From Deltaproteobacteria bacterium (GTDB taxonomy: Bacteria; Myxococcota_A; Polyangia; JAAYKL01): DNA of 64,000 bases. Positions within the stretch are counted from its first letter, which is position 1. Every line of letters begins with the position of its first letter. The notes beneath the pieces were generated by a model. The model saw only the letters and a program-made list of their open reading frames with translations, had not been told where the DNA came from and made no database searches. Of the stretch, positions 1-64,000 are shown piece by piece. The position numbers were made by a program, and so were the translations under genes. The stretch is from NCBI GenBank assembly GCA_016936575.1, contig JAFGXQ010000045.1, positions 70,664 through 134,663 of the forward strand, given 5' to 3'.

Positions 1-1835
1 GATTTTATGGTTTCTTCATCGGCGGGGTGTTCTTCTTTGTACATCTTAAGCGGCATTTTTCCGGTAATCCAGGCCGGATTCATCGGGTATGCCGAAGGTC
101 GGAATACCGCGGAATACAAATGCCACACCACTATGGCCAGTAACGCCAACCAGGCTTCGTAATAATGGATGATTAGCAATACATCGAGCAATCCCTTCGG
201 GAACATGCTCGCGGCGACATTATCTAACATCAGAAAGAAACCGGTCATCGACATAATCGCCGTGCCCCATACCAGGGCCCAGTACTCCGCCTTTTCCACA
301 TAGCTGAAGCGCCCGAACCGCGGATGTTCGCCTTTGCCGGTCACATTGTATTTGACCATCTGCAGCGCCTGAGTGACATCCATCCAGCGAGGCAGCATCC
401 CCTTCATGAAGGAACGGCCTTCCGCCGTGAACAAATAGCCCACATGAACAATGACAGTGAACACAAACACCATCGCCGAACCCCGATGAATCAATCCGCG
501 CATGGGCGCGCCGCCTTCCCATCCGAACAGAATATCCTCCCACCAGCTTCCCGAAAAGCGCAGCGCGAATCCGGTAACGCACAGCACGGTAAACGACAAC
601 ATCAGCAGAGAATGTTGCAGCACTGCCCAGCGGCTCATACGAACCACCTGATGTTTGGCATTGAAATGGTCTGCCAGCAGTTTTCGCAAATCGATGACGA
701 TATACACAATCATCGAACCGATCACCGCGAATATCAATGCGAAGTATATATTTTTCACCAGGTTGGCAATGGGTGTCCGTCCCTCACCGGGAGCCCCGTG
801 CACCGTGGTTTGCGCCATGGCTTCGTGAATATTATTATGACATTTTGAACATGTCTTTTTCAGATTGCTCGGATGAATAGAACTTTCCGGATCACTTTGA
901 GGTAAAATATCGTGATAGCCGTGGCACGACGCGCAATTGGCCACGGTAAGATCCCCCGCCTTGCTTTTCAACCCATGATAGGTGTCCACAAAACTTCTGA
1001 GCCGACCGGTGGGAATATTGAATTTTTCATTCAGCCGCGCGGATTCATGACACGGAGAACAGGTGGCTTCCGCCAATCGGGCGGCGTTCACAGGAGAGCG
1101 GTTGTCGTCGGGCGACAGAATTCCGTGCTCCCCATGACAATCGGTGCAAATCGGCGTATCGGTTTCTCCCCGTGCGGTCAGTTTGCCGTGAATTCCTTTC
1201 CAGTAGGCTTTTGCTTCCTTTTTATGGCATTTTCCGCAGGTATCGGGAATATTGAAGTGATTGATTGACGATGCCGAATCGCCGGGCGACAAAATTCGAT
1301 GTGCGGAATTTCCGGCGGAGTGGCAATCGTTGCATGCGGCAGCCTCGGGTTTCTTACCGTCTTTGGTGGCATGCCCGTGAACACTTTTCAGATATGTTTC
1401 CACCGCATCTGAAAACCAGAGATTATGCTTCTTAATCAACTTCGAATTCTGATGGCATTTCCCGCAGGTGACTGTCATATTCTTGGGGTGAACCTTCGAT
1501 TCGGGATCTGTATGCGGCAAAATTCCGTGTGTGCCGTGGCAATCTTTACACTTGGGTACATCGGCGTCGCCCACTTTACCACGCCCGTGCTCGGTATATG
1601 TCTCGACAGCGTCGTCATGGCAATCTCCGCACGCTACCGCCGCCATCTTCTCGGGATGTTCTCCCTCTTCAAGCACCGCTTCCGTATGACAATCGGTACA
1701 ATCCATGTCCTTATGGATGGAATGGGAATGCGCCTGTTCAATGGACTTCCCGTTGTCGTGGCATTTCAAACATGTCTCATCTGCCGCCGCGTTAAAAGAG
1801 TATAACAACAAAGCGAAAAAGAGATACTTTCTCAT
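1..1835 (-). CDS. Multiheme cytochrome c (11 CxxCH motifs) fused to a C-terminal di-heme cytochrome b membrane domain; CbcL-like. Partial: the C-terminus runs off the window start.
   Basis: Manual minus-strand translation from ATG at 1835: MRKYLFFALLLYSFNAAADETCLKCH... gives a signal peptide then 11 CxxCH (CLKCH, CTDCH, CGDCH, CKDCH, CGKCH, CNDCH, CGKCH, CTDCH, CSPCH, CASCH, CSKCH). About four TM helices with conserved His follow (HSLLMLSF, HRGSAMVFVFTVIVHVGY, IIHYYEAWL..WHLY), typical of the FdnI/HydC b-type fold. Absent from the ORF track only because there is no in-window stop. Confidence 0.85.
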   Translation of the reverse strand, partial: MRKYLFFALLLYSFNAAADETCLKCHDNGKSIEQAHSHSIHKDMDCTDCHTEAVLEEGEHPEKMAAVACGDCHDDAVETYTEHGRGKVGDADVPKCKDCHGTHGILPHTDPESKVHPKNMTVTCGKCHQNSKLIKKHNLWFSDAVETYLKSVHGHATKDGKKPEAAACNDCHSAGNSAHRILSPGDSASSINHFNIPDTCGKCHKKEAKAYWKGIHGKLTARGETDTPICTDCHGEHGILSPDDNRSPVNAARLAEATCSPCHESARLNEKFNIPTGRLRSFVDTYHGLKSKAGDLTVANCASCHGYHDILPQSDPESSIHPSNLKKTCSKCHNNIHEAMAQTTVHGAPGEGRTPIANLVKNIYFALIFAVIGSMIVYIVIDLRKLLADHFNAKHQVVRMSRWAVLQHSLLMLSFTVLCVTGFALRFSGSWWEDILFGWEGGAPMRGLIHRGSAMVFVFTVIVHVGYLFTAEGRSFMKGMLPRWMDVTQALQMVKYNVTGKGEHPRFGRFSYVEKAEYWALVWGTAIMSMTGFFLMLDNVAASMFPKGLLDVLLIIHYYEAWLALLAIVVWHLYSAVFRPSAYPMNPAWITGKMPLKMYKEEHPADEETIK

Positions 1836-1944
1836 TATGCCTAATTCCTTTAGCTGTATTTTTGTACAAGACCGCTGCCGATTATTGTACGGCAAAAACT
1901 GATTTATGCAAACGGGATATGGAATACCAACTTCGACGAAGACA

Positions 1945-1974
1945 GCGCCAGGTTGCGTAAATGTTATCTGGCGC
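1945..1974. terminator. GC-rich hairpin GCGCCAG-N16-CTGGCGC followed by TTTTCA; possible bidirectional terminator overlapping the stop of the 1964..3193 gene
   Basis: Perfect 7-bp inverted repeat read directly from the sequence. The T-tract follows on the plus strand; the minus-strand side is weakly U-rich. Confidence 0.2.
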
Positions 1975-3193
1975 TTTTCAATTTGGAAAGAACGGGATTG
2001 GCGTAAATATCCAGCAACAGTTCACGCTGTTCTTCAGCTACCTGCGACAACCGACGCTCCATCTCGGATTTCGTTTCGACATGCCTATCCAGGACGAACA
2101 CCTCTTCATCTTTTCCTACCGGAACATCAGGAACCGTTCCGTATCGCATCTCGTACGCTACCAGATTACTCGGATGAAGCACATAATTTCGCCATATCTG
2201 CTGGTCAACGGCGTCTGCCACCTGCTCCGGGGTTTCGAACTCCCCTGCTACTACTTCACCAAAATGCACATGGACCGCCCCCTTCCTGCCGGTAATCCCC
2301 TGGCCGATACTCTTCAAGTCCTCGTGCTCTTCTTTCTCGTACACGCCGCCGTCCGCTTTGTGACTCAACTCAATCACTTTGGCAACGTCGCAGGGGTCCC
2401 ATTCATAAGAAATCGAAATCGGCACCAACTGAAGCGAGGAAATGAACCCGGACAGCGTTTCAGTTTTGCGGTCCCGACTCATCGACAACATTTTCATGAT
2501 AGCGGGTTCTGTTTTATCGAGACTGTCTTTCGCTCTGCCTTCCCGCTGGGCTATCCAGATAGACTCTCTTTCCTCCAGCAGTGAAAACCGAATATACTCG
2601 GATAGCTTTTTATACGCAGCCAACATCTGACGCCCGATGGCTGACCGATTCACAATGAAGCTCTTATTCAGACGCATCAAATCCGATGCGAACGGCTTCG
2701 AAAGCAGGTTGTCTCCGATGGCAATCCGAACAGTCTCGTGATCATTGTGATACAACGCATAGCTGACAAACGCCGGGTCCAAAGCAATATCCCGATGATT
2801 ACTCATAAACAGATATGCATTCCCCTGCTTCAGGTCATCGATTCCGCCGACCGAAAAATCACTGGTCGTCGACTCTATCATGCGGTCCATATATTTCTTA
2901 ACAATCTGCTGAAAGGACTTTACATCCGCAACGTTGCACAGTTCCTGCCTCAACGCCGCCTTCACAACCGTACGCGCCAGCGGCGGAATAATGGGTTGCA
3001 TCCTGGGCAGCTTCATTTTGGCCACAGTATCGAGCAGCTCTTTATCTGCGATTAGTCGCGCAAGAACGCCATTTACTTCAGTGTCCGCATATGGCCGAAT
3101 ATCATCATAATTTTCCAACATTCGCTCCTTCGTTTTCGCCGAACCCAAACGAAGGCGAGACCATACCGAAATGATCCCTACGTGTCGCCACAA
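1964..3193 (-). CDS. Acyltransferase of the lysophospholipid/glycerol-phosphate acyltransferase superfamily (HX4D motif)
   Basis: 409 aa. The motif FMSNHRDIALDPAF matches the catalytic HX4D box of PlsC/LPLAT-type acyltransferases. No signal peptide. Confidence 0.55.
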   Translation of the reverse strand: MWRHVGIISVWSRLRLGSAKTKERMLENYDDIRPYADTEVNGVLARLIADKELLDTVAKMKLPRMQPIIPPLARTVVKAALRQELCNVADVKSFQQIVKKYMDRMIESTTSDFSVGGIDDLKQGNAYLFMSNHRDIALDPAFVSYALYHNDHETVRIAIGDNLLSKPFASDLMRLNKSFIVNRSAIGRQMLAAYKKLSEYIRFSLLEERESIWIAQREGRAKDSLDKTEPAIMKMLSMSRDRKTETLSGFISSLQLVPISISYEWDPCDVAKVIELSHKADGGVYEKEEHEDLKSIGQGITGRKGAVHVHFGEVVAGEFETPEQVADAVDQQIWRNYVLHPSNLVAYEMRYGTVPDVPVGKDEEVFVLDRHVETKSEMERRLSQVAEEQRELLLDIYANPVLSKLKSAR

Positions 3194-3319
3194 AAACGCA
3201 CGTCATATTAAAAAACGCGCCTTTTCGAATCATTCACGTCGTGATTTCACCACTTGCGAGCAAACCACATTCTCATGTACGTTACCCACGTATCACGGCG
3301 CAGTCGCAGCGGTTGTGCG

Positions 3320-4834
3320 TTAAATGGATTCTACAACGATTTTATCTTTTTCCGGATCATATACGAAGGTACATCGACTAAGTGCTTGTTTCACTAAAAA
3401 TTTGCGTCCCATAATTGAAATCTGAGTTCCGGGATACACTATTTTGTGTACAACCACCCTGAACTCACAGCACACGAGTCGCTCTCTGGTCTTGGTGGCC
3501 AGCAGCGAGGACAATTCAGTGCGTTTTTTTTGCAATTCTTTCAGTGTGGCCAACACCTTCTCAATGGCGGCCACTTCATTTTCTGATTTTCCGGTGATAT
3601 CGGGCACGCCGTCTTCACATCCCAAAAATCGATTAATCTCCTGAATCGCCTCATTTACCGAAGCGCGCTCAGAGATAATCGCATTTTCGTCTTCTGTACG
3701 CTTTCCCAACTCGATTAGTGTATCCACCTCTTTAGGGCTGCCGATCTCCTTGGCCTCGACCCATTTTGAACACACAATATGCCCGCCTCGGATAATCCCT
3801 TTTCCGGAGGTAACTTTCACATTGTCGCCGGCCAGCACATCGCAGTTGTGCAAATTGTTCGCCACCACTACATCTCCATCGGCTTTCAGCTTCGCGTTTT
3901 GCGCGAACCGGGTGTAAATGGCACCCTTGGCGGTAAAAGACGACTCAATCCCCCCCTGTTTCAGTTCAATATCTCCCCCACTGTAAATAGTCACCTCTTT
4001 CACGGTTTTTCCCACAATTACATTGCCGGACGCACTCACCTCAAACCCGGGCGCCACAGTACCTCGTATTCGAATGGAGCCCGATTCCATGTGAATGTTT
4101 CCTGTATGAAAATCAACGTCTCCCGAATGTTCGAACACTTCGGTGATGCTGAGTACGCTGTGGGCGAATTGGATCATTCCACCGGCAACAGCACGAATTT
4201 CACCGAATTCCGAAATCGACACATTGTCACCAGCCTCGAACACCACATTCTTGCCGGAGCGCGCGGCTACCGCATTCCCAAATACATCGCACCCCGGACG
4301 TCCTTCCGTCGGGAAAGTCATCTTGCCCAGCAACTCACCCTTTTTCACAGTCGCAACAAACCCGCGCTCATGATAATCCACCCGATGATGTTCATCTTCC
4401 TCCCCCACCTGAATATCTGTCTGTATCAGCAGCTTCAGTTCCCCATCCCAACCGTCAATGGGCACAGTGCCTTCAGCCAGCACCAATCGCTCCGACTCGT
4501 CCGCCGATAACACCTTCTGTCGAATCCGGTCAAGCGCGTCTTCCGCAGGCGGAACAACAACAGACGCCGCCTGAAACGCCTGCTCGAGAAGGGGCTGGCT
4601 CAATGGAACACCATCTCCACGCGCATCATACGCCTGTTTCAGGAGAACCTGCATATTGTCATCAGAAACCGTCACCTCGATATGCGCATCCAGGTTTTTC
4701 ACCGCCGCCATGAAAACCCCATGCCCCGCATCCACCAACTCCATATTCTCCGCTGAAACGCCCAACACCGAAGTAGCCTGTTGTAGCGCCGCATCCCTGG
4801 TTTCGGCTTCCACTGTTGCGGTAAACTTATCCAT
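3320..4834 (-). CDS. FapA-like protein (DUF342, flagellar-assembly-protein-A family)
   Basis: 504 aa. N-terminal domain, then a central beta-helix with repeated G[ND][VI]x[VI] turns (SGNVIVGKTV, GGDIELKQG, DGDVVVANNL, GDNVKVTSGKG), then a C-terminal coiled coil and a Cys pair. Architecture typical of DUF342. Confidence 0.55.
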   Translation of the reverse strand: MDKFTATVEAETRDAALQQATSVLGVSAENMELVDAGHGVFMAAVKNLDAHIEVTVSDDNMQVLLKQAYDARGDGVPLSQPLLEQAFQAASVVVPPAEDALDRIRQKVLSADESERLVLAEGTVPIDGWDGELKLLIQTDIQVGEEDEHHRVDYHERGFVATVKKGELLGKMTFPTEGRPGCDVFGNAVAARSGKNVVFEAGDNVSISEFGEIRAVAGGMIQFAHSVLSITEVFEHSGDVDFHTGNIHMESGSIRIRGTVAPGFEVSASGNVIVGKTVKEVTIYSGGDIELKQGGIESSFTAKGAIYTRFAQNAKLKADGDVVVANNLHNCDVLAGDNVKVTSGKGIIRGGHIVCSKWVEAKEIGSPKEVDTLIELGKRTEDENAIISERASVNEAIQEINRFLGCEDGVPDITGKSENEVAAIEKVLATLKELQKKRTELSSLLATKTRERLVCCEFRVVVHKIVYPGTQISIMGRKFLVKQALSRCTFVYDPEKDKIVVESI

Positions 4835-5089
4835 CCTCCGTCTCCTTTTTCAATGCGCCCCCTCTCCTTCATATATAATATCGGCAACTTCCGAGAGAAC
4901 TTGAGTCATCCCCCACCCTGCGGTCTGATTTGGACAACGGCGAAACACCCGTTGCGCCAAAATACCTCACAACAATTATCGTAACTCCACCGCTAAAGTC
5001 GCTGGAAATAATCGCAGAAAAAAAAAACAGATTTGCTGGTATTCTGGTATTGTAGACAGCAATCATCGCCCTGATTATTCAACGAATTT

Positions 5090-5827
5090 GTGTTGTTTAC
5101 AGGAGACATGAACTTACTTGGAGTACCACTGATGATTCATAGAATGAATGTACAGGAGGCGGCCGATATCCTTCGAATGCTCCGGCTGAGTATGTGCACA
5201 GCAGTAACGTTCCTTACATTTTCGCTCTCGGCATCCGCGCAGACCACGCAGGCTGAAGCGGCCGTTCCCTCTCCTCCCCTACTTCCCATGCCTGTTCAGA
5301 AACCGACGGCTCAGCACCAAGTGGAAGCTGTGATGGGACGAAATATGGACCGGGAATACCAGCGATATGCCGCAGTTGCGCAATACGCACCGGAACTCGA
5401 TGCCGGGTTCGCTGATTTTCTGTATGACGAGTACACCGCAAAACGCAACTCCGGTATTGTATTGGCCGGAGTCGCCACGCCGCTTGTATTAAGTTTTACC
5501 GCATTGGGTGTAGTTGGACTATATCGTGCCGGTGCACGGGATGAAGGCGGATTCTGCAACCACGAGTACTACGATGAATTCACAGAACAATACGAAACCG
5601 ACTGCAAAGGCGACTATGGAGAAGTGACCGGCATTATCCTCATCTCCACAGTGGGCGGTCTCACAGCAGCCGCGCTGTTCCTGCCGGGGCTGATCAAAAT
5701 CCTAAAATACAATAAACGAATCCGGCGACTGGAACCGCTGGTCGCCGCTCCGACAGCCGCACAGCAGCCGTCCCGATTCACTTTTGGAATGGGCCCTCGT
5801 TCACTCTCTCTGAGCATGCAATTCTAA
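5090..5827 (+). CDS. Hypothetical secreted/membrane protein. The likely true start is the internal Met near 5177, giving signal peptide MLRLSMCTAVTFLTFSLSASAQT.
   Basis: Signal peptide followed by one internal hydrophobic segment (GIILISTVGGLTAAALFLPGLI). No recognisable domain. Confidence 0.4.
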   Translation: MLFTGDMNLLGVPLMIHRMNVQEAADILRMLRLSMCTAVTFLTFSLSASAQTTQAEAAVPSPPLLPMPVQKPTAQHQVEAVMGRNMDREYQRYAAVAQYAPELDAGFADFLYDEYTAKRNSGIVLAGVATPLVLSFTALGVVGLYRAGARDEGGFCNHEYYDEFTEQYETDCKGDYGEVTGIILISTVGGLTAAALFLPGLIKILKYNKRIRRLEPLVAAPTAAQQPSRFTFGMGPRSLSLSMQF

Positions 5828-5937
5828 TTTTCGATACCGCTTGTGCACAACAATTGGCACAGCAATCGGCACGGCAACGGGTTGCGTGACTGTGTGACAC
5901 ATAGTACACTTGGTGGCTACATCACCAGGAGTGCTTT

Positions 5938-6939
5938 ATGAAACCAGGGGTTCCGATATCAATTTTCTGTCTATTGCTTTGCACACAGCCGACACTGGCT
6001 GATGAACCGGACGATGAGGCATCTGCGGCATTCCAGGAGGGCATTCGGTTGTACGAAGCGGGGGAATACCCTCAATCTGCAACCGCGTTTCGCCGTGCCC
6101 ATTCGCTGAAGGCGAACTGGCGCCTTCTGTACAATATCGGTCAAGCGGAAGCCGCATCGAAGCGACCGGGAATTGCGCTGCAATCGTTTGAAGAATATCT
6201 GACAACGGGCGGCGACGATATACCCGAACAACGACGCGCCGAGGTAATGGAAGAAATTCGACGTTTGCGTGAGCTGGTAGGCGCACTTGAAATTGAAGCG
6301 CCCGAAAGCGCCGTAGTGTATATCGATGATGTCGAACGAGGCACAACGCCGTTGCCCGGATCTATCATGATTTCTGCCGGTGCAACGCACCGGGTTCGCG
6401 TTGTGCATAGCAATAAAGCAATTCTGGATAGGACTGTTCGGCTAAGTGGACGACAAACAAAAACATTACATGTGTCAGAAGATGGGCCAGAAGACGACGC
6501 CGCATCTTCGACAGAAGCCCCCTCCCCTTCTTCTGATACAGAAGCCACAGTGAATGAAGCTGCCGAACCAACCCCTGCGAATCCGTTGCCGAAATCAAAG
6601 CTGAAACCTATCGGAATCGCCATTCTGTCCACCGGCAGCGTGGTGCTTGCAGCGGGTATTGTCACTGGAGGGATAGCGCTTTCGAAGGAAAAGGAACTGA
6701 ACAGCATGTGCAACGGTTCTATCTGCTACGACACAAAGGCTGCCGACACGCTCAATAGCCGCGACAGGTTGGCAGTCGCGACCGATATTCTGATTCCCGT
6801 CGGCGCCGTGCTCGCTACGATAGGAGGTATTTTACTCATTGCGAACGCGAAAAAACAGTCTGAACGGGCTGTGCGAATTCAACCTGCGACCGGTAGCCAT
6901 TTCGCCGGTGTGGCACTGCACGGAGAGTTTTCGCTATGA
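5938..6939 (+). CDS. Secreted TPR-like plus PEGA-domain protein with a C-terminal transmembrane anchor
   Basis: Signal peptide MKPGVPISIFCLLLCTQPTLA and a TPR-like helix pair (AFQEGIRLYEAGEYPQSATAFRRA). The PEGA-like segment is AVVYIDDVERGTTPLPGSIMISAGATHRVRVV. An acidic/Pro linker and a TM helix (IAILSTGSVVLAAGIVTGGIAL) follow. Confidence 0.5.
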   Translation: MKPGVPISIFCLLLCTQPTLADEPDDEASAAFQEGIRLYEAGEYPQSATAFRRAHSLKANWRLLYNIGQAEAASKRPGIALQSFEEYLTTGGDDIPEQRRAEVMEEIRRLRELVGALEIEAPESAVVYIDDVERGTTPLPGSIMISAGATHRVRVVHSNKAILDRTVRLSGRQTKTLHVSEDGPEDDAASSTEAPSPSSDTEATVNEAAEPTPANPLPKSKLKPIGIAILSTGSVVLAAGIVTGGIALSKEKELNSMCNGSICYDTKAADTLNSRDRLAVATDILIPVGAVLATIGGILLIANAKKQSERAVRIQPATGSHFAGVALHGEFSL

Positions 6940-7673
6940 TGTTTTCCAAAACAAAAATTGTCTGCCTGATTGTCACCGGATTGCTGTGCGCGTGTCAGGC
7001 AATTCTTGAAAAAGAATACCATATCGTAACCGACTCGGATTCCATTTCGGACACATCGAACGATTCTGACTCCGGGACAGATTCCGAATCAGATCCCGAT
7101 GAGCACGACACCACATCTGACTCTATGGTGGACACGGAAACCGGAAGCGACTCGCTGAGTGCTCCCGGCGAAATAATACTATATGCAACCGACAATGTTC
7201 CCAACTCGCTGGAGGGAAGTCGCAGCGCCGCACGAAGTGTTTGCAGAGATGCTGCCAATGCATTCTTTGGAGAAAATCATACGTATCATATTGAAATGTT
7301 CATTTCCATGTCGGCGGAAGATACAATCGCACTGATGCCGCAAACCTTCGGATTCTCTCATGAGAGTCGAGTAGTGGGACCGAATACGGTAGAGATCGCG
7401 TCTTCGTGGACGGATCTGTTTTCTGGAGATCTGTCAGCCACACTCATGGAGGCGAATGTTACGGGCGGCGAAACCGACACTTATCCGTACTGGTGGAGCG
7501 GCAGCAATTCATCCGGCGGCCTGGCTTCCGCCTGCAGCGGCTGGACCATCACCGACGACACGCAAAATGCCACACTTGGCGCATTGGATTCATATGGCCC
7601 TTCGTGGCTGACGTCAGACACTACCAGTTGCGACGGCTGGTGGCGATTCCTTTGCATCGCCTTTGAGGAATAA
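6936..7673 (+). CDS. Lipoprotein with acidic D/S/T tether and a Cys/Trp-containing C-terminal domain
   Basis: Lipobox LLCAC. Low-complexity SDSISDTSNDSDSGTDSESDPDE; conserved-looking C-terminus GWTITDD...SCDGWWRFLCIAFEE. Confidence 0.5.
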   Translation: MMFSKTKIVCLIVTGLLCACQAILEKEYHIVTDSDSISDTSNDSDSGTDSESDPDEHDTTSDSMVDTETGSDSLSAPGEIILYATDNVPNSLEGSRSAARSVCRDAANAFFGENHTYHIEMFISMSAEDTIALMPQTFGFSHESRVVGPNTVEIASSWTDLFSGDLSATLMEANVTGGETDTYPYWWSGSNSSGGLASACSGWTITDDTQNATLGALDSYGPSWLTSDTTSCDGWWRFLCIAFEE

Positions 7674-7826
7674 CACACCGAAAACACCGGACACCACAGG
7701 TACAGTAGATTATTGCACAATGATCAGAATACCTGATGTTCGGTGACATCAAAACCACAGAGTGATACACTACCCCCTTCAGAATAATTTCCTGTCTCGG
7801 CGTTGCCGGGCAACCGAACGGAATAG

Positions 7827-9023
7827 ATGATGAGGAACAATTTTCTATTACTTATTTTGGCAACAATTTTACTGTGCGGTACCGGATGTGACGACGGAGG
7901 CTCCGATGTGCGCCCCGGAACCGATGGTGACACAGATTCAGATACCGATGGCGATACGGATTCAGATGCGGATTCGGATACGGATGCTGACACGGATAGC
8001 GACACCGACAGTGATACTGACAGTGATGCAGATACCGATGGTGATACCGATGGTGATACCGATAGTGACAGCGATAGTGACAGTGATACCGACGCCGATA
8101 CCGACAGCAACGCCGACCCTGCTTCACTGATCACACCCATTGAACGAAACGGCGCATACGTACTGGAGTTTGAGTACAATGGAAACACATGGCACCTCGA
8201 AGCCCGACCGGACAACGCCGGCCGAATCGTTTCGTTTCAGCTCAATGACGCCGAAATCATCGCCGACAATACCATCGGCGCGTTGTACGGTTCTGACTTT
8301 CTGATCAGCCCTCAATCCAGCTTTGAAAACAGCAACTGGCCGCCGCCGAGCGATATGTACGCCACGCCGTACACCGCAAGTGCCGACGAAGAGAACGGCA
8401 GCATCACGATGCAAAGCGGCAACATCTCGTATGTGGGGGTAGTTTGGTCCATCACCAAAACCTATTCCGTGGACCTCGACGAAAAAGCGATTGTTCTGGA
8501 ATACACCTTTACCAATGAAGGTTCTGCCCCCCAGAGCGGCGCACCGTGGGAAATCACCCGAGTGCGGAGCGGTGGCTTATCGTTCTTCCCCATGGGGAGC
8601 GGTGCCATTACCTCCGGTCCCAGCTGGTTTACCGAATATCCGAACGAAGAATTGAACGGCACGGTTTGGTGCGATCATAGCGAAATTCAATCCTCCGGCG
8701 ACTATAAACTGTTCACCGACGGGTCGGACGGCTGGCTCGCGCACACCGACGGGACGCTGGTATTTGTAAAAACGTTTGACGACATTCCCGACGGATCTGA
8801 AGCACCAGACGAAGGCGAGATTGAACTGTACGGCAACCCCAACTACGAGGAAGTAGAACAGCAGGGCGCGTATGAATCAGTTCCCGCTGGCGAATCCGCT
8901 ACCTGGACAGTGAAATGGTACCTTCGTGACTTGCCGGTCGATGCCTCTGCCTCCGCAGGCGATACCCCCCTGCTCAATTTCGTTGAAGCCATCGCCCTGG
9001 GTGACGGCGGAAACACGTTCTAA
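7827..9023 (+). CDS. Lipoprotein with a ~75-aa (D-T/S-D-G) acidic repeat tether and a ~290-aa globular domain of unknown function
   Basis: Lipobox LLCGTGC. Repeat [29 protein letters not shown]... encoded by DNA tandem repeats at 7905..8127. Confidence 0.55.
7905..8127 (+). repeat. Coding tandem repeat (period 6/12 nt, gatacc/gatagc/gacagt units) encoding the poly(D-T/S/G) tether
   Basis: Direct reading: gataccgatggcgatacggattcagatgcggattcggatacggatgctgac... It generates shadow ORFs in other frames (7852..8127 minus, 7888..8130 plus). Confidence 0.8.
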
Positions 9024-9038
9024 GCACACAGCATCCGG

Positions 9039-11987
9039 CTACTGCGAAATGCGTTCCATGGAGCCTACGGGGCCAAGTCCGTCGTTGCCGCCCACAATGT
9101 AGATATGCGAGTTCACGCGAACCGTTCCGTAATAGGATCGAGGAACCACAAAGCCGCCATTAGAGGACATGTAGTTGGTCAGAAATTCGGTACTCGCATC
9201 CGTAATCGGCTCTTCGGTCACGATCTCAAATCGTGTACTGAGAGAACCGAGGGGAGACGGTTCCATATCGACTCCGTCCCCATCAACGCCTTCCTGCTCT
9301 GAATCCACTCCTGGGAACGCGTACAAATACTGATCCACCACGACAGAGCCGCCGGCATAGGTAGTGCGACCATTCGACAAATCCGTATCCTGAACGGTCC
9401 ATTCCCCCAAAGCCGACATATTTACATCGAGAATCGCGGCTTCGATAGTCATCAACCCGCTATTGGGCGCAGGTGACGTGAATGATTCGTCTCCCGCCAC
9501 TGCGAATAGCAGTATCTGGGTGTCTGCCGCCGCCGGCAACGGATCGGGGTTCAGCGGACTGGTTCCCTGAGGCTGCGAAGACGATAGTCCCAAAAACGCC
9601 CGCGGCGTTTGCATTTCTTCAGTGATTGCAGTCGCGTCGCCGAGCGCGCCGTCCGCAAGAACCGAAATGAACTCCACACTGCCGAGATAGTTGTCTGTGC
9701 CGCCGTCTCCCCTCCCCCCTGCAATAATCATATAGCTGCCGGCGTCAGTGACCACAACGGTTCCCGCCGCGCCCTCTCGTGGGGTGGTCAGCGTTGCATC
9801 AAGTGTTTGCCAACGTGACAATGAACCAATTGGCAATGCAGCAACGCCATCGAGGGGAAAGCTCAGTTCATCAACTGCCAACGACCCATCGTCGGTCCAA
9901 CCGGTGTCGGCAACCCCCTCAGCGATCAGGAAGGTGTCTTCCGTCCCGACAATCGCTTCCGCTACCACATTGGTCCGATACACATTATACGTGGCTCCCG
10001 GCACCGGATCCCAAGTAAGCACCACGGTTCCCTGGGTTGCGTCAGTGGTCACCGACGTGCGATATCCAGCGATGGACTCCACTCCATTCACCACACTGGC
10101 GATACGGTACACCCAGATTCCGGCAGCCAGAGTGCCGCCATCAAAGACACTGGCGGAAACGAATCCGGGGGACGGAGCCGTTTCACCGGCATCCTGGTAG
10201 CAAATGAGATCGTCGGAGCCGCTCTCGACAGATGCAATCCAACGCGTGGTTCCCGGCCGCCCGTCTCCGGCGATAGAACGATATACATTGTAACTTGTCG
10301 CTTCCGGCAACCCGTCAAAACAAATTTCCACCGTTCCAGAGGTATTCAAAATCTGTACTTCATTGGAAGCCAACCCTTCTCCGAACGCACCAACGGCAGA
10401 AATCCTATAGTACCAGGTGCCATAAGGTAAATCTCCATCGCTTACCCGCGTCGGAGCAGAAACATCAACCATCGTATCGGATCCCAAAATCGTCGCTGTT
10501 TCAATGCTGTCCAATGCAACGTTATCGGCATCGAGGACGATGCTGGTATCCGTCGCGTTTCCCCCAAACGCATACAATCGATCTTTCAAACGCAGCAATA
10601 CGTGGCCGCTTCGAGGAGTATTCAATGCATTCTCCACTCGCGGTGTATCGGAATCCTGCCATTGCAGCAATGTTCGCCATTCCCCTACTTCGCCGTAAAT
10701 ATTCACCGCGGCGACTTCTGCGTTGCCAAGCACCTCATTGTCTGCATTGAGTCCACCGACAACATACATATGGGTACCGCTCCGCATGTCAAAACCGAAT
10801 GCGGTCCCGTGTCGCTCCCGTGCAGTCGCCAGCGTAGAATCCGGGGCATCGAAATTGCCTGTGAAATGACCGTCTGTGGGGCTCTTTGCTTCAAACGCAT
10901 AAAACGTATCGGATTGCCCATCGGGGTTCACCACTTTCACTGGATACAGCCCCAGCTCCACCGTGTCGGCGGGTATTGAAGTTACCAGCTCGGTGTCTGT
11001 GGCAGTGGTCACCTCCAGGGCGATTTCACCATCCGCGGTCAATAGAGAAACCGTCGCATCCACACTGAAGTACTGCCCCAATACCGTAAACGGTGTACAA
11101 TCTTCATTAAAAGGATGCTGCACAGGATCGATCGCTGAAATCTGGGGTGGAGATACATCCGTCACTTCAAATATGCCGGGTTCTTCGGTATCGGACACCA
11201 ACCATTGCCCGGCCAGCTCATCAGGATTACTTACCCACACATAATAAGCGCCGACCGAAATCTGCGCCGACTCGGATGGAATCGATGCAATGAGGGTGTT
11301 TTCATCGATGAAATTCACTTCAGACGCCAAATACGACACATCGGGGTTCTCCACACTGACCAACGTCACCCACGGGGTATTGACAAAATGTTCGCCGCTG
11401 ATCTGAATCGTTTTATCCGATAAGACATCATCATCCGTTGTGCCCACCCAGGCCAGTGCAGGCTCCACATTGGTTACTATCGGCGGCGGCAGTATTGAAA
11501 TGGAAAGCACCCCATCAAGCGTCGCAAAGGTACCGTCCGCCAACGTAACGGTCACATCATACAGTCCTTGAACTGCGGTCACTTCGGAACCGAAAAGTAC
11601 TGTTGCGGCTTCGCCCGTCTCTATCGATGCCGCACCCAGCGCCACAATCTGATCTCCGAGAGATATCGAAACGGTCATTCCCTCTTCAAATCCCGTACCC
11701 TGTATTGTTAACAACTGCTCCGTCCCCACGCTGATCGCACCCGGAAGAACACTGACCACCGTCAGTAACGCACTGGTATCGCCATTGATACTGTCTGAAT
11801 CCGTATCATCACTGCTATCGGTGCCTTCTGATTCCGTCGCCACTGAGGTGTCATTGATACTGGTATCGGGAGTGGTATCAGAACCGGTATCCCCATCATC
11901 TGATGATTTTTTATCATCTTCGGAGCATCCGAAAACCCACATCATCGAAACAATCAAGACCGCGATTTGTACACCTGATTTTATCAT
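9039..11987 (-). CDS. Large surface lipoprotein with IPT/TIG-like, Kelch-like and fibronectin-III-like beta domains
   Basis: ORF track 9039..12095. Preferred start is ATG at 11987 (MIKSGVQIAVLIVSMMWVFGCSEDD), which has a GGAGG spaced 8 nt upstream and a lipobox. Fn3-like GTVVLTWDPVPGATYNVYRT; Kelch-like GTHMYVVGGLNADNEVLGNAEVAAVNIYGEVGEWRTL; several Ig-like VTxV segments. Confidence 0.6.
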   Translation of the reverse strand: MIKSGVQIAVLIVSMMWVFGCSEDDKKSSDDGDTGSDTTPDTSINDTSVATESEGTDSSDDTDSDSINGDTSALLTVVSVLPGAISVGTEQLLTIQGTGFEEGMTVSISLGDQIVALGAASIETGEAATVLFGSEVTAVQGLYDVTVTLADGTFATLDGVLSISILPPPIVTNVEPALAWVGTTDDDVLSDKTIQISGEHFVNTPWVTLVSVENPDVSYLASEVNFIDENTLIASIPSESAQISVGAYYVWVSNPDELAGQWLVSDTEEPGIFEVTDVSPPQISAIDPVQHPFNEDCTPFTVLGQYFSVDATVSLLTADGEIALEVTTATDTELVTSIPADTVELGLYPVKVVNPDGQSDTFYAFEAKSPTDGHFTGNFDAPDSTLATARERHGTAFGFDMRSGTHMYVVGGLNADNEVLGNAEVAAVNIYGEVGEWRTLLQWQDSDTPRVENALNTPRSGHVLLRLKDRLYAFGGNATDTSIVLDADNVALDSIETATILGSDTMVDVSAPTRVSDGDLPYGTWYYRISAVGAFGEGLASNEVQILNTSGTVEICFDGLPEATSYNVYRSIAGDGRPGTTRWIASVESGSDDLICYQDAGETAPSPGFVSASVFDGGTLAAGIWVYRIASVVNGVESIAGYRTSVTTDATQGTVVLTWDPVPGATYNVYRTNVVAEAIVGTEDTFLIAEGVADTGWTDDGSLAVDELSFPLDGVAALPIGSLSRWQTLDATLTTPREGAAGTVVVTDAGSYMIIAGGRGDGGTDNYLGSVEFISVLADGALGDATAITEEMQTPRAFLGLSSSQPQGTSPLNPDPLPAAADTQILLFAVAGDESFTSPAPNSGLMTIEAAILDVNMSALGEWTVQDTDLSNGRTTYAGGSVVVDQYLYAFPGVDSEQEGVDGDGVDMEPSPLGSLSTRFEIVTEEPITDASTEFLTNYMSSNGGFVVPRSYYGTVRVNSHIYIVGGNDGLGPVGSMERISQ

Positions 11988-12174
11988 GAAAGTCACCTCC
12001 ATTGCATCTGTGCTGCACACTTGCAGCAACACCGTCAATACAGCCAGAACCGTGCCACTGACGCGGAGATGCGATATGCTCGATAGAATCATCATTTATT
12101 TTATTGAGACTGAATTTTTTCGACACAATTGTCGAGCCGCTCGATATTTTGGTCGAGCATCGGAATGATTGAAA

Positions 12175-13188
12175 CTATTCTGCGACAGTTACCGGCTGGC
12201 AGCAACCGCTCACGCAATAAAAGCCGGCATCACATGGAGATACATCTGAAACAGTGCACGGTTCAATTCCCGTCGGACATTGATCATCCGGCGTACCATC
12301 GGAATCGTCGCCGTCACCGTAACAGTCCGCAGGCAATTCCGGCTTACCAATGCATATTTCGCAATAGCCGCACTCGTTCAGGCAATTCGCTACGGGCGTG
12401 CATCTCGGGCATTTGCTTTCATCCAAAATATCGGCAAACGTGCACGTTCCAATATTGTCGGCGTCTTTCGCGCCAATCCAAACATAGGCATCGTCACCGT
12501 CGGTCCCCAACCCTTCGAGTTCCGGGAAGGTGCAACACCCGAAGCAGTCACAACCGTTCGGCGTGAACGGTACACAGACATCGGTGCACAATTGGGTTTG
12601 TTCATCCGGGCAAAACTGGGGATTTCCAATTAACGTTTCATTATATTCGCAAACAGCGCCTTCCGGCTCCAGGGGATCACATTCGTGACTCCACCAACAA
12701 TCATCGCTGCCGGTGCCCATGCCGTTTCCATAGTCAAAATAGCAGTCCACATGGCACGTTGATCCGGTTACGCCGCCCACATCCGAGATCAATGCAGGCC
12801 CTTCAGTATTGTCGCACGGCCCCAGGCATTCCGGATCGCGCCAATCGGTCATCCCGTCACTGTCATTATCTTTGCAATCGCCACATTCCAGCAGCCGTCC
12901 GTCACATTGGGTTTCGTAGCACACAAACTGCTTGCCATCGCCGTCCACCAGCAGCTCTCCCCCCTCACCCACCACTACCGTTGAATCCGTACCGTCCTGC
13001 CATCCTTCATCCGTCCCCTGAACCGACGTGTCGTCCTCATCCATACCTGTTCCGGTGGCAGAATCCTGGCGGTGGGTGGTGTCGGTGTCGAGCACTGCAT
13101 TCGCCGAACTGACGTCATCACCGCACCCTAAATTGCTTACAGCCCATACCCCGCACAAAAACAAGCACACTCGTCGTACAGTGAACAT
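12175..13188 (-). CDS. Cysteine-rich secreted lipoprotein (~40 Cys, repeated CxxC / C-x-D-x-D-x-D-G modules)
   Basis: Signal and lipobox VSNLGCGDD. Cys-rich throughout: CGDCKDNDSDGMTDWRDPECLGPCD, CDCFGCCTFPE, CPRCTPVANCLNECGYCEIC. Upstream GAGGAGG RBS. Confidence 0.55.
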   Translation of the reverse strand: MFTVRRVCLFLCGVWAVSNLGCGDDVSSANAVLDTDTTHRQDSATGTGMDEDDTSVQGTDEGWQDGTDSTVVVGEGGELLVDGDGKQFVCYETQCDGRLLECGDCKDNDSDGMTDWRDPECLGPCDNTEGPALISDVGGVTGSTCHVDCYFDYGNGMGTGSDDCWWSHECDPLEPEGAVCEYNETLIGNPQFCPDEQTQLCTDVCVPFTPNGCDCFGCCTFPELEGLGTDGDDAYVWIGAKDADNIGTCTFADILDESKCPRCTPVANCLNECGYCEICIGKPELPADCYGDGDDSDGTPDDQCPTGIEPCTVSDVSPCDAGFYCVSGCCQPVTVAE

Positions 13189-13415
13189 ACTGACCTCCTC
13201 TGTTTAATTTTGAACTCATTGACAAATTTGCAGCAAATCCGATGCCACAACGGTTTGCATAAAATTTTGAGTGCACGACAGCTGATTCGTCCAGACAGCA
13301 TCATACAATTCTTAATTACAAAAAAACACGGCACCGGTGAAAGGTCGACAAAAACGTCGAATTTCCATTGTGCTCTTCGACCATTTGGACGACAATTACA
13401 CTTGTTTTGCCGGTG

Positions 13416-13904
13416 TCAATGAGCATCTCCCAGATAGATATCATCGAACGTTTCGAATGCGCAAACCGCTTCGACGCTCCCATGCACAAATGTGACCTTG
13501 TCGGCAAATTTTGAGAAACTGGGCTCCACCAGTTCCAAAACATCGTAGTCAGGCTCCACCACCGTAATATGAACCACCCCGGGCTTGCGAAGCAAACGGT
13601 ACAAGAAGCCGCCCAGACCCACATTCGTCACCAGCACGTGGCCGCGAGCGCGTCGAATAAACGGCAAATGAAGGCGCAGTGTCACCGGGTCATTCGTGTC
13701 AATCTGCCGGCCGCCGCGATACAATGCCTGGTAAACATAGTCGCGGTCGTATCTGTCGCGCACCTCGCAAACGCCGCTCACCTCTTCGGGAATAACCACA
13801 ATACCGTGCGCATAGTCGCCGAAATGGGCACCGAACCTAGGGGCATCGGCGATAAATGGAACGGCTTCTTTTCCGATGATATTATTTTCCTGAGCATTGA
13901 ACAT
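13416..13904 (-). CDS. Short cytoplasmic protein with a class-I SAM-MTase / spermidine-synthase-like motif (truncated fold)
   Basis: GHVLVTNVGLGGFLYRLLRKPGVVHITVVEPDYDVLELVEPSF resembles the aminopropyltransferase pattern VLxIGGGDGGxxRExxKxxxVxxVxxVEIDxxV. At 162 aa it lacks the distal half of the fold. Confidence 0.3.
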   Translation of the reverse strand: MFNAQENNIIGKEAVPFIADAPRFGAHFGDYAHGIVVIPEEVSGVCEVRDRYDRDYVYQALYRGGRQIDTNDPVTLRLHLPFIRRARGHVLVTNVGLGGFLYRLLRKPGVVHITVVEPDYDVLELVEPSFSKFADKVTFVHGSVEAVCAFETFDDIYLGDAH

Positions 13905-14057
13905 GGGTCACCTCTCTGTTGTTTCCTGTTGTTTCCATCCCATTATCCCCCCTTGATAAGACATTTTTTGTCGCATACTACGCTACGACTCTTTTTTTCA
14001 GTTGAGCCGTTATCGGGTCTATGCGCCACATATCTAAAAAGACACACTTGTTCTGTT

Positions 14058-14103
14058 TTGCGACAACCTGCGCATCGGTCGAATATTGCGACACTTGTGC
14101 GCA
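14058..14103 (+). promoter_or_regulatory. Direct repeat TTGCGACAACCTGCGC ... TTGCGACACTTGTGCGC (29 bp centre to centre) in the divergent intergenic region 20-70 bp upstream of the 14126 gene
   Basis: Read directly from sequence. Sits between divergently transcribed genes (13904 minus start, 14126 plus start). Confidence 0.25.
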
Positions 14104-14125
14104 TTGAGAGAGGTACGGTACAAAG

Positions 14126-15478
14126 ATGAACTTACGATTTTTTCTTTCAATACATTGGCTGGGAGTCCTTCTTGTTGTCTGCGGTTGTTCCTCCGACAAC
14201 AACACCGATGACACCGGAGACACCACGCCCGACACCGCCGACTCGGAAACCGAATCCGATACAGAGCGGAGTACTGAAACCGCAGAACCAACCAGCGATG
14301 ATTCCACCGACACCGACACAACAATCACCGAAATCACGGTCCGCCGTATTGCCGAAGAAAATGAAACCGAAGAGGACGTGACCGCAGACTCCATTGTATG
14401 GTTCGCGGTAATGGACAACGATGAAACCCGCGCGATTCCCTGGACCCCAGACAGCGAATTGGCAATGCGCGTGTCAGTCCAAGGTGACCGGTACGGCATA
14501 GCCTATCAATGCGCCAACAACGCAGGACTGACCGCAATATACACAACCGTTCAGGAACTCACCCAGATCGATATGATTTGTCCGGTTTCTCGTGCAATGG
14601 CGGGATGCGATGCAGATGTAGAAATCGTATGGGACGGATTTGAAGGGAATGGTGCGCTGATCACCACGTGGGGACACGAATACATTGAACACCCTGAGAC
14701 ATCGGGCTATCTGGCCCCCAACAGCGACCGAAGTGAATTCTTCGTAGCCGATACCCAGGACGGCATCCCTATGCATCTGTACTCCAGACCGAGCAATGAC
14801 TTCAGTTGCTCCGATACTGTTGTGATTGACCTTGCGGCAGATGCGAACCTGTACACATCGCACCCGCTCTCTTACGGCGCGCTTTCCCATAATACCGAAC
14901 TGATACCTGATGAAACCCGACATGTTTACTGCACTTCAACCATGCCGGACGGCGCCTACGCGTACACGTGCAAGGTTCCCTCAAACAGCACTCAGTTTTC
15001 GGCAGCATCAGGAGCTGCAATAAATCAAATTGCTATCAGCGGCTGGTGGGATGACGGACACCGACGCTCATATATACAATTGGAAAATCCTCCACCCGCT
15101 GCGGTGGAATTGTTCCTGCTGACCCCCATCGAATTTACAGAAATACAACACGCCGGCAGGACACCGAGTACAGGCATCATCATTTCACAGGACCCTTACG
15201 CACTCGCGTATATCTATACATTGAGATATGAAGACGATGCAGAAATTCACATCATCGCGACGCGAAGCTGGGTCGATGACCAACTGCCGCTTCTCACCCC
15301 CGACTTGACCGGAACATCCGTATCACTCTCAACACTGGGTCAGCTCGAAGCTTCGCAACTCGTCGCCACTTGGAGCAACCTGGGAACCATGCGTGCCATC
15401 AATAAAGTCGCGGGGCATTTCCCCACTGAAAGCAATGGGGAATCTGCAGCAGAAATCACGGCAATTGAGTTTTATTAA
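14126..15478 (+). CDS. Lipoprotein with acidic Thr/Asp/Glu-rich tether; unknown C-terminal domain
   Basis: Lipobox LLVVCGCSSD, then NNTDDTGDTTPDTADSETESDTERSTETAEPTSDDSTDTDTT, then a 350-aa domain with no recognisable motif. Confidence 0.55.
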   Translation: MNLRFFLSIHWLGVLLVVCGCSSDNNTDDTGDTTPDTADSETESDTERSTETAEPTSDDSTDTDTTITEITVRRIAEENETEEDVTADSIVWFAVMDNDETRAIPWTPDSELAMRVSVQGDRYGIAYQCANNAGLTAIYTTVQELTQIDMICPVSRAMAGCDADVEIVWDGFEGNGALITTWGHEYIEHPETSGYLAPNSDRSEFFVADTQDGIPMHLYSRPSNDFSCSDTVVIDLAADANLYTSHPLSYGALSHNTELIPDETRHVYCTSTMPDGAYAYTCKVPSNSTQFSAASGAAINQIAISGWWDDGHRRSYIQLENPPPAAVELFLLTPIEFTEIQHAGRTPSTGIIISQDPYALAYIYTLRYEDDAEIHIIATRSWVDDQLPLLTPDLTGTSVSLSTLGQLEASQLVATWSNLGTMRAINKVAGHFPTESNGESAAEITAIEFY

Positions 15479-15511
15479 GATGCTACTTGCTATACAGAAC
15501 CCGGCTATGTT

Positions 15512-16108
15512 CTATGACGGGTCTTTGCATTGTTCAAGAATGTCTGACTTCAAACCGGGGCAACAGGTATTCGGACCGAAGTAGGAACGCCAGATTAAAT
15601 CAGCGAAGCCTTTGCCCTTGGTGATTTGTCCCATTCGCGCGCCGTTCTGCTTCAGAAGTGTTCCCTGACCGGGAATGTAAATAATCTCCACATAACTGCC
15701 CTTATTTAAATCCTTGGTGAAATACGACAAGAATACGTTAATTTTTTTCTGCAGCTCAGTGGTGTCTTTACCCTGCGGTAAATTTTTCGTGAACGTGTCT
15801 TTCAAGTTGTCAATCAACCGCTTTTTGGGAATGGTTCGCTTCATTGACAGGATCAACGCCTTTACCTCTGACTTGTAGATCACCGACCGCATGCTGCACT
15901 CGCCGCTCTCAGAGTAGGCGCTGAGGCTGTAAATATCCACGAATAGAAATTCGCGGATCGCCGTACCCAGCAATTTGAGAGATTTTCCGGCGACGGCTTT
16001 ATTTTTCGATACTGCTCCCACCGCTGGAGACGGCGGAAACACAGTAACCATAACCAACACTGCCAGCGCGACAATGTACCCTTTTCTTGTGCACCATATT
16101 GCTTTCAT
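15512..16108 (-). CDS. Chalcone-isomerase-fold (CHI-like) secreted protein
   Basis: ORF track gives 15512..16132; start preferred at MKAIW. Signal peptide. LKLLGTAIREFLFVDIYSLSAY matches the CHI-fold core strand motif (L.L.G.G.R...V.Y...Y). C-terminal GFADLIWRSYFG. Confidence 0.45.
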   Translation of the reverse strand: MKAIWCTRKGYIVALAVLVMVTVFPPSPAVGAVSKNKAVAGKSLKLLGTAIREFLFVDIYSLSAYSESGECSMRSVIYKSEVKALILSMKRTIPKKRLIDNLKDTFTKNLPQGKDTTELQKKINVFLSYFTKDLNKGSYVEIIYIPGQGTLLKQNGARMGQITKGKGFADLIWRSYFGPNTCCPGLKSDILEQCKDPS

Positions 16109-16141
16109 GCGGGTTCCTTTATCGTTCAGCAAATCCGCGAC

Positions 16142-17308
16142 CTAATCTTCGCAGATTTTCAGTTGAGAAATAAACCACGGCGCGGGGATAGAACAGTCAC
16201 CGCACATCAATGCCACAATCCAAATCCCTTCGTCGGTAATACCGGTGAACGCGTTGCCGTTGTCATCTGTTAATTCAGAAAGGGTCGCATAGGTACCCGC
16301 ATCGATGGTTTTTCGCCAGATTTCATCTGCCATGTTTTCGAGATTCAGAAAATCGGATTCCAGTGCCGAAATCGTCGTATCGGTGTAGTGTGCAACCATA
16401 ATCCCGGCAATCATCGTGGGTGCGAACTCGCGCCCCATCGCGTTGTTCGTCATGCTGCCGGTCCAATCCAAATACACATCGGCGGTGCCGGGCGGCAAAA
16501 TAATCGGCTCCAGGGAACTGAGATCAGCTTCATAATCCAGTTGCACCGAATCATTGTGAATGGTTACCGTTGAATTGTTCGCATCTTCGCGCACATTGAA
16601 CAACGCGAGCATACGCGCATTTTGACCGAGAATGATGCCCGAAGAAAGCATCACCGAATACGAAAAATCTTCAGGTGGAACATTGACAGGATCCAGCAGA
16701 CTCAGCATGGAGGCTTCATCGAGCGCGGATCCCCCGGGAGAAACCAAATCCAGATAATTGAATGTCGTTGTGCTCTGTTCAGTAAAATACACAGCCGGCG
16801 GATTCGCCAAATCCTGCATTGTCCAATCATCACTATTCAACTTTTCAACCAACTCCTCTTCGTTTGCGGACCAAATGGTCACCAGTGCCATCTGTATATC
16901 GCCCTCGCCATCAAGCGGCTGCCCCAGCATGTCCTGAGTCAGATCATCCCATTGGAACGTAATATCGGTGGAGGGAGTTACCGACGTGGCTTCAATTGTC
17001 ATTTCATTGGTGAACGTGTAATTCTGTGCATCCACCAGTGCATACGACACCACGCCATCTGTGACAGGCACAACATCGCACGAAGGTGGCGGTTCGTCTG
17101 CGTCTGTATCGCTGTCGCTGTCACTGTCTCCGTCGCTATCGACATCCGAGTCGCTGTCAGTATCACCGTCACCATCGGTATCTGTATCGCTGTCACTGTC
17201 ACCATCTGTGCCGCTCTGCTCAGTGTCTGAATTACCGCCGCACGACAACATCGCACCAACGCAGAATATCAACACAAAAACAAACAACCATATTACTGTT
17301 TTCGACAT
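16142..17308 (-). CDS. Lipoprotein with a poly(D-S/T/G) tether and a ~300-aa globular domain of unknown function
   Basis: Lipobox AMLSCGG. Tether [41 protein letters not shown] encoded by a DNA repeat at 17092..17227. Confidence 0.55.
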   Translation of the reverse strand: MSKTVIWLFVFVLIFCVGAMLSCGGNSDTEQSGTDGDSDSDTDTDGDGDTDSDSDVDSDGDSDSDSDTDADEPPPSCDVVPVTDGVVSYALVDAQNYTFTNEMTIEATSVTPSTDITFQWDDLTQDMLGQPLDGEGDIQMALVTIWSANEEELVEKLNSDDWTMQDLANPPAVYFTEQSTTTFNYLDLVSPGGSALDEASMLSLLDPVNVPPEDFSYSVMLSSGIILGQNARMLALFNVREDANNSTVTIHNDSVQLDYEADLSSLEPIILPPGTADVYLDWTGSMTNNAMGREFAPTMIAGIMVAHYTDTTISALESDFLNLENMADEIWRKTIDAGTYATLSELTDDNGNAFTGITDEGIWIVALMCGDCSIPAPWFISQLKICED

Positions 17309-17347
17309 TTTCGTCTCCTTTATCGAAGCGCGCAGAGCGCTGCTTGA

Positions 17348-18766
17348 CTACTGCTCCAGATCCACTGGATGGCCATATAATGTAGGCCGCCAAACCACAT
17401 ATCCGAACGCGGCTTGGCCCAAATCAATTGAACGCACAAGCTGTTCGTCAGCAGCCACCTCGTGCATCAATGCTTTATTACTATACGAAACAAGTGTGTT
17501 GCCATTCGGCAAACGCTGCACATCCCCCAAGGTAGGCGTTCCGAGACCTTCCACACGATACCGCCATATCTCCCGCAACCCGCCGGTATCGCTTGAAAAC
17601 TCGTATTCCAGTGCCTCACTGGTCAGTGTCACATCTGAAAATGAACCACCATTATTGAAAATGAGAATACTGTTGTTGAGCAAATGGTGACCATGCTGAT
17701 ATTTCCACAACCCGTCATTCTGCGTCACCCACGCAACGTCTCCACTTTTATCGAATGCGACAATTTCGCCGTGCTCGTAGTCAGATACCGTAAATAACTG
17801 TTCGGCCATGGAGTAGCGTAACGCATTGCCGTGACACCCGGTTCCCCACGTATCGGCGGTATCGTATATCAAACCGATGTTGCCGTTGGTATCCAACGAC
17901 ATCACACGCGCGCAAACCGCTGAGTTTCCAAATCCGCCTTCCGGAGTGTATTCCAACCAGGCGAACGTGTTGTCATCTACAGGGGTCAAGTCATGCGCGG
18001 CACCCGTCAGCGACGTGAACTGTTTTACTTCCTGGCCATCCATTGACACCAGTTCCACAGCACCGGCGTTTCCCTGATTATTACTCGATACTACCGCCAT
18101 CCATTTGCCGTCGTAGCTCATTCGAGCCCTGGTGCTGTCGCTAAGCGCTGTTGCAGCGTACCACCAAACGATATCGCCGTCGTTGTCTATAATGAATGCC
18201 ATAGGGTTCTGCGAAAAAGAGGCCGCAGTATACGACGCCAAAACGAAAAATCCGGGGGCGACCGACGCTGATTGCGCTACAATGATATCGGCTCGCTGAA
18301 TCACGTTCGTTACCGGTTCAGTCGTGATCACCACATCATGACTGCGATACGTTGTTCCATCAATTACCGCATTCACGCGAACATGGTAGTCAGAAGACCC
18401 CTTCATACCCAGAAGCAATGTTCTGAAATATTCCGCGGTTAACTCCACTGGTGCGGTCATTCCATACTCGCTATCCAACCCGAAGTCGATGGTCGCCGCA
18501 TCGATTTCGTTATCAACATTCGTTGACCATTCCACAATGCCCACTGTTCCGATGGCGTCACTGAGGTTCACAGACACCTCAAACGTGATGTCTCTATCTC
18601 CCGCATCAGTATTGGCATCCGTATTGTCAACTTCAGTTCCGCGGTCGCTATCGTCGGAATCGTCCGAGCGCATACCATCGCCGGCAGCTCTTTCACTGGA
18701 GCAGCTCATCCAGAATACTGCTCCACAAAGTATCGCTAGAAATGTTATGGTTATAGACGCGCGCAT
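17348..18766 (-). CDS. Beta-propeller lipoprotein, arylsulfotransferase-like (tentative), with an N-terminal Ig-like beta-sandwich; paralog of 18788..20560
   Basis: Lipobox WMSCSS. Ig/Fn3-like [72 protein letters not shown]. Propeller blades end in His-rich QHGHHLLNNSILIFNNGG. About 60% identical by eye to the neighbouring gene. Confidence 0.45.
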   Translation of the reverse strand: MRASITITFLAILCGAVFWMSCSSERAAGDGMRSDDSDDSDRGTEVDNTDANTDAGDRDITFEVSVNLSDAIGTVGIVEWSTNVDNEIDAATIDFGLDSEYGMTAPVELTAEYFRTLLLGMKGSSDYHVRVNAVIDGTTYRSHDVVITTEPVTNVIQRADIIVAQSASVAPGFFVLASYTAASFSQNPMAFIIDNDGDIVWWYAATALSDSTRARMSYDGKWMAVVSSNNQGNAGAVELVSMDGQEVKQFTSLTGAAHDLTPVDDNTFAWLEYTPEGGFGNSAVCARVMSLDTNGNIGLIYDTADTWGTGCHGNALRYSMAEQLFTVSDYEHGEIVAFDKSGDVAWVTQNDGLWKYQHGHHLLNNSILIFNNGGSFSDVTLTSEALEYEFSSDTGGLREIWRYRVEGLGTPTLGDVQRLPNGNTLVSYSNKALMHEVAADEQLVRSIDLGQAAFGYVVWRPTLYGHPVDLEQ

Positions 18767-18787
18767 TTAAAATTCGTTTTGCCTCTA

Positions 18788-20560
18788 CTACATGATAACG
18801 TCAGTCGGAGGCCCGTACAGGGTTGGACGCCACACCACATACCCGAACGCGGTCTGCCCGAAGTTGTATTCCCGCACCATCGTTTGAGAGGAATCCACCT
18901 CATGAATAATGGCCTGGTTGCTATAGGCAACAATTGTGTTGTTATTCGGCAATCGCTGAATATCACCCAGGGTGGGAGTTCCCATATTCGGTACACTGTA
19001 ACTCCATACAAGGCTCATATTTCCTCCGCCACTCATGCTGAACTCCATGCCAACACTGGTCAGATTCACATCGGTAAAAGTACCGGCATTATTGAAGATC
19101 AATAGATTGCCGTTATTCAGCAGCTGGTGCCCGTGCTGCGGTCCCCATGAACCATCATTTTGCGTCAGCCACGAGACATTACCGTTTTTGTCAAATGCAA
19201 CAATCTGATGATGTTCATAGTCGGATACGGTAAATAACCCTTCCGCCTCTGAATACCGCAAGGAATTGCCGTGACAGTTGGCCCCCCAGGTATTTGCGGT
19301 GTCATAAATCAAACTGGTGTTGCCGTTTACATCCAGCGACATCACTCTTGCACATGCGGTCGACATAATGCCGCCGGTGCTTGGTACGTACTCCAGATAT
19401 GCAAAATTGTTGTCGTCAGTCACTGTCAAATCATGCGCGGCGCCTGTCAGAGAGGTAAACTGTTTTACCTCCAACCCGTCCATCGAAATCAGTTCCACCG
19501 ACCCTGCGGTTCCATTGTTGTTGCTCGAAACTACCGCCATCCATTTGCCATCGTAGCTCATACGCGCACGAGTGCTGTCTGCCAGTGATGTGGCGGTGTG
19601 CCACCATACAATGTCGCCGTCCGTATCGGCAATAAATGCCATCGGATTCTGCATCCATGAATTTGCCGAATATGATGCGAGGACCATGAATCCTTCACCG
19701 GGTGTGGTCCCGGCATGACTATCGGTAACCGTTGCGGCCTGTATGGCATTGGTCACCGGCCCGGTCGTGACGTTGTAATCTGGGCTGGTATATGTATTAC
19801 CGTCAATCTCAATTACCACGCGCAAATGGTAGGTGCGTGAGCCTTTCATTCCGAGAAGCAGGGTTCTGAAATCTTGTGCGTGCAAGTCTACCGGCGCTTC
19901 CATTCCGTATGCGGTATCCAGACCGAATTCGATATAGGCGCTGTCGATTTGGTCATCGACATTCGTCGACCATGTGACAATCCCAACGGTGCCGATGGCG
20001 CTGCTGGTAGATGGGTTCACCGTAAATGTAACATCCGTGTCGCTGTCACTGTCAGCATCACTGTCGCTATCTGTATCGCTGTCGCTGTCGGCATCACTGT
20101 CAGTATCACTGTCACTGTCGGTATCGCTGTCGCTGTCAGTATCGCTGTCGGTATCACTGTCACTGTCGGTATCGCTGTCACTATCACTATCGCTATCGGT
20201 ATCGCTGTCGCTGTCGCTATCAGTATCACTATCGCTATCGGTATCACTATCGCTATCGGTATCACTATCGCTATCGGTATCACTATCGCTATCGGTATCA
20301 CTATCGCTATCGCCATCGCTATCAGAATCTCCGTCGCTGTCGGCATCGCCATCGCCATCGCCGTCGGAGTCACTGTCGCTATCGCCGTCAGAGTCGCCAT
20401 CACCGTCAGAATCACTATCCCCATCCGAATCACCATCCGAATCACCATCCGAATCACCATCCACATATACCACGTTACCTTCATCTGTCGTACAGCCCGC
20501 CAGTTGGATTGCCGCCAGTACCGCGCTGAGCCAAAGCACAACGAAAATTGAATATTTCAT
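18788..20560 (-). CDS. Beta-propeller lipoprotein, arylsulfotransferase-like (tentative), carrying a ~150-aa poly(D-S/G/T) tether; paralog of 17348..18766
   Basis: Lipobox LAGCTT. 150 aa of [11 protein letters not shown]...TDSDSD, then [72 protein letters not shown], then a propeller with [19 protein letters not shown]. Confidence 0.45.
20005..20458 (-). repeat. Extended coding tandem repeat (6-nt and 18-nt periodicities: gtatcactatcgctatcg, gtcgctgtcact) encoding (D-S-D-x)n
   Basis: Near-perfect reiteration visible at 20220..20320 (atcggtatcactatcgct x5). It produces overlapping spurious ORFs in all six frames (19874..20551, 19974..20621, 20017..20541). Confidence 0.85.
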
Positions 20561-20653
20561 TCGTCTATTCCTTTCTACGTTCCTCCAAGCCTTCCAGATT
20601 TCGGTTGGAGAAATGCGATAGTTTCTTATTAATTGTATGACACGTTTTCGAAT

Positions 20654-21484
20654 TCAGGGACGCTCCAGATATTCAGTTGTAAAATATAAATCTTTTGTAT
20701 TGGGTATATTTTCTATCTTTTCGATTTTAAAAATTGATTTTCTGCCGTTTTGTTTGTTCGTCATTTCCATATACTTTGATCGATATCTTTTTTTCAACTC
20801 GTCAAGGCATTCAATATTTTTGCTTTTCAGCTCTTTCAGCAGCTCCCCTTCCAAATCAAAATACAGCGCTTTTCGAATGGTATATTCTTCTTTCGCGATC
20901 CAGATTTTCTTTTTTGAATACCCTTCGTCCTCAGCAACGTCTTCATTTTTAGGTTTAACTTCAATCAGCCAACACGAAACACCATCCACCGCTTCTTCCT
21001 TCAGTGTTCTAAACGTGTAGTCTGTCAGCGTCGGTGTGTTCATATCGGCGTATGAAAACTCGCTTCCCATAAATGCCTTGGAACGTTCTGATGTGACAAT
21101 CCGCCGGGTTTTTCTGAGTGCAGGCAGATAAATCCACATATCATCCCCTTTATTTTCATAATCGAACGCAAGCACACCTGTTCCTTTGACGTCCGCCGGC
21201 GATAAGAACCGATATACCCGTTTTTCAGTCTTACCGTTGTCGAATAGTTTGGTAACCATCGCTATCTTGCGCTCTCGCTTTTCGCCTTTTCCGTTCTGAA
21301 TAATCAGCTTCATCACCGCCTCAGAACCATCCAGTTTGCGCGACAATGCAGCGTTTTCCATAATTTCTTTTGCCGTGAGCGTCGCCCCTGCATCTGCATT
21401 CATACCAGCGGAAATCACCAATCCAACAATAACCCCCAACACAAGCATGTTCGAAAACAAATATCGTCCTACTCTCATATCCAT
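20654..21484 (-). CDS. LolA-like outer-membrane lipoprotein-sorting/carrier protein (MMPL-associated family)
   Basis: 276 aa. Signal peptide, then an unclosed beta-barrel-type sequence (VLAFDYENKGDDMWIYLPALRKTRRI, SEFSYADM) typical of the LolA_like family encoded next to MMPL exporters. Basic K/E-rich C-terminus. Confidence 0.55.
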   Translation of the reverse strand: MDMRVGRYLFSNMLVLGVIVGLVISAGMNADAGATLTAKEIMENAALSRKLDGSEAVMKLIIQNGKGEKRERKIAMVTKLFDNGKTEKRVYRFLSPADVKGTGVLAFDYENKGDDMWIYLPALRKTRRIVTSERSKAFMGSEFSYADMNTPTLTDYTFRTLKEEAVDGVSCWLIEVKPKNEDVAEDEGYSKKKIWIAKEEYTIRKALYFDLEGELLKELKSKNIECLDELKKRYRSKYMEMTNKQNGRKSIFKIEKIENIPNTKDLYFTTEYLERP

Positions 21485-21519
21485 TCTCCTTTTTATAAAA
21501 GCACTTTAAAACAAGTGGT

Positions 21520-23841
21520 CTACGCCGCGCCGGGTAATTCCTCGGTCGAATTTCCACTCTCTGTAGGCTCCAGAAATTTTGGTTTAAATACAATCACCAC
21601 TGCCGGCAGCACCACCAGCGCACCGATAAGACACGAGACAATAGAAACCACCACCAGTAACCCGAAAAACTGTACAGGAAAAAACTGCGACAGAAGCAAC
21701 ACCACAAACCCAACCACCACCGAAAAACCATTGAACAGGATTCCCCGTCCCGCCGAACGCAATGTTATTTTCACCGCATCCATCGGTTCCGCCAGCCTGC
21801 GTTCCTCGCGATAACGCCACAGAAAATGAATGGTGTAATCAATGCCAACACCAATCATAATCGATGAAAGCATCGCGGTAATCAAATTCAATTCAATGCC
21901 CCAATACCCCATCAACCCGAACAATATTGAAACAGCAATTCCCAAAGGAATCATCGAAATCAGCCCCGCAACAACCGATCGCATTACAGCGCCTACCAAC
22001 ACACCACACAGGAGAATAGACAAAAACAAACTCAACAACTGCCCCCGTACGATGTAATCCACCATGTTGGTAATCACATCCAATAAACCGCCCACAATCG
22101 TGAACGGTGCCTGAGGATGGGCATCAATGTACGCCTGTGTGTAATGGACCACATCGGTTGCCGCCCGGGTTCCACTGTCTCGTACCTGCGCAAGGATTTG
22201 CGCATTGCGATAATTGAAGTCTACGAGTTTATTGAAATCCTCAATATCGCCGCTAAGCGAGTACAGCAGAAAGTACTGCGCAATCAAATCTCGTTTGTCC
22301 GGAACTTTATCCGCAGATGCGGCGTTGTCGTTCATTACTCTGTTCATTCCGCGCACCATTGCGGCGATTGATGATGTGGTACCCACCAGTGGATGCTTTT
22401 TCAGATGCCTTTCCAGTTTATCGATTTCCTTCATCACCGCAGGGTCTTTGATGTCGCCCTTGGCAACGATCGACACATTCGCCCACCCTCCGAAATGTTC
22501 ATTCAACATATGGGTGGCGCGCCAAACCGGATCGTTTTTTTTGTAAAAACTCATCGGATTGCTGTCTACAACAATAAATGCCGCACCTGTTGCAAATGCC
22601 ACGAGCAGAACCCCGCTGATGATTAAAATTCCTCTGGATTTTTTTGACGCGACATCCCCTATGAAATTCAACAAGCGACTCATCAATGTCGCCACATCCT
22701 GAATCTTTTTTTCTTTTTTCTTCTTCGATTTCGATTTCGGCAATACTGCCAATACCGCGGGAATAAACACCAAGCTGCCCACCATTGCAAAGGCAACACC
22801 GGCAGCAGCCAGAATTCCCAGCTGCTCTGCCGGAATGATGATATGCGAGAGCAGACAAAGAAGCCCCACCATCGTGGTGATTCCGCTTGCCAGAATGGGT
22901 TGATTTAAATGCTGAACAGTCGCATGGGCAAGCTGCTTCGAATCGAGTTCCTTGTTTTCAGCACGTTCTTCCTGATATCTCGCCATAATGTGAATTCCGT
23001 AATCATTTGCCACAGCAAGAAGGATTACGGGAAGCAACACGGTGACAGTATGAATTTTCCATCCGAGGAACGCGAGCAGACCAAGCGCAAACACGATTGC
23101 CATCACTGTCATAATAAACGGCATCAACACGCCGCGTGCTTCCCGGAAACATAACAGCAAGAAAATAAACATCAGCACCAAACCGACCGGAAGAAAACGA
23201 GACATGTCCTTTCGAATATCTTTCGAAAGCTTCACGCGGGTAACCGGCATCCCACCAATTAACGCATCTCCGGGCCCTTTCGTCTGTTTAATCAGTTGCT
23301 CCAGCTGACCAACCACTTTTTCATCTGAAGCGTCCGTCGCCAGAAAACCGATAAGCACCGTGTGTTTGAAATCCTTCGATACGATGTTCCCGTACACCAA
23401 CTCATTTTCTTTTAAATCATGACGTAGCGTTTCCTTCTGCTTCTCGCTTTTCGGTATACGGCGAATCGCCTGTTCCACCACCAGCTCTCCGCATTCGGCA
23501 CTGATATGTTTGGCGGTGAAAAGAGTGATTACCCGATCGAACTCTTTGATATGTTCAAACTTTTTCGACATTTCCTTCAACCGGTGAATCACGTCGATAT
23601 CGAGAATATCATCGGCAGAAAGCACAATCATGATCATATCGGTTCCACCGAACAGCTTTTCAATTTGGGTCAGATTTTTTCGAGTGGGCAAATCCACAGG
23701 CAGTTGATTCTTCATCTCCGTATCCAACTCAATGTGCCGAAGTTGAAAAGCAGCGGCAACCGTAACTGCAACAAAAATAACGATAATCGGCCAGGGGTGT
23801 GAGGTGACAAAATTTGCAAAACTGTTCTTCCGCTGTTTCAT
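21520..23841 (-). CDS. MMPL/RND-superfamily lipid exporter (HpnN/MmpL-like, 12 TM with two periplasmic loops)
   Basis: 773 aa. The N-terminal TM segment is followed by a periplasmic domain, a six-TM block (LMFIFLLLCF...GLLAFLGWKIHTVTVLLPVILLAVANDYGIHI), and then a second periplasmic domain and a second TM block (GIAVSILFGLMGYWGIELNLITAMLSSIMIGVGIDYTIHFLWRYREE). This is the classic duplicated RND/MMPL topology. Confidence 0.8.
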   Translation of the reverse strand: MKQRKNSFANFVTSHPWPIIVIFVAVTVAAAFQLRHIELDTEMKNQLPVDLPTRKNLTQIEKLFGGTDMIMIVLSADDILDIDVIHRLKEMSKKFEHIKEFDRVITLFTAKHISAECGELVVEQAIRRIPKSEKQKETLRHDLKENELVYGNIVSKDFKHTVLIGFLATDASDEKVVGQLEQLIKQTKGPGDALIGGMPVTRVKLSKDIRKDMSRFLPVGLVLMFIFLLLCFREARGVLMPFIMTVMAIVFALGLLAFLGWKIHTVTVLLPVILLAVANDYGIHIMARYQEERAENKELDSKQLAHATVQHLNQPILASGITTMVGLLCLLSHIIIPAEQLGILAAAGVAFAMVGSLVFIPAVLAVLPKSKSKKKKEKKIQDVATLMSRLLNFIGDVASKKSRGILIISGVLLVAFATGAAFIVVDSNPMSFYKKNDPVWRATHMLNEHFGGWANVSIVAKGDIKDPAVMKEIDKLERHLKKHPLVGTTSSIAAMVRGMNRVMNDNAASADKVPDKRDLIAQYFLLYSLSGDIEDFNKLVDFNYRNAQILAQVRDSGTRAATDVVHYTQAYIDAHPQAPFTIVGGLLDVITNMVDYIVRGQLLSLFLSILLCGVLVGAVMRSVVAGLISMIPLGIAVSILFGLMGYWGIELNLITAMLSSIMIGVGIDYTIHFLWRYREERRLAEPMDAVKITLRSAGRGILFNGFSVVVGFVVLLLSQFFPVQFFGLLVVVSIVSCLIGALVVLPAVVIVFKPKFLEPTESGNSTEELPGAA

Positions 23842-23854
23842 TTTATTCTCTTCC

Positions 23855-25402
23855 CTAGAACGATAATTTCATTTCCGCGTATCCGGCGCTCTGCAACTGA
23901 TCGATCATTCCGAACAATGTATCATCAGGCCCCATGTACAATTCCGCACCTACGCTGACCGTCATATCGTCGACCAACTTGTACGCAATTTTCGGGTACA
24001 CCAACCACTCTCCGGTTGAAAAGTTCGCCATACCGAACGCCACGAGAGAAAGTGTGTCGTGCAGCGTTGTCCAGGTGATACGCAACGACGCACCGTGCTG
24101 AATCTTTTCTGTATGGCCGTGAATCAGCTGATTTTTTACCGCCAATTCCCGGTACGCCATATAACTTCGCGTTTCCTCCGGAATGAATCCATAATTCTGA
24201 ATCACGGTATCCAGATGATCCAGGTCCAAATCCATGGCCAGAGAATTGATAAATTCCTCAATGGTGCTGTCACCGTCCGGTACGGTTTCCCAATCAAGTA
24301 CATATCGCCCGATATATTGACCGATAAGCAACACATTACCGATTTCCTTGTCCGCTCCAAGTACATAGTACACATCAGGCTTCGGAACATGAATACGCTG
24401 GTCACGAATGCTCGGTTTCTCGGTGGGGTACCGAAACGCAGCCTCTCCTCGCAGTCCGAATAGAGAAGCAATCGTGGTAGAAAAATCGGCCCCCACCACG
24501 TGATGTTTGTATGCACGACGCGAAACCGTCACCGATGCCGGAACGTCTGTAAGCTGGTACGACTCGAGCGACAGACCCGGCGTTAAAGAAAAGCCGTACA
24601 AATACGAAAGCGACATCTCGAACGATGAGAAAATCAGATGCGTCTTTCCGGCAATCAATCCGTTCAACACATCAAAGTCAGGATACACCGGGTCGCTAAA
24701 AACAATAGCATCTGACAACGCCACTTTCGGCATTACCGACGGAACATATATGGGCATCCACACGACTTCCAAGCGCAATGGGTTCAAGTTCAACCGCGCA
24801 CGCAATCCGATGTTGGCCAAACGCCGGTCGTCTTCTTCAGGCGAGCGAACCCGAATATCGACAGGTGTGATACTATTTGTTGGATTGATGCCATCGGCGC
24901 GTCCCCAAACAACAATCTGTTGACCCAGCCTCAGTTCCAAGCGACTGAGGTATAGATTGACATACGCTTCACGAAGCATAATTGATGTGTCAAACTCGCC
25001 TATCGACTCTCCTCCGCCCGATCGTTCTGTAGGTTGTCCCAGATATGTTTCATCATTCAAGTACCCTCCTTTCAATCGAAGCTCGGCGAAACCGTCCGTC
25101 ATCCGTTCTTTCACCGCCCGTAACTTCAACGCCAGTTCCCCATACCCTGTTTTCAGCTCAGCCCTGGGCTGTCGCGGCATTTTTCCGACAAACACGTCGC
25201 CGCGGATGTAGCCGTTCAAATCGAATGTCAAAGGATTCTGTACGACCGTTTCGGTTGATTCCCCATTGGAATCCACAGGCGATGCAGGGGCGGTATCTGT
25301 TTCATTCCCCGAAACCGCGTCGTCGAACAATCCGGCCGAAGCGATACCGGGTATGTGCGCAAGAATAAGAAATCCAATCAGTGCCTTAATACCATGTTTC
25401 AT
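23855..25402 (-). CDS. Secreted outer-membrane beta-barrel protein (possibly DUF1302-like, a family often co-encoded with LolA-like/MMPL genes)
   Basis: Signal peptide MKHGIKALIGFLILAHIPGIASA. Alternating hydrophobic beta-strand pattern; the C-terminus ends in an aromatic (..EMKLSF). It sits 13 bp upstream of the MMPL gene. Confidence 0.45.
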   Translation of the reverse strand: MKHGIKALIGFLILAHIPGIASAGLFDDAVSGNETDTAPASPVDSNGESTETVVQNPLTFDLNGYIRGDVFVGKMPRQPRAELKTGYGELALKLRAVKERMTDGFAELRLKGGYLNDETYLGQPTERSGGGESIGEFDTSIMLREAYVNLYLSRLELRLGQQIVVWGRADGINPTNSITPVDIRVRSPEEDDRRLANIGLRARLNLNPLRLEVVWMPIYVPSVMPKVALSDAIVFSDPVYPDFDVLNGLIAGKTHLIFSSFEMSLSYLYGFSLTPGLSLESYQLTDVPASVTVSRRAYKHHVVGADFSTTIASLFGLRGEAAFRYPTEKPSIRDQRIHVPKPDVYYVLGADKEIGNVLLIGQYIGRYVLDWETVPDGDSTIEEFINSLAMDLDLDHLDTVIQNYGFIPEETRSYMAYRELAVKNQLIHGHTEKIQHGASLRITWTTLHDTLSLVAFGMANFSTGEWLVYPKIAYKLVDDMTVSVGAELYMGPDDTLFGMIDQLQSAGYAEMKLSF

Positions 25403-25403
25403 G

Positions 25404-26873
25404 TCAGAACCTGTACGATAATGCGAGCGATGAAAAGTGATAACTGCTCACATATACTCCGCTATTCGCTGTGGCTGAGGGCTGTTCAGGATAGTGGGCA
25501 TCGCAATTGTTGTTATCGGTATACGGCGCCTCACAAAAGCTTCCCGGAACTTGTTGATAAATCTGTCCGTTACTTTCGCTCATTGAAAATGGAATTTCAT
25601 ATACATAGGTGTATGACAGGGACACATCAAATCTTCCCAATATCAATGTTGTGCCCGCGCTCGCACCGAGTCGATGGGTGGCGGGAAAATCCACATAGGC
25701 AAAATTCTTTCTACTCGCTGCTGTTTCATAGAATGTACCTGCACGTATAATAAGACGATTGTCTATCACGTTCATGTCACCCCCAAACCGCACACTGAAC
25801 GTGTTTTTCCAGTGTTTCGGTATGACAATCTCTCCGACTTCAACACTGACCCCCATGACATCAGCGTACAGTCCCTTGCCGTCGATGATGTATTCATCCA
25901 TCTGGGACCAGAACTCATAGCGAACATCAAGTTCCAAGTCGTACAGATCTCTCTTTCCGCGCAAATGAATGTATCTCGCACCTGCCCGCAGCTCCATCGG
26001 AAGGGTCATTGCAAACGTCACGTTGTTATCAGGATTGTCGTTTCTGCTGAGCTCCGGCGCTTCTTCAAGAGAAAGAAACACTGGTGTGAGCGAAAGCTCG
26101 CTGTCCGCGTGTAGATAAGTAGGAATCAGCCGTCCGGAAAACGCCAGTTGAAAAGAAGGCATTGGATGCACCCAGAATCCGAGAATTGCCGAAATCCCGG
26201 TATGGTCTGCGCCTTTCACAGTAGCCGCCATATCAAACAGGCTGGAAACCGGGCTGACCTGCCCGGGAGTCGTATCTCCGTTCACAATTAATTGCAATTC
26301 CAACTGTGCCAAATCCACCCACTGCAGACTGACCCCCACACCGAACACATCCTTGTACCGCCATGCCGCACTGAGGCTGTAATACAGAATTTTTGTATCC
26401 CGCCGTGTCAACATATAGCGCTGACCACCGTCTTGCGAAAATTCCTGCGTGGAAATACCGGCCGGTGCGTAGGTTCCCAACGCAAACGCCCAGCTCTGAA
26501 GGCCGAAATCCGTCGATACGACAATCATCGGCCCGAGCAACTGCCAAGTGTGCTCGTTATTCACAGTGTCAAATGTTACGTAGTCGGGAATACCCTCGCC
26601 GGCCTCGCTCCAGTCCAGTAAAGGCGCACGCCTGAATTGTTCATGCGCGTAACCGAACCGATTACTCAGATATAGTTGCGTGCCGTGTAGAGATGTCAAT
26701 CCCGCGGGGTTATATTCAATGGCGGTGGCATCATCAGCTTTAGCAACAAAGGCACCACCTCGACCAGCGGCCACCGCGCCCTGATCTCCCACCGATATTC
26801 CAGCAGACAACACATCATTCGAAAACATGACGATGATTCCCCCCAACGCGCATAGAACAATAAAAAAAGCCAT
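25404..26873 (-). CDS. FadL/OmpP1/TodX-family outer-membrane hydrophobic-compound transporter
   Basis: ORF track gives 25404..27020, but that extension overlaps the upstream gene. Start preferred at MAFFIVLCALGG (signal peptide). The N-terminal hatch motif GAVAAGRGGAFVAKADDATAIEYNPAGLT matches the FadL consensus (G.GRAGA..AEDAS...YNPAG). The C-terminus ends in ...LSYRF. Confidence 0.6.
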   Translation of the reverse strand: MAFFIVLCALGGIIVMFSNDVLSAGISVGDQGAVAAGRGGAFVAKADDATAIEYNPAGLTSLHGTQLYLSNRFGYAHEQFRRAPLLDWSEAGEGIPDYVTFDTVNNEHTWQLLGPMIVVSTDFGLQSWAFALGTYAPAGISTQEFSQDGGQRYMLTRRDTKILYYSLSAAWRYKDVFGVGVSLQWVDLAQLELQLIVNGDTTPGQVSPVSSLFDMAATVKGADHTGISAILGFWVHPMPSFQLAFSGRLIPTYLHADSELSLTPVFLSLEEAPELSRNDNPDNNVTFAMTLPMELRAGARYIHLRGKRDLYDLELDVRYEFWSQMDEYIIDGKGLYADVMGVSVEVGEIVIPKHWKNTFSVRFGGDMNVIDNRLIIRAGTFYETAASRKNFAYVDFPATHRLGASAGTTLILGRFDVSLSYTYVYEIPFSMSESNGQIYQQVPGSFCEAPYTDNNNCDAHYPEQPSATANSGVYVSSYHFSSLALSYRF

Positions 26874-26922
26874 CTGAAACTGTCGATGCGGCCGATAGAA
26901 CACAGTCACCCCTTTGCCTCTC

Positions 26923-27918
26923 CTATACCCCTGTACAATCCGCTGACATGGTGTTTCTGAACAACGAAGTAACATCTTCAGCTTCAAAGAAAGCCGATAG
27001 TCGATAACCGATTCGCCCATCCGCTGTCACACAGCTGGGTACGATTTCAGCTGCATCCATAATTCCGCGAAAGGTCGCCCAGTTTCCATTTTGCCCACAG
27101 GCGCTGGCGCAATAGCCCGAAATCGCTTCCACTGAAAACGATTCAAACGGATCTTCCGGCGGTGTCGGAAAACCGGTTTCCGGTAAAGCGCCGTCTTTAC
27201 TGCACAATCCGGCCTTGATACACATACAAATTTGATTGACCGACTCCTGCGGCAGGCACCCTTCAAGATGCCCCGACGAAATCTGACTACAGTTTTCATT
27301 AAAACCGAACGTAACATGCAGATCATGAATCGGCGTGCTGTTCGCGGGAGACAACAACGGCGCACACATCAGAGGATCAGTCTGCGGCCCCAAATGAAAA
27401 TATAACGTCTGTGCCTCGGTGTTTCTGAATCTGCACTGATAACCGTTTGACGGAATGACATCAACGCCGATATTCAACGATTCATCCATAAAACAATACG
27501 ACTCAATCGTCGAAAAATCATCGTTTGAATATCCGGTAGAAGGCGTGCGCCAGGCCGGGCCCACACTCAATTGCAGCCTGGAGAAGGCCGCGAGTTCGTC
27601 GTCATCGGCTTCTGCAATGTCAACCACGAACAGCACATTCAGCAGGTAATTCGAAATCTCGTATTCCCACATGCTGTCGAGTGTCACGTTCAGCCTGGCC
27701 GGTTGGTCAACGGTTAAACGGGTAAATCGATAGGCCCGGCCTGTCACGTCCTCGGGCGTGCAGTTGCACTGAGTATTCTCCCCTGTCGCATCGCCTTGGA
27801 TAAAGACATCCGGAGCCGGCGGCTCAATAATGTCCACACAAGCAACAACGGTCATCATCGCAACGGCCAATGTAGTTGTCAGCCTATACGCCTGCGACGT
27901 TCTCACCGCTCTCTTCAT
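26923..27918 (-). CDS. Cysteine-containing secreted lipoprotein of unknown function
   Basis: Start preferred at MKRAVRT. Signal peptide with VVACVD lipobox-like site, about 20 Cys, no recognisable domain. Confidence 0.4.
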   Translation of the reverse strand: MKRAVRTSQAYRLTTTLAVAMMTVVACVDIIEPPAPDVFIQGDATGENTQCNCTPEDVTGRAYRFTRLTVDQPARLNVTLDSMWEYEISNYLLNVLFVVDIAEADDDELAAFSRLQLSVGPAWRTPSTGYSNDDFSTIESYCFMDESLNIGVDVIPSNGYQCRFRNTEAQTLYFHLGPQTDPLMCAPLLSPANSTPIHDLHVTFGFNENCSQISSGHLEGCLPQESVNQICMCIKAGLCSKDGALPETGFPTPPEDPFESFSVEAISGYCASACGQNGNWATFRGIMDAAEIVPSCVTADGRIGYRLSAFFEAEDVTSLFRNTMSADCTGV

Positions 27919-27955
27919 GTGAAATACATGCTTACAGATTCGCACAAGGGTCATC

Positions 27956-28756
27956 CTATTCTGCGCACTCCGCACTTGCTGCTACGACTTCTGTCAACTG
28001 AAGACCTGAAACGACCTGACCAGTTACATTACTTGCGGTAAGATGCATGCAGAACAACTCGCCGTCATGTTCGCATTCTTCACATGCAAATCCCATCGTC
28101 GGCGCAGTGTTGCAAATCTTTTCAGGCGTGGGGTCTGTAAACATGATTGTAAACAGTTCGTAAATATCTCTGAAATCAACTGTGGCTTTGAGGGTACCAT
28201 CGATAAATGCATCTCCTCCGTTCACCAGAGACCCTGAAATACTCAAATCATGAATGGTTGCTACTTCGAAGGCACCATTTCCTTCAATAACGGTTTCCAG
28301 ATTTGTCGGACCAATCAGAAAATCGGGATTGTCCGCAATCGTGCCGCTGCACGAGGCCGTGGCACTACACATATCCTGCACACCGTCATTCATCGTTCCC
28401 ATCGAAGTCGTCAGCGCGGATTGAGCGATTTCTACAACGGTAAAGGCAAATATCGGAACATATCCGCCCAACTCCGCCCCCACACCGGACGGTGTCCAGT
28501 TTGCAGCCGGAATTTCATCCAGGGCATAGGTATTCGCCAAAATAACACTAACGTCTTCCAGGGGCGTTGCATCTAAAGTTTCGCTGGGGGTATCTGATTC
28601 CGAATCCACATCGGTTCCGCTGTCAGATGCAGTGTCACTATCGTTCGTGTCGATATTATCAGAATCATCGGCCTCATCCCCGGTTTTGTCGCCACAACTC
28701 AGCAGTAGCAGACAAAACAACCCTACCAATCCGGACAATTTCAATTGCGTTTCCAT
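27956..28756 (-). CDS. Lipoprotein with acidic D/S/T tether; unknown globular domain
   Basis: Lipobox LLLSCGD. Tether KTGDEADDSDNIDTNDSDTASDSGTDVDSESDTPSETLD. Confidence 0.5.
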   Translation of the reverse strand: METQLKLSGLVGLFCLLLLSCGDKTGDEADDSDNIDTNDSDTASDSGTDVDSESDTPSETLDATPLEDVSVILANTYALDEIPAANWTPSGVGAELGGYVPIFAFTVVEIAQSALTTSMGTMNDGVQDMCSATASCSGTIADNPDFLIGPTNLETVIEGNGAFEVATIHDLSISGSLVNGGDAFIDGTLKATVDFRDIYELFTIMFTDPTPEKICNTAPTMGFACEECEHDGELFCMHLTASNVTGQVVSGLQLTEVVAASAECAE

Positions 28757-28789
28757 GTTACTTTTTCCTCCATTTGTTCTTCGCCGGTT

Positions 28790-29812
28790 CTATACCCAGA
28801 TGCCTGCCACTGTGGCCATTGTGAACCCCGACGCGGCACTTCCCAGCATGAGTTTTTCATCCTTTTGCGGTTCTCTTTGAGAAAGCAGATAATCAAACAC
28901 CACACCAATCGTGGCGCTGGCGTTATTTCCGTACAAGTGATGCGTGTATACTCCCCTATCCAATTCTGCACCGATTTTCGACAGAACCTTCCGCGTCATG
29001 AATTCGCTGGGTTGATGAAATAAGTAATGCGCAACCTCGTTGGGATCCCATCCCAATTTCTTCAACACCTCCATCAGACGAGGTGCAATATACTTATGAA
29101 GTTTCATCAGTTCCGTCGATGATGAACTGAATGTGCCGTGAATCGGCACCTGGCAGAGAGACCAGTGGTTAGGCAGAGAATGCGTGTCGGTACTGACAAC
29201 CCGAACACATCCGTTTGACCAGGGATTTTTGCTCACCAGAAAACAAGCTGCTGCGTTTCCGATGGTCAAACCGGCGGCTTTGTACTGCAAATCGGTAAGT
29301 GTTTGAATATCGAACGACAAAAACTCCCGCGAGAGTTCAGCTGTACAAACCAACGCAGTCTCGTAGTCATCGTGCATATTCAGGTACGCACAGGCGACCT
29401 GCACAGCTTCCAAATGTCCCACGCACGCACTGGTTACGTCAAAAGCATGCGTCTGTGTGATGCCAAGATTCGCACACACTTCCATTGCCGTAGCAGGCTC
29501 AAAGTACTCTCTTGCCACCCCACCGAAAATCACCAAATCCACATCGTCCAAAGCAGTGCTGTTTCTCTCGAGGCAGTTAGCAGCTGCCTTTGCCGCATAC
29601 GCCGCGACCCTTGACTCAGGATTGAAATCCAGGTAGCGCACCTGAGTATTACATTTGCTCAAAATCTTTTTGGTTGCCGCTTCAATGGCTGTCCACGCAA
29701 GCTTATTTCCCTTGTAGTTTTGTTTGACCAAATCGATAATCGCAGCATTGTCATATCGTGTATCAGGTACATGAATTCCCGGCTTAGATAAATATAGTTC
29801 TGGCATCGTCAT
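28790..29812 (-). CDS. FabH-like beta-ketoacyl-ACP synthase III / condensing enzyme (KAS III family, DarB/OleA-type candidate)
   Basis: Start preferred at ATGACGATG (MTMPELYL), with AGGAAC 6 nt upstream. Catalytic triad context: Cys in DVTSACVGHLEAV, His in YLFHQPSEFMTRKVL, Asn in LYGNNASATIGVV. The C-terminus is GSAASGFTMATVAGIWV. Confidence 0.75.
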   Translation of the reverse strand: MTMPELYLSKPGIHVPDTRYDNAAIIDLVKQNYKGNKLAWTAIEAATKKILSKCNTQVRYLDFNPESRVAAYAAKAAANCLERNSTALDDVDLVIFGGVAREYFEPATAMEVCANLGITQTHAFDVTSACVGHLEAVQVACAYLNMHDDYETALVCTAELSREFLSFDIQTLTDLQYKAAGLTIGNAAACFLVSKNPWSNGCVRVVSTDTHSLPNHWSLCQVPIHGTFSSSSTELMKLHKYIAPRLMEVLKKLGWDPNEVAHYLFHQPSEFMTRKVLSKIGAELDRGVYTHHLYGNNASATIGVVFDYLLSQREPQKDEKLMLGSAASGFTMATVAGIWV

Positions 29813-30023
29813 TGAATTGTTCCTGTATGTGTTTCCAGAAATCGTCCATGCAAGACAGCTCAGCATGTAAAGCCGTCTTAATCGAAGATTTAAACAATGG
29901 TGCGAACGAAGCGAGGAAAGGGGTTGATATAAATGAACCTTTTTTACTTATTCTTTTTACAGAGGAAAATGATTGCAGCTTATTTGAAAAATTTCGTTCA
30001 TCTCAAATCATTTCAACATTCTG

Positions 30024-31103
30024 TCACAAAAAAGTCTGATAAAATTCGGCGTAGTCACATCGAATCTGCTCTTCTGTTAAGCCAAACTTTTCCAGATTGT
30101 ATGCATGTTTGCTTTCGAATGCGCGTTGTTTCTGAGCGGTGTTATCAATCACCGTTCGCAATTCAGCAGATATTTCTCCACCTACAAACGGAATGATTTC
30201 GTCCATCAGTCCGTCGAAATCCTTCATCAAACGATCAAACGTCACAACCTTGACATTGGAACGATTAATTCTTCCGCTTTCCCAATCCCGCTGAAAACGC
30301 AAACTGAGTTCGAGTAACGCGGCATACAGCCGCTTGATAAAATGCGTTCGTTTTTCCTCGGGTAAACTCCAGAACCCGAATGCGCCGTCCAAAACGCCGG
30401 TAACCAGACTGAGACCGGACGGCACAGTCGAGAGCGGATCTCTTGCCATGTATAAAATTTTCGCATCCGGAAACCGATTCAAGAAGGAAGGCAGACGAAT
30501 GCCAAGTGAAAACAGCTTCCCTACAATGCGTTCTTTCTTTTCACTCACCAACACGCGGCGCCAACATTTCTCAATCCATTTAAAGTCGCGTTTGGCCGTA
30601 TCCCGCAGGTCCGGATCAAACATATCTCTCAAGTCCTTTTTCGACCAAGATAAGAAGAATCCGTAAATGAAAAAGCCGTCAAAGTAGCGAAACATCAGCG
30701 CCGGATCATCGGTTTCCACAGATGTCAGATTCGTCTTGTGCGCAGCATGGGCGTGATGTTTTGCAGGACTGAACTTCTCCATAATCGGAAGAAACGGCTT
30801 CAGCAAAGTCTGCAGCGTTAAAGAGGGATAGATCATCTTCCACAGTCTGGAACCCGTCCCGAACCCGTTATCAGTTAAAAACCGCTGCAGGAACGTTGTT
30901 CCGCTTCGAGGATTTCCCACTATCACAATCGGACTCGCAACTCGTTTTTTACGAAGCGACGGAAAAAACAAATGGTCGAGCACCATAAATACCGATACTG
31001 TCGCATGCAGCAGAAAAATGCCTGAAAATATAAAAACAGGAGAGATTACCTTACGAAATGCGCGTATCAATGCTTTGTGCACCAGAAACATTCTTGAAAT
31101 CAT
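30024..31103 (-). CDS. PAPS-dependent sulfotransferase, membrane-anchored (N-terminal TM helix)
   Basis: 5'-PSB motif IVGNPRSGTTFLQRFL, 3'-PB motif ILYMARDPLSTVPS. N-terminal hydrophobic helix ISPVFIFSGIFLLHATVSVFMVL. Confidence 0.7.
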   Translation of the reverse strand: MISRMFLVHKALIRAFRKVISPVFIFSGIFLLHATVSVFMVLDHLFFPSLRKKRVASPIVIVGNPRSGTTFLQRFLTDNGFGTGSRLWKMIYPSLTLQTLLKPFLPIMEKFSPAKHHAHAAHKTNLTSVETDDPALMFRYFDGFFIYGFFLSWSKKDLRDMFDPDLRDTAKRDFKWIEKCWRRVLVSEKKERIVGKLFSLGIRLPSFLNRFPDAKILYMARDPLSTVPSGLSLVTGVLDGAFGFWSLPEEKRTHFIKRLYAALLELSLRFQRDWESGRINRSNVKVVTFDRLMKDFDGLMDEIIPFVGGEISAELRTVIDNTAQKQRAFESKHAYNLEKFGLTEEQIRCDYAEFYQTFL

Positions 31104-31515
31104 TGTTCGGTTTTTCCTTTTTTAGTTCATCCAACAGAAACAAAATTATCACATCTCTTTAGTGCACTGTTCCGCCGCAACAGGGTTGGCTTTTATTTTG
31201 TAAAATCCGAAAAATATCTTCAGAAGGAGAATATTCGCGTCACCCTCGGTGCGATAGATTCGCAATTCTCGATACAGCGCCTTATTCGACGAACCTGACT
31301 TCATAAAAAAAATAAACACCGTTACCAATTCAGGTTACTCGTCTTGATTCGAATCTATGAGGGCCTGTGCCGAAATGCTGTAGTCGTGTGGGACTAAACT
31401 CGCGTCATTCGCAGGAAGCGCTGCAGCCGACTTGCGTAAAATCAGCGATGACAAAACTCAGGATAGCGAAGAACGTTAAAACCCGAGCTATGGAGACTTG
31501 ATTTCGACGGGCGTT

Positions 31516-33165
31516 CTAAGGTGCCAGAGTGAGTTGGCCTTCATCGAGTGAAATCTGGTAGTAGCCGTGGTCGTCCCAGGCCAGTTTCTGACCATTTTGA
31601 GTAAGTGTTCCGCCATCCACGGTAACACGCAGACATTTTCCGGACGGAAAATTATCGGGCAGGTTCCACGACCAACTATGGCCGTCACCGCTGCTCGACG
31701 GACTCACAGACGAAAATGTTTTTTGTCCAATCCAATATGCCCCCACATTCACCACGCTGTCTATCCATACATCTCCGTATGATTTCATTTCGTTGACACC
31801 CGATACCATAGAACTGATTGGAATCGCGTTATACGCACCGTCTCCATATCCAGTGAACCCGTGCACGCAGTAAACTGCCCATCCGCCTTGATTACGCGCG
31901 TTGTTTGCCGGCACGCCGAACGTATACGCGTCCGCCCCCGCCGCTGGAATATATGACGGCAGATTAAAGGGATTTGAGTTGTCATTCGGCATAATAATAG
32001 CGCCGGCCACACCGCGGTTGATGATATACCGCGTACTTGCGGGAGAAGAACAAACCGTGCTCCCCTCTGGCGCCGCCATCGTATAGATTTCGATGTCCAG
32101 CGCGCTCTCCAGCAACTGCTCCGCGGTGTCAATCGACGAAGTATTACATGTGTGATCAGTGGTGTGATTTCCGATTTCGTGCCCACCGGCAACCGCATCG
32201 TGCCAAATCGATGCATTCTCGTCGTTCCAATTGGTCACAAGGTAGAATGTGTAGTGAACCCCCAGGCCTGAGAGCGTCCCCCATTCCTGAATGGTTGATT
32301 GGGTTCCATCATCGAGAGAATAGCTCACCGCCGCAGAATATCCCGCCCAATTCAACACCTGCAAATTGCCGGCCGCTCCAGAGGGCTTCGCCTGTCCACT
32401 GCTTCCCACATCCGGAAGTCCGCAATCATACACAACCCCCGGGTCTGAATCTGAATCGGAATCAGCATCGGAATCGGCGTCTGTATCGCTATCGCTGTCT
32501 GTATCGCTATCGCTGTCTGTATCGCTATCGCTGTCTGTGTCAGTGTCACTGTCAGTATCGGTATCGCCGTCTGTTGTACCGCCGGCATTGCAGCAAATGG
32601 CGGCCCAACCGTTTTCCGGACTGGGCACACATGGCGTTGCGCCGACAATTTCGCCTCCCAAACCGCCCCAGGTCGGATCACCGGTACACGCCCATTCGCT
32701 CGATACACATTCATACGCGCAGTCAGCATCTGAGTCGGTATCGCCATCGGAATCCGTGTCACTATCTGAATCCGTGTCACTATCCGAATCCGAATCGGCG
32801 TCGGAGTCGGTATCAGTGTCTGTATCTGCATCACTATCTGAATCCGTGTCACTATCCGAGTCTGTATCAGTGTCTGAATCCGTATCGCTGTCCGAGTCGC
32901 TGTCAGCGTCTGAATCTGTATCGCTGTCGGAATCCGTATCGCTATCCGAGTCGCTGTCAGCGTCTGAATCTCCGTCACCATCGGCATCGGCATCACTGTC
33001 TGAATCAGAGTCACCGTCGGAATCCCCGTCGGAATCCCCGTCTCCGTCGGAATCACTGTCGGAGTCCGCATCCGCGTCAGTCAAATCGACCGAAGCATCC
33101 TCTTGTCCGCATGCCATCAAAAACAATTGCGCCCCGAAAATAATAATATACAAATACTTGCTCAT
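31516..33165 (-). CDS. Lipoprotein with a ~210-aa poly-Asp repeat tether fused to a polysaccharide-deacetylase (CE4/NodB) domain
   Basis: ORF track gives 31516..33183; start preferred at [21 protein letters not shown] (lipobox LMAC, ACGGAG RBS). CE4 motifs: [11 protein letters not shown] (TFDDG-like) and [11 protein letters not shown] (H-S/T-x-x-H). Two acidic repeat blocks. Confidence 0.65.
32397..33087 (-). repeat. Two blocks of coding tandem repeats (gtatcgctatcgctgtct-type 18-mers and cgaatccgtgtcactatc units) encoding poly(D-S/T/A/G)
   Basis: Near-identical 18-nt units visible at 32470..32530 and 32750..32800. Produces long shadow ORFs (32037..33143 plus, 32366..33304 plus, 32352..33071 minus). 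Confidence 0.85.
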
Positions 33166-33448
33166 ATCGCTCCGTATCCCCATTCAGATTCAAAGGATTA
33201 GTCCGTTCAAAACATACTTTTCGTGCCAACCCATAGGCAACCATCCAAACAGTACCGCCACCATCTACAACGGCTCAAAGGGATTGCGCGCACGCACAAA
33301 ATGACCAGATTTGGACATTGAAGAGAAAAACTGTACACAACACGAAGGCGTGAATTCTCACATTTAAAAGAAGTGAAACTGAGGCCCAACGACAACAGTT
33401 CTGATTTCATTGACCCATGAATACTGACGTTATTATTTGGCATGAAAG

Positions 33449-34414
33449 TTGAGTAGAAACATCCAAAACTCAAACGCAGGAGCATTTCCTATGAGAAACC
33501 GGTCAGCAAAAGTATTTTGCTTTTATTTCATATTTTTACTGGGAGGCTGTGACATCGCCCCACATCAATCCTCATTTTCTGATTGCAGACATGTCAGCGC
33601 TGGGTACACGCATTCCTGCTGTGTGCACAGCACCGGCAAGATCACCTGTTGGGGTTCCAACACCTATGGAGAATCGTCGCCGCCGCGGTTTACAGATTAC
33701 GTACAGGTACAAGCCGACGAATACTATACCTGCGCTTTACGCGAAACTGGTGAAATTTTATGTTTCGGCGATAATATATTAAGAATTAACGGCGAAGAAC
33801 AATTCACTCTACACAATCTGGATGCACCGACGCAGGGCGGATTCGTTCAAATAGATATTAACGCATTCAATGGCTGTGCACTTCACGAAACCAGCACCAT
33901 TTCGTGCTGGGGAGATACAAACAGCGGCACGCCGGTCTCATCGCCTGAGGGAAACAACTTCACTCAGGTTTCTGTTGGCGGCAATCAAAGCTGCGCCCTG
34001 CACGGCGACTCTACGGTACAATGCTGGCCCGACCAAATCGACCGCGATGACGTGCCGCCATCCTCCCATTTCTATTCACAGATTTCGATGGGCAGCACCC
34101 ACGGTTGCGCACTGACCAGTGACGCATTTACAATTTGCTGGGGAAACGATTTCGACGGACAAGGGGATTCCCCCGGACACTGGCTCGGTCACCCGGTTAC
34201 ACAAGTTGCGGCAGGCGGCTTCCATTCGTGCGAACTGTATGCCGAAGGACTGGTGGAGTGCTGGGGAAATAACGATTGGGAACAATGTGATGTTCCGGGG
34301 GTTGACGATTTTGTCCAAATCAGCGCCGGTAGTTTTCATACCTGCGGAATCCGCAAGTCCGGACGTGTATTGTGTTGGGGAGAAAATGACAAAGGTCAGT
34401 CATCACCTCCGTGA
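33449..34414 (+). CDS. Secreted RCC1-repeat (beta-propeller) protein
   Basis: Signal peptide. Six to seven repeats of the RCC1 signature (H.C.L...G.V.CWG.N..GQ): HSCCVHSTGKITCWGSNTYGES, YYTCALRETGEILCFGDN, NGCALHETSTISCWGDTNSGT, QSCALHGDSTVQCW, HGCALTSDAFTICWGNDFDGQG, HSCELYAEGLVECWGNNDWEQC, HTCGIRKSGRVLCWGENDKGQ. Confidence 0.7.
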   Translation: MSRNIQNSNAGAFPMRNRSAKVFCFYFIFLLGGCDIAPHQSSFSDCRHVSAGYTHSCCVHSTGKITCWGSNTYGESSPPRFTDYVQVQADEYYTCALRETGEILCFGDNILRINGEEQFTLHNLDAPTQGGFVQIDINAFNGCALHETSTISCWGDTNSGTPVSSPEGNNFTQVSVGGNQSCALHGDSTVQCWPDQIDRDDVPPSSHFYSQISMGSTHGCALTSDAFTICWGNDFDGQGDSPGHWLGHPVTQVAAGGFHSCELYAEGLVECWGNNDWEQCDVPGVDDFVQISAGSFHTCGIRKSGRVLCWGENDKGQSSPP

Positions 34415-34422
34415 ATGCGGAA

Positions 34423-34959
34423 TCAGCGTCTCTTTCGACCGAGGGTGATGATCAGCACTTCGCCGCTTTCGTCCACTTCCACCTTTTCAATGCGGGAAGC
34501 CGCGTAACGCTCCTTGCGTTTGGAGTCGTCAAGCGTGTATACGACCAGACCGTTAATGCGCTTTGCCACCAGCCGACTCACCAGATCTTTCATCTGACCT
34601 AAATCGGAAAGCTTTACTTTCCCCGTGTCGACATCCACGATGTAGATTTCATCCACATAAAACCGCTTTTTCTCAGGGTCGTATGCGATAACCCCGCGCA
34701 CATCGACCTTTCCTTTCACTTTGCGATTTAAAAACGAGGCGCGAAACTTAAGTCGTATCCCAACCTCACTACCTTCAAAATATACTTTCGGTTTGTAGAA
34801 TTTGGCTTTGGCCACTACGACACTTTTTTCAACCGGAAATTTTTTTTCCACCTTCTGCTGTACTTTGGCCAGCGGCACCTCAACATGGTGAACACAACCG
34901 CTCGCGACAAGCACCAGCAGCACCCCGATAATTTTAATACAGTGCTTCAATTCAGTCAT
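34423..34959 (-). CDS. Small basic lipoprotein, possibly DUF1439/YceB-like
   Basis: Lipobox LVASGC. Lys-rich, 178 aa. The family assignment is tentative. Confidence 0.3.
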   Translation of the reverse strand: MTELKHCIKIIGVLLVLVASGCVHHVEVPLAKVQQKVEKKFPVEKSVVVAKAKFYKPKVYFEGSEVGIRLKFRASFLNRKVKGKVDVRGVIAYDPEKKRFYVDEIYIVDVDTGKVKLSDLGQMKDLVSRLVAKRINGLVVYTLDDSKRKERYAASRIEKVEVDESGEVLIITLGRKRR

Positions 34960-35024
34960 AACCGTTCTCTTTGCAGATGTTTATTTTTCAATTGTTCCGC
35001 CTTTTTTTCAGGAGTACAAATATA

Positions 35025-35039
35025 CGACAATATTTGTCG
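35025..35039. promoter_or_regulatory. Inverted repeat CGACA-ATATT-TGTCG immediately upstream of the WYL-regulator gene; candidate auto-operator
   Basis: Perfect 5-bp arms with a 5-bp AT centre, read directly. It lies in the 82-bp divergent spacer between the 34959 (minus) and 35042 (plus) starts. Confidence 0.3.
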
Positions 35040-35041
35040 CA

Positions 35042-36055
35042 ATGGAAGTGGATGCAATGGCAGATAAAACCAAGTATAGACGGCTGTTCGATTTACACAA
35101 ACGCTTTATGTTCCATGGGCGGATAACCATCAAAACAATGATGGACGACTACGGCATCAACCGCCGCACCGCTAATAGAGATATCAACGACCTTATCAGC
35201 CTGGGGGTACAGCTGGAAAACGAGGTGCTTGAAAACGGCCTGAAAGTATGGTTTCTACCCGCATCGCAACGAAAAATCACCATTCCGTTCAACCTCACCG
35301 ATGTGGCGGCGCTGTTTCTGGGGCGAGGCCTGTTTGACTTTTCGAGAGGCACCCTTCTCGGCGACTCACTAGATAAAATATATGAGACAATAGAGACGCA
35401 AATCACCCGAGAAAAGGACCTCATTCGTCTGGGAAATCTGAAAAAGAAGGTTTACAGCGTCAATGACGGCCCCAAAGAGCTGTCCGATACCAACATCGAA
35501 GAACTCGATGAGGTTCTCACCGGACTGCTGGATGAAAAACTCATTCAGTTTGAATACACTTCTTCCACCGGACGAAAAAGTGTTCTTCGGGCCATTCCCT
35601 ACACACTGGTCACGTATAAAATGGGGCTGTACCTGCTGGCCAGACCCACTGAATCCGATTCGGACGCGATTCGAATCTACGCCATCGAACGCATGAACAA
35701 TACAGAGGCCATTCGGGGTACCAGTTACCGCCTTCCAACCAATTACGCGCCGGAGCAATATTTCCGCGACGCTTTATTTATTCAGCGGGGCAGTCCCGAG
35801 AAAATCGAATTGATTTTCGATGCGGGTTCCGCGCCGTTTGTCGCGATTCGCCGGTTTCACCATTCGCAAGAAGTGAACCGTTTGCCCGACGGGCGCACTC
35901 AGATGACACTGCATGTGCCGGCGGGAACAACGGACTTTGAAATTGTAAACTGGATCATTTCATTTCACGAGCATGTTACGGTGATTTCTCCACCCCACCT
36001 GAAAGAAGCCGTACGAAACAAGCTTGCAGCCGCGTTGAAGCAATACGATAATTAA
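35042..36055 (+). CDS. WYL-domain transcriptional regulator (N-terminal HTH, central WYL, C-terminal WCX-like domain)
   Basis: N-terminus KYRRLFDLHKRFMFHGRITIKTMMDDYGINRRTANRDINDLISLGVQLE is the YafY-type HTH. The central part (RAIPYTLVTYKMGLYLLARP..IRIYAIERMNN) carries the WYL-domain signature. The alternative start is MADKTKY at 35057. Confidence 0.6.
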   Translation: MEVDAMADKTKYRRLFDLHKRFMFHGRITIKTMMDDYGINRRTANRDINDLISLGVQLENEVLENGLKVWFLPASQRKITIPFNLTDVAALFLGRGLFDFSRGTLLGDSLDKIYETIETQITREKDLIRLGNLKKKVYSVNDGPKELSDTNIEELDEVLTGLLDEKLIQFEYTSSTGRKSVLRAIPYTLVTYKMGLYLLARPTESDSDAIRIYAIERMNNTEAIRGTSYRLPTNYAPEQYFRDALFIQRGSPEKIELIFDAGSAPFVAIRRFHHSQEVNRLPDGRTQMTLHVPAGTTDFEIVNWIISFHEHVTVISPPHLKEAVRNKLAAALKQYDN

Positions 36056-36109
36056 CTTTCATTCCCGAATGCTAAACCCGAAGGCATTTCGTCCGATATT
36101 TCATGTAGA

Positions 36110-36661
36110 ATGCGTGCGAACATTTACATTGGAGCATCTTTTTTATGCGGTATCATAGCTCTCGGGTGCGAAACCGGCGGCTGCTACTACACCTGCTGCC
36201 GGGCCGAAGATGATTGCAGCGCTTCATGCACCCAGAATGTGAACAGTGCCGAGGAATGTACCGTTCATGCGCAACGGGAGTGCAGCGAAGAGCAGGATGG
36301 CTATATCATTCGCGTGGAATGGGCGACGGTCAGCGAAGTGTTCTGTGAAAGCTGCAGCAGCTCCGCATGTGCGCCGAACTGGTGGACTGCCGACAAAAAT
36401 ATCGAAGCTGGGGAACAGACGACAGATCTGCAGGACACCGAAACAACAAGTGACATCGAGGAAGAATCATCGGATAACGTAAATATCCCCGAAGCAAGTG
36501 CCGCTGAAACATCGTCTGAAGACGCAACGGGCACATCAACCGAGAATACAAAGGAGCAAGAGACTCTCTCCTCTGACAGCGACCCATCTGTCGACCCAAC
36601 CACAAATGCGGCCACCGAAACGTCGAACGACAGTATTCAAAACATCGAATCCGATAACTAA
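36110..36661 (+). CDS. Small acidic Cys-containing lipoprotein, unknown function
   Basis: Lipobox IALGCE, an N-terminal Cys cluster (CYYTCCRAEDDCSASC), then an acidic T/S/E-rich tail. Confidence 0.4.
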   Translation: MRANIYIGASFLCGIIALGCETGGCYYTCCRAEDDCSASCTQNVNSAEECTVHAQRECSEEQDGYIIRVEWATVSEVFCESCSSSACAPNWWTADKNIEAGEQTTDLQDTETTSDIEEESSDNVNIPEASAAETSSEDATGTSTENTKEQETLSSDSDPSVDPTTNAATETSNDSIQNIESDN

Positions 36662-36858
36662 GTCCCTAAAAAAATTCGTTTTTCGGGAATACTCCCCCAT
36701 GTTGCGGTGTTTCGCTCCAAACGCCGGTCGCGGCATGTGGGAACGCAGTCCGATTTTCATTAAATGAACGGTTGACCTTAAATGCGCTTCAGAATAGGTT
36801 AGCGGGCGATGTCAATTTTAACCCGATAAATTTCGGTACTCGTAGGGAGTTTGCGTTA

Positions 36859-37356
36859 ATGAAAATTCAGAGTGAAGCATTTGTGGCCATCGATTACACG
36901 CTGAAAGATGACCAGGGCAATGTGGTTGATAAATCCGAAGAAAACAGTCCATTGGGGTTCATATTCGGGCGCGGTCAGATTATTCCGGGCCTGGAAAAAG
37001 CATTGGAGGGAATGTCAAAAGATGAAACCGCCCAGGTCGTTGTGGCTCCCGAAGACGGGTACGGCCCGGTGAACGAAGAATTGTTCCAGGAAATCCCCAA
37101 AGCCAACTTCCCCAATACAGAGAATCTTGAACCTGGACAGCAGTTTCAGGCCAACACCCCTCATGGTCCAATGCGATTTGTAGTTCATGAAATTAAAGAA
37201 GAAGACATAGTCGTAAATTTAAATCATCCGTTAGCTGGCCAAAGTTTGCATTTTGATGTAAAAGTCGCCGAAGTTCGAGAAGCGACCGAAGAAGAATTGG
37301 CCCCACCGGTCCACAGTCACTGTGGAGATGGTAGCCACGGCTGCTGCGGTTGTTGA
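36859..37356 (+). CDS. slyD: FKBP-type peptidyl-prolyl cis-trans isomerase SlyD with a His/Cys-rich metal-binding tail
   Basis: MKIQSEAFVAIDYTLKDDQGNVVDKS...GFIFGRGQIIPGLEKALEGM...VVNLNHPLAGQSLHFDVKVAEVREATEEELA aligns along its whole length with E. coli SlyD (FKBP domain with inserted IF domain). Tail HSHCGDGSHGCCGC. The ORF track starts at 36772; the internal ATG at 36859 matches the SlyD N-terminus. Confidence 0.8.
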   Translation: MKIQSEAFVAIDYTLKDDQGNVVDKSEENSPLGFIFGRGQIIPGLEKALEGMSKDETAQVVVAPEDGYGPVNEELFQEIPKANFPNTENLEPGQQFQANTPHGPMRFVVHEIKEEDIVVNLNHPLAGQSLHFDVKVAEVREATEEELAPPVHSHCGDGSHGCCGC

Positions 37357-37440
37357 TAAAACAGTTCATTTGGCGAGTCGCGGATAGCGGTCTCGCTGCT
37401 TGAGTTTCAAGTATTTAGGAAGGAAAGAGTAGGAAACGAG

Positions 37441-39036
37441 ATGAAAAAAATACTAGCATTTGTATTTGTTGCGGCTTCTGTAGCCATGTTCGCCGTGGGT
37501 TGCGGCCCGAAAAAAAATGGTGGAGATTCGAAACCGGCAGAAGTAAAAGAAGAAGTGACCATCGACCTCTTCGTGATGTCTCAATGCCCCTATGGTGTTC
37601 AAGCAGTTGACGGATTTTATCCGTTACTGGAGAAGTTCGGCGGTCAGGTCGGCCTTAATGTAAATTATATCGGACAGAAAAAACCCGATGGTTCTCTCTC
37701 CAGTATGCACGGAGAAAAAGAAGTTCAGGGTGATATCAGTCAACTCTGCGCCAAAGAGATCGCGCCTTCAAAAAAAGAATACTGGGCATACATGACCTGC
37801 GTGAACGAAAAATGGCGGGAAATCCCCCAACACGATGCAGAATGCGCCACAACCGCCAAACTCGATGCCGCCAAATTCAAAGCATGCACAGAAGGCGAAC
37901 AAGGCAAAAAACTGCTTTCTGCCAGCTTTGACTTGGCCAAAACCAAAGGCGCCACCGGCAGCCCCTCAATCTTCATCGGTGAAGAGCGCTACAGCGGAAA
38001 TCGTTCCGACAAAGCGTTGGAGCAGTACATCTGCAATAAATTCGGCAAAGAAAAAGGTCTGAATTACTGCAATAACATGGAGCCTCCGGCAGAAGTGAAA
38101 CTGATTGCCATCACCGACAAGCGCTGCGGCGCGCCCTGCGACACCAGCAAAATGATCCAGAGCCTCAACGGTATCTTCATGGGCCTCAAACCCACCGTTA
38201 TGGATTGGTCCGACGCAGAAGCACAGAAAATCGCAAAAGCCGCCAATGTTACCAAACTTCCCGCCCTGCTGTTCGACGGCAGTGTTGAAAAAGACGATGG
38301 TGGATTCAAACACATGCAGCGCTGGCTCACCAAAACCGGCGACTACTATTTGGTTAAAGTAAAAGCCGATTTCGACCCCAATGCTGAAATCTGTGACAAC
38401 AAAAAAGATGACACCGGCAACGGTCTGGTCGATTGCGATGACGAGAGCTGCAAAAACACCCTCACCTGCCGTCCCCAGACTGAGAAAACCCTCGAAGTGT
38501 TCGTAATGAGCCAATGCCCCTTCGGCGCCATGGCCGTAAATGCGATGGGCGAGGTTCTCGAGGCATTCGGCAGCGACATGGACTTCCAGCTCCATTTCAT
38601 CGGCAACATGGCCGGGGACAAAATCTCCTCCATGCACGGTCAATCGGAAGTGGATGAAAATATTCGTTGGGCATGTGCGAAAAAACTGTATCCCAACAAC
38701 AACGATTACCTGAAATACGTATGGTGTCGTGCGGAAGACTACAAAAACCCCGATTGGAAAAAATGTGCGACCGGCCCCATCAAGGCCGCCGCCATCGAGA
38801 AATGCTTTAACGAAGAAGGCACTGAGCTGCTGAAAGAAGATATCGCGATTGCCAACGGTCTGGGCATCGGCGCCAGCCCCACCTGGATTGTAAACGGCAC
38901 CACCAAATTCAGCGGTGTAACCCCCAAAGCGATTCAGGACAACTTCTGCAAAGCCAATGCCGGCCTCAAAGGCTGTGATAAACCGCTTTCCAATGATCGC
39001 GCCAGCAAGGCACCGGCCGGTTCCTGTGGCGGTTGA
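37441..39036 (+). CDS. Lipoprotein with two tandem GILT-like thiol-reductase (thioredoxin-fold) domains
   Basis: Lipobox FAVGCG. An internal duplication reiterates FVMSQCPYG.../FVMSQCPFG... and SSMHGEKEVQGDISQLCA / SSMHGQSEVDENIRWACA, resembling the GILT signature (C)QHGxxEC.xN....AC. The active site is CPxG (single Cys) rather than CxxC. The overlapping 37966..39186 minus ORF is a shadow. Confidence 0.45.
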   Translation: MKKILAFVFVAASVAMFAVGCGPKKNGGDSKPAEVKEEVTIDLFVMSQCPYGVQAVDGFYPLLEKFGGQVGLNVNYIGQKKPDGSLSSMHGEKEVQGDISQLCAKEIAPSKKEYWAYMTCVNEKWREIPQHDAECATTAKLDAAKFKACTEGEQGKKLLSASFDLAKTKGATGSPSIFIGEERYSGNRSDKALEQYICNKFGKEKGLNYCNNMEPPAEVKLIAITDKRCGAPCDTSKMIQSLNGIFMGLKPTVMDWSDAEAQKIAKAANVTKLPALLFDGSVEKDDGGFKHMQRWLTKTGDYYLVKVKADFDPNAEICDNKKDDTGNGLVDCDDESCKNTLTCRPQTEKTLEVFVMSQCPFGAMAVNAMGEVLEAFGSDMDFQLHFIGNMAGDKISSMHGQSEVDENIRWACAKKLYPNNNDYLKYVWCRAEDYKNPDWKKCATGPIKAAAIEKCFNEEGTELLKEDIAIANGLGIGASPTWIVNGTTKFSGVTPKAIQDNFCKANAGLKGCDKPLSNDRASKAPAGSCGG

Positions 39037-39200
39037 TATTGACCGTCCGATAGCTTCGCGGCGATTCCCTCGCCTCCCGCTCTCCACAGCAACTTGATAT
39101 CCGCCGATTAAACCTGTCGTTTTTAACTGATATTTGCACTGGTTTATGTTTAAACCAACATGAATCCTTTGTAACAGCATATGCATGAACTGGAGACGTT

Positions 39201-39959
39201 ATGACCAACCGAAACGACATCGTATCATTTTTAGACGACTATCTGGCAATCAACCAAATCAGCGATAAATCAATGAACGGCCTACAAGTGGAAGGTGCGA
39301 CCGAAATTACCAAAGTGGCCCTGGCAACAGACGCGGCTCTGGCCACCTATGAGAAAGCATCCGCTCAACACGCGGAGATGCTTATTGTTCATCACGGTTT
39401 TATATGGGGCGGAATCAGATACATTACCGGCCGCAATTTTGAGCACATCAAGTATCTAATAAACAACGATTTAAATCTTTACGCGGCGCATCTGCCGTTG
39501 GACATGCATCCGGAAGTCGGAAACAACGCGCTGCTGGCAAACATGGTCGGATTGAAACGAATCAAACCGTTTGGCGAATATATGGGTACGAGTGTGGGGT
39601 TTGCGGGATTGCTGCCGGAGCCCATGTCACTTGCCCAATTAGAAACGCTGTACTCCACCAAACTGAATACCACCGCGCAGACCATTGCATTCGGACCTGA
39701 CCAGATTTCATCGGTGGCAATCGTTTCAGGCGGTGGTGCTTCCACGTTGGGCGAGGCGATAGCGAAGGGTTTTGACTGTTTGATAACGGGCGAAGGTTCG
39801 CACGACAAATATCACGAAGCCCGAGAAGGAAACATTCACCTGATGTATTTGGGGCACTACAAAACAGAAACCTGCGGTGTCATCGCCCTGGGTGATAAAT
39901 TGAAAGAAGAGTTTCCAAAGCTGGAAACCGTATTTATTGACGAGCCGACCGGATATTAA
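39201..39959 (+). CDS. Nif3-family dinuclear metal-centre protein (YqfO/YbgI-like)
   Basis: Conserved N-terminal LDDYLAINQISDKSMNGLQVEG, the metal-binding HHGFIWGG, and the C-terminal YLGHYKTETCGVIALGDKLKEEF. 252 aa. Confidence 0.75.
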   Translation: MTNRNDIVSFLDDYLAINQISDKSMNGLQVEGATEITKVALATDAALATYEKASAQHAEMLIVHHGFIWGGIRYITGRNFEHIKYLINNDLNLYAAHLPLDMHPEVGNNALLANMVGLKRIKPFGEYMGTSVGFAGLLPEPMSLAQLETLYSTKLNTTAQTIAFGPDQISSVAIVSGGGASTLGEAIAKGFDCLITGEGSHDKYHEAREGNIHLMYLGHYKTETCGVIALGDKLKEEFPKLETVFIDEPTGY

Positions 39960-40099
39960 CAGGCTCCCCCCTGCCCTCGCATACAATTCACCGTTTATTA
40001 ATGAATTTCGCCCAATAGACATCCCGCGCTGCAAACCGTCAATCGCCCGATTCCCTGAACAATTTCACCATTCCACTTGTGCAGCCGCGGCTGAAGCGT

Positions 40100-40127
40100 A
40101 AAAAAAAACGTCGCGACCCATGCGACC
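40100..40127 (-). terminator. Rho-independent terminator on the minus strand: hairpin GGUCGC-AUGGGUC-GCGAC followed by U9
   Basis: Plus-strand a(9) at 40100..40108, then cgtcgcgacccatgcgacc. On the minus strand this reads as a 5-6-bp GC stem then UUUUUUUUU. It lies about 240 nt downstream of the meaB stop. Confidence 0.5.
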
Positions 40128-40150
40128 TACACTGTCATCTTGCCCGGAAA

Positions 40151-40272
40151 CCGTAGCGACACACGTGACCTCATCGTGATCTCCAAAAATATCCGTGGTG
40201 ACACACGTGACCCCATCGTTATTTTTCACTAAAATTATCGTGGCACATGTACCCCCTCCATTCATTCCACAG
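40151..40272. repeat. Three degenerate ~45-bp tandem repeats with core CGTGGTGACACACGTGACCCCATCGT (contains the CACGTG palindrome) in the meaB/Nif3 convergent spacer
   Basis: Unit 1 ccgtagcgacacacgtgacctcatcgtgatctccaaaaatat; unit 2 ccgtggtgacacacgtgaccccatcgttatttttcactaaaattat; unit 3 cgtggcacatgtaccccctccattcattccacag. The small ORF 40065..40265 (minus) is just these repeats translated (GVTCVTT/EVTCVAT). Confidence 0.6.
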
Positions 40273-40364
40273 AAAAATGGTAGGACAAGCGGTAAAACAC
40301 CGTTATTTTCATATTAAAAGTCAAACGCTGAGAATGACATTGAAGGGCGAAGGATATTTCGTCT

Positions 40365-41369
40365 TTACTCGGTTTTCCATGCCGCGAGAATTGTTTGAAT
40401 AGCCTCGACGAGGGTTGTTTTGCCGGAAAGAAAAGCATCTTCTGTAGCGGAAAGGGCTTGCTTGACATTGTCATCGGCAAAAAAACGGGCCTGCAGTTGC
40501 GAGGCCAGACGCAACCGCAGCCATTGGCGTTGCTGTTTTTGACGGCGGTCAGTGAATGTGCCGCGGGATGTAGTGGCTTCAACGAACTGCTGCACAACTG
40601 CCCATGCGGTTTCCATACCGCTATGTTCAAGCGCTGAGCACACATCCACCGACGTTTTCCAACCCGACGTCGCAGCGCGCATAAACTCAATGGATTGCTG
40701 ATATTCGTTACGTGCGGCATCGGCTGACATGCGGTTTTCGCCGTCGGCTTTGTTGATTAGAATGTGATCAGCCAATTCCATAATTCCGCGCTTCATTCCC
40801 TGCAGATTGTCTCCCGCATTCGGTAACATAAGCAGTAAAAAGAAATCCACCAAATCCCGCACGGTCACTTCGTTCTGCCCAACCCCTACCGTCTCTACCA
40901 GAACCACATCAAACCCCGCAGCCTCACACAATAAAATGGTCTCTGTGGTGTTGGCCGCCACTCCCCCCAATGCACCCTTTGATGGAACCGGGCGAATAAA
41001 ACAATCCCGATTCCGCACCAGTGTTTCCATACGCGTCTTATCACCGAGAATTGAACCGCCCGAAATCGAGCTGCTTGGGTCTACCGCAATCACGGCTACT
41101 TTTTTTCCAATCGACAAGAGGTAACTACCGAATGCTTCGATAAACGTGCTCTTTCCCACTCCAGGTACACCGGTGATTCCAATGCGCACAGTGTTTCGCG
41201 GCACAGACACAAATCGACCCAACAATTCACCCGCCAGCTCCATGTGGTCCAGATGACTGCTTTCCACCAATGTGATGGCGCGCCCCAGCGCTGTGCGATC
41301 GCCTTCAAGAACGCCTTGCACCAGCTGTTCAATAGATAACGACGGTCGCTTCGCAGAGGGGAAGGTCAT
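40365..41369 (-). CDS. meaB: Methylmalonyl-CoA mutase-associated GTPase MeaB/ArgK (G3E family)
   Basis: P-loop GITGVPGVGKSTFIEA, ILINKADGEN (NKxD), and strong whole-length resemblance to MeaB. Start preferred at MTFPSAKRP, 4 nt after the mutB stop. Confidence 0.85.
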   Translation of the reverse strand: MTFPSAKRPSLSIEQLVQGVLEGDRTALGRAITLVESSHLDHMELAGELLGRFVSVPRNTVRIGITGVPGVGKSTFIEAFGSYLLSIGKKVAVIAVDPSSSISGGSILGDKTRMETLVRNRDCFIRPVPSKGALGGVAANTTETILLCEAAGFDVVLVETVGVGQNEVTVRDLVDFFLLLMLPNAGDNLQGMKRGIMELADHILINKADGENRMSADAARNEYQQSIEFMRAATSGWKTSVDVCSALEHSGMETAWAVVQQFVEATTSRGTFTDRRQKQQRQWLRLRLASQLQARFFADDNVKQALSATEDAFLSGKTTLVEAIQTILAAWKTE

Positions 41370-41373
41370 CGGC

Positions 41374-43539
41374 TCACTCGTGCCCGAGGCGTTGTGACAG
41401 ACTGGCAAGAATTTTCAATGCGGCATTAGGGATCACGGTTCCCGGGCCGAACACTTCAGCAGCGCCGTTGTCTTTCAAGAACGCCACATCGGCAGGCGGA
41501 ATCACGCCGCCGGCAATGATCATGATGTCTTCGCGTTGGTACCGCTTCAGTTCCTCCACCAGAGCAGTCAGTAAGGTCTTGTGTCCTCCAGCCAAAGAGC
41601 TCATCCCAATCACATGCACATCGTTTTCAACTGCCTGCTGTGCGGTTTCTGCCGGTGTCTGAAACAGAATACCCACGTCCACATCAAATCCGAAATCCGC
41701 GAAGGCTGTTGCGATTACTTTGGCACCGCGATCATGTCCGTCCTGCCCCATCTTTGCCACCAGCAACCTCGGACGACGCCCCTCCTGTACTTCAAATGCT
41801 TCGACGCTACTGCGGATACGATCAATCACTTCTTTTTCCATAAACTCTCCTCCATACACCCCTTTTACTGCCTGTACCTGCGCCTGATGACGTCCAAACA
41901 CTTTCTCCATCGCACCGGTAATCTCGCCCAGCGTCGCCCGCGCCCGGGCTGCAGCAACACTTAATTCAAGTAAATTTCCATCACTCGACTCCGCACAACG
42001 GGTAATGGCCGAAAGCGCATCTTCCACGGCCTGTGCATCACGTTGTGCACGCAGCTGCTTCAATCGCGCCACCTGAGCGTCCCGCACTTCGGTGTTGTCG
42101 ACCTCCAGGCTTTCAATTTCTTCTTCCTCTTCAAGCGAATATAGATTCACGCCAACGATGGGTTCCACTCCGCTGTCGATGCGTGCCTGCCGCCGTGCCG
42201 CCGCCTCTTCGATGCGCATTTTGGGCACGCCGGTCTCAATCGCCTTGGCCATGCCGCCCAGCTTCTCGATTTCAACAATGTGCCGCCACGCCTGTTTCAT
42301 AATTTGATCGGTCAGGTATTCCACATAGTACGAACCGCCGAAGGGATCTACCGTGTTGCAGATACCGGTCTCTTCCTGCAGGTACAACTGTGTGTTTCGC
42401 GCGATACGCGCAGATCGTTCTGTCGGTAGCGAAAGCGCTTCATCGAGTGAATTGGTATGCAGTGACTGCGTTCCGCCGAATGCCGCCGCCATGGCCTCCA
42501 CACAGGTCCTCGCGATATTGTTGTATGGGTCCTGAGCAGTCAAACTCCAGCCCGATGTTTGAGTATGGGTGCGCAATGCCATCGATTTCGGATTTCGTGC
42601 CCCCAAAGACTTCACCAATTTTGCCCACAGTACCCGTGCGGCGCGCATTTTGGCAATCTCCAGAAAAAAATCTTTTCCCGTGGCCCAGAAAAACGAAATA
42701 CGCGGTGCAAACACATCAATATCAACCCCGGCTTGAATGCCGGTGCGCAGATATTCCAGCCCGTCGGCCAAGGTGTACGCCATTTCTAAATCGGGCGTGG
42801 CACCCGCTTCCTGCATATGATACCCGGATACCGAAATATTGTTGAATTTAGGCATGTATGCCGACGTGTACTTAAAAATGTCGGCGATAATTCTCATGGA
42901 CGGCGCGGGAGGATAAATATACGTATTTCGTACCATGTACTCTTTTAAGATATCGTTCTGAATTGTGCCGGTCAGCTGTTCGAGCGCCACCCCCTGCTCC
43001 ATGGCTGCCACAATATAAAACGCCATAATGGGCAGAACCGCCCCGTTCATGGTCATCGACACACTCATGCGATCGAGTGGAATCTGATCGAACAAAATAT
43101 TCATGTCCAAAATTGAATCGACCGCCACCCCGGCTTTTCCCACATCGCTGATCACCCGCTCATGCTCGGAATCGTAGCCGCGGTGCGTGGCCAAATCGAA
43201 TGCAATGGACAGCCCCATCTGCCCGGCGGCGAGATTCTTTTTGTAAAATTCGTTACTTTTTTCGGCGGTTGAAAAACCGGCATATTGCCGCACTGTCCAA
43301 GGCCGAGTGACGTACATCGAGGCATACGGTCCCCTTAAATACGGAGGAATTCCCGCAGTGAACCCCAGGTGAGAAATACCGGTGATATCATTCTGAGAAA
43401 ATATTTTTCGCTCATTCTCCCCTTCCTCCGTCGAAGTGGAAAATCCGACGACTGTTTCTTTCGTGACCGTTTGCATCGCTTTTTTTAATGACGCATACGA
43501 AATACCGGAAAGCGCTGTGCGCGAAGTTGACCTACTCAT
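41374..43539 (-). CDS. mutB: Methylmalonyl-CoA mutase large (alpha, catalytic) subunit with C-terminal B12-binding domain
   Basis: Whole-length colinearity with Propionibacterium MutB: [86 protein letters not shown], and the B12 motif [24 protein letters not shown] (DxHxxG). Start preferred at MSRSTS, with GGAGG 7 nt upstream. Confidence 0.9.
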
Positions 43540-45646
43540 GGACGCCTCCATTCTCGTCAGCGGCCCCTTCTCCGCAAATCCTGTGTACCAGTTGCGACAA
43601 CAGTTCATAATGATCCGACCCCAAATAAATGAAGTGCTTCATTCCCGCGTCGCGTAACGCCGACTCCAACGCCCCGGGGCGGCCGGCCAACACCAACTCC
43701 GCGTTGCTTTTCTTTTTCAACTCGGTGGCCAGCAAAACAGCCGATTCGGCATAGGCTTCGTCAGTCGAACATAATACAAACACATGCGCCGTCATCGATA
43801 CGGCGGCATCCACCAGAGCAGATACCTCGTCGCAAGCGGCCGATTCAATTATCCTGAACCCGGCGGCATTGAAAAACGACCTCGAAAAATCCGTCCGCGG
43901 CTTGCTCTGCCGCAGTGTTCCCAGGCGCAACAATCCGACAGTGCAAGGCTCCAGCGATGTCTCCGCAAAGATTCGAACCCGACGGCGAAGCTGTTCATAG
44001 GCATACGTCAGTCTCCGCTTCGGAATCGGAGACACCTTTACCGGTTCCCCTTGCTTCACCGCGTGGTTTACTTCACTAAAAATTGCCCCGGATTGAAGCG
44101 CATTAACCGCAACCGCAATTACATTGTCATCATCGAGGGACAATCCAATCGAATGGCTCTGCCGAACAGAACCATCAACCTTCGCCCGCGCTGCATCTCG
44201 GGCAGGGACCTTCTCATATGCATTATCCGCCGCATCAAACGCCACAAAATCATTTACACCGATCATTTTTCGCTTTCGACGATTCAACGCTGACTGCTGA
44301 GTATTCCATGTCTCAGCGATTGCTGCCTGAACATATTCATTTTTCAGCGCGGCAACGATGCCGCCTTCTTTATCAATTTGCCCCACGCGGCGCCATGCGG
44401 CTTCCGCGATGGCATCTGTCAGGTACTCCACATAATAACTTCCACCACATGGGTCTGCCACATCGCCGAGCTTGCACTCCTGCTGCAGTACTACCTGAGT
44501 ATTTCGCGCAATCCGCTGCGCGAAAGCCCCACCGCCGAACCAGGATTCATCAAACGGTGCGGTATGCACACTTCTCGCGCCGCCCAACGCACCGCTCATG
44601 GTTGCGGTTATGCCCCTCAACGTATTTATCAACGGTTCATCCACCGAAGCATAAAAACGCGATGTACGCGCACGAATAACAATGTCATCCGGAACCTCTC
44701 CCCCCAACGATTTCACCAGCCCGGCGAATAACAGCCTCAATGCCCGTTGTTTGGCAATGTCTTCAAAGAAATCGCCTCCCACCGACAACTGAAACACCAT
44801 CTGGCCAGCAGCAGCATTCAATGAAATTCCACGCTCCGACAACGCTGCCAGATAGGCCGCGGCTTCACTAAGGCAGCATGCCAGTTCCATAGAAGCGCTG
44901 CTTCCACCTGCCTGATATACGGTGCCGTCGATTAGAATCACGCGGAGCCGTGGTGTCACTTCTTCTGCCCAGCGAATCAATACCGCGGTCTCATCGAACA
45001 GCGCGGTTTCGTCACACGGCACAGTTCCCGTCGCAGCCAATTGACTCAAGGGCGAAAACCCGAGTCCACCAGCCAGTTCGCCTGGTTCGCGCTGATGCAT
45101 AAGACAAACCGCGTGCAACAGAGAGGCGGCAGCGATTCCCGCACTTTGACAATACAACCGAATCGGCAAATTAAATAATTCTGCCGGCAGCGCTTCAGCC
45201 ATATCGCTGACAGTTTGAATGGAAACACCGACATCAGCAGTCTGGTCGGACACATCAACTCCGGCTGCCGACGATTGCTCCAACACCAATTGAATTTCAG
45301 TCAATCCAACAGCCAAATCTTTTTTTACCTGAGCCGCAAACGACGCGGGCGAGGCACATTGGTAGACCTGACCGATGTGCCAGTGCTCATGCTCAGCCTG
45401 ACCGTGTCTTCGTCCCGTACGCACAACAGAAGGGGCCGTCTGTTCAACCGCCTGATTTTCTTCAGTAAATATTGAATCCAGCGTTATTCCATCGAGATTG
45501 GTCCGTACAAGTAATTTATCGTATGGAGCCCCTTTCAGACCCTTTGTTACGGCGTCTTTCCATTCTGAGAAAGTCGACCTGGCAAAAGAGGTTATATTTG
45601 GTTCGGTTTCATTTTCTGCAATTGGTTTTAAATGTTTCAGTGTCAT
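43532..45646 (-). CDS. mutA: Methylmalonyl-CoA mutase small (beta) subunit
   Basis: Mutase fold with [44 protein letters not shown], but no DxHxxG in the C-terminal Rossmann-like domain. Immediately upstream of mutB. Confidence 0.75.
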
Positions 45647-45820
45647 CGTTCTTTCTTCTATCGAAAAACAGAAAAATTGGAACTCACATAACACCTATTC
45701 CGCGCTGTGTTGTCAATTCTACAATGATGTGCTATTCGAGTTTTTATGAAGTTTTTTAATTTGACTGCACATAAAAAACGCCTACGTTAATGGGTAAATG
45801 ACTTTCAATGGAGCGAGAAT

Positions 45821-46735
45821 TTGAGTTTCGAACACCTAACTCCAACCGAAGTACCTGAAGCGATCGAATCTATTGCATCTTCTCGCATCATCCGTGCCGG
45901 AGCCGACAGATTACAGGGACAAATCCTGAACGGCAAGTATCGTCTCACATCCATTCTCTCCAAGGGCGGTGCGGGATCGGTGTACCTCGCCAGAAACGTG
46001 GAATCCGGTTCACTCGTTGCCATTAAAATACTTCGTTCCGATCTCAATCTGGTTCCCCGGGTTCGAGAACGGTTCCTGACGGAATCCAGAGCCGCTGCCC
46101 GTATTCGACACCCTGCAGTGGTACACGCCATCGAGTTGGGAGAAACCGCGGAAGGGGCACTCTTTTTCGTAATGGATTACGTTCCCGGCCCCCCACTTCG
46201 CAAGCTGCTGAATAGTCATACACTGACCATACAACAATCTGTTTTGATTGCTGCGGCAACCGCAGAAGGATTGAAAGCAGCTCATACTCAGGATGTTGTA
46301 CACCGCGACTTGAAACCGGAAAACATTTTAATTCCCCGAAACAAAAACGCCGGAAGCGTGGTAAAAATCGTCGATTTCGGCATTGCCAGGCTTCTGAATA
46401 CCCCGCGTATCACCACCACAGAACACATTCTGGGAACACCCAGCTATCTGTCGCCCGAACAGGCCGAAGGCCTAAGCATCGATCGTCGAACAGACATCTA
46501 TTCGCTGGGCATCATCATGTACGAAATGCTGACCGGTAGCGTACCATTTCAGGGCGATACCACCGAAGAACTGCTTGATGCACAGATACGGCGAATTCCC
46601 ACCCCCATACACAATCGAGTATTGAAACCCCTTCCTCACCCCCTTGAACAGCTCGTCATGGGATGTCTGCAGAAAAATCCGGACCACCGCCCCAACAGCA
46701 TGGACGAAGTATTGGCCATTCTTTCGATTGTGTAA
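45821..46735 (+). CDS. Hanks-type Ser/Thr protein kinase (kinase domain only)
   Basis: GGAGSVYLA...VAIKIL (Gly loop plus Lys), HRDLKPENILI, DFGIAR, GTPSYLSPEQ, DIYSLGIIMYEMLTG. Confidence 0.85.
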   Translation: MSFEHLTPTEVPEAIESIASSRIIRAGADRLQGQILNGKYRLTSILSKGGAGSVYLARNVESGSLVAIKILRSDLNLVPRVRERFLTESRAAARIRHPAVVHAIELGETAEGALFFVMDYVPGPPLRKLLNSHTLTIQQSVLIAAATAEGLKAAHTQDVVHRDLKPENILIPRNKNAGSVVKIVDFGIARLLNTPRITTTEHILGTPSYLSPEQAEGLSIDRRTDIYSLGIIMYEMLTGSVPFQGDTTEELLDAQIRRIPTPIHNRVLKPLPHPLEQLVMGCLQKNPDHRPNSMDEVLAILSIV

Positions 46736-46749
46736 TGTTCAAAGCGAAC

Positions 46750-47139
46750 TCATTCGGCGGACTTGTTTAGGATTTGTTCAATTTTTTCTACGTAGGTATT
46801 CAATTCGAAGACCGGCTTTTTCAATACATTGGTGTCCTGGATACCCAATTTTTGCAATGGGGCACTCACTCGATAATCCAATGTTCCGGTTTGGATAAGA
46901 AATTTCATGTGACCGCATATTTCATGTGCAGCCAGCATGAAATCCTCACCATTCATCTCGGGCATACGAATATCGACGACAGCAATATCAAAGCACGCAC
47001 CCGATTTCAGCAATTGCAGTGCGGAAATCGCACTTTCAGCGGTCTGTACTTCAAAGTCGCAGTCTTCTAAATACTGTTCAAGGCTGTCTCGGACAACCGC
47101 TTCGTCGTCCACTACAAGTATGCGTTTTTCTTCTGTCAT
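46750..47139 (-). CDS. Single-domain response regulator (CheY-like receiver)
   Basis: ILVVDDEAVVRDSL...DIAVVDIRMPEMNGEDF...LKKP. 129 aa, no output domain. Confidence 0.8.
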   Translation of the reverse strand: MTEEKRILVVDDEAVVRDSLEQYLEDCDFEVQTAESAISALQLLKSGACFDIAVVDIRMPEMNGEDFMLAAHEICGHMKFLIQTGTLDYRVSAPLQKLGIQDTNVLKKPVFELNTYVEKIEQILNKSAE

Positions 47140-47201
47140 ATTTTCTCATCCCCCGGATTCGCAATAATCCATTGATTGCGTTTATTTCACATAAATAATC
47201 C

Positions 47202-49667
47202 CTATTTGATACCCAGTCGAATCTCCTGTATCGCACTTTTCAACATGGCCCGCTCCTGTGACGTGGCCGCAGTCATCAGCGCATGTTCCAACACCGGCAA
47301 CGAGGCTGTCGAATCTCGTTGAACCAGTCCGGAAATCGCTAAAAACCGCACATGCATATTTCTATCATTAATAATTCGTGTCTCCAGCGCAACACGCGCG
47401 CGATCGTCCATAATCGGAATCAATTCCTTCACCGCCTTATATCGGACCGTCGCACTTTTCGAATTTGTATAAAAAACCAAATCCTCGACGGTGGTTTTCG
47501 CAACCGACATCGGCACAGTGTATGTGCTTTCCTCTGCGCCCGCGACGCCCGGTTGTGCCTCCGCGCCCGCATGTTGCGACTGTTTCACCGTGGACTTTTC
47601 ACTTATGCGTTCAGCCTGTGTAGCTGCCAATCGTTCCTGCTCAGCAGCGGCACGTTCCTCCCGCTCTCGGCGTTTGGCTTCTTGGGCTTCTTCTCGGGCG
47701 AGGCGCTTGGCCTCCTCAGCCTCTTCACGTGCGATTCGCTTGGCTTCTATCTCTTCTTCCTTTTTCAGCCGCGCCAACTCTTTCTCTCTCTCCCGCTCCT
47801 GACGCGCCAGTTCCTGCTCCGCTTTCTTACGTTCTTTTTCTGCACGGCGCTCTTCCTCTTCGGCTTTCCGTTTCTCTATGGCCGCACGCTTTTGTTCCTC
47901 GCGTTCAAGCCGCTTCTGCTCCGCGAGCGCTTTTTTCTCTTCAGCTTTTCTTCTGGCGTCTTCAGCCTTCTGACGTTTTTCCTCTTCCCGCTGTGCTTTC
48001 AATTCCGCCAGGCGTTGTTTTTCTGCTTCCTTCTTCGCCAGTGCCGCCAGCCGCTGTTCTTCTTTCAGTCGTTCCCTCGCCTCTTGGGCCTTCTGTCTCT
48101 CTGCGGCAGCAACCGCTCGCTCCTCTTCAGCCTTTTTATGTGCGTCTTCGGCAGCGATGCGTTGTTCCTCTTCCAGTCGCTCTTTTTCAGCCAGTTTTTT
48201 GGCTTTGTCCGCCCTTCGCGCGGCTTCCGTCTCTTTCCTTCTGGCTTCTTCCTCTTGTCGCTGCATTTCTTTTTCGCGCGCCGCCGCTTCCGTTGCCAAT
48301 CGGCGCTCTTCAGCTTTCTGTTTTAACTCTTCTTCGCGTTTCGCGTTCGCCTCATCTCGTTTTCGCTTTTCTTCTTCACGCTTCGCTGCGAGCGCCGCTT
48401 TGCGTTCTTCGTCTTCACGCCGCTTTTCTTCAAGCGCGGCCTGTCTTTGTGCGTCCTGTTCCTTTTTTAATGCAAGCTTACGTTCCTTCGCCTCCTCGAC
48501 TTTCCGCATTGCCTCTTCCTGAGCAAAACGTTTCTTTTCAGCACGTTCCTTCTTGGCGGCTTCCAACGCAGCACGCTTTTCTGCAAGTTCCTGTTTTCGT
48601 TTTTCCGCAGCGGCTTCACGCGCCGCAGCGCGCTCTTGACGTTCCGCCTCCCTAGCGAGTTTTCGCTCTTCAGCTTCCTTCTCGCGCTGCTCTTTTTCCA
48701 ACCGTCGTTTTTCAGCTGCCTCGAACGCCGCCTGTTCTTTTTCAGCCTTTTTCTTTTCGGCCTCGGTCATCTCCACCGCAACAGGCTCTTCGATTTGCCC
48801 CGTGTCCGCTTCTGCAACTTTTTGTCCCTCATCCGTCTCGTTCTCCGACGTCCCGTTTTGTTTCGCTTCCTGCTCCTCCTTCATCGAAGGAGGTAGTTCA
48901 TCGGCTTCCTCTTCTCCCCTTCGCTCCGCAAAAATTTCGTCGGCAAGACTCTTATCGGTAACAACATCTTCACCTTTTAAAATAGATTTAATCCGATCTG
49001 TCTCCGCAACGATTCGATACGCCATATCACGGGTGATCTCAGTACCGCCGACGGCCATATATTCCTTGTATTTTTTATACGCCCAATCCCACTGTTTCGC
49101 CTTTGACGCACAAAGCGCCGACTCCAATAACAACGTATAATCCTGATTGTACTGATAGGCTGTATCGTAACTCTTGTACGCGGTTACATAGTCTTCTATT
49201 TCAATGGCTTCTTCCGCTTCAATCACCGCCACCGTTGAGCGAAGCCACTGGCCCGCCACGCTTGCGCCGACGACATCTCCGTCAGCGGCATCAATTCGTT
49301 CGATTTCCCCGCGCAGCGATTCAGTCTGCGTCTTGTCCAGCTTCTTGGAATCCACCAATGCCTGGTACCGCTTTCTGGCTTCTTTGTAGTCTTTGGCTAA
49401 AAACGCAAAATGAGCCAATGCGATTTCATACTTGATGAGAGGCTCTTTCTGACTGGCCGCGGTTACTTCAGCGACCGCACCGTCAAAGTCACGCGCCTGC
49501 GCCTTCTCGAGCCCCAAACGCCAATGGGCAGTTGCGGACATTGTGGAGTCCACCGATTGAACCGGAACATTCTGTTTGGAGCATCCCCATACGAAGAAAC
49601 ATACACACACAACAAATATCAACCGTACATTTGATTTCTCGCGCAATCCCATTTTGGACTCCTTCAC
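47202..49667 (-). CDS. Secreted TPR protein with a ~400-aa E/K/R/A-rich charged coiled-coil (TolA-domain-II-like) and C-terminal HEAT/PBS-lyase-like repeats
   Basis: Signal peptide plus lipobox-like VWGCSK and N-terminal TPR-like helices. A long run of AEKRRLEKEQREKEAEERKLAREAERQ... follows. The C-terminus is VRFLAISGLVQRDSTASLPVLEHAL. The repetitive coding generates many shadow ORFs (47352..48326, 47729..48655, etc.). Confidence 0.55.
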   Translation of the reverse strand: MKESKMGLREKSNVRLIFVVCVCFFVWGCSKQNVPVQSVDSTMSATAHWRLGLEKAQARDFDGAVAEVTAASQKEPLIKYEIALAHFAFLAKDYKEARKRYQALVDSKKLDKTQTESLRGEIERIDAADGDVVGASVAGQWLRSTVAVIEAEEAIEIEDYVTAYKSYDTAYQYNQDYTLLLESALCASKAKQWDWAYKKYKEYMAVGGTEITRDMAYRIVAETDRIKSILKGEDVVTDKSLADEIFAERRGEEEADELPPSMKEEQEAKQNGTSENETDEGQKVAEADTGQIEEPVAVEMTEAEKKKAEKEQAAFEAAEKRRLEKEQREKEAEERKLAREAERQERAAAREAAAEKRKQELAEKRAALEAAKKERAEKKRFAQEEAMRKVEEAKERKLALKKEQDAQRQAALEEKRREDEERKAALAAKREEEKRKRDEANAKREEELKQKAEERRLATEAAAREKEMQRQEEEARRKETEAARRADKAKKLAEKERLEEEQRIAAEDAHKKAEEERAVAAAERQKAQEARERLKEEQRLAALAKKEAEKQRLAELKAQREEEKRQKAEDARRKAEEKKALAEQKRLEREEQKRAAIEKRKAEEEERRAEKERKKAEQELARQEREREKELARLKKEEEIEAKRIAREEAEEAKRLAREEAQEAKRREREERAAAEQERLAATQAERISEKSTVKQSQHAGAEAQPGVAGAEESTYTVPMSVAKTTVEDLVFYTNSKSATVRYKAVKELIPIMDDRARVALETRIINDRNMHVRFLAISGLVQRDSTASLPVLEHALMTAATSQERAMLKSAIQEIRLGIK

Positions 49668-49757
49668 ATACTAAAAACGATTTAATGAATCTTAGTATAG
49701 CACAACACCCAGCGCACCCCAACGCGGGAGAACGCAAAGCACGACACTTTTTTCATT

Positions 49758-50111
49758 CTACTTTGAAAGGTAATCCTGAAGGGCCCGGAACTGCGCTTCC
49801 AGCTCTCCCACCAGCTCAGACACAATACCCAATTCGCCATTCTTTCCAGCCTTTTCAATTTCGTAGGCAATTTGACGCATTCGCAACGCGGACACGTTGC
49901 TAGACGCCCCTTTGATAGTGTGCCCCTGGCGCACAATCTGGTCCTGATCACCACTGGACTGCGCATGTTTCAATGTTTCAATCTGATGAGGTGTATCCTC
50001 GAGATATACACTGACCACTTCGCTCACCAATTCCTCGTCATCACACAACCGCGAAAGAAGCGCTTCCTTGTCAAAAATTTTTGTATCGGTAATATTTGTC
50101 ATTTCTATCAT
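49758..50111 (-). CDS. Histidine phosphotransfer (Hpt) single-domain protein
   Basis: HTIKGASSNVSALRMRQIAYEIE matches the Hpt signature (H.KG.......L). Start preferred at MIEMTNI, with a G-rich SD. Confidence 0.6.
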   Translation of the reverse strand: MIEMTNITDTKIFDKEALLSRLCDDEELVSEVVSVYLEDTPHQIETLKHAQSSGDQDQIVRQGHTIKGASSNVSALRMRQIAYEIEKAGKNGELGIVSELVGELEAQFRALQDYLSK

Positions 50112-50252
50112 TTTTCCCCCCAAGTGAACGACGAATGTACAAATTTTCAACACCGGTTCACCGTATAAAGATACTATCGCCCTGCTGTAATGCAAGCCCT
50201 GAACCCACAGGGGAATCGGTCAAAACAGCTGATATCGATACAATCTCAATAG

Positions 50253-52109
50253 TTACTGCATGTTAGCGTGTACCGTCGAATCCATGACCGGTTCTAATTG
50301 ATAGTCGAACAACACCGGTTTTCTTCCGTCGCTCTTGATGGTTTCGCTGACTGTCGCCAAAATCGCCTGGTGCGACTCTGTTGCTTTCCCCGAGTCAATC
50401 AGTGCCGCAACCTCAGATACCCGAGCACCGTAAATGGATGTCAACAGCACCTGCAGATAGGATTGTACCGAATTGAAAAACGGTACCGGATAAAACGCCA
50501 GTTGTTTGGCTTGGGCATTATAAACCATCCCGTGTCCGGCGAAACCGATTTCGAGTAACTTCTTGCATACCTGCTGTTCCTCCTTATTCGATGAAGCTGT
50601 GCCGCTTAGCCACCGCGCTGCCAATGCAATCCCCCGTTCTGAGACTCCCGCATCATCAATTCGTCCCATCTCCCGCTCCATAGACACAATCCATGCCGTC
50701 GTCACCTGCACAAGAATCGAAATCAACTGCGACCATTGCTTTCGATACAACTGTTTCAAACCAATCTGCTTGCCATTCTCTGTGTCAATCACTGTCCACT
50801 CCGCAGGCAACAGTGATGATGCCAGCTCTTGCGACACTCGATTCAACAGCGCCGAATCCACACTCAGCACCACTAGGGGCATCACCGTATTCAGGGAACG
50901 GGCATCCTCCTCCAACTGTGCACTAAAACGGTTCAAATCAACAATGACCTTTTCAGCAGGCAGATGCCCCACAGAGTGAATATGCCGAACAGCCGACAAG
51001 TCGCTGAAGCGAGCATGCCCCGCCGCAATCCAAGTATCTCGAACTTCAATCGACGGAATCATCGGTTTTCCCTTGTTCAGTGGCATATTTTCCGAATGCA
51101 TCGCAGTCAGCGAATCGTACAGCTCCTCGTAATGTGCCGTAAACCAATCGGTGAATTCATTCGCGGGAAGATACGGTCTGGCCAGTTGAAACTCAAACGC
51201 TTGCTTCACACCGTAGACATCAAGATCCGTCTCGAACGCACCGAAAAGAATCCGCCACGGACCGGCCTTCCCGTCCAACACCCGCTGGTCAATACCGAAC
51301 GTGTCGATATTTCCCTCCCCGGTAATTTGAGAAAGAACCGACAGAAGTTCTCGATCCGTTCGCGCAACCATAGACGCCGCATCTGAAAAAAGCCGTGACA
51401 ACGCTGCGAAGAATTCCTTGAATCTAGGATGTGCAACGTATGAAGAAACCGTCAGTCTGCCGTTGTCTCGTTCAACCAATCCGAACGGGCTGAGCAGCTC
51501 CTTTGAATTGATCAGAGTAGACAGGTTTTCAAATTCCCGCGACGTGAAGTCCATGGGCCAAAATATCGTCCCGGTATTTCGGGGTGGAATCGAGGCGACA
51601 GCATTGCATTGAAGCGCTTTAGAGAACCGACACCATGGCCCGGCATATCGATCAAATATCGCCCGCTCTACCGGTTCACCGGATTTCCGCAGTTGTTCTT
51701 CCCATATCAGATTGGAACTGTTTACCTGAAGTTTATAGATGTCGTCCACTACCTTTGCCGCCTGCTGCATGACCTGCAACAGCGGTTGCGCGGACGCAAC
51801 TGTCTCGAGAGAATGTGTGATGGTGCGAACATCCGCCGATTCAAGTTCGTGCTGCAGCATTTGAAAGCGCTCCCGGGACTGCTCAGTATCCAGGGCTATA
51901 TTCTCTCGCGCAGAATCAATATTTTTTTTTGTTGAAGGCGACGCTTGAAACAAAGTGTCATCCTCAACCAAACGACGCGGTTCCGTTTTTCCCGGCACCG
52001 CATCGGGAATTCTCTCCTCTGCGAAAAAATTGCAGCTGCTCAACGCAACAACAATAAGCAATGAAAAAAACAAGAGCGCGTTCGATTTCAATCGGCCTGG
52101 ATACATCAT
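50253..52109 (-). CDS. Large lipoprotein of unknown function (~620 aa)
   Basis: ORF track gives 50253..52208; start preferred at MMYPGRLKSNALLFFSLLIVVALSSCNF (lipobox LSSC). No recognisable catalytic motif. Confidence 0.4.
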   Translation of the reverse strand: MMYPGRLKSNALLFFSLLIVVALSSCNFFAEERIPDAVPGKTEPRRLVEDDTLFQASPSTKKNIDSARENIALDTEQSRERFQMLQHELESADVRTITHSLETVASAQPLLQVMQQAAKVVDDIYKLQVNSSNLIWEEQLRKSGEPVERAIFDRYAGPWCRFSKALQCNAVASIPPRNTGTIFWPMDFTSREFENLSTLINSKELLSPFGLVERDNGRLTVSSYVAHPRFKEFFAALSRLFSDAASMVARTDRELLSVLSQITGEGNIDTFGIDQRVLDGKAGPWRILFGAFETDLDVYGVKQAFEFQLARPYLPANEFTDWFTAHYEELYDSLTAMHSENMPLNKGKPMIPSIEVRDTWIAAGHARFSDLSAVRHIHSVGHLPAEKVIVDLNRFSAQLEEDARSLNTVMPLVVLSVDSALLNRVSQELASSLLPAEWTVIDTENGKQIGLKQLYRKQWSQLISILVQVTTAWIVSMEREMGRIDDAGVSERGIALAARWLSGTASSNKEEQQVCKKLLEIGFAGHGMVYNAQAKQLAFYPVPFFNSVQSYLQVLLTSIYGARVSEVAALIDSGKATESHQAILATVSETIKSDGRKPVLFDYQLEPVMDSTVHANMQ

Positions 52110-52394
52110 CTTGGACAGCATGACAAACTTGAGAATAAAAAACAAAAAAAGGGAGTGCGAATCACCAACGCAAACCAAAGTGAACCGCACTCCCGGAACT
52201 GGGCACATCGCGTAGGATAAAGGAGGAGACCACGCGATACATAAAATATAGCACCCCCGATTTCACTTGCCAGCGGCTCCCTGGCGTTTTGTATTCGCTC
52301 CCGCTTTTTCATCGTGTAGGTAACGAAAATGTCAACATAATTCAGAAAACAGAAAATAATCCAGGCGTAATACACGACCGCCTGCAGGTATGCG

Positions 52395-53150
52395 CTAAAG
52401 CAAAAACGGTATGACCGCTTTGCGTTCAGCGGGGTATTCGGGGAATGTATTTTTGTACCACTTATGATTGGAGATTGCGCGAGGGATCAGGTTCGCTGCG
52501 GTGAACACGGCGAATGCCGCACCCGCCGGGCTCCAGGTAAGAATGGCGAAGCCGCACCATTCCACCAACTCTCCGAAATACGCAGGCATCGAAACGAATC
52601 GAAACAATCCGCCGTAAGGTATTTTGTAGCCGGACTCTCCCGGCGCACGTAGCCGAATCAGAATATTGTCGCTCTGACGATTGATGAACATCCCAACAAA
52701 AAAAATTGCCGTGCCGACTATAAACGGAATACTGTACAGCCAACTGATGTCACGTACCGGCCCCACAAAAAAAAGCCACGCACCGTTCAGAAATCCATTC
52801 CATACATTAAAAAACATGGCCATCGCCACGACGGAAACCGGCATCTTTCGGTTGTTTCCTTTTCGCTTAAACGGAAACACGTAGGTGCGATACATATAAT
52901 GCGTTTGCCAAATCAGCAAACAAACCACCACCGTCACATTGTTGAGCCTATCGCTGAACAGATACATCAGCGTGATGGTCAGCACCGCCGGCGACTCCAT
53001 GACCACCCACCCCACCGTGCTTGAAATCAGCGGTCCCCACCCGTTTCTCGAAAACCTCCCATACGGTGCGGTGACAAACCGCAGCATGATTGCCACCAAT
53101 GCCGCAATACCCAGCAGCGACCACAACAAGACCGTGAACAGCTGTTCCAT
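52395..53150 (-). CDS. Steroid 5-alpha-reductase family membrane oxidoreductase (3-oxo-5-alpha-steroid 4-dehydrogenase C-terminal-domain family)
   Basis: The C-terminus IPYGGLFRFVSMPAYFGELVEWCGFAI...NHKWYKNTFPEYPAERKAVIPFLL parallels human SRD5A (IPRGGLFEYVSGANFLGEIIEWIGYAL...YPKSRKALIPFIF). Multi-TM. Start preferred at MEQLFTV. A hairpin plus T-run overlaps the stop. Confidence 0.8.
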   Translation of the reverse strand: MEQLFTVLLWSLLGIAALVAIMLRFVTAPYGRFSRNGWGPLISSTVGWVVMESPAVLTITLMYLFSDRLNNVTVVVCLLIWQTHYMYRTYVFPFKRKGNNRKMPVSVVAMAMFFNVWNGFLNGAWLFFVGPVRDISWLYSIPFIVGTAIFFVGMFINRQSDNILIRLRAPGESGYKIPYGGLFRFVSMPAYFGELVEWCGFAILTWSPAGAAFAVFTAANLIPRAISNHKWYKNTFPEYPAERKAVIPFLL

Positions 53151-53154
53151 CAAG

Positions 53155-54135
53155 TTATCCTTTCTGCGACCGATGCCACGCCACCGTATCGGCAATCGTC
53201 TCTTCAAACGCCCTCGGCGTGATTCCTAACATCGTTTTCATTTTGTCGCTAGACAGGTTACCGTGCGTATGCAATGCGCGAACGGACTCCCGGGTAAAAA
53301 CCGGCGTTCTGCCCATCAGATTCGCAAAACCTTCATAAACCGGCGCAGTGAGGCGTGCCAGCCACAATGGACACACAAACCACGGCACCGGCACTTGGGA
53401 AACGGCGCAAACCGCAGCGGCAAATTGCGACACACTGCGATAATGCCCTCCGACAATAAATACACTTCCGGTTTCAGCCACATCGACCGCACGAAGCATT
53501 ACCCGCGCAACGTCGCGGACATCCACCCAGTTGGAACCGCCTGCAACCAACGCTCCCATACGACGTGACATCAACTGCCGGACCACACCTCCGAGCGACG
53601 ATGGCTTGTGATCTGACGGCCCCACAACTCCGGTCGGACACACCACCACTGCATGCGTCCCCTCTGATGCGGCCTGCAGGATGATTTTCTGAGCCGCCGC
53701 TTTGCTGCGATCGTACATGGGAGCACGGGAATCTGAGACGAGCGGAGACAACTCATTCAACACCTCATCCTGAGTGTCTGCGAACGCGTGAATCGTGCTG
53801 CAATAAACCAGCTTCAGCTGTTTATGCGATCGGCACGCATCCACCACGGTCCGGGTTCCCTCCACATTCACCCGCCACATCCGCGCTGTGTCATTTTCCT
53901 GTAGAGGTAACACGCCCGCCAAATGAAACACGGCGTCGGAACCGGAAAATGCCTCGATTAGAAAATCAACGTCCAGAATGTCTCCATATTTCACCTGAAT
54001 GGGCAATGCAGATACATACGGTGTTTCTTTGCGCAACAGGGCGACGACTTCCCAATTGTTATCGAGTAAATGCCGAATCAGATTGATTCCGATATGGCCG
54101 GCCGCACCGGTGACTACCGCTTTCATGCCTGCCAT
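53155..54135 (-). CDS. NAD(P)-dependent epimerase/dehydratase-family SDR (3beta-hydroxysteroid dehydrogenase / dihydroflavonol-reductase-like)
   Basis: Rossmann GxxGxxG (VVTGAAGHIGINLIRHLL) and catalytic YDRSK (YxxxK). 326 aa. 4 nt from the 5-alpha-reductase gene. Confidence 0.75.
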   Translation of the reverse strand: MAGMKAVVTGAAGHIGINLIRHLLDNNWEVVALLRKETPYVSALPIQVKYGDILDVDFLIEAFSGSDAVFHLAGVLPLQENDTARMWRVNVEGTRTVVDACRSHKQLKLVYCSTIHAFADTQDEVLNELSPLVSDSRAPMYDRSKAAAQKIILQAASEGTHAVVVCPTGVVGPSDHKPSSLGGVVRQLMSRRMGALVAGGSNWVDVRDVARVMLRAVDVAETGSVFIVGGHYRSVSQFAAAVCAVSQVPVPWFVCPLWLARLTAPVYEGFANLMGRTPVFTRESVRALHTHGNLSSDKMKTMLGITPRAFEETIADTVAWHRSQKG

Positions 54136-54369
54136 TGTAGAGGGAAACCCGATAAGAGGGCAAAAAAAAATCCTCCAAAGTGCCGTAGGTTAAGCGGTGA
54201 CCCGCTGACGCTGCAAGTGGGTTCCATATCGCTGCTTAAGGCTTCCAATCGAATGGCTTGCACACCGCAACGAGAGCTGAATCCCTATTTTCTGGTACAG
54301 CTGGGTCACATATCGCAGCGTTACGTACACTTCAGAGGACTCACACTATAAATTTGGCCACAGAATCGG

Positions 54370-54387
54370 TTTTGCGCAAGCGCAAAA
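54370..54387. promoter_or_regulatory. Near-perfect palindrome TTTTGCGC-AA-GCGCAAAA (8-2-8) about 45-85 bp upstream of the 54431/54470 gene; candidate dimeric-regulator operator
   Basis: Read directly. Followed by aagactcatttttttt. Confidence 0.25.
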
Positions 54388-54469
54388 AAGACTCATTTTT
54401 TTTCGGTGCCAAGTAGTATCGGAACCTTGAATGCTGTACATATTTGAATGTTTTGATAAAAGGCGGATC

Positions 54470-54922
54470 ATGGAACGAAAACAGCACATTCATTTAGAAC
54501 GAAATTATTTAATCGCCAGCGCCGCAGCCATCTTCACGGCATTCTTATGTATCAATCTTTATCCGGACTATCACGGCGGCCCGCAAATCGGCCGGTCCGG
54601 ATTGCTGGCACTTTCGGCTGCGATGATTGCAATGATGATCTATATTGTACACAAAGCATTAACCGATAAAAAAAATAGCGAAGAACAGAAAAACGAGGAA
54701 CCGGTCAGCGATCCGGCGCGACTTAAAAAGATGTTCTTCCTTTGGTCGGGGTTCACTGTCTTGCTCAGTGCTTCCCTAGTACGTTATCCTATATATTTTT
54801 ATATTAAAGAGAACCAACCATTCGATACCCAAGGCATCGTCAGCCTTGTGCTCGGCGTCGTGCTGACTATCGGAACCGTGCTCCACGTTGCTATTCGTGT
54901 GAAACAGTACCGAAAACTTTGA
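54470..54922 (+). CDS. Small integral membrane protein (4 TM), unknown function
   Basis: Hydrophobic helices ASAAAIFTAFLCINLY, LLALSAAMIAMMIYIV, FFLWSGFTVLLSASLV, VSLVLGVVLTIGTVLHV. Start preferred at MERKQH. Confidence 0.4.
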   Translation: MERKQHIHLERNYLIASAAAIFTAFLCINLYPDYHGGPQIGRSGLLALSAAMIAMMIYIVHKALTDKKNSEEQKNEEPVSDPARLKKMFFLWSGFTVLLSASLVRYPIYFYIKENQPFDTQGIVSLVLGVVLTIGTVLHVAIRVKQYRKL

Positions 54923-54966
54923 CCCCGCTGCAAAATCACCTTACCAGCGGTATCCGTTGACACCCG

Positions 54967-55479
54967 GTGAAGAATCACTACCATTGCCCCATGTCAAGCG
55001 ACTCATCACCATCTCCTGAGCAGGCCATTTTACCAGATATCAGATTGTCTATTTGCCACACGGCGCTGGCCGGCGGTTTTCTGCTGCTGAATATTCAAAA
55101 CCCCTACAAACTGGAAAACATCATGTACCTCATCATCATGAGCGCCATGCCCATCGTGGCGGTCATCAGTTGGTACTTTTTCGTCAAACGGCTTCAAGTG
55201 TGGAAAAAAATTCCACCGGAGATACGAAACCGGATTACCCGTACGCCGGCGGCACTGAAAAACCGGGCGTTCTCTCACATGCTCATGTCTCTGCTGGCCG
55301 CATCGCTGACAGCGCTCGGGTACATCGGTCACCTCATCAGTCCCCTGCAGGAACAGTACAACAAAGTTATCGAAATCATTGTGCTGTCTCTCGATGGGCT
55401 CATCGGTGTGGTTGCGATTGCCGTGCTTGCGCGAACGGTGCGCGATTTGTTCACCTTCTTCGCTGCCCAACGTTCATAA
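54967..55479 (+). CDS. Small integral membrane protein (4 TM), unknown function; similar size and topology to the preceding gene
   Basis: Hydrophobic helices LAGGFLLLNI, LIIMSAMPIVAVISWYFFV, MLMSLLAASLTALGYIGHLI, IIVLSLDGLIGVVAIAVLA. Confidence 0.4.
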   Translation: MKNHYHCPMSSDSSPSPEQAILPDIRLSICHTALAGGFLLLNIQNPYKLENIMYLIIMSAMPIVAVISWYFFVKRLQVWKKIPPEIRNRITRTPAALKNRAFSHMLMSLLAASLTALGYIGHLISPLQEQYNKVIEIIVLSLDGLIGVVAIAVLARTVRDLFTFFAAQRS

Positions 55480-55604
55480 CCCCATTTTTCCATTTTTTTT
55501 GTTTTCACCTCCGAATCTTCTACTCTCTGCTGTAGAGGCAAACATTCGAAATCGACTACAGAGGCAAAAAGCAGACGATTTCAATTAGTCCCGGGAGGAA
55601 AACA

Positions 55605-57104
55605 ATGGCACTGCATACATATGGATTGCCGGAACGATGGTTCTGCGCATTGATTTTTATTGGATTCGGCTGTTCTACGGTGGTAGGCCCCGAAAACGCC
55701 GAGGAAGAACCCACCCCATCAGTGGATACATATTCGATGGATATGCCCACAGGTGTTCAACAAACCACATCAATTGACGAATCCGATGCGGCCACGCGAA
55801 CAGCCGATTCACAATCTGACGCCGACAAAGATAAACCTGATGCAAGTGCCGATCCGAACATCGACAACGAAATATCGATCCTGGACAGCTGTTCCTCAGA
55901 TTTGCCAAACGTGATTTATGTGGATGCCCATAACATTCAAAGTCAGGACGGCTTGAGTTGGCAGACAGCGTATTCAAAAATTCAACCGGCAATCGACACG
56001 GCGAACGCTATTGCCGCGAAGTGTGGCCGACACGTTGCGGTCTGGGTGAAGGCAGGTCACTACTATCTGTACGAAGCCGATGCGCCATACGGCGTTCTGG
56101 TTCGTGAAAAAGTTCATCTGTATGGCGGATTCACCGGGAATGAATCAACGGCAAATGACCGGGAAATCAAAACTTCTCCAACCATTCTGGACGCGCGAGC
56201 GAATGAAACGGCCGACCTGCGCCTGCCCCATGTAGCGGTTCTGGAGGATGCTTCGGTTCTGGACGGTGTTGTACTGACCGGCGGCTATGCGGGCGGTACC
56301 GGATTGGCGGGAATGGGCGGTGCACTGATGATTTCAAATGCATCGGTGCAACTGAGAAATGTGAACTTCATCGGGAATGTCAGTGCCTTGTCGGGAGGGG
56401 CGGTAGTTATAAAAGACAGCGACGTCTCAATAGAAAACTGTCATTTTGAATCAAACTTCACCGATGGTGACGGCGGGGCGGTACACGCAGAAAACGCAAC
56501 GATTGCCTGCACTCAGAGTACGTTCCTCGACAACCGAGCTGCCGGATACGGCGGGGCAGTTGTTGCACAGAACACCACGATGACCTTCGAAAAAAATATT
56601 TTCACCGGCAACAACGCGACCGGGGGGGGTGCCGTATCCGCCGGGGAAAGCACTTTCACTGCGACCAACTCGCTGTTTGCCGACAATACCGGATTCTTCG
56701 GCGGCGCGGTATATCTGCTCAATTACCAGATCCTATCAGTGCTCAACTGCACGTTCGCCGACAATTACGCCCAGGACAGCGGAGCTTCCCTGCTACTGGA
56801 AATCGGCAATGAAACGGTTTCGAGCGCTATTGTGAATAGCATCTTCGCAGGCGGGTACCCGAATGAACTGGCGTTGAACGATTATGCGGACGGCGATTCA
56901 GAAATATCGATTCTATGGAACGCGATTGAGGGTGGATACGCCGGAGAAGGCAATATCGATGCAGCCCCGATTTTTGAGGCAGACTCTTACATGCTTACCG
57001 AAGGTTCCCCCTGTGTGAACGCAGCGCTTGACGAAATGGCTCCCCATGATGATATTAACGGCAAACCAAGAACCAGCGCAGACATGGGCGCATATGAACT
57101 GTAG
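55605..57104 (+). CDS. Lipoprotein with right-handed parallel beta-helix (PMP/pectate-lyase-like) repeats
   Basis: Lipobox GFGCST. Repeated GGA(V/I) turns: DGDGGAVHAENATIACTQSTFLDNRAAGYGGAVVAQNTTMTFEKNIFTGNNATGGGAVSAGESTFTATNSLFADNTGFFGGAVYL. Confidence 0.6.
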   Translation: MALHTYGLPERWFCALIFIGFGCSTVVGPENAEEEPTPSVDTYSMDMPTGVQQTTSIDESDAATRTADSQSDADKDKPDASADPNIDNEISILDSCSSDLPNVIYVDAHNIQSQDGLSWQTAYSKIQPAIDTANAIAAKCGRHVAVWVKAGHYYLYEADAPYGVLVREKVHLYGGFTGNESTANDREIKTSPTILDARANETADLRLPHVAVLEDASVLDGVVLTGGYAGGTGLAGMGGALMISNASVQLRNVNFIGNVSALSGGAVVIKDSDVSIENCHFESNFTDGDGGAVHAENATIACTQSTFLDNRAAGYGGAVVAQNTTMTFEKNIFTGNNATGGGAVSAGESTFTATNSLFADNTGFFGGAVYLLNYQILSVLNCTFADNYAQDSGASLLLEIGNETVSSAIVNSIFAGGYPNELALNDYADGDSEISILWNAIEGGYAGEGNIDAAPIFEADSYMLTEGSPCVNAALDEMAPHDDINGKPRTSADMGAYEL

Positions 57105-57115
57105 AGGATGACAAT

Positions 57116-57706
57116 ATGAACGTGAAATCAGCAATGATAGTTGGATTGGCGGTGGCTGGACTCAGCGGATGTAACGCGAAAAAAAATGATATTGAAGACC
57201 TGGGGCGCGCCAACGCGCCGGCTCAGTCAACTCAGACCCCAGCGCCGACCGGCCAGATGCCTTCGGGAATGGTGGAGACCGCAAGCACAGGAAAAGTTCA
57301 TAGCGGCACCATTCTGGAAACCATTGACGTATCCAACTACACCTACATTCGATTCAAGGACAATCAGAATCTAGAACATTGGGCTGCAGTGCTGAAGGGC
57401 AAGTTCGAAAAAGGACAGCCGGTATCAATTGTGGAATCCATCGTGCAAAAGAACTTCAACAGCCCTTCACTGAATCGAACATTTGAAACCATTATTTTCG
57501 GAAACGTGAAAGGCGCCGGAGCACCTACCGCCGATATGGCGCCGCAGGGAGCGCTGCCCGCCGGGCATCCCCCCATCGATGGTTCGAAAGCCGCTCCCGA
57601 AGCCGCTCTGCCGGAAGGTCACCCCCCGGTGGAAGGCAATGCCCCCAAAACCTCTCTCCCCGAAGGCCACCCACCCATCAGCAACATCGCCGACACTGCC
57701 GAATAA
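57116..57706 (+). CDS. Lipoprotein with a triple C-terminal LP(A/E)GHPP(I/V) motif (candidate metal-binding repeats)
   Basis: Lipobox LSGCN. ALPAGHPPIDG, ALPEGHPPVEG, SLPEGHPPISN. Confidence 0.5.
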   Translation: MNVKSAMIVGLAVAGLSGCNAKKNDIEDLGRANAPAQSTQTPAPTGQMPSGMVETASTGKVHSGTILETIDVSNYTYIRFKDNQNLEHWAAVLKGKFEKGQPVSIVESIVQKNFNSPSLNRTFETIIFGNVKGAGAPTADMAPQGALPAGHPPIDGSKAAPEAALPEGHPPVEGNAPKTSLPEGHPPISNIADTAE

Positions 57707-57795
57707 AGAAGCCGATCTCTTAGCGCAATCTATTTTCAAGCGAAACAGATAAAGATGAAGAACGTTTTCACATCTTTTAACAAGAGGAAACCTCA

Positions 57796-58146
57796 ATGAA
57801 CCCGGTAATCATCACTATTTGTATGCTGGTCTGCAGTAATATTTTCATGACATTCGCATGGTACGGCCATTTGAAAGAGCTAAACAACAAAACGTGGATC
57901 GTGGCTGCGTTAATCAGTTGGGGAATTGCGCTGTTTGAATATCTTCTGCAGGTACCTGCGAATCGAATTGGCTACAAGGTGCTGACAGTCGGTGAGCTGA
58001 AAATTATTCAGGAAGTAATTACACTGAGTATTTTCGTACCGTTCTCATATTTCTATTTAAAGGAACCCCTGAAAATCGATTATTTGTGGGCGGGTATCTG
58101 CCTGGTCGGCGCTGTATACTTCATGTTCAGAAGTCGGTTCGCATAA
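57796..58146 (+). CDS. DMT-superfamily small membrane protein (DUF486-like, 4 TM)
   Basis: 116 aa, four hydrophobic helices, with a conserved-looking WYGHLK. Confidence 0.55.
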   Translation: MNPVIITICMLVCSNIFMTFAWYGHLKELNNKTWIVAALISWGIALFEYLLQVPANRIGYKVLTVGELKIIQEVITLSIFVPFSYFYLKEPLKIDYLWAGICLVGAVYFMFRSRFA

Positions 58147-58195
58147 AATACACACCCACATCTTGCGCACCGCACGCATATAGCCTCTGAAACGG

Positions 58196-58924
58196 TCAGA
58201 TACCTGAACCGTCGGTGAAATTCATGCCGCAATAGGCAGGGCCGGTTCGTTCTCCCTCGCGTAGATGACGCCAACGCCCCGCGCGAGCATCTTCTCCGGG
58301 CAACACCGGGGTGGTGCAGCAGCCGCATCCGATACTCGGATACCCCAGCGCGTGCAGGGAATGTACAGGTACATGGTGTTTGAGCAGATAGGCATCGATG
58401 TCTTCCTGGCTCCAATCTACAAGAGGGTAAACCGAATACCCTGAAAAGCGCGGATCCTCAGCAACAACCTCGATGCTCCCCCTTGCCTGCCCTTCCGCCC
58501 TGCGAAGTCCCCCCACAACAGCCGTTTTCTTCTGTTGTTTCATGTATCGCAGAAACGGTTTGCCTTTGCGCAAATCGCAGCACACGGGCTGACCCTCACT
58601 GGTCTTGAATAATTTGCAGCGATACTGTTCTTCCTGCTGCTCCGGGGTAAGCGTCGGGTACAATGTGACAATCGGCAGCGCGTAACTTTCAATAAATTGA
58701 TCGCGCAGTAGCAGCGTTTCATGAAAATGATACCCTGTATCTACAAACAGAATTTTATTCTTCAACCCCAATGTATGAAACATATGCATTAAAACCGAAG
58801 CGGTTTTTTGCATACTGGAAAGGAGCACCAGCCCGTCACCGAACTGTTCCACCGCGAACGAAATCCGTCCCGCAGCATCTCGCTCTTCCATCGATGTATT
58901 CATTTGTTTCAGATTCAGCGTCAT
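58196..58924 (-). CDS. cysH: Adenylyl-sulfate (APS/PAPS) reductase, thioredoxin-dependent, with Fe-S Cys motifs
   Basis: N-terminal PAPS-reductase fold (FGDGLVLLSSMQKTASVLMHMFH...FVDTGYHFHETL). A CC pair (PVCCDLRKGKP) plus SIGCGCCT match the CC...CxxC [4Fe-4S] signature of APS reductases. Start preferred at MTLNLKQ. Confidence 0.8.
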   Translation of the reverse strand: MTLNLKQMNTSMEERDAAGRISFAVEQFGDGLVLLSSMQKTASVLMHMFHTLGLKNKILFVDTGYHFHETLLLRDQFIESYALPIVTLYPTLTPEQQEEQYRCKLFKTSEGQPVCCDLRKGKPFLRYMKQQKKTAVVGGLRRAEGQARGSIEVVAEDPRFSGYSVYPLVDWSQEDIDAYLLKHHVPVHSLHALGYPSIGCGCCTTPVLPGEDARAGRWRHLREGERTGPAYCGMNFTDGSGI

Positions 58925-58945
58925 CTGCGTTGTCCAACCATCCAA

Positions 58946-60724
58946 TTACGAATCGAGTTTCACACACCCGATTCGAGAAAGTCGCTTCATGGAAATCGCC
59001 TGTGTCGGGCACACACGGAGACATTTTCCACAGCGAATGCAATCCTGATTATCAATATATATAAAGGTGGTATCTTTTGACAGCTCCGCTTCAAACACTT
59101 TGGTGGGAAACCCGTCGTCATCGCAATAAATCTGTGCCGCCTTTTTGATACACTCCCTTGGCGCCGCCTGGATACACCAATCGCAATGGATACATAAATC
59201 CTGATCGATTTCAAACTTGTACTGACACAGATAACATCTGGTCGCGGCCACTTGCGCAATCTCAGGGGTAAACCCAGTCTCCACCTCTGCCTGGTTTTCA
59301 AATCGCCCCACTACATCAAGCATCGGCATCGGAAGCGCCCACTGGATGTCGTGGTCCCGAAATCGTCCGGTTTCTCCATCACAATCAGTGGTTTCCACCC
59401 GCACCCCCTCCACGTAGCGCGTTTGTCCCATCAGATGCGTGTCCACCACTTGCGCGGTCTTCTTCCCGGATGCCACCGCGGTAATCACGTCGGCACTGGT
59501 TCCCTCAAAATCTCCTGTGGCGAACAAATTCTCCTTCGAAGTACGAATTCCATCGAGTTCAATACCGTTTGGCAAAATGCGTGGATCGGACCGCTGCCCA
59601 ATAGCCAGAATCAACACGTCACAAGGAATCTCAACTTCGCTTTCATTCAGAGTTTCGATTGCCGGCTTGCGACGAGTATCGCCCGCCTTCACCACGTTGC
59701 GCTCACAAACGAGTATTCCTCGGGAACCGTCTGTTTTCCATCGTTTGGGAGACAGCAGCGTACGCACAGCCACGTCTTCTTCGCGCATGGCTTTGAATTC
59801 ATTTTTGTCAGCCGCCATGGAAGCTTCTGTCCGCCGATACACAATGGATACCGCGGAATCCGCAGAAACCAAACGCCGTGCGGCGCGGGCACAATCCACT
59901 GCAGTGAACCCGCCGCCGACAACTACCACATTGCCCGACAGCGCGGGCAGTTCCCCCCGATTGTAGCGTTTCATGAAGTCAAGACCGGTAAATCGTTGTG
60001 TCTCATCATCACCCACGCCGTCAATGGTTGTCTGATTACTTAGGGTTGTACCGGTGGCAACAATTACCGCATCGTTCTCTTCAATCAGGATGCTCATTTC
60101 AGACGCGCCGACCGCGCATCCGGTCTGAATGGTCACTCCTCCGTCCTGAATGAGCGCGATTTCCGCAGCTACAATGTCTCGGGGCAATCGAAACGCGGGA
60201 ATCCCGTCCACCAGCATACCCCCGGGAAGGGGTTCCTTCTCCAGTACGGTCACTTGATGTCCCAACCGATTCAACTCCCGCGCCGCAGTGAGTCCGGCGG
60301 GCCCAGCCCCCACGATGGTCACCTTCTTGCCGGAGGGTCCAAAATGGGGCGCCAACGGCGTCTGAGTGTTTGCGATGTGATCCGCCGCATACCGCTTGAG
60401 ATGACAAATCTGAACCGGTCCTTCCACATTCGTCCAATTGTGGCGACACTCGTCTTCACACACCCGTGTACAGATTCGTCCAAGAACACCGGGAAACACG
60501 TTGTCTTCCAGATTGATGCGATACGCCGCGTCATGTTCCCCTCTGGCAATGTGTTCAATGTACCCGGGCACATTGGTTTTGGCCGGGCACGCTTCCTGAC
60601 ACGGTATCGCTTTGCCAATCGTTTTCAAATCAAGCGGGGATGTCCCCACACCGGTCTGCACCGAATTCTCTTTGGGCTTTTGCGCTTTTTGATATTCAAA
60701 TCTCACCGTACACCGCCTTTTCAA
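58946..60724 (-). CDS. GltD-like NAD(P)H-dependent FAD oxidoreductase with extra 2x[4Fe-4S] ferredoxin domain; probable electron-donor subunit for the adjacent sulfite reductase
   Basis: N-terminal Fe-S (CQEACPAKTNVP...GRICTRVCEDEC) as in glutamate synthase small subunit. Two dinucleotide sites (VTIVGAGPAGLTAA, VVVVGGGFTAVDCA). C-terminal CYLCQYKF..CIHCDWC and CIRCGKCLRVCP. It overlaps the sulfite reductase gene by 29 nt. Confidence 0.7.
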   Translation of the reverse strand: MKRRCTVRFEYQKAQKPKENSVQTGVGTSPLDLKTIGKAIPCQEACPAKTNVPGYIEHIARGEHDAAYRINLEDNVFPGVLGRICTRVCEDECRHNWTNVEGPVQICHLKRYAADHIANTQTPLAPHFGPSGKKVTIVGAGPAGLTAARELNRLGHQVTVLEKEPLPGGMLVDGIPAFRLPRDIVAAEIALIQDGGVTIQTGCAVGASEMSILIEENDAVIVATGTTLSNQTTIDGVGDDETQRFTGLDFMKRYNRGELPALSGNVVVVGGGFTAVDCARAARRLVSADSAVSIVYRRTEASMAADKNEFKAMREEDVAVRTLLSPKRWKTDGSRGILVCERNVVKAGDTRRKPAIETLNESEVEIPCDVLILAIGQRSDPRILPNGIELDGIRTSKENLFATGDFEGTSADVITAVASGKKTAQVVDTHLMGQTRYVEGVRVETTDCDGETGRFRDHDIQWALPMPMLDVVGRFENQAEVETGFTPEIAQVAATRCYLCQYKFEIDQDLCIHCDWCIQAAPRECIKKAAQIYCDDDGFPTKVFEAELSKDTTFIYIDNQDCIRCGKCLRVCPTQAISMKRLSRIGCVKLDS

Positions 60725-62276
60725 AATAACCGAGCCCCACCCGATTCACACAGTCGGTCAAAAATTCATCAGATATGCGTACCGCGACAAACGCATTCAG
60801 CACCAATCGCAGCATCTCCTCGCAATCACTCAATTTAAATTCTCCCAACTTCTGTCCAAAGGCAGTCTGCGAACCGCCGAGCAGAACTTCGTACCCTTCC
60901 ACAGAACCGGACTCTTCCCGAATGCGCATGCCCCGAAAGCCGATATCGGCAATACGGTAAGGTGAACACGAGTTGGGGCAACCGGTGATATTGATGACAC
61001 CGCTTTGCGCAATCGATTCATATCGAGGCTCTCCGACCACGCGCTGCACAATATCAAACAATGCCCGCGTCTGAGTGACCGCCTTGGGGCAATACGTGGT
61101 CCCCACACAACTGACAATATCACTGAGAGTGAAGCTGCCGGACGTTTGATACCCCAATGCACGGATTTCGCTCTCCAACGCTTTCACATCGCTCGGCGCA
61201 ACCCCCTGAAACTGCAGATTCTGCCGATTAGATGTGTATACCCGCTGATTGGCATATCGCTCCGACAACTCGGCCATCCGGTAAAATGTCGAAAAAGAAA
61301 GCTCCCCTTTGGGAACAATCACCCGCACCGTGTGCTGTCCATCTGTCCCTTGTGGGGAATCGTCGAGAAGCGGCCGCAGTGAGAACGGAACGCCTTCATC
61401 TGTGACTGGTTCAACGATGATATCATCCGAGGACACATTTTCTGTATGCAGATTACTTATTACTTCCGTTCGGCAGAAATCGATGCCCTTGCGATGCACC
61501 ACAAATTTCAGACGCGACTTGGCGCGATTGAACCGATCTCCATGCTCTCGAAACAGTATCGCCACCGCACGACACACCTGTTTTACTTTGTTGTGCGGCA
61601 CGAAACCGAACAGTGATTCGGCCACGAACGGCTTCCACCCCATACCGCCGCCGATAACCACCTTATACCCCGGAACACCGTTGTGAATGACACCGGAAAG
61701 CCCCACACAGTTGATATGGGGTTGGGCGCAATCGGCACCACACCCCGAAAAATTTATTTTAAACTTTCGAGGCAGATCATCCAGGTCGCGGCACATACCC
61801 AAAAACTCAGCCATCTCAACCGCCGCAGCGCGGGCATCCAATCGTCGGTACGCGCAAGTTTCCGCCAATGGGCACGCGGTCACGTTGCGAGTCACATCGC
61901 CGCAACCGTGTTTGGTCGAGTTCCCGTATTCACCCAGCTCCCGAAGCATGTCTGCCAGGTTTCCCACCTTCAGCCAATGAAACTGCAGCGCCTGCCGTGT
62001 GGTCACATTCACAATACCCTGCCCGTATTTCTCGGCAATTCCGGCGATATTCTTGGCCTGGGCACTGGTAATCACGCCTCCGGGAATCACAATTCGCGCC
62101 ATATGATTTCCCGGCTGTCTGCTTTTGTAAATACCGTACCACTTTGCAATACTGCTGTCGTCCGCCTGCATGGCCCCTTTTTTGGCCATCTCATCAAAAT
62201 CCAGGAAGAGGCCGGCGGCCTTGATATCTTCGTCTTCACTACGACGAGTGAACGTCAGTTTTTTAGGCATTGCCAC
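60696..62276 (-). CDS. Sulfite (or nitrite) reductase hemoprotein, siroheme/[4Fe-4S] (NirA/CysI family)
   Basis: Duplicated NIR/SIR modules with cluster Cys in TKHGCGDVTRNVTACP and ...GCPNSCSPYRIADIGF. 526 aa. In an operon with cysH, cysK and cobA. Confidence 0.8.
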   Translation of the reverse strand: MAMPKKLTFTRRSEDEDIKAAGLFLDFDEMAKKGAMQADDSSIAKWYGIYKSRQPGNHMARIVIPGGVITSAQAKNIAGIAEKYGQGIVNVTTRQALQFHWLKVGNLADMLRELGEYGNSTKHGCGDVTRNVTACPLAETCAYRRLDARAAAVEMAEFLGMCRDLDDLPRKFKINFSGCGADCAQPHINCVGLSGVIHNGVPGYKVVIGGGMGWKPFVAESLFGFVPHNKVKQVCRAVAILFREHGDRFNRAKSRLKFVVHRKGIDFCRTEVISNLHTENVSSDDIIVEPVTDEGVPFSLRPLLDDSPQGTDGQHTVRVIVPKGELSFSTFYRMAELSERYANQRVYTSNRQNLQFQGVAPSDVKALESEIRALGYQTSGSFTLSDIVSCVGTTYCPKAVTQTRALFDIVQRVVGEPRYESIAQSGVINITGCPNSCSPYRIADIGFRGMRIREESGSVEGYEVLLGGSQTAFGQKLGEFKLSDCEEMLRLVLNAFVAVRISDEFLTDCVNRVGLGYFEKAVYGEI

Positions 62277-62282
62277 TCCTCT

Positions 62283-63203
62283 CTAATCCTCATAAAACAA
62301 CAACGTGGACGTATACCGTTCAGCGGTATCAGGAAGAACCACCGCAATTTGTCTGCCTCGGTTCTCCGGACGCGCGGCAATACGATACGCCGCCGCCATC
62401 GCCGCGCCGGAAGAGATGCCCACAAGCAGGCATTCATCGCGCGCCAGCTGCTTGGCGGTTTCTATCGCATCGGCACTGGAAACCGGAATCACTACATCAA
62501 TCACAGCGGTGTCCAACGTTTTGGGAATAAAGCCGGCGCCGATTCCCTGAATCATATGCGGGCCTGCGGGCTCTCCGGACAATACGGCAGATTCGGCGGG
62601 CTCAACCGCCACCACATGAACATCGGCGTTTTTTTCCTTCAGATACTTTCCCGCTCCTGATATGGTTCCACCGGTTCCCACGCCGGCGACAAAAATGTCC
62701 ACCTGACCGCTCAATGCGTCCCATATTTCGGGGCCGGTGTTCCGATAATGCACATCGGGATTGGCGGGGTTCTCGAACTGTCGCGGCATGAAAGCCCCCA
62801 GTTCGCTGCAAAGCGATTCCGCCTCTGAAATGGCTCCCCGCATTCCGTCCCGACCTTCGGTCAGCACCAATTTCGCTCCCAGTGCACGCAGCAGCTTTCT
62901 GCGCTCAATACTCATCGATTCAGGCATCACCAAAACCACCGGATATCCCCGTTGTCTTCCTACTACAGCCAATCCAATACCGGTATTTCCCGATGTGGGT
63001 TCCACAATCGTCATTCCGGCGGCCAATGATCCGTCCTGTTCGGCCGCATCAATCATCGACAGCGCAATACGATCTTTTACCGATGAGCCGGGATTGCTGC
63101 ATTCCAACTTTCCAAAAATCGCGCACGGTGACGCATTCCGGGAAATCGGTACCAGCGGTGTGTTTCCGATCAGAGATAATATCGGGCGAGGTGCGCGTTC
63201 CAT
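62283..63203 (-). CDS. cysK: Cysteine synthase (O-acetylserine sulfhydrylase, PLP-dependent)
   Basis: IGNTPLV, PLP-lysine context SNPGSSVKDRIA, glycine loop VAGVGTGGTISG, SSGAA. Start preferred at MERAPRP. Confidence 0.85.
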   Translation of the reverse strand: MERAPRPILSLIGNTPLVPISRNASPCAIFGKLECSNPGSSVKDRIALSMIDAAEQDGSLAAGMTIVEPTSGNTGIGLAVVGRQRGYPVVLVMPESMSIERRKLLRALGAKLVLTEGRDGMRGAISEAESLCSELGAFMPRQFENPANPDVHYRNTGPEIWDALSGQVDIFVAGVGTGGTISGAGKYLKEKNADVHVVAVEPAESAVLSGEPAGPHMIQGIGAGFIPKTLDTAVIDVVIPVSSADAIETAKQLARDECLLVGISSGAAMAAAYRIAARPENRGRQIAVVLPDTAERYTSTLLFYED

Positions 63204-63327
63204 CTTTTCTCCTGTCTTTATATATACCGACAGCTGTGGAACTGACGGCATCGAACAGTGGAATACTGGTACTCATATACTTTAATAAAACAGAATGCAA
63301 TTGAATGTTTTTTTTTTCAGGGTCTGC

Positions 63328-64000
63328 CTAAAGACCGGGCGCTTCGGGAAACCACTGAAGCTCACGACGCAGAGAAACCACATCCCCGACCACGATGAGC
63401 ACCGGCCTCGGAAACTCGGAATATGCCGACGATTCGCAATTCGCTGCTTCCGCCACCGTCGTCTCGTACACGGTCTGCTCGGGAAGTGTGCCTCTTGATA
63501 TCAGCGCCACCGGGCAATGCCCTGGTTTGCCGTGCTGAATCAGCTTCTGTGCTATTTCAGACAGGCGATGCGCCCCCATCAGAAAAACCACCGTTCCAGC
63601 GCTGTCGGCAATCCCCGCCCAATTGATTCGGCTTTCGGTCTTGGACGGCGCTTCATGGCCGGTCACCACTTGAAAAAACGAAGCGCAATGTCTGTCTGTC
63701 ACCGGAATCCCGGCGTATGCCAACGCGGCGACCGCAGAAGTGACTCCAGAGATTATTTCATACGGAACCTGCGCCTCCCGCAGGGCGCGCATTTCCTCTG
63801 TTACCCGACCGAACACACATGGGTCGCCCCCTTTCAGCCGGCACACTATCTTTCCCTCCAGTGCCAACTGAACCATCAGCGCGTTAATATCTTCCTGGCG
63901 ATGCAGCCGGCAGCCCGCGCGCTTCGAGGTATCGAACAGCTCTTTTTCCCGAGCATCGACATTTGACAGCATCGCAGGATTCACCAACCCGTCGTGCAGA
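63328..64000 (-). CDS. cobA: Uroporphyrinogen-III C-methyltransferase (siroheme synthesis), partial; the N-terminus lies beyond the window end
   Basis: LKGGDPCVFGRVTEE (GGDPxxFGRGxEE), VPYEIISGVTSAVAALAYAGIPVTDR, VVFLMG. The frame is open to the window edge. Confidence 0.75.
   Translation of the reverse strand, partial: LHDGLVNPAMLSNVDAREKELFDTSKRAGCRLHRQEDINALMVQLALEGKIVCRLKGGDPCVFGRVTEEMRALREAQVPYEIISGVTSAVAALAYAGIPVTDRHCASFFQVVTGHEAPSKTESRINWAGIADSAGTVVFLMGAHRLSEIAQKLIQHGKPGHCPVALISRGTLPEQTVYETTVAEAANCESSAYSEFPRPVLIVVGDVVSLRRELQWFPEAPGL

Follow-up and report, generated by a model that had tools for sequence, protein, structure and literature searches.

To our knowledge, the natural sulfate donors of secreted arylsulfotransferase-like enzymes have never been identified. 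PAPS is made in the cytoplasm, and enzymes beyond it are not expected to have access to this donor. The periplasmic ASST of E. coli CFT073 (PDB 3elq), which is encoded with DsbL/DsbI, and related bacterial ASTs are six-bladed propellers with an N-terminal beta-sandwich that reside outside the cytoplasm. A donor pathway is found in the caprazamycin gene cluster of Streptomyces, where pyrones made by the type III PKS Cpz6 are sulfated by the PAPS sulfotransferase Cpz8 and then serve as donor for the ASST-type enzyme Cpz4, as cited in PMC4257720 and PMC13426309 (Tang et al. 2013, Nat Chem Biol 9:610). The mycobacterial Stf sulfotransferases with sulfolipid export (Stf0/MmpL8, Stf3, Stf1/Stf9) are also among the closest known systems, as are OleA of the OleABCD olefin/beta-lactone pathway and the AmeABCD-type cassettes of Castellaniella and Pseudomonas.

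We analysed a stretch of 64,000 nucleotides (the window) from a Deltaproteobacteria/Myxococcota metagenome-assembled genome of Zodletone spring. The region 15512–33183 contains 13 co-directional open reading frames, all on the minus strand. Each gene lies where the original prediction had placed it, and every domain call was reproduced by Pfam search. Three genes (16142–17308, 26923–27975 and 27956–28756) matched no Pfam family. A lipobox or signal peptide can be read from the translations of these three proteins, the two ASST-like proteins, the CE4 deacetylase, the LolA-like protein, both barrels and the CHI-fold protein. The CE4 and sulfotransferase genes are separated by an AT-rich gap of 412 bp, and the sulfotransferase and KAS III genes by 157 bp (211 bp with the annotated KAS III start). 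From the KAS III gene onwards the gaps are, in the order of transcription, 33, about 37, about 49, 1, 13, 35, 93, 21, 39 and 9 bp.

Promoter and terminator scans of the locus stayed at chance level and gave no support for an operon. This result, together with close relatives that carry the sulfotransferase elsewhere in the genome, would fit a fortuitous adjacency of unrelated co-directional envelope and lipid genes. The neighbourhood statistics effectively refute this explanation. The sulfotransferase, the OleA-like KAS III, the ASST-like proteins, a two-beta-sandwich lipoprotein, the MMPL/HAE3 pump, the LolA-like protein and the DUF1302-like and FadL-like barrels make up a set of eight gene families that keeps occurring as a group, with varying gene order, across dozens of independent genomes and metagenome contigs from several phyla and habitats. 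This clustering is far above chance, and because of the co-conservation we regard the cassette genes as a functional unit, as had been proposed. We found no published description of the cassette in the literature, in agreement with the earlier remark that no described locus of this composition was known; it is widespread in bacteria and apparently undescribed.

Two sets of loci were compared. The first was centred on the sulfotransferase and comprised 81 loci, including a well-flanked subset of 33 with 8 kb or more to either side; the second comprised 31 loci, each 8 kb or longer, that carry a KAS III of the window type. ASST-like reading frames were present in 64 of the 81 sulfotransferase loci and in 29 of the 33 well-flanked ones, with up to seven paralogues per locus, many of which carry T9SS tails or CBM domains. 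In 40 of 81 loci (23 of 33 well-flanked) the sulfotransferase has a thiolase-fold condensing enzyme as a neighbour, and in 43 of 81 it adjoins barrels that cluster with the DUF1302 barrel of the window. The window-type KAS III is accompanied by the DUF1302 barrel in 28 of the 31 loci, the two-beta-sandwich lipoprotein in 27, the LolA-like protein and FadL in 26 each, ASST-like proteins in 23, MMPL in 18 and the same sulfotransferase family in 16. A DHHA1 protein (candidate pAp phosphatase) was found in 12, CysNC/APS kinase in 11 and CysD in nine.

Not all of the 13 genes belong to this cassette. The CE4 deacetylase gene (31516–33183, Polysacc_deac_1), originally counted as a member of the locus, occurs in none of the 31 window-type KAS III loci, and on account of this and of the AT-rich gap we place it outside the cassette. 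Three further proteins that had been counted in the locus turned out to be lineage-specific. The secreted chalcone-isomerase-fold (CHI-fold, fatty-acid-binding-type) protein (15512–16132; Chalcone_3, E 1.4e-21), an accessory, is likewise absent from the 31 loci and has a sole relative in locus L007 (48% identity). Among the loci examined, lipoprotein LP350 (26923–27975, probable start 27918, VVAC lipobox) has a sole relative in L087 (39% identity), and relatives of lipoprotein LP266 (27956–28756, LLSC lipobox, acidic linker) occur in L087, L089, L155 and L007 only. The lipoprotein at 16142–17308, in which an acidic linker is followed by two beta-sandwich domains in tandem, is a core member.

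The sulfotransferase (30024–31103, 359 aa; Sulfotransfer_3, E 6.4e-14) is membrane-anchored by N-terminal hydrophobic helices and contains a GNPRSGTT 5'-PSB loop and an RDP 3'-PB motif. GNPRSGTT and RDPLSTVPSG are unvaried across 15 homologues and align with the PRTGTT and RDP motifs of 2z6v. In fold comparisons Stf1/Stf9 ranks above the other sulfotransferase classes. As judged from its sequence, the enzyme is a sulfotransferase of the mycobacterial Stf1/Stf9 type with PAPS as the predicted donor. About 255 species from at least eight phyla carry a member of the family.

The KAS III (28790–29866; probable start 29812, giving 340 aa) was suspected not to be an ordinary FabH, and this is borne out. 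It scores 82.8 bits against the FabH model TIGR00747 (cut-off 292.1), shares 19% identity with E. coli FabH and has no adjacent fab genes; we therefore rejected a housekeeping FabH. The closest solved relative is OleA of Xanthomonas (PDB 3row, E 3.5e-15, only about 59 bits). Alignment to 3row revealed the Cys-His-Asn triad of OleA and its Glu-Pro motif (REYFEPATAME), and YFEPATAME, ACVGH, HQPSE and YGN are unvaried in 14 members of the window KAS III family. In OleA this motif (Glu117) provides a base supplied by the second subunit. OleA proper was rejected as well, since the protein stays below the family cut-off (118 bits against 285 for PRK09258; 117.8 against 285 for NF006720) and lacks OleB, OleC and OleD nearby: no alpha/beta-hydrolase, AMP-ligase or SDR match was found in the 13 genes or their flanks. 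Unlike OleA of the OleABCD pathway, the window KAS III has a sulfotransferase as its partner enzyme. The suggested likeness to aryl-polyene and flexirubin loci was not sustained, as the 13 genes and their flanks contain no ACP, KS/CLF, KR, DH or acyltransferase. Two non-orthologous KAS III lineages occur beside the sulfotransferase, a FabH-like one in most phyla and the OleA-like one in the window. They share 17–21% identity and both have the Cys-His-Asn triad, which suggests that a common beta-keto product is what counts.

The two ASST-like lipoproteins are encoded at 17348–18766 (ASST1) and 18788–20560 (ASST2). Both exceed the Pfam gathering cut-offs of PF05935 and PF14269 (24.2 and 27 bits), ASST1 with 47.8 and 30.5 bits and ASST2 with 37.6 and 29.3 bits. 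Signal peptides with WMSC and LAGC lipoboxes place them outside the cytoplasm; homologues elsewhere have T9SS C-terminal domains. ASST2, a six-bladed propeller 66% identical to ASST1, has the LAGC lipobox, a long Asp-Ser/Asp-Thr linker and an FN3-like N-domain, and keeps the catalytic motifs. The window ASSTs share the six-bladed propeller and the N-terminal beta-sandwich with the E. coli CFT073 enzyme and are highly divergent from it in sequence: phmmer gave no match and profiles alone connect them. By profile alignment H358 of ASST1, in a QH motif, corresponds to the catalytic His436 of E. coli, and H312-x-N314 to His356/Asn358. In 31 subfamily members N314 is conserved to 100%, H358 to 97%, H258 to 94% and H312 to 81%; H258 is a candidate equivalent of His252, which lies outside the aligned stretch. 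In contrast to the E. coli enzyme the window ASSTs are lipoproteins with acidic linkers and are encoded with a candidate donor-synthesis pathway. Arg374 of E. coli is aligned with a Tyr and is not conserved, which counts against the relay proposed below. The best solved relative of the ASST profile is 9kf4, probably Cpz4, ahead of E. coli ASST.

We considered whether the propellers could be non-catalytic parts of a transporter, with sulfation left to the PAPS enzyme only. The architecture parallels that of AmeABCD, which likewise combines a DUF1302 barrel, a LolA-superfamily periplasmic protein, a periplasmic beta-propeller and an HAE3 RND pump and for which, as for the window cassette, trans-envelope transport of hydrophobic molecules is the proposed role; the ASST-like propeller would then replace the BNR/Ycf48-like one. 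We regard this as very improbable. The catalytic His and the His-x-Asn are among the best-conserved residues of the subfamily, and the sulfotransferase still has ASST-like neighbours in loci with neither an MMPL nor a LolA gene close by (Ketobacter, Ignavibacteria, KSB1). With an ASST-like propeller the locus lacks the complete AmeABCD set of four. Beyond the AmeABCD components it encodes a FadL-type barrel, a KAS III, a PAPS sulfotransferase and a novel two-beta-sandwich lipoprotein, and its connection to sulfur metabolism is a new feature relative to AmeABCD.

A lipid carried across the envelope is probably the product, as originally envisaged. The transport proteins are an MMPL/HAE3-family RND inner-membrane protein and predicted lipid exporter (21520–23841; MMPL, E 1.9e-45, 155.7 bits in two stretches), a periplasmic LolA-like (TP_0789/DUF1329-related) putative lipid carrier with a signal peptide (20654–21484; LolA_like, E 8.9e-55), a DUF1302-like outer-membrane beta-barrel (23855–25402; DUF1302, E 2e-7) and a FadL/TodX-type outer-membrane channel for hydrophobic molecules (25404–27020, probable start near 26909; Toluene_X/FadL, E 1.4e-17). 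The MMPL protein has the 12-TM RND architecture and scores 319 bits against TIGR00921 (HAE3), just under the cut-off of 352.

The ASST-like proteins are no add-on to the placement of a sulfolipid. No other partner stays with the sulfotransferase as constantly, which favours a sulfate relay over mere sulfolipid placement. We propose, with about an even chance of being right, that the locus encodes a two-step sulfate relay on a lipid carrier in the style of Cpz6/Cpz8/Cpz4, built around envelope transport. In the cytoplasm, the OleA-like KAS III would join acyl thioesters to a long-chain 1,3-dicarbonyl, yielding a beta-keto acid, enol, pyrone or resorcinol-type compound, and the sulfotransferase would use PAPS at the inner membrane face to sulfate an acidic enol- or phenol-like hydroxyl. 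The sulfated lipid would be pulled out by the MMPL/HAE3 pump, passed through the periplasm by the LolA-like carrier (and the CHI-fold protein in the window lineage) and brought into or through the outer membrane by the DUF1302-like and FadL-like barrels. Both ASST-like lipoproteins would take the sulfuryl group onto the catalytic histidine (H358) and hand it to extracytoplasmic acceptors, and the spent carrier may come back via the FadL-type channel. The gene content, the assignment to families and folds, the conservation of catalytic residues and the co-conservation of the genes are observed here; the carrier chemistry, the transport direction, the role of the lipid as donor and the acceptors are inferred, and the carrier structure is a guess. 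If true, the cassette would be a candidate source of sulfate donors for secreted arylsulfotransferase-like enzymes. The original interpretation thus keeps its functional unit, its non-FabH KAS III and its lipid product, and loses the CE4 gene, the polyene analogy and the sulfate operon discussed below.

The three-part logic of a thiolase-superfamily condensing enzyme, a PAPS sulfotransferase and an ASST-type enzyme is shared with Cpz, whose type III PKS is replaced here by an OleA-like or FabH-like KAS III; a Cpz-type type III PKS with a Cpz8-type sulfotransferase was not found at the locus. Unlike in Cpz, the ASSTs are outside the cytoplasm as lipoproteins or T9SS cargo, and a full trans-envelope lipid transport set and dedicated PAPS/pAp genes are attached. 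Cpz is a tailoring step in an antibiotic gene cluster, whereas the cassette is chromosomal and found in diderm bacteria of at least eight phyla.

Several observations count against the relay. The product of OleA-type enzymes is a 2-alkyl-3-keto acid, which is unstable. Several close relatives (L008–L011, L078) have the sulfotransferase at an unlinked position, and in about 30% of the well-flanked sulfotransferase loci no KAS III lies within 10 kb. The 64-kb window contains no PAPS-synthesis genes. A sulfate-assimilation operon at 58–64 kb had been named as a possible supplier of the sulfur; it encodes CysH, sulfite reductase, CysK and a siroheme enzyme and contains neither ATP sulfurylase nor APS kinase, so it is reductive and uses activated sulfate rather than supplying PAPS. 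The relatives, in contrast, speak for the relay. PAPS-synthesis and PAP-phosphatase genes are often beside the cassette there; homologous loci have ATP sulfurylase, APS kinase, CysDN, CysQ and DHHA1 genes as neighbours, which indirectly supports PAPS as the donor, and loci of the FabH-like type also contain PAPS-synthesis and CysQ-like genes.

The same co-conservation data would fit a sulfated lipid that is itself the end product, as in the original interpretation: an unusual outer-leaflet sulfolipid, produced by the KAS III and the sulfotransferase and put in place by MMPL, the LolA-like carrier and the barrels, which the ASSTs only remodel or further sulfate. The Stf1/Stf9 fold is in line with this, homologues of the sulfotransferase are automatically annotated as Stf3-like menaquinone sulfotransferases, lipid carriers of three folds have been recruited, and hopanoids are an example of the envelope lipids that HAE3/MMPL pumps export (PMC6394551). 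We consider this possible but rather doubtful, for it leaves unexplained why the most constant neighbours of the sulfotransferase are PAPS-independent transferases with an intact ping-pong histidine, why up to seven ASST paralogues with CBM or T9SS domains occur and why KAS III enzymes came from two unrelated lineages.

A system for uptake and detoxification appears improbable. Here FadL, the LolA-like protein and MMPL would handle exogenous hydrophobic phenolics, which periplasmic ASST sulfation, with a donor from the KAS III and the sulfotransferase, would solubilise or neutralise. FadL/TodX channels normally import hydrophobic molecules, AmeABCD-type DUF1302/DUF1329/HAE3 cassettes give monoterpene tolerance, and phenols are preferred by characterised ASTs. 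Yet no aromatic catabolic or regulatory genes are present at the locus, and the T9SS-secreted, CBM-bearing ASSTs of other phyla suggest polymeric acceptors. This is really a sub-case of the sulfate relay with a particular acceptor.

Also in line with the relay, the periplasmic lipid carriers differ in fold by lineage. The window has the LolA-like and CHI-fold proteins; in other phyla the sulfotransferase is paired with a FabH-like KAS III and with a lipid carrier of the START type that is secreted, and the Marinimicrobia loci always show the order sulfotransferase, START, barrel. The gammaproteobacterial loci carry an extra FAAL-ACP gene.

The locus at 15512-33183 comprises 13 co-directional open reading frames, all on the minus strand. 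Searches with Pfam and NCBIfam reproduced every domain named in the original prediction: Chalcone_3 (15512-16132), two ASST-like, that is arylsulfotransferase-like, propellers (17348-18766 and 18788-20560; PF05935 and PF14269), LolA_like, alias TP_0789-like (20654-21484), MMPL (21520-23841; 319 bits with the HAE3 model TIGR00921, slightly below its cut-off), DUF1302 (23855-25402; a weak match yet above threshold), FadL/Toluene_X (25404-27020), KAS III (28790-29866), Sulfotransfer_3 (30024-31103) and CE4 (31516-33183). These searches assigned no family to the lipoproteins at 16142-17308, 26923-27975 and 27956-28756. The gaps of 1, 13 and 21 bp, and that of 412 bp after the CE4 gene, were likewise confirmed from the coordinates. 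Scanning the locus for promoters and terminators gave results at chance level, uninformative on operon boundaries, and Rfam detected no riboswitch within or near the locus.

Lipoboxes or signal peptides are readable on all noncytoplasmic products of the locus. Long Asp-Ser/Asp-Thr/Asp-Gly low-complexity linkers directly following the lipobox are common in the lipoproteins of this organism (14126-15478 on the plus strand; 16142-17308, 18788-20560, 27956-28756, and 31516-33183 on the minus strand). These Asp-rich linkers score highly, but spuriously, against the repeat regions of staphylococcal SdrC/SdrD/ClfA. Upstream of the CE4 gene, 33449-36055 encodes an RCC1-repeat protein (plus strand), a DUF1439 lipoprotein (minus strand), and a WYL/WCX/HTH regulator (plus strand), none of which is conserved with the cassette described below.

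The sulfotransferase has 359 amino acids with hydrophobic helices at its N-terminus. Its exact sequence also occurs in GCA_016934495.1 (contig JAFGTB010000154.1, 278 kb); related contigs of the JAFG series belong to MAGs from Zodletone spring that bear the label Deltaproteobacteria or Polyangia. The family shares 58-80% identity across Polyangia, KSB1, Fibrobacterota, Ignavibacteria, Bacteroidota, Marinimicrobia, Hyphomicrobiales, and Ketobacter/Pseudomonadales, and when one genome was scanned for each GTDB species, 255 species proved to carry a relative. The PAPS-binding motifs do not vary among the homologues compared. The comparison figures for the window enzyme were 13 with tyrosylprotein sulfotransferase, about 12 with heparan sulfotransferases, 10.8 with the olefin-synthase sulfotransferase domain, 9.0 with Stf0, and 8.1 with Cpz8, the PAPS enzyme of caprazamycin biosynthesis. 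In keeping with the original prediction, the window sulfotransferase is not of the polysaccharide type. A homologue of the Stf0/MmpL8 sulfolipid-1 system was rejected.

From the GTDB scan 80 sulfotransferase loci were kept; open reading frames were called, clustered, and then re-counted with HMMs, and neighbours were counted in all 81 loci and in the 33 with 8 kb or more of sequence on either side. ASST-like genes lie near the sulfotransferase in 64 of the 81 loci (145 open reading frames by HMM, 155 in the cluster) and in 29 of the 33 well-flanked ones. The corresponding numbers are 40 and 23 for KAS III, 43 and 17 for a barrel of the window's DUF1302-like family, 18 and 8 for MMPL, and 14 and 7 for the LolA-like protein. 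Several loci additionally hold ATP sulfurylase-APS kinase fusions, CysD, CysNC, APS kinase, or CysQ-like phosphatases. Given such recurrence, it is hardly credible that the genes are adjacent by chance.

The arrangement varies with the lineage. In Ketobacter the locus consists of KAS III, sulfotransferase, ASST, and FAAL-ACP; in Ignavibacteria two ASST genes, KAS III, sulfotransferase, and APS kinase are followed by four further ASST genes, T9SS tails occurring in some of the six; and in KSB1 five ASST genes, most with CBM_4_9 domains, surround KAS III and sulfotransferase. The Marinimicrobia loci invariably show the sulfotransferase, a 200-aa secreted protein, and the barrel in this order, flanked by ASST genes. 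This secreted protein, situated between sulfotransferase and DUF1302-like barrel in L030, L034, L037, and about 37 more Marinimicrobia-type loci, is a START-domain lipid-transfer protein; as Pfam gives no match at its default thresholds, identification relied solely on weak, consistent START matches (PF01852 in 7 of 12 members) and on a profile match to PDB entry 3qsz (E 5e-11). The lipid-carrier folds differ by lineage, being LolA-like, CHI-fold, or START. A 500-aa repeat lipoprotein without a Pfam family, paired with a TPR protein, was observed in L005 (15868-17382, minus strand), with counterparts in L013, L018, L020, L026, and L028; in KSB1, Cytophagia, and related loci the pair separates the ASST block from the DUF1302/MMPL block.

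In the other phyla the KAS III beside the sulfotransferase forms a distinct FabH-like family, which is about 30% identical to E. coli FabH, retains the catalytic triad, and falls short of the FabH cut-offs. The window KAS III represents a separate lineage, with 17-21% identity to that family and 19% to E. coli FabH. Among solved structures it matches Xanthomonas OleA best (3row, E 3.5e-15); like the Cys, His, and Asn residues, the Glu-Pro motif of OleA is kept, and all are invariant among 14 relatives. An ordinary housekeeping FabH was therefore rejected, and on this point the original prediction stood. A role in the Ole pathway was also rejected, as no OleBCD genes are present and the score of 118 bits compares with a cut-off of 285.

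The window-type KAS III family gave 569 matches, and three genomic contexts were inspected. The first (L087) repeats the window order exactly, i.e., KAS III, two lipoproteins, FadL, DUF1302, MMPL, LolA, and ASST, with the sulfotransferase of the same MAG on a separate contig (L078). The second (L088) contains ASST-like genes, MMPL, FadL, a homologue of the acidic lipoprotein (16142-17308), KAS III, DUF1302, and LolA, together with the same sulfotransferase family (54% identity), a DHHA1 protein, CysNC, and CysD. Ten of the window's families are found in the third (L089, a 1.5-Mb contig). There the sulfotransferase homologue (14551-15565, plus strand) was matched in two overlapping tblastn pieces and called as 269 aa only, which points to a frameshift or to faulty assembly of the contig.

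A metagenome scan yielded 226 relatives of the window-type KAS III, and co-occurrence was tabulated for the 31 KAS III loci of at least 8 kb, most of them on truncated contigs so that the counts are lower bounds. DUF1302 was found in 28 of the 31, the acidic lipoprotein in 27, LolA-like and FadL in 26 each, ASST-like in 23, MMPL in 18, the sulfotransferase in 16, DHHA1 in 12, CysNC or APS kinase in 11, and CysD in 9. The lipoproteins at 27956-28756 and 26923-27975 occurred in three loci and one locus, respectively, and the CHI-fold protein in none. Throughout the analysis open reading frame calling was crude and many loci were truncated, and divergent copies of MMPL and ASST fall below the tblastn thresholds. 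In L007, which holds the nearest Myxococcales relative of the window sulfotransferase (77% identity), the acidic lipoprotein, CHI-fold, 27956-28756 lipoprotein, FadL, DUF1302, MMPL, LolA, and sulfotransferase genes stand together. From these co-occurrences the conserved cassette consists of KAS III, sulfotransferase, ASST, the acidic two-domain lipoprotein, MMPL, and the LolA-like, DUF1302-like, and FadL-like proteins, with PAPS and pAp genes as frequent companions. The CE4 deacetylase had been counted in the unit; present in none of the 31 loci, it is a neighbour and not a member, and the idea of an N-deacetylase preparing the acceptor was dropped for want of co-conservation. The DHHA1 protein (320 aa, weak domain) adjoins the sulfotransferase in 12 of the 31 loci (e.g., L088 14805-15767, minus strand; L089 13551-14531, plus strand) and may be an NrnA-like pAp phosphatase clearing the PAP by-product.

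The two ASST-like proteins are paralogues with 66% identity. A phmmer search with the first against PDB gave no match and a profile was required; with both included it matched 9kf4 ("Sulfotransferase", E 2e-14) and E. coli ASST (3elq, E 8e-10). Since 9kf4 belongs to the deposition series of Cpz8 (9kf2), it is probably Cpz4. By residue count in the printed alignment, the invariant His-x-Asn of the family falls on E. coli His356/Asn358 and its Gln-His on the catalytic His436; the position of Arg374 is Tyr in the window proteins. Among the best-kept residues of the subfamily (31 members, 24-54% identity) are N314 (100%), H358 (97%), H258 (94%), and H312 (81%). Because the catalytic residues are conserved, the window proteins look like active ping-pong sulfotransferases outside the cytoplasm, as judged from sequence, and a propeller of purely structural function is very improbable. 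E. coli ASST needs the dedicated DsbL/DsbI pair. A gene some 4 kb away from the locus (37441-39036, plus strand) encodes a 531-aa protein whose Pfam domains are GILT, Thioredoxin_4, and DsbA-like, and a link to the ASST-like proteins is conceivable. The acidic lipoprotein is modelled with confidence as two beta-sandwich domains (pLDDT 90.7); comparison of the predicted fold found no informative structural relative.

Bacterial PAPS-independent arylsulfotransferases are widely used biocatalysts. According to a 2026 review, their natural substrates, including the donors, and their physiological role are unknown, Cpz4 being the sole exception; they are unable to use PAPS and require a sulfate ester with a good leaving group (PMC13426309). 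Caprazamycin is the single worked-out case: the type III PKS Cpz6 makes pyrones, which Cpz8 sulfates to give the donor for the ASST-type Cpz4 (PMC4257720). The conserved triad of thiolase-fold condensing enzyme, PAPS sulfotransferase, and ASST-like enzyme follows the same logic, a likeness of the chemistry half and not one of orthology. The transport half resembles the AmeABCD-type DUF1302/DUF1329/propeller/HAE3 cassettes, from which the window locus differs by its ASST-like propeller and an extra FadL-type barrel. Aryl-polyene or flexirubin loci were rejected, as was a transporter of sterols or hopanoids, the scores for BstA and HpnN being far under the cut-offs. Our literature check, part of which covered only the DUF1302/DUF1329 transport half, found no published description of this gene set.

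We consider the chances even that the cassette performs a two-step sulfate relay on a lipid carrier, for which we infer substrates, transport direction, and acceptors. A lipid carrier crossing the diderm envelope is indicated by the membrane anchor of the sulfotransferase, FAAL-ACP in gammaproteobacterial loci, MMPL with two outer membrane barrels, and the three carrier folds. That two unrelated KAS III lineages were recruited suggests a need for their common product type, a beta-keto/1,3-dicarbonyl compound, whose derived enol, pyrone, or resorcinol hydroxyl would, on chemical grounds, become the activated sulfate. Somewhat more tentatively, diverse diderms may possess a lipid-linked activated sulfate akin to the undecaprenyl-phosphate-linked sugar donors. 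The lipid would be made and charged in the cytoplasm, follow a dedicated MMPL/carrier/barrel route, and serve secreted ASST-type enzymes in sulfating polymers of the cell surface or the extracellular space. The sulfolipid itself as end product, as originally predicted, we regard as possible, if rather unlikely; a detoxification of exogenous phenols by the same enzymes is improbable.

The cassette is a concrete candidate for the missing ASST donor pathway and a possible route for sulfate delivery outside the cytoplasm, where PAPS is unavailable. If the wider reading is true, lipid-linked sulfate would be the long-sought physiological donor and reveal the role of bacterial arylsulfate sulfotransferases, and extracytoplasmic sulfation would be established as a general envelope process. 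Ocean Marinimicrobia, soil Myxococcota-like bacteria, and sediment phyla carry the gene set in abundance, so that it could matter for sulfated exopolymers, surface chemistry, and the cycling of organic sulfur. It also offers a first functional context for DUF1302-like barrels, LolA-like TP_0789 proteins, the secreted START protein, and the new two-beta-sandwich lipoprotein.

The sulfate-assimilation operon proposed as sulfur supply is a reductive set on the minus strand (58196-63987), comprising by Pfam a CysH-type PAPS_reduct protein, a GltD-like Fe-S flavoprotein, a NIR_SIR sulfite reductase, a PALP cysteine synthase (CysK), and a siroheme TP_methylase. Since tblastn with PAPS-pathway proteins found no ATP sulfurylase, APS kinase, or CysQ in the whole window, these genes are not the PAPS source. 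The sole Rfam match, a full-length 6S/SsrS RNA gene (RF00013, 84.4 bits), is located at 54168-54341 on the minus strand. Two adjacent, slightly overlapping genes on the same strand (52395-54135) encode a 3-oxo-5-alpha-steroid 4-dehydrogenase-like protein (Steroid_dh, E 2.4e-53) and a 3-beta-HSD/epimerase-like protein, which may serve sterol or polyprenoid modification in this Myxococcota-like genome.

Follow-up and report, generated by a model that had tools for sequence, protein, structure and literature searches.

We asked whether a tandem pair of lipoprotein genes from a deltaproteobacterium of the class Polyangia, located in a 64,000-nt stretch of contig JAFGXQ010000045.1 (hereafter, the window), codes for enzymes of the arylsulfate sulfotransferase (ASST) superfamily, and what the surrounding genes may tell about their substrates. 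Members of this superfamily transfer sulfuryl groups without PAPS, a compound that is absent from the periplasm and from the cell surface. By fold and family both gene products are members of the superfamily, predicted to be extracytoplasmic; by analogy with the characterized enzymes they probably transfer sulfuryl groups, and their genes lie in a cluster, found again in myxobacterial relatives, with genes for lipid synthesis, lipid export and sulfate activation.

Organization of the gene pair

The pair had been recognized as tandem paralogs in the initial annotation, and it indeed consists of two minus-strand ORFs, which are separated by 21 bp and yield products with 66% identity over 413 aa (BLASTP, E = 0):

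18788..20560, minus strand: ASST-like lipoprotein B (590 aa), an ORF with matches to PF05935 and PF14269
20033..20461, minus strand: tether of copy B (residues 34-176, 143 aa), defined by composition count and an imperfect DNA tandem repeat
17348..18766, minus strand: ASST-like lipoprotein A (472 aa), an ORF characterized by Pfam and profile matches, an AF2 model and residue alignment

The shared motifs quoted in that annotation, ending in [HQ]LLNN, are found in both copies. Copy B is composed of a signal peptide, a lipobox (LAGC, Cys23), an (Asp-X)x72 tether, an FN3-like domain and an ASST domain of the six-bladed-propeller type, while copy A has a signal peptide with Cys22, a 37-aa acidic linker, an FN3-like domain at residues ~60-150 and a propeller at ~160-472. 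The lipobox of copy B is canonical, and that of copy A (WMSC) deviates from the consensus at positions -3 and -2. At the N-terminus of both copies, a hydrophobic signal segment runs up to this Cys, the Cys column is kept in 53 of the 56 aligned family members, and both proteins, as first proposed, are predicted from these features to be lipoproteins anchored via the N-terminal Cys. An NCBI MAG protein that carries the name aryl-sulfate sulfotransferase has the same sequence as copy A, except for a start 19 codons later, and this naming precedes the present assignment.

Throughout residues 34-176 of copy B, Asp alternates with Ser, Thr, Gly or Ala (72 D, 43 S, 13 T, 12 G and 3 A), and the underlying DNA is an imperfect tandem repeat with periods of 6, 18, 36 and 48 and 74-86% matches. 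Both the long Asp-rich tether (143 residues) and the short acidic one (37 residues) are real, as described initially, but one point of wording has to be corrected: by the direction of transcription, the long tether belongs to the upstream gene and the short one to the downstream gene. Linker length varies from 11 to 165 residues across the family, and the tethers, presumably disordered, may serve to space the enzyme from the membrane. In this respect they resemble the (Asp-Ser) repeat of staphylococcal Sdr/Clf proteins, which sets the functional domain apart from its anchor. In NCBIfam, the gene pair matches only the staphylococcal MSCRAMM models, within their SD-repeat part, at ~100 bits against cut-offs of 999-2500, a likeness of composition only; moreover, the staphylococcal proteins are held by a C-terminal sortase anchor, whereas here the anchor is an N-terminal lipid in an envelope of the Gram-negative type. 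The tether is not a hallmark of ASST-like enzymes: tethers of this kind are found on at least six lipoproteins in the window, and a profile that includes the tether recovered, through the tether alone, unrelated lipoprotein families by the dozen (glycosidases, DUF1566 proteins, deacetylases).

Family and fold

The suggestion that the two proteins are related to arylsulfotransferases holds at the level of family and fold. Copy A scored 47.8 bits against PF05935 (Arylsulfotrans; gathering cut-off 24.2 bits) and 30.5 bits against PF14269 (Arylsulfotran_2; cut-off 27 bits), and copy B scored 37.6 and 29.3 bits, respectively, placing both copies above the cut-offs of both profiles. No NCBIfam model matched the ASST-like body, and a direct phmmer comparison of the 472-aa protein with PDB sequences yielded zero matches at E ≤ 1. 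A family profile built on 56 sequences, when compared with the PDB, gave as its best match Cpz4 (9KF4/9KF6; PF14269) with E 6e-11, along with E. coli ASST with E 2e-7. In hhalign, the family was aligned with the ASST (AssT) of E. coli CFT073 (3ELQ, 3ETS, 3ETT, 4P04-07; PF05935) over 229 columns with a probability of 95.9%, at a sequence identity of ~12%.

The AF2 model (pLDDT 88.9, pTM 0.85) combines an N-terminal β-sandwich with a six-bladed propeller, the same architecture as in E. coli ASST, which is its best full-length structural match. In a Foldseek search of the PDB, the top nine matches were all to E. coli ASST (E 1e-15 to 3e-14), with a TM-score of 0.60-0.62 across the whole length, the N-domain included; Cpz4 followed with E 3e-11, and other propellers (NHL, lactonases, TolB) appeared only from E 8e-9 on. 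A PQQ-dehydrogenase or YVTN-type propeller is rejected, as the fold search placed none of these close to ASST or Cpz4. The N-terminal β-sandwich that was postulated from the sequence occupies strands at residues 62-148 of the model, and in profile comparison the family matches FN3 domains of tenascin with E 7e-4.

Active-site residues

In E. coli ASST, the catalytic histidine is His436, which becomes transiently sulfurylated. It aligns with H358 of copy A, which is invariant in all 56 family members, and the motif QHGH is present in both copies. Of the ASST residues that coordinate the sulfuryl group, His252 and His356 align with H258 and H312, each kept in 54 of the 56 members, and Asn358 aligns with N314, kept in all of them; N372 and E387, which are identical in ASST, are likewise invariant or nearly so. 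Because the catalytic histidines of ASST thus align with conserved residues of the family, the counter-possibility raised at the outset, that of unrelated propellers in which these histidines would have no counterpart, does not apply. By analogy with the E. coli enzyme, we infer a ping-pong mechanism, in which His358, the putative catalytic residue, would take the sulfuryl group from a phenol or enol sulfate, a donor whose leaving group departs readily, and hand it on to an acceptor hydroxyl, with H258, H312 and N314 holding the group. A point against sulfuryl transfer in the present setting is that alkyl sulfates, according to published work, do not act as donors for ASST (PMC13426309).

Other positions depart from the E. 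coli enzyme. Arg374, to which coordination of the sulfuryl group has been ascribed (PMC13426309), is not conserved: Tyr330 takes its place in both copies, and the column in the family consists of Val (18), Leu (15), Arg (11), Tyr (4) and His (3). Thr501 falls on Leu413 in the hhalign output, with a Ser/Thr column (residue 410; 37 Ser, 17 Thr) three residues away, and the alignment of this loop is uncertain. Conversely, D415, Q417, R418 and H360 are invariant in the family and have no identical counterpart in ASST. Two cysteines, C285 and C311, are invariant as well, and the family and ASST are both likely to need disulfide formation; it is worth adding that at locus L004 a GILT/DsbA-like lipoprotein is encoded beside the ASST-like homolog, whereas the dsbL/dsbI pair of the E. 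coli system does not adjoin the genes studied here.

These departures, with the Arg374 equivalent lost in both copies and in 45 of 56 members, Thr501 not clearly matched and a set of invariants peculiar to the family, speak for the best-surviving alternative, namely that the ASST fold has been put to a different chemistry, either hydrolysis (as a sulfatase, esterase or lactonase) or the transfer of some other group on an exported lipid. The presence of lactonase-type propellers among the weaker structural matches (E ~1e-8 to 1e-7) points the same way. Nevertheless, there is next to no variation at the position of the sulfo-histidine or at its three closest helpers, and ASST, followed by Cpz4, comes ahead of all other propellers, in the case of the best ASST match by about seven orders of magnitude, so that we regard a different chemistry as unlikely.

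Genes around the pair and their recurrence

The pair is embedded in a tightly spaced series of genes on the same strand, with gaps of 1-157 bp:

15512..16132, minus strand: exported chalcone-isomerase-like protein (PF16036, Chalcone_3; Pfam 77.7 bits), also in module loci L008 and L017/L089
16142..17308, minus strand: partner lipoprotein (388 aa), Cys-containing and all-beta, with a D-S/G/T tether, adjoining ASST-like genes across loci
20654..21484, minus strand: LolA-like periplasmic carrier (PF17131; Pfam 185.6 bits), recurring in module loci
21520..23841, minus strand: HAE3-family RND/MMPL transporter (Pfam MMPL 155.7 bits; TIGR00921 HAE3 319 bits)
23855..25402, minus strand: DUF1302-like outer-membrane protein (Pfam), recurring in 11 loci
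25404..27020, minus strand: FadL/TodX-type outer-membrane channel for hydrophobic compounds (Pfam Toluene_X 63.8 bits), recurring in 12 loci
26923..27975, minus strand: Cys-rich lipoprotein unk350, identified by sequence inspection, with homologs in L004 and L008
27956..28756, minus strand: Cys-rich lipoprotein unk266 with an acidic tether, with homologs in 10 loci
28790..29866, minus strand: cytoplasmic KAS III-like condensing enzyme (Pfam ACP_syn_III_C/ACP_syn_III; Cys148/His284/Asn314 present)
30024..31103, minus strand: membrane-anchored PAPS-type sulfotransferase (Sulfotransfer_3 53.2 bits, Sulfotransfer_1 32.1 bits; PRSGTT and RDP..S motifs)

The last of these bears out the expectation that two sulfotransferase classes, PAPS-type and ASST-type, would be found in one locus; its PDB match is 2z6v (E 2e-6), and homologs 56% identical to it occur in L049 and L083. 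The KAS III-like enzyme remained below all NCBIfam cut-offs; its best PDB matches are in the FabH-like 3row/4kti group (E 3.5e-15), and its homologs, 53-65% identical, adjoin ASST-like genes in 12 loci. Transporter homologs in module loci are 56-76% identical. The true start of unk350 is probably internal to the called ORF, and neither unk350 nor unk266 matched anything in Pfam, NCBIfam or the PDB. A scan for promoters and terminators found sites no more numerous than in shuffled sequences.

The partner lipoprotein, encoded directly downstream of the pair, belongs to a β-sandwich family without a Pfam model. Eighteen loci have a homolog of it, almost always immediately beside an ASST-like gene, and the family comprises at least 502 clusters at E ≤ 1e-30. 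Although its AF2 model has a pLDDT of 91, Foldseek against the PDB gave a best TM-score of ≤0.28, and there was no Pfam or NCBIfam match; weak matches that hinted at a TEAD-like identity were not significant. The ASST-like enzymes probably cooperate with it.

The ASST-like proteins form a large family of Polyangia lipoproteins, with multiple copies per genome. Two or more of the KAS III, FadL, DUF1302, MMPL and LolA-like genes recur with ASST-like genes, within 10 kb and in shuffled order, at 13 loci, which come from different MAGs. Genes that use or make PAPS were found in 5 of ~14 such module loci, compared with 0 of ~70 other loci: a sulfotransferase is present in the window, L049 and L083, and PAPS synthesis is represented by an APS kinase in L004 and by CysD plus CysN/C in L055. 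At most module loci, no sulfotransferase was seen within 10 kb. Locus L090 represents the minimal conserved core, composed of KAS III-like, ASST-like and partner genes with no sulfate gene. A metagenome scan for ASST-like neighbors of the KAS III-like gene returned a single locus of 1.9 kb.

The sulfate-free core of L090 is a further point for a different chemistry, and the specific enrichment of sulfate-activation and sulfotransferase genes in module loci is a point against it. The neighborhood also bears on a second alternative, in which these would be ordinary ASST-type enzymes acting on environmental aryl sulfates and phenols, in detoxification or sulfate scavenging, with the lipid genes nearby by coincidence. 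Such a role would agree with the fact that most of the ASST-like genes (at ~70 of 84 loci) stand alone in unrelated contexts, with their multiplicity per genome, as expected of broad-specificity exo-enzymes, and with the promiscuity of the characterized enzymes, which lack known physiological substrates (PMC13426309). We nonetheless find it improbable, as the same gene set accompanies ASST-like genes in 13 MAGs despite shuffling, the minimal operon in L090 leads from KAS III through the ASST-like gene to the partner and speaks for a direct link, and the genes in the window are so closely packed. Finally, a propeller that is non-catalytic and gives the lipid-export machinery a lipoprotein for binding or scaffolding would suit the location of the pair between the LolA-like carrier and other module lipoproteins and has a parallel in AmeC, a periplasmic accessory protein of AmeABCD-type HAE3 systems with an unknown role (PMC6394551), but is very improbable indeed, since it is difficult to see what other than catalysis would keep four ASST active-site residues nearly invariant among proteins with identities of just 35-60%.

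Possible role in envelope sulfation

If the two enzymes do transfer sulfuryl groups, as we favor, their neighbors may be involved in supplying the donor. In the operon-like cluster, the KAS III-like enzyme would make a lipid-like compound, which the PAPS-dependent sulfotransferase could sulfate in the cytoplasm, and which the HAE3 RND, LolA-like, DUF1302 and FadL-like proteins may carry across the envelope. In its full form, this would amount to a trans-envelope sulfate relay, with a lipidic phenol or enol carrier charged from PAPS in the cytoplasm, exported, and used as a donor by the tethered ASST-like lipoproteins and their partner to sulfate periplasmic or surface targets, a scheme that we put forward tentatively and with more doubt than conviction.

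As regards the export step, the combination of an HAE3 RND transporter with a DUF1302 protein and a LolA-superfamily protein is known as a hydrophobic efflux system (PMC6394551). The correspondence with the AmeABCD-type systems extends to the composition of the transporter neighbors and not to the ASST-like pair. We know of no ASST-like component described in Ame systems.

The cluster as a whole is compatible with a relay that brings sulfate to the cell envelope in two steps, for which Cpz6, Cpz8 and Cpz4 of caprazamycin biosynthesis offer a precedent (PMC4257720). In both cases a condensing enzyme, a PAPS-dependent sulfotransferase and an ASST-type enzyme are encoded in one cluster, and Cpz4 is the second-best structural match to the proteins from the window. 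On the other hand, the Cpz system relies for condensation on a type III PKS, whose pyrone or phenol product is the carrier that becomes sulfated and afterwards acts as donor, as opposed to a KAS III-like enzyme here; Cpz4 retains the Arg of the S-x-R motif, which the proteins from the window are without; and here the ASST-like proteins are exported lipoproteins accompanied by an envelope-spanning export module, PAPS-related genes occur in only 5 of ~14 module loci, and no antibiotic pathway is found nearby. E. coli ASST, for its part, is likewise extracytoplasmic and shares the four matched active-site residues plus N372 and E387, but it is a soluble periplasmic dimer rather than a tethered lipoprotein, differs at Arg374 and, less clearly, at Thr501, and has nothing comparable to the partner lipoprotein, the lipid synthesis and export neighbors and the multi-copy genomes seen here.

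What is new, then, is the large Polyangia lipoprotein family itself, its linkage to the partner, its association with the KAS III-like enzyme and the export module, and the occurrence of PAPS genes in five of these loci. Enzymes of the ASST type are widely used as biocatalysts. Apart from the case of Cpz4, no natural ASST donor has been identified in 40 years (2026 review, PMC13426309), and the subfamily described here, with its envelope tether, partner family and repeated link to a condensing enzyme, a lipid exporter and PAPS-related genes, provides a genetically defined setting in which natural substrates of such enzymes can be sought. If the relay were to operate as outlined, it would give extracytoplasmic ASSTs their first physiological donor system and constitute a general route to sulfation outside the cytoplasm; if not, divergent ASST homologs lacking Arg at the position of Arg374 would still serve to probe which residues are essential.

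Tandem ASST-like genes and their tethers

The two adjacent genes are a tandem paralogous pair, as the initial annotation had proposed, with 66% identity over 413 residues and 21 bp between them:

18788..20560, minus strand: copy B, ORF of 590 aa, first in transcription order
17348..18766, minus strand: copy A, ORF of 472 aa, second in transcription order

The copy with the long tether (B) had been placed downstream; by direction of transcription it is the upstream gene, the sole slip in that annotation. Both N-termini carry a hydrophobic signal segment closing on a Cys (LAGC-23 in copy B, WMSC-22 in copy A), a column kept in 53 of the 56 aligned family members. The NCBI version of copy A (453 aa, 100% identical) starts 19 codons later and thereby loses the signal peptide (window 18701..18766, minus strand); we favor the longer start because the lipobox Cys22 column is conserved.

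The repeat tether of about 150 residues described initially amounts in copy B to 143 residues after the Cys, with Asp on each odd position and S, T, G or A between (72 D, 43 S, 13 T, 12 G, 3 A), and its DNA is an imperfect tandem repeat (74-86% matches). The short tether ascribed to copy A is indeed acidic and 37 residues long. A low-complexity linker of 11-165 residues follows the lipobox throughout the 56-member alignment, in most Polyangiaceae it is rich in G/S/T/A, and in the window's own lineage it is Asp-X. We rejected the Asp-X tether as an ASST-specific trait, as a tether-containing profile drew many unrelated lipoprotein families via the tether alone. Acidic Asp-X (S/G/T) tethers immediately behind the lipobox are shared by many unrelated lipoproteins of this organism and are a trait of the lineage as a whole; further carriers in the window are:

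14126..15478, plus strand: 450-aa lipoprotein
16142..17308, minus strand: 388-aa lipoprotein, hereafter the partner
27956..28756, minus strand: unk266, a Cys-rich lipoprotein
31516..33183, minus strand: polysaccharide-deacetylase-domain lipoprotein, with an SD repeat of ~120 residues

Family, fold and catalytic residues

Both copies score above the Pfam gathering thresholds for PF05935 and PF14269, confirming the suspected membership in the arylsulfate sulfotransferase (ASST) family. A single-sequence phmmer search against the PDB gave no match; the profile of 56 homologs matched Cpz4 (9kf4/9kf6) at E 6e-11 and E. coli ASST (3elq) at E 2e-7, and its N-terminal domain matched tenascin FN3 domains. 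The confident AlphaFold2 model from the 56-member alignment (pLDDT 88.9, pTM 0.85) consists of a beta-sandwich at residues 62-148 (copy A numbering) followed by an all-beta propeller. In a Foldseek search of the PDB, chains of E. coli ASST took the first nine places (E 1e-15 to 3e-14; TM 0.60-0.62 across the full length), with Cpz4 next at E 3e-11. Unrelated propellers, which the initial annotation had named as the outcome that would speak against an ASST, thus did not rank best; NHL, lactonase and TolB propellers appeared only from E 8e-9. We conclude that the copies are true yet divergent members of the superfamily, at ~12% identity. The ASST name for copy A is already present in the NCBI automatic annotation, and the core of the finding is of a known kind.

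Residues were compared by aligning assT of E. coli CFT073 (L001:28857-30653), which adjoins dsbL and dsbI, with the family profile (hhalign, probability 95.9%, 229 columns). The ASST active site comprises the transiently sulfurylated His436 together with His252, His356, Asn358, Arg374 and Thr501 (2026 review, PMC13426309).

Active-site positions of ASST in the family (hhalign and 56-member alignment)
His436: H358, 56/56 members
His252: H258, 54/56 members
His356: H312, 54/56 members
Asn358: N314, 56/56 members
Arg374: Tyr330 in both copies; column variable (V18, L15, R11, Y4, H3 among 56 members)
Thr501: Leu413; Ser/Thr column three residues earlier

The expected catalytic histidines (H258, H312 and H358), along with N314, are therefore present in both window copies. 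N372 and E387 are also common to the family and ASST, Cpz4 keeps Arg at the Arg374 position, and D259, D415, Q417, R418 and the pair C285/C311 are invariant residues particular to the family, with R418 a conceivable stand-in for Arg374. At a distance of 17 kb in the window (37441..39036, plus strand) is a lipoprotein of 531 aa that combines GILT and DsbA-like thioredoxin domains, and a homolog 47% identical to it stands directly beside an ASST-like gene in another genome (L004:11634-13235). Because the family has the invariant C285 and C311, this lipoprotein could play the part of a dedicated disulfide oxidase, as DsbL/DsbI do for E. coli ASST.

Gene cluster and partner lipoprotein

Between 31103 and 15512, twelve minus-strand genes stand in a row, separated by 1-157 bp or slightly overlapping, in transcription order:

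minus strand: PAPS-type sulfotransferase, membrane-anchored
minus strand: KAS III-like condensing enzyme
minus strand: two Cys-rich lipoproteins without assigned function
minus strand: FadL/TodX-type channel
minus strand: DUF1302-like outer-membrane protein
minus strand: HAE3-family RND/MMPL transporter
minus strand: LolA-like protein
minus strand: two ASST-like genes (copies B and A)
16142..17308, minus strand: the partner, a tethered lipoprotein of 388 aa
minus strand: chalcone-isomerase-like protein

The KAS III-like enzyme has Cys148, His284 and Asn314 within FabH-like motifs and scored under every cut-off of the NCBIfam models; its nearest solved relatives are the 3row/4kti group (E 3.5e-15), structures of Xanthomonas OleA. 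The sulfotransferase combines the PAPS-binding motifs PRSGTT and RDP..S with an N-terminal hydrophobic segment, and its best PDB match is 2z6v, mycobacterial Stf9. The transport module has the same make-up as the AmeABCD hydrophobic efflux system, namely an HAE3 RND protein, a DUF1302 protein and a LolA-superfamily protein (PMC6394551).

The cluster is flanked by a 1018-aa TIG/Kelch-repeat protein (9039..12095, minus strand), for which the related loci yielded no homologs, and by an RCC1-repeat protein (33449..34414, plus strand). Elsewhere in the window, all on the minus strand, are both subunits, large and small, of methylmalonyl-CoA mutase and a MeaB GTPase (40365..45694); a steroid 5-alpha-reductase-like membrane protein (Steroid_dh) overlapping a 3-beta-HSD/epimerase-family protein (52395..54135), which may be sterol- or polyprenol-modifying; and an assimilatory sulfur cluster (58196..63251) of a PAPS-reductase-domain protein, an Fe-S flavoprotein, a sulfite/nitrite reductase and a PLP-dependent cysteine-synthase-like enzyme.

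No gene is linked more tightly to the ASST-like genes than that of the Cys-containing, all-beta partner: tblastn found a homolog in 18 of 87 fetched loci, nearly always directly beside the ASST-like gene (e.g. L008:11517-12470, L090:11716-12858). Its family comprises at least 502 representative clusters at E<=1e-30 and has no Pfam or NCBIfam model; its AlphaFold2 model, although confident (pLDDT 91, all-beta), found no meaningful match in the PDB (TM <=0.28).

Distribution and recurrence of the neighbourhood

Among scored candidates, the ASST-like family yielded at least 1363 matches at E<=1e-3. A scan of species-representative genomes gave 80 loci, almost all of them in MAGs of Polyangia, Polyangiaceae or "Deltaproteobacteria", often with several paralogs per genome (at least seven loci from one Polyangia MAG). 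Two or more ASST-like genes occur in 12 of the 87 fetched loci (tblastn), and stand-alone members exist (e.g. L002, L006). Members associated with the module are spread over several deep clades of a rough neighbour-joining tree, in which one large clade holds stand-alone paralogs. Tandem pairs (copies A and B, and those in L017, L038, L067 and L088) are usually mutual closest relatives, which indicates that local duplication or gene conversion has happened repeatedly. One 6-kb contig has three consecutive ASST-like genes (L088:1563-5736), and L056, L074 and L077 each contain, in one module locus, two ASST-like/partner pairs that stand apart and belong to different clades.

With window proteins as tblastn queries, at least two of the KAS III, FadL, DUF1302, MMPL and LolA-like genes were found within 10 kb of an ASST-like gene in 13 of these loci, from different MAGs (e.g. 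L004, L008, L017, L038, L049, L055, L056, L058, L074, L077, L078, L083). Gene order in this module varies from genome to genome, and in L090 the core is at its smallest, consisting of a KAS III-like, an ASST-like and a partner gene; the maps of L004, L089 and L090 were borne out by precomputed Pfam annotation. Genes using or making PAPS occur in 5 of roughly 14 module loci, window included; none was found in the other loci, roughly 70 in number. The window, L049 and L083 have the sulfotransferase, L004 has an APS kinase, and in L055 the KAS III-like gene is directly followed by a CysD-like gene, a CysN/CysC fusion (GTPase plus APS kinase) and a LigB-family extradiol dioxygenase (L055:16077-19795). 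Another LigB-family gene (ygiD, L001:32071-32859) adjoins the assT-dsbL-dsbI cluster of CFT073, which could be chance or could point to catechol-type substrates.

Proposed function

In the best-supported reading, copies A and B are probably PAPS-independent sulfuryl transferases that use His358, lipid-anchored and extended by a tether. An ASST fold with different chemistry, for which the missing Arg374 speaks, appears rather unlikely; the nucleophile and three of the five helpers are intact in both copies, and sulfuryl transfer is the predicted activity. For such transferases, the gene neighbourhood suggests substrates tied to a lipid-like product of the KAS III-like enzyme that the RND module exports; promiscuous enzymes acting on environmental aryl sulfates, with no relation to these neighbours, are quite improbable. 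A non-catalytic scaffold is very improbable.

A precedent is the Cpz6/Cpz8/Cpz4 pathway, in which a small carrier receives sulfate from a PAPS-dependent enzyme and then serves an ASST-type enzyme as donor (PMC4257720). The window holds the same three functional classes, adds an exporter and has its ASST-type enzymes outside the cytoplasm, where PAPS is absent, which makes a trans-envelope sulfate relay attractive by analogy: a PAPS-dependent step would charge a carrier with sulfate, the carrier would be exported, and the ASST-like lipoproteins would use it as donor outside the cytoplasm. We hold this relay to be doubtful, because no PAPS-related gene was seen within 10 kb in most module loci, the supposed carrier has no assigned chemistry, and alkyl sulfates are reported as poor ASST donors (PMC13426309).

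What goes beyond the NCBI annotation is the architecture of a tethered lipoprotein, the change at the Arg position of the active site, a conserved but uncharacterised family of partners, and a repeated association with a condensing enzyme, a lipid exporter and PAPS genes; our literature search found no paper on this ASST-like subfamily or its gene combination. The main value of the locus is as a concrete place to seek the natural substrates of ASST-type enzymes.

Follow-up and report, generated by a model that had tools for sequence, protein, structure and literature searches.

A four-gene envelope-transport module within a conserved myxobacterial gene cluster, possibly for sulfated-lipid export

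Gene content of the locus

The window, here the whole stretch of 64,000 nucleotides analysed, contains four contiguous minus-strand genes predicting a FadL-like barrel, a second outer-membrane barrel, an MMPL-type pump and a LolA-like protein. The 1- to 35-bp gaps described in the earlier note are borne out by intergenic spacings of 1, 13 and 35 bp. However, its suggestion of a compact and possibly complete export route needs correction, as the module is not self-contained but forms the middle of an operon-like run of 12 same-strand genes (gaps 1-157 bp). Also encoded in the run are an OleA-like thiolase, a PAPS-type sulfotransferase and six acidic-linker lipoproteins, in which a lipobox is followed by a long Asp/Ser/Thr linker. 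The genes are as follows.

30024..31103, minus strand: membrane-anchored PAPS-type sulfotransferase (359 aa; Pfam Sulfotransfer_3, 6.4e-14, and Sulfotransfer_1)
28790..29866, minus strand: OleA-like thiolase of the KAS III fold (358 aa; Pfam ACP_syn_III_C and ACP_syn_III)
27956..28756, minus strand: unk266, lipoprotein of unknown function (266 aa; lipobox LLSC, acidic D/S/T linker)
26923..27918, minus strand: unk331, Cys-rich lipoprotein of unknown function (331 aa; ORF open to 27975; lipobox VVAC)
25404..26873, minus strand: FadL-like barrel (489 aa; open frame reaches 27020)
23855..25402, minus strand: second barrel, distant DUF1302 (515 aa)
21520..23841, minus strand: HAE3-type RND/MMPL pump (773 aa)
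20654..21484, minus strand: LolA-like PF17131 (LolA3-type) periplasmic protein (276 aa)
18788..20560, minus strand: ASST-like beta-propeller lipoprotein (Pfam Arylsulfotrans, 1.7e-9, and Arylsulfotran_2; lipobox LAGC)
17348..18766, minus strand: ASST-like beta-propeller lipoprotein, tandem paralogue (Pfam Arylsulfotrans, 1.4e-12; lipobox)
16142..17308, minus strand: unk388, beta-sandwich lipoprotein without known relatives (lipobox, acidic linker)
15512..16132, minus strand: secreted chalcone-isomerase-like (Chalcone_3) protein, last gene of the run (PF16036, 1.4e-21; N-terminal hydrophobic segment)

A terminator-like hairpin (15426-15410) lies by the Chalcone_3 gene at the end of the run, and a promoter and terminator scan of 14.5-33.5 kb gave counts not clearly above those in shuffled sequence. 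The Chalcone_3 gene was found in only 7 of 80 loci.

The closest solved structure to the thiolase is Xanthomonas campestris OleA (3row/4ku3, 3.5e-15), and FabH matches at 1e-8 to 1e-11. In the alignment to 3row, OleA Glu117/Cys143/His285/Asn315 correspond to E123/C148/H284/N314, which are invariant across 47-49 homologues. The best NCBIfam model is the OleA-type PRK09258, but the score of 118 bits is below the cutoff of 285, and no OleB-, OleC- or OleD-like family was found among the conserved neighbours of the cluster. The sulfotransferase carries an N-terminal hydrophobic segment and, as read from its sequence, a 5'-PSB-like GNPRSGTT (63-70) and a 3'-PB-like ARDP (220-223). Its solved relatives are weak only (2e-6; 2z6v and 2zq5, which we take to be mycobacterial Stf enzymes). 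Both the low thiolase score and these weak matches count against the sulfated-lipid interpretation considered below.

The two ASST-like tandem paralogues share 66% identity. That at 18788..20560 includes an Asp/Ser/Thr repeat linker of roughly 150 aa and has DNA tandem repeats at 20033-20462, and the other had no match among PDB sequences at E <= 1. They are the only propeller-like neighbours, with no match to BNR/PSII_BNR (COG4447) propellers in any ORF from 15.5 to 33 kb. No Pfam match was found for unk388, and its AlphaFold2 model (10-sequence alignment, pLDDT 90) retrieved nothing usable from the PDB with Foldseek, the best hits being Ig-like or TEAD-like sandwiches (E 8e-3, TM about 0.2). 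Similarly, unk266 matches no Pfam or NCBIfam family, and 15 of 80 loci have a homologue. The same genome also encodes acidic-linker lipoproteins outside the cluster.

Predicted products of the four transport genes

The family assignments in the earlier note (FadL-like, outer-membrane barrel, MMPL and LolA-like) are all upheld by Pfam and NCBIfam matches. The FadL-like protein matches Toluene_X/FadL (PF03349) at 9.8e-18, with 64.3 bits vs a cutoff of 29.7, over residues 16-424 and profile positions 3-384 of 421, which covers most of the barrel. It has a predicted signal peptide, ends in ...SYRF, and is 24% identical to E. coli FadL (K-12 genome sequence, used as the alignment reference), with no match among PDB sequences at E <= 1. 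The N-terminal hatch motif reported previously is indeed kept. The string GRGGAFVAKADDATAIEYNPAG (residues 37-58, window 26700..26765) aligns with the hatch of E. coli FadL with G, R, A, DD and NPA invariant and N55, P56 and A57 retained. Across 43 homologues, G37, R38, G40, A41, D48, A51, N55 and P56 are invariant and A57 is present in 42. A C-terminal Cys-containing insert, YQQVPGSxCxxPY, is absent from E. coli FadL.

Directly upstream of the FadL gene is unk331, for which no Pfam or NCBIfam family match was found. The pair is kept in loci L003, L004, L006, L085, L089 and L091, and in other genomes the unk331 position is occupied by an unrelated lipoprotein, unk388p; the gene directly 5' of FadL always encodes a lipoprotein in the loci compared. 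Paralogy of unk331 and unk388 was considered and rejected, as they share no BLAST similarity.

The second barrel matches DUF1302 (PF06980) at 2e-7 (30.9 bits vs a gathering cutoff of 23.2), over residues 108-188 only. All 28 aligned homologues pass the gathering score (best 8.8e-12), and a profile search of PDB sequences gave no match at E <= 10. A signal peptide is predicted and the C-terminus is ...KLSF. The AlphaFold2 model (pLDDT 80) has about 18-20 strands and a helical insert at residues 379-427. Foldseek retrieved only generic 16-18-strand porins, including OccAB1, at query-normalised TM 0.34-0.49, and TM values of 0.54-0.55 have been reported for DUF1302 (PMC13499233). The predicted model is consistent with a large DUF1302-like barrel of about 18 strands that loosely resembles OccAB/AlgE. 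The protein is classed as a distant DUF1302 family member. An unrelated porin, which the earlier note had named as the outcome that would undermine its proposal, is ruled out by membership of this family, which partners HAE3 pumps and LolA-like proteins in AmeABCD-type systems (PMC6394551).

The pump has a Pfam MMPL match at 1.9e-45, with two MMPL stretches and SSD matches. Its best NCBIfam model is TIGR00921 (HAE3) at 3.9e-95, and the 319 bits are below the curated cutoff of 352. Rival RND models score far lower (HAE1 18-21 bits, SecDF 31 bits), which sets aside the HAE1 or heavy-metal pump that would have spoken against lipid export. The HpnN model matches at 3.5e-39, below the HpnN equivalog cutoffs (TIGR03480 134 bits vs 752; NF052374 83 bits vs 1100). 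The nearest solved relatives, HpnN and MmpL4/5, agree with the expected grouping with lipid exporters. Asp-Tyr pairs at 280-281 and 668-669, read from the sequence in NDYGIH (279-284) and IDYTIH (667-672), presumably correspond to the MmpL3 proton relay. Judged by these matches, the protein is an HAE3 subfamily RND/MMPL inner-membrane transporter.

The LolA-like protein matches LolA_like (PF17131) at 8.9e-55 (185.6 bits) and, weakly, DUF1329 (38.9 bits, residues 83-131), and has no Pfam match to the LolA family proper. Its closest solved relative is Porphyromonas gingivalis LolA3 (9tp6, 2e-32), followed by 3bk5 and 4z48. With a signal peptide and no lipobox Cys it is predicted to be soluble and periplasmic. 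Homologues are 55-81% identical, a conservation above that of the barrels. LolA3 of P. gingivalis lacks the conserved LolA Arg and LolB Leu features and binds LolB weakly (PMC13103446), and no role in lipoprotein sorting has been found for Bacteroidota LolA3 (PMC11885536, PMC13103446). On these family matches the window protein would not qualify as a bona fide LolA lipoprotein carrier. An MMPL-LolA_like fusion is known from Thalassolituus oleivorans, beside a porin-like gene (PMC6304351). Fusions were sought among the top 120 homologues of the LolA-like protein, but all are 226-315 aa and none is a fusion.

Conservation in relatives and comparison with known systems

The second barrel was found in 45 genomic loci with at least 7 kb on both flanks, and partners were counted within 10 kb. 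MMPL is present in 36 of these loci, the LolA-like protein in 37 and FadL in 31, together with KAS3 (31), unk388 (35, in two paralogue types, one beside ASST and one beside FadL), ASST (29) and the sulfotransferase (22). The reciprocal survey covered 15 metagenomic FadL loci with at least 5 kb on both flanks, where the same distance includes the barrel in 13, the LolA-like protein in 12, MMPL in 10, KAS3 in 12 and ASST in 13. The co-occurrence of the four families, proposed as a check in the earlier note, is strongly positive in both directions. All relatives found are MAGs or metagenome contigs. The module recurs in dozens of genomes and metagenome contigs with gene order and strand rearranged, the usual layout being two divergent operons, KAS3-barrel-LolA and lipoprotein-FadL-MMPL'. 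The tight four-gene contiguity is real here but is found elsewhere only in close relatives (L003-L006).

In 9 of the 45 full-flank loci, other phyla included, the barrel, LolA-like and HAE3 genes occur alone without FadL, indicating that this trio is the conserved core and FadL an accessory, lineage-specific addition. The minimal trio is accompanied by a TetR regulator. Of 80 loci, 30 carry a CysNC homologue (E below 1e-60 in 27 of them) and 20 carry DHHA1. In relatives the sulfotransferase lies beside CysNC and a DHHA1 phosphatase, as in L046, where CysNC (APS kinase domain 1.9e-68) and a DHHA1 protein adjoin it. The window's own cluster has neither, which counts against a sulfated-lipid product. 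All-against-all clustering of locus ORFs revealed no extra conserved family beyond TetR, CysNC and DHHA1, and the remaining recurrent ORFs without a Pfam match are probably shadow ORFs of high-GC genomes. The conserved gene set includes no oxygenase, beta-oxidation, sulfatase or other catabolic gene. No reductase was found in it, which is a further point against, as getting from an OleA-type beta-keto acid to a sulfatable hydroxyl would require one. The four genes are genuine and evolutionarily linked, associated far beyond chance; what is shown is the families to which they belong, their predicted targeting signals, and the conservation of motifs and synteny.

The nearest described system is AmeABCD of Castellaniella defragrans, whose HAE3 pump, DUF1302 barrel and LolA-like protein are expressed together. 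Deletion reduces efflux and tolerance, and a trans-envelope path for hydrophobic molecules was proposed (PMC6394551). A DUF1302/DUF1329/COG4447/COG1033 four-gene system is known from Shewanella, Kangiella and Pseudomonas (PP_0765/0766/2018/2019) (PMC10866462; PMC13499233), and DUF1302/DUF1329/RND cofitness has been reported (bioRxiv 10.1101/072470). Both AmeABCD and the present cluster encode an HAE3 RND pump, a LolA-superfamily protein and a DUF1302-family barrel together. However, the LolA-like partner here is a short PF17131 protein (276 aa) rather than a DUF1329 protein of about 450 aa, the similarity of the barrel to DUF1302 is weak and short, and no COG4447/BNR propeller was detected. 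In this cluster the trio is joined by a FadL-type barrel, an OleA-like thiolase, a sulfotransferase and ASST-like lipoproteins, and its context is anabolic where that of AmeABCD is catabolic. Of the set in the earlier note, the trio has been described genetically, and FadL is the lineage-specific addition. The larger cluster is previously undescribed, and literature searches for clusters joining a sulfotransferase with MMPL and LolA, or OleA with a sulfotransferase, returned only mycobacterial and biofuel papers.

RND and LolA-like transport genes are also found inside aryl-polyene clusters (ApeL/ApeM/ApeN), where lipid carriage to the outer membrane was proposed (PMC8253772). These and the flexirubin clusters (LolA2/LolB2) resemble the present one in placing an RND/MMPL transporter and a LolA-like protein within a lipid biosynthetic cluster (PMC8253772; PMC11885536), but the Ape system has a LolB-like DUF3261 lipoprotein and not barrels. 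Homology was rejected: similarity between ApeM and the window MMPL is confined to a local transmembrane motif (E 2e-5), and none was seen between ApeL and the LolA-like protein. The FadL-like protein shares Pfam Toluene_X and the hatch G-x-G-R...ADD...NPA with E. coli FadL, Pseudomonas TodX and Ralstonia TbuX, but is always preceded by a lipoprotein gene and lies within a putative export cluster, whereas the known members import. To our knowledge, every characterised FadL-family protein is an importer, which counts against sulfated-lipid export. The sulfolipid-1 pathway of Mycobacterium tuberculosis (Stf0, Pks2, PapA1/2, Chp1, MmpL8, Sap) likewise groups the genes for a sulfotransferase and for chain formation with that for an MmpL-type RND exporter, the product being a surface sulfolipid (PMC3318749). 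The resemblance is no more than an analogy: mycobacteria have a different cell envelope, their pathway includes neither a LolA-like carrier nor a beta-barrel, and the lipid chains are formed by PKS chemistry rather than by an OleA-like thiolase. In T. oleivorans, TOL_3187/TOL_3188 resemble the module by domain content, with MMPL and LolA-like domains functionally tied, an adjacent porin-like gene and a co-induced FadL homologue (PMC6304351). There the MMPL and LolA domains are fused, and the genes are induced by C28 alkane in an alkane degrader.

Possible function of the cluster

The motifs, the same-strand run, the two-way co-occurrence, the PAPS supply genes, the invariant OleA tetrad, the lack of catabolic genes and the precedents together suggest that a sulfated amphiphilic lipid could be the product of this conserved, Polyangia-type myxobacterial cluster, with the four genes providing its transport through the envelope into the outer membrane or past it. 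We give this about an even chance. The OleA-like thiolase, which retains the catalytic residues, would couple acyl chains in the cytoplasm, and the membrane-anchored PAPS-dependent sulfotransferase would sulfate the product or a derivative, in line with the CysNC and DHH/DHHA1 phosphatase genes adjoining in many relatives. By family behaviour and its Asp-Tyr pairs, the HAE3 RND pump, driven by the proton gradient, would raise the lipid from the inner membrane, and the soluble LolA3-type protein may shield it while it crosses the periplasm. At the outer membrane the DUF1302-type barrel would take up the lipid, and the FadL-type barrel, paired with the upstream lipoprotein, may provide a lateral-gate path to the outer leaflet. 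The surface or periplasmic lipoproteins (ASST-like propellers, unk388, unk266 and unk331) could bind or act on the product outside the cytoplasm. We infer the outward direction, the substrate and the outward role of FadL, and contacts among the module proteins are presumed. In its most specific form, which is speculative and rather unlikely, the product would be an outer-membrane sulfolipid of an unknown class, a head-to-head condensed, mycolate-like 2-alkyl-3-oxy fatty acid, PAPS-sulfated and delivered by the RND pump, LolA3 and two barrels, with FadL running outward.

The same genes could instead serve uptake of, and tolerance to, an external hydrophobic or sulfated aromatic compound, with FadL admitting it, the ASST-like lipoproteins transferring or removing sulfate outside the cytoplasm, the LolA-like protein chaperoning in the periplasm, and the HAE3 pump and DUF1302 barrel expelling any surplus, the role suggested for AmeABCD. 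The substrates of ASST enzymes are external phenolic sulfates, and the ASST-like genes here match ASST families weakly in Pfam. The TetR regulator beside the minimal trio is typical of efflux operons, and the TetR-bearing trio resembles an efflux or tolerance device more than a biosynthetic exporter. Import by FadL-family members is textbook knowledge (see also the discussion in PMC6304351), and the characterised homologous systems are tied to growth on hydrophobic substrates (PMC6394551, PMC10866462, PMC6304351). AmeABCD lies in a monoterpene catabolic island and its loss reduces monoterpene tolerance (PMC6394551), growth on Tween 20 requires PP_0765/0766 (PMC10866462), and C28 alkane induces TOL_3187/3188 along with a FadL homologue (PMC6304351). 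However, the conserved set is anabolic: it has a condensing enzyme as well as a PAPS-type sulfotransferase, and many genomes add genes for PAPS synthesis and pAp removal. None of the catabolic genes sought is conserved in it. This explanation falls on the unlikely side.

Lipoprotein extraction is known to use the LolCDE ABC transporter, not RND pumps, which argues against a dedicated sorting route for the six acidic-linker lipoproteins encoded nearby, with extraction by the RND pump, carriage of the acyl chains by the LolA-like protein and insertion or surface exposure by the barrels. The LolA fold, the co-encoded lipoproteins with their lipobox and long Asp/Ser/Thr linker, and the lipoprotein gene always directly upstream of FadL would fit such a route, but the trio is found in other phyla without these lipoproteins, and lipoproteins of this type are also encoded outside the cluster. 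As noted above, P. gingivalis LolA3, the nearest relative with a structure, has neither the LolA arginine nor the LolB leucine features, and its binding to LolB is only weak (PMC13103446). In Flavobacterium johnsoniae, gliding and type IX secretion showed no defect after deletion of lolA3, and surface lipoproteins still reach their place even in the combined absence of every LolA and LolB homologue (PMC11885536). Overall, this route appears improbable. That unrelated envelope genes lie together here by chance, sharing no function, is hardly credible: the promoter and terminator scans leave co-transcription undemonstrated, but gaps are 1-35 bp and the same gene set surrounds both barrels in dozens of distinct genomes and contigs with order and strand rearranged, and the synteny contradicts it.

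No substrate has been defined for the widespread DUF1302 barrels, PF17131/LolA3 proteins and HAE3 pumps, and for LolA3 a structure is solved but no phenotype is known. In several hundred myxobacterial genomes and metagenome contigs, the cluster ties these families to thiolase, sulfotransferase and PAPS supply genes that make up a plausible cargo pathway, and it adds a FadL-type barrel that would be working in an unusual direction. It is a concrete system bearing on the cargo of the three families, on whether LolA3 chaperones lipid rather than lipoprotein, on the use of FadL channels in export and on an unrecognised myxobacterial surface sulfolipid. If the sulfated-lipid interpretation is true in its most specific form, the cluster would parallel, in Gram-negative bacteria, the mycobacterial sulfolipid/MmpL pathway, and would provide a first function for the orphan LolA3 (PF17131) family and for a distant DUF1302 branch.

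Gene content of the cluster

The earlier note proposed a four-component export module, and four contiguous ORFs on the minus strand were found at the coordinates it claimed, separated by 1, 13 and 35 bp. All four family assignments were upheld by profile matches.

25404..26873, minus strand, FadL-like barrel, 489 aa (Toluene_X, 9.8e-18, residues 16-424)
23855..25402, minus strand, second barrel, 515 aa (DUF1302, 2e-7, residues 108-188)
21520..23841, minus strand, MMPL pump, 773 aa (MMPL, 1.9e-45)
20654..21484, minus strand, LolA-like protein, 276 aa (PF17131, 8.9e-55)

These are genes 5 to 8 in a run of twelve same-strand genes (31103 to 15512) that are spaced 1-157 bp apart. Gene 1 encodes a sulfotransferase that has a membrane segment at its N-terminus and motifs of the PAPS-binding type, and gene 2 a KAS III-fold thiolase (KAS3). 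Genes 3 and 4 encode lipoproteins unk266 and unk331, named by length in aa, genes 9 and 10 are ASST-like lipoproteins that share 66% identity, gene 11 (16142-17308) is lipoprotein unk388, and gene 12 encodes a secreted chalcone-isomerase-like protein.

The closest solved relative of the thiolase is X. campestris OleA (3.5e-15, versus 1e-8 to 1e-11 for FabH), and the PDB codes of this match were confirmed as OleA (PMC8180931). OleA residues Glu117, Cys143, His285 and Asn315 correspond to E123, C148, H284 and N314 of the thiolase, which are invariant in 47-49 homologues; the thiolase score is far under the equivalog cutoff. OleD, the reductase acting after OleA, is a member of a 3-beta-HSD-like family. 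Adjacent genes for a steroid 5-alpha-reductase-like membrane protein and a 3-beta-HSD/epimerase-family reductase lie at 52395-54135, 22 kb from the thiolase.

Six neighbouring lipoproteins carry long Asp/Ser/Thr linkers. In the 590-aa ASST-like lipoprotein ASST590 (20033-20462), unk555 (32467-33067) and unk388 (17114-17203), a long acidic Asp/Ser/Thr/Gly linker starts directly after the lipobox and is encoded by imperfect tandem repeats in the DNA (period 6-90 bp). Staphylococcal SD-repeat adhesin models match these linkers spuriously. The AlphaFold2 model of unk388 (m9041b0c8acc5; pLDDT 90) has two beta-rich domains; it had no significant PDB match (best E 8e-3, TM ∼0.2) and no Pfam family, and unk388 may represent a new fold or family. 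Its paralogues are of two types, one (unk388a) always adjoining ASST-like genes and the other (unk388p) always directly upstream of FadL.

Elsewhere in the window, an 821-aa lipoprotein gene (47202-49667) accounts for the outlying AT skew that the composition profile shows at 48-50 kb. The central ∼450 residues of its product are almost all Glu, Lys, Arg or Ala, a stretch of the charged single-helix or coiled-coil type, and the protein has no Pfam match. Two methylmalonyl-CoA mutase-family genes and a MeaB GTPase gene, together on the minus strand at 40365-45694, belong to ordinary metabolism and are unrelated to the transport cluster.

Properties of the four transport proteins

Both barrels have a predicted signal peptide and an aromatic final residue. 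The hatch motif ascribed to the FadL-like protein is present, with residues 37-58 aligning to the E. coli FadL hatch, NPA included, and the string is essentially invariant across 43 homologues. Towards its C-terminus the protein has a Cys-rich insert. The unk331-FadL pair stands alone in some long-flank metagenome contigs (homologous loci L089 and L091), with barrel, pump, carrier and thiolase not nearby, so lipoprotein and FadL may form a unit that can be separated from the rest.

All 28 aligned homologues of the second barrel exceed the DUF1302 threshold, so it is no unrelated porin. The match of the window protein is over the Pfam gathering score, yet limited to residues 108-188. Its AlphaFold2 model (pLDDT 80) has ∼18-20 strands and a helical insert, and its likeness to solved porins is only generic (TM 0.34-0.49, query-normalised), as has been reported for DUF1302 (PMC13499233). 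A conserved motif, AGLFxxAVxG, occupies residues 23-32 (25307-25336), immediately after the predicted signal-peptide cleavage site, and is followed in the model by ∼25 disordered residues (pLDDT <50). In 28 homologues F26 is invariant and L25 nearly so; a role of this region as docking or plug peptide is conceivable.

A heavy-metal or HAE1-type identity for the pump was not borne out. It groups with HAE3, scoring 319 bits against TIGR00921 versus 18-21 bits against HAE1 models and 134 bits against the HpnN model, and among solved structures it lies nearest to HpnN, MmpL4/5 and MmpL3. Asp-Tyr pairs, which we take to be equivalent to the MmpL3 proton relay, are kept in the motifs NDYGIH and IDYTIH. 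The LolA-like protein has a predicted signal peptide, lacks a lipobox cysteine, and is closest among solved structures to P. gingivalis LolA3 (9tp6, 2e-32).

Distribution of the cluster and relation to known systems

A profile scan for the second barrel over one genome per GTDB species recovered 369 relatives, and the best 80 loci, nearly throughout from Myxococcota/Polyangia MAGs, were taken. In the 45 of these with at least 7 kb on each flank, neighbours within 10 kb included the LolA-like gene (37 loci), MMPL (36), unk388 (35), FadL-like (31), KAS3 (31), ASST-like (29) and sulfotransferase (22) genes. A reciprocal scan of metagenome contigs for the FadL subfamily gave 392 relatives; among the 15 loci flanked by 5 kb or more on each side, the barrel was present in 13, ASST in 13, unk388 in 13, the LolA-like gene in 12, KAS3 in 12 and MMPL in 10. 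Co-occurrence of the four families, the check suggested in the earlier note, was thus positive from both the second barrel and FadL.

Barrel, MMPL and LolA-like genes alone were found in 9 of the 45 loci. This minimal trio is also present in Ignavibacteriaceae, Desulfobacteraceae and Fibrobacteria MAGs, and shorter contigs from Latescibacteria and Aminicenantes carry at least barrel and MMPL. As trio-only loci occur, other phyla included, the trio is the core and FadL a lineage-specific addition. Minimal-trio loci often have a TetR-family regulator gene between the DUF1302-like barrel and MMPL (L016, 11419-12117, and ∼10 other loci), which is absent from the window.

The claimed contiguity of the four genes is tight in the window, but the strict order FadL-barrel-MMPL-LolA was seen only in close relatives (L003-L006). 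The usual layout in relatives is four units: CysNC-DHHA1-sulfotransferase; LolA-barrel-KAS3; divergent from this, a unit of lipoprotein (unk388p), FadL and MMPL′; and unk388a-ASST. MMPL′ (L046, 2951-5578, and many loci) and MMPL of the window (21520-23841) are two HAE3 paralogue types (mutual phmmer E ∼1e-70). Loci in which the LolA-like gene comes straight after the barrel have the MMPL′ pump, encoded beside FadL; those in which the pump comes after the barrel, as in the window, have the core type also present in other phyla. The difference looks like a pump swap inside the cluster.

The CysN/CysC fusion and the DHHA1 protein, a candidate pAp phosphatase, adjoin the sulfotransferase in relatives; among the best 80 of 369 loci, CysNC homologues occur in 30 (27 at E <1e-60) and DHHA1 in 20. 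Neither is in the window's own cluster, and a CysNC homologue was not found anywhere in the 64 kb. Sulfate-assimilation genes (PAPS reductase, flavoprotein/ferredoxin oxidoreductase and sulfite reductase) lie at 58196-62276, ∼27 kb from the cluster.

A genetic unit of DUF1302, a LolA-superfamily protein and an HAE3 pump has already been described. The AmeABCD genes of Castellaniella defragrans are co-expressed, and strains in which they are deleted tolerate monoterpenes less well and have reduced dye efflux (PMC6394551). DUF1302, DUF1329, BNR and RND genes are cofit in Shewanella, Kangiella and Pseudomonas (bioRxiv 10.1101/072470), and complexes have been predicted for P. putida PP_0765/0766/2018/2019 (PMC10866462; PMC13499233). 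Unlike AmeABCD-type systems, the window has a carrier of the short PF17131 type and a barrel that matches DUF1302 weakly, and its cluster lacks the BNR propeller. The aryl-polyene ApeL/ApeM pair was rejected as homologous by sequence comparison and is an analogue only. The trio is of a kind already known. The literature searched had no record of a PF17131 carrier in such a trio, of a FadL-type barrel added to it, or of its connection to an OleA-like thiolase, sulfotransferase and PAPS-supply set.

Proposed synthesis and export, and alternative readings

The family identities, predicted targeting signals, conserved motifs and synteny are established. The best-supported reading, in which we infer cargo, direction and protein contacts, is that the cluster makes a sulfated amphiphilic lipid and exports it, and the chances for and against it appear evenly balanced. 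The thiolase and sulfotransferase, supplied with PAPS, would build the lipid at the inner membrane, from which the HAE3 pump would pull it. The LolA3-type protein would ferry it over the periplasm to the DUF1302-type barrel, and the FadL-type barrel with its upstream lipoprotein would form a lateral path to the outer leaflet. The cluster lipoproteins may work on the lipid beyond the cytoplasm.

The known role of FadL is that of an importer, which favours the main rival, a system that takes up, and gives tolerance to, a hydrophobic or aryl-sulfate compound from outside the cell. Characterised homologues sit in catabolic contexts (PMC6394551, PMC10866462, PMC6304351), also in its favour. However, the gene content of the cluster is anabolic, with no catabolic families conserved among the loci examined, and we consider this rival rather doubtful. 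A dedicated route for sorting lipoproteins is decidedly unlikely. Loss of LolA3 causes no defect in lipoprotein sorting, and its binding to LolB is only weak (PMC11885536, PMC13103446), which fits a role as carrier of lipid rather than lipoprotein. Chance adjacency of the four genes is excluded by the conserved synteny.

Under the synthesis-and-export reading, the product might even be a myxobacterial outer-membrane sulfolipid not recognised so far, whose export uses the FadL channel in the outward direction, though we regard this as improbable.
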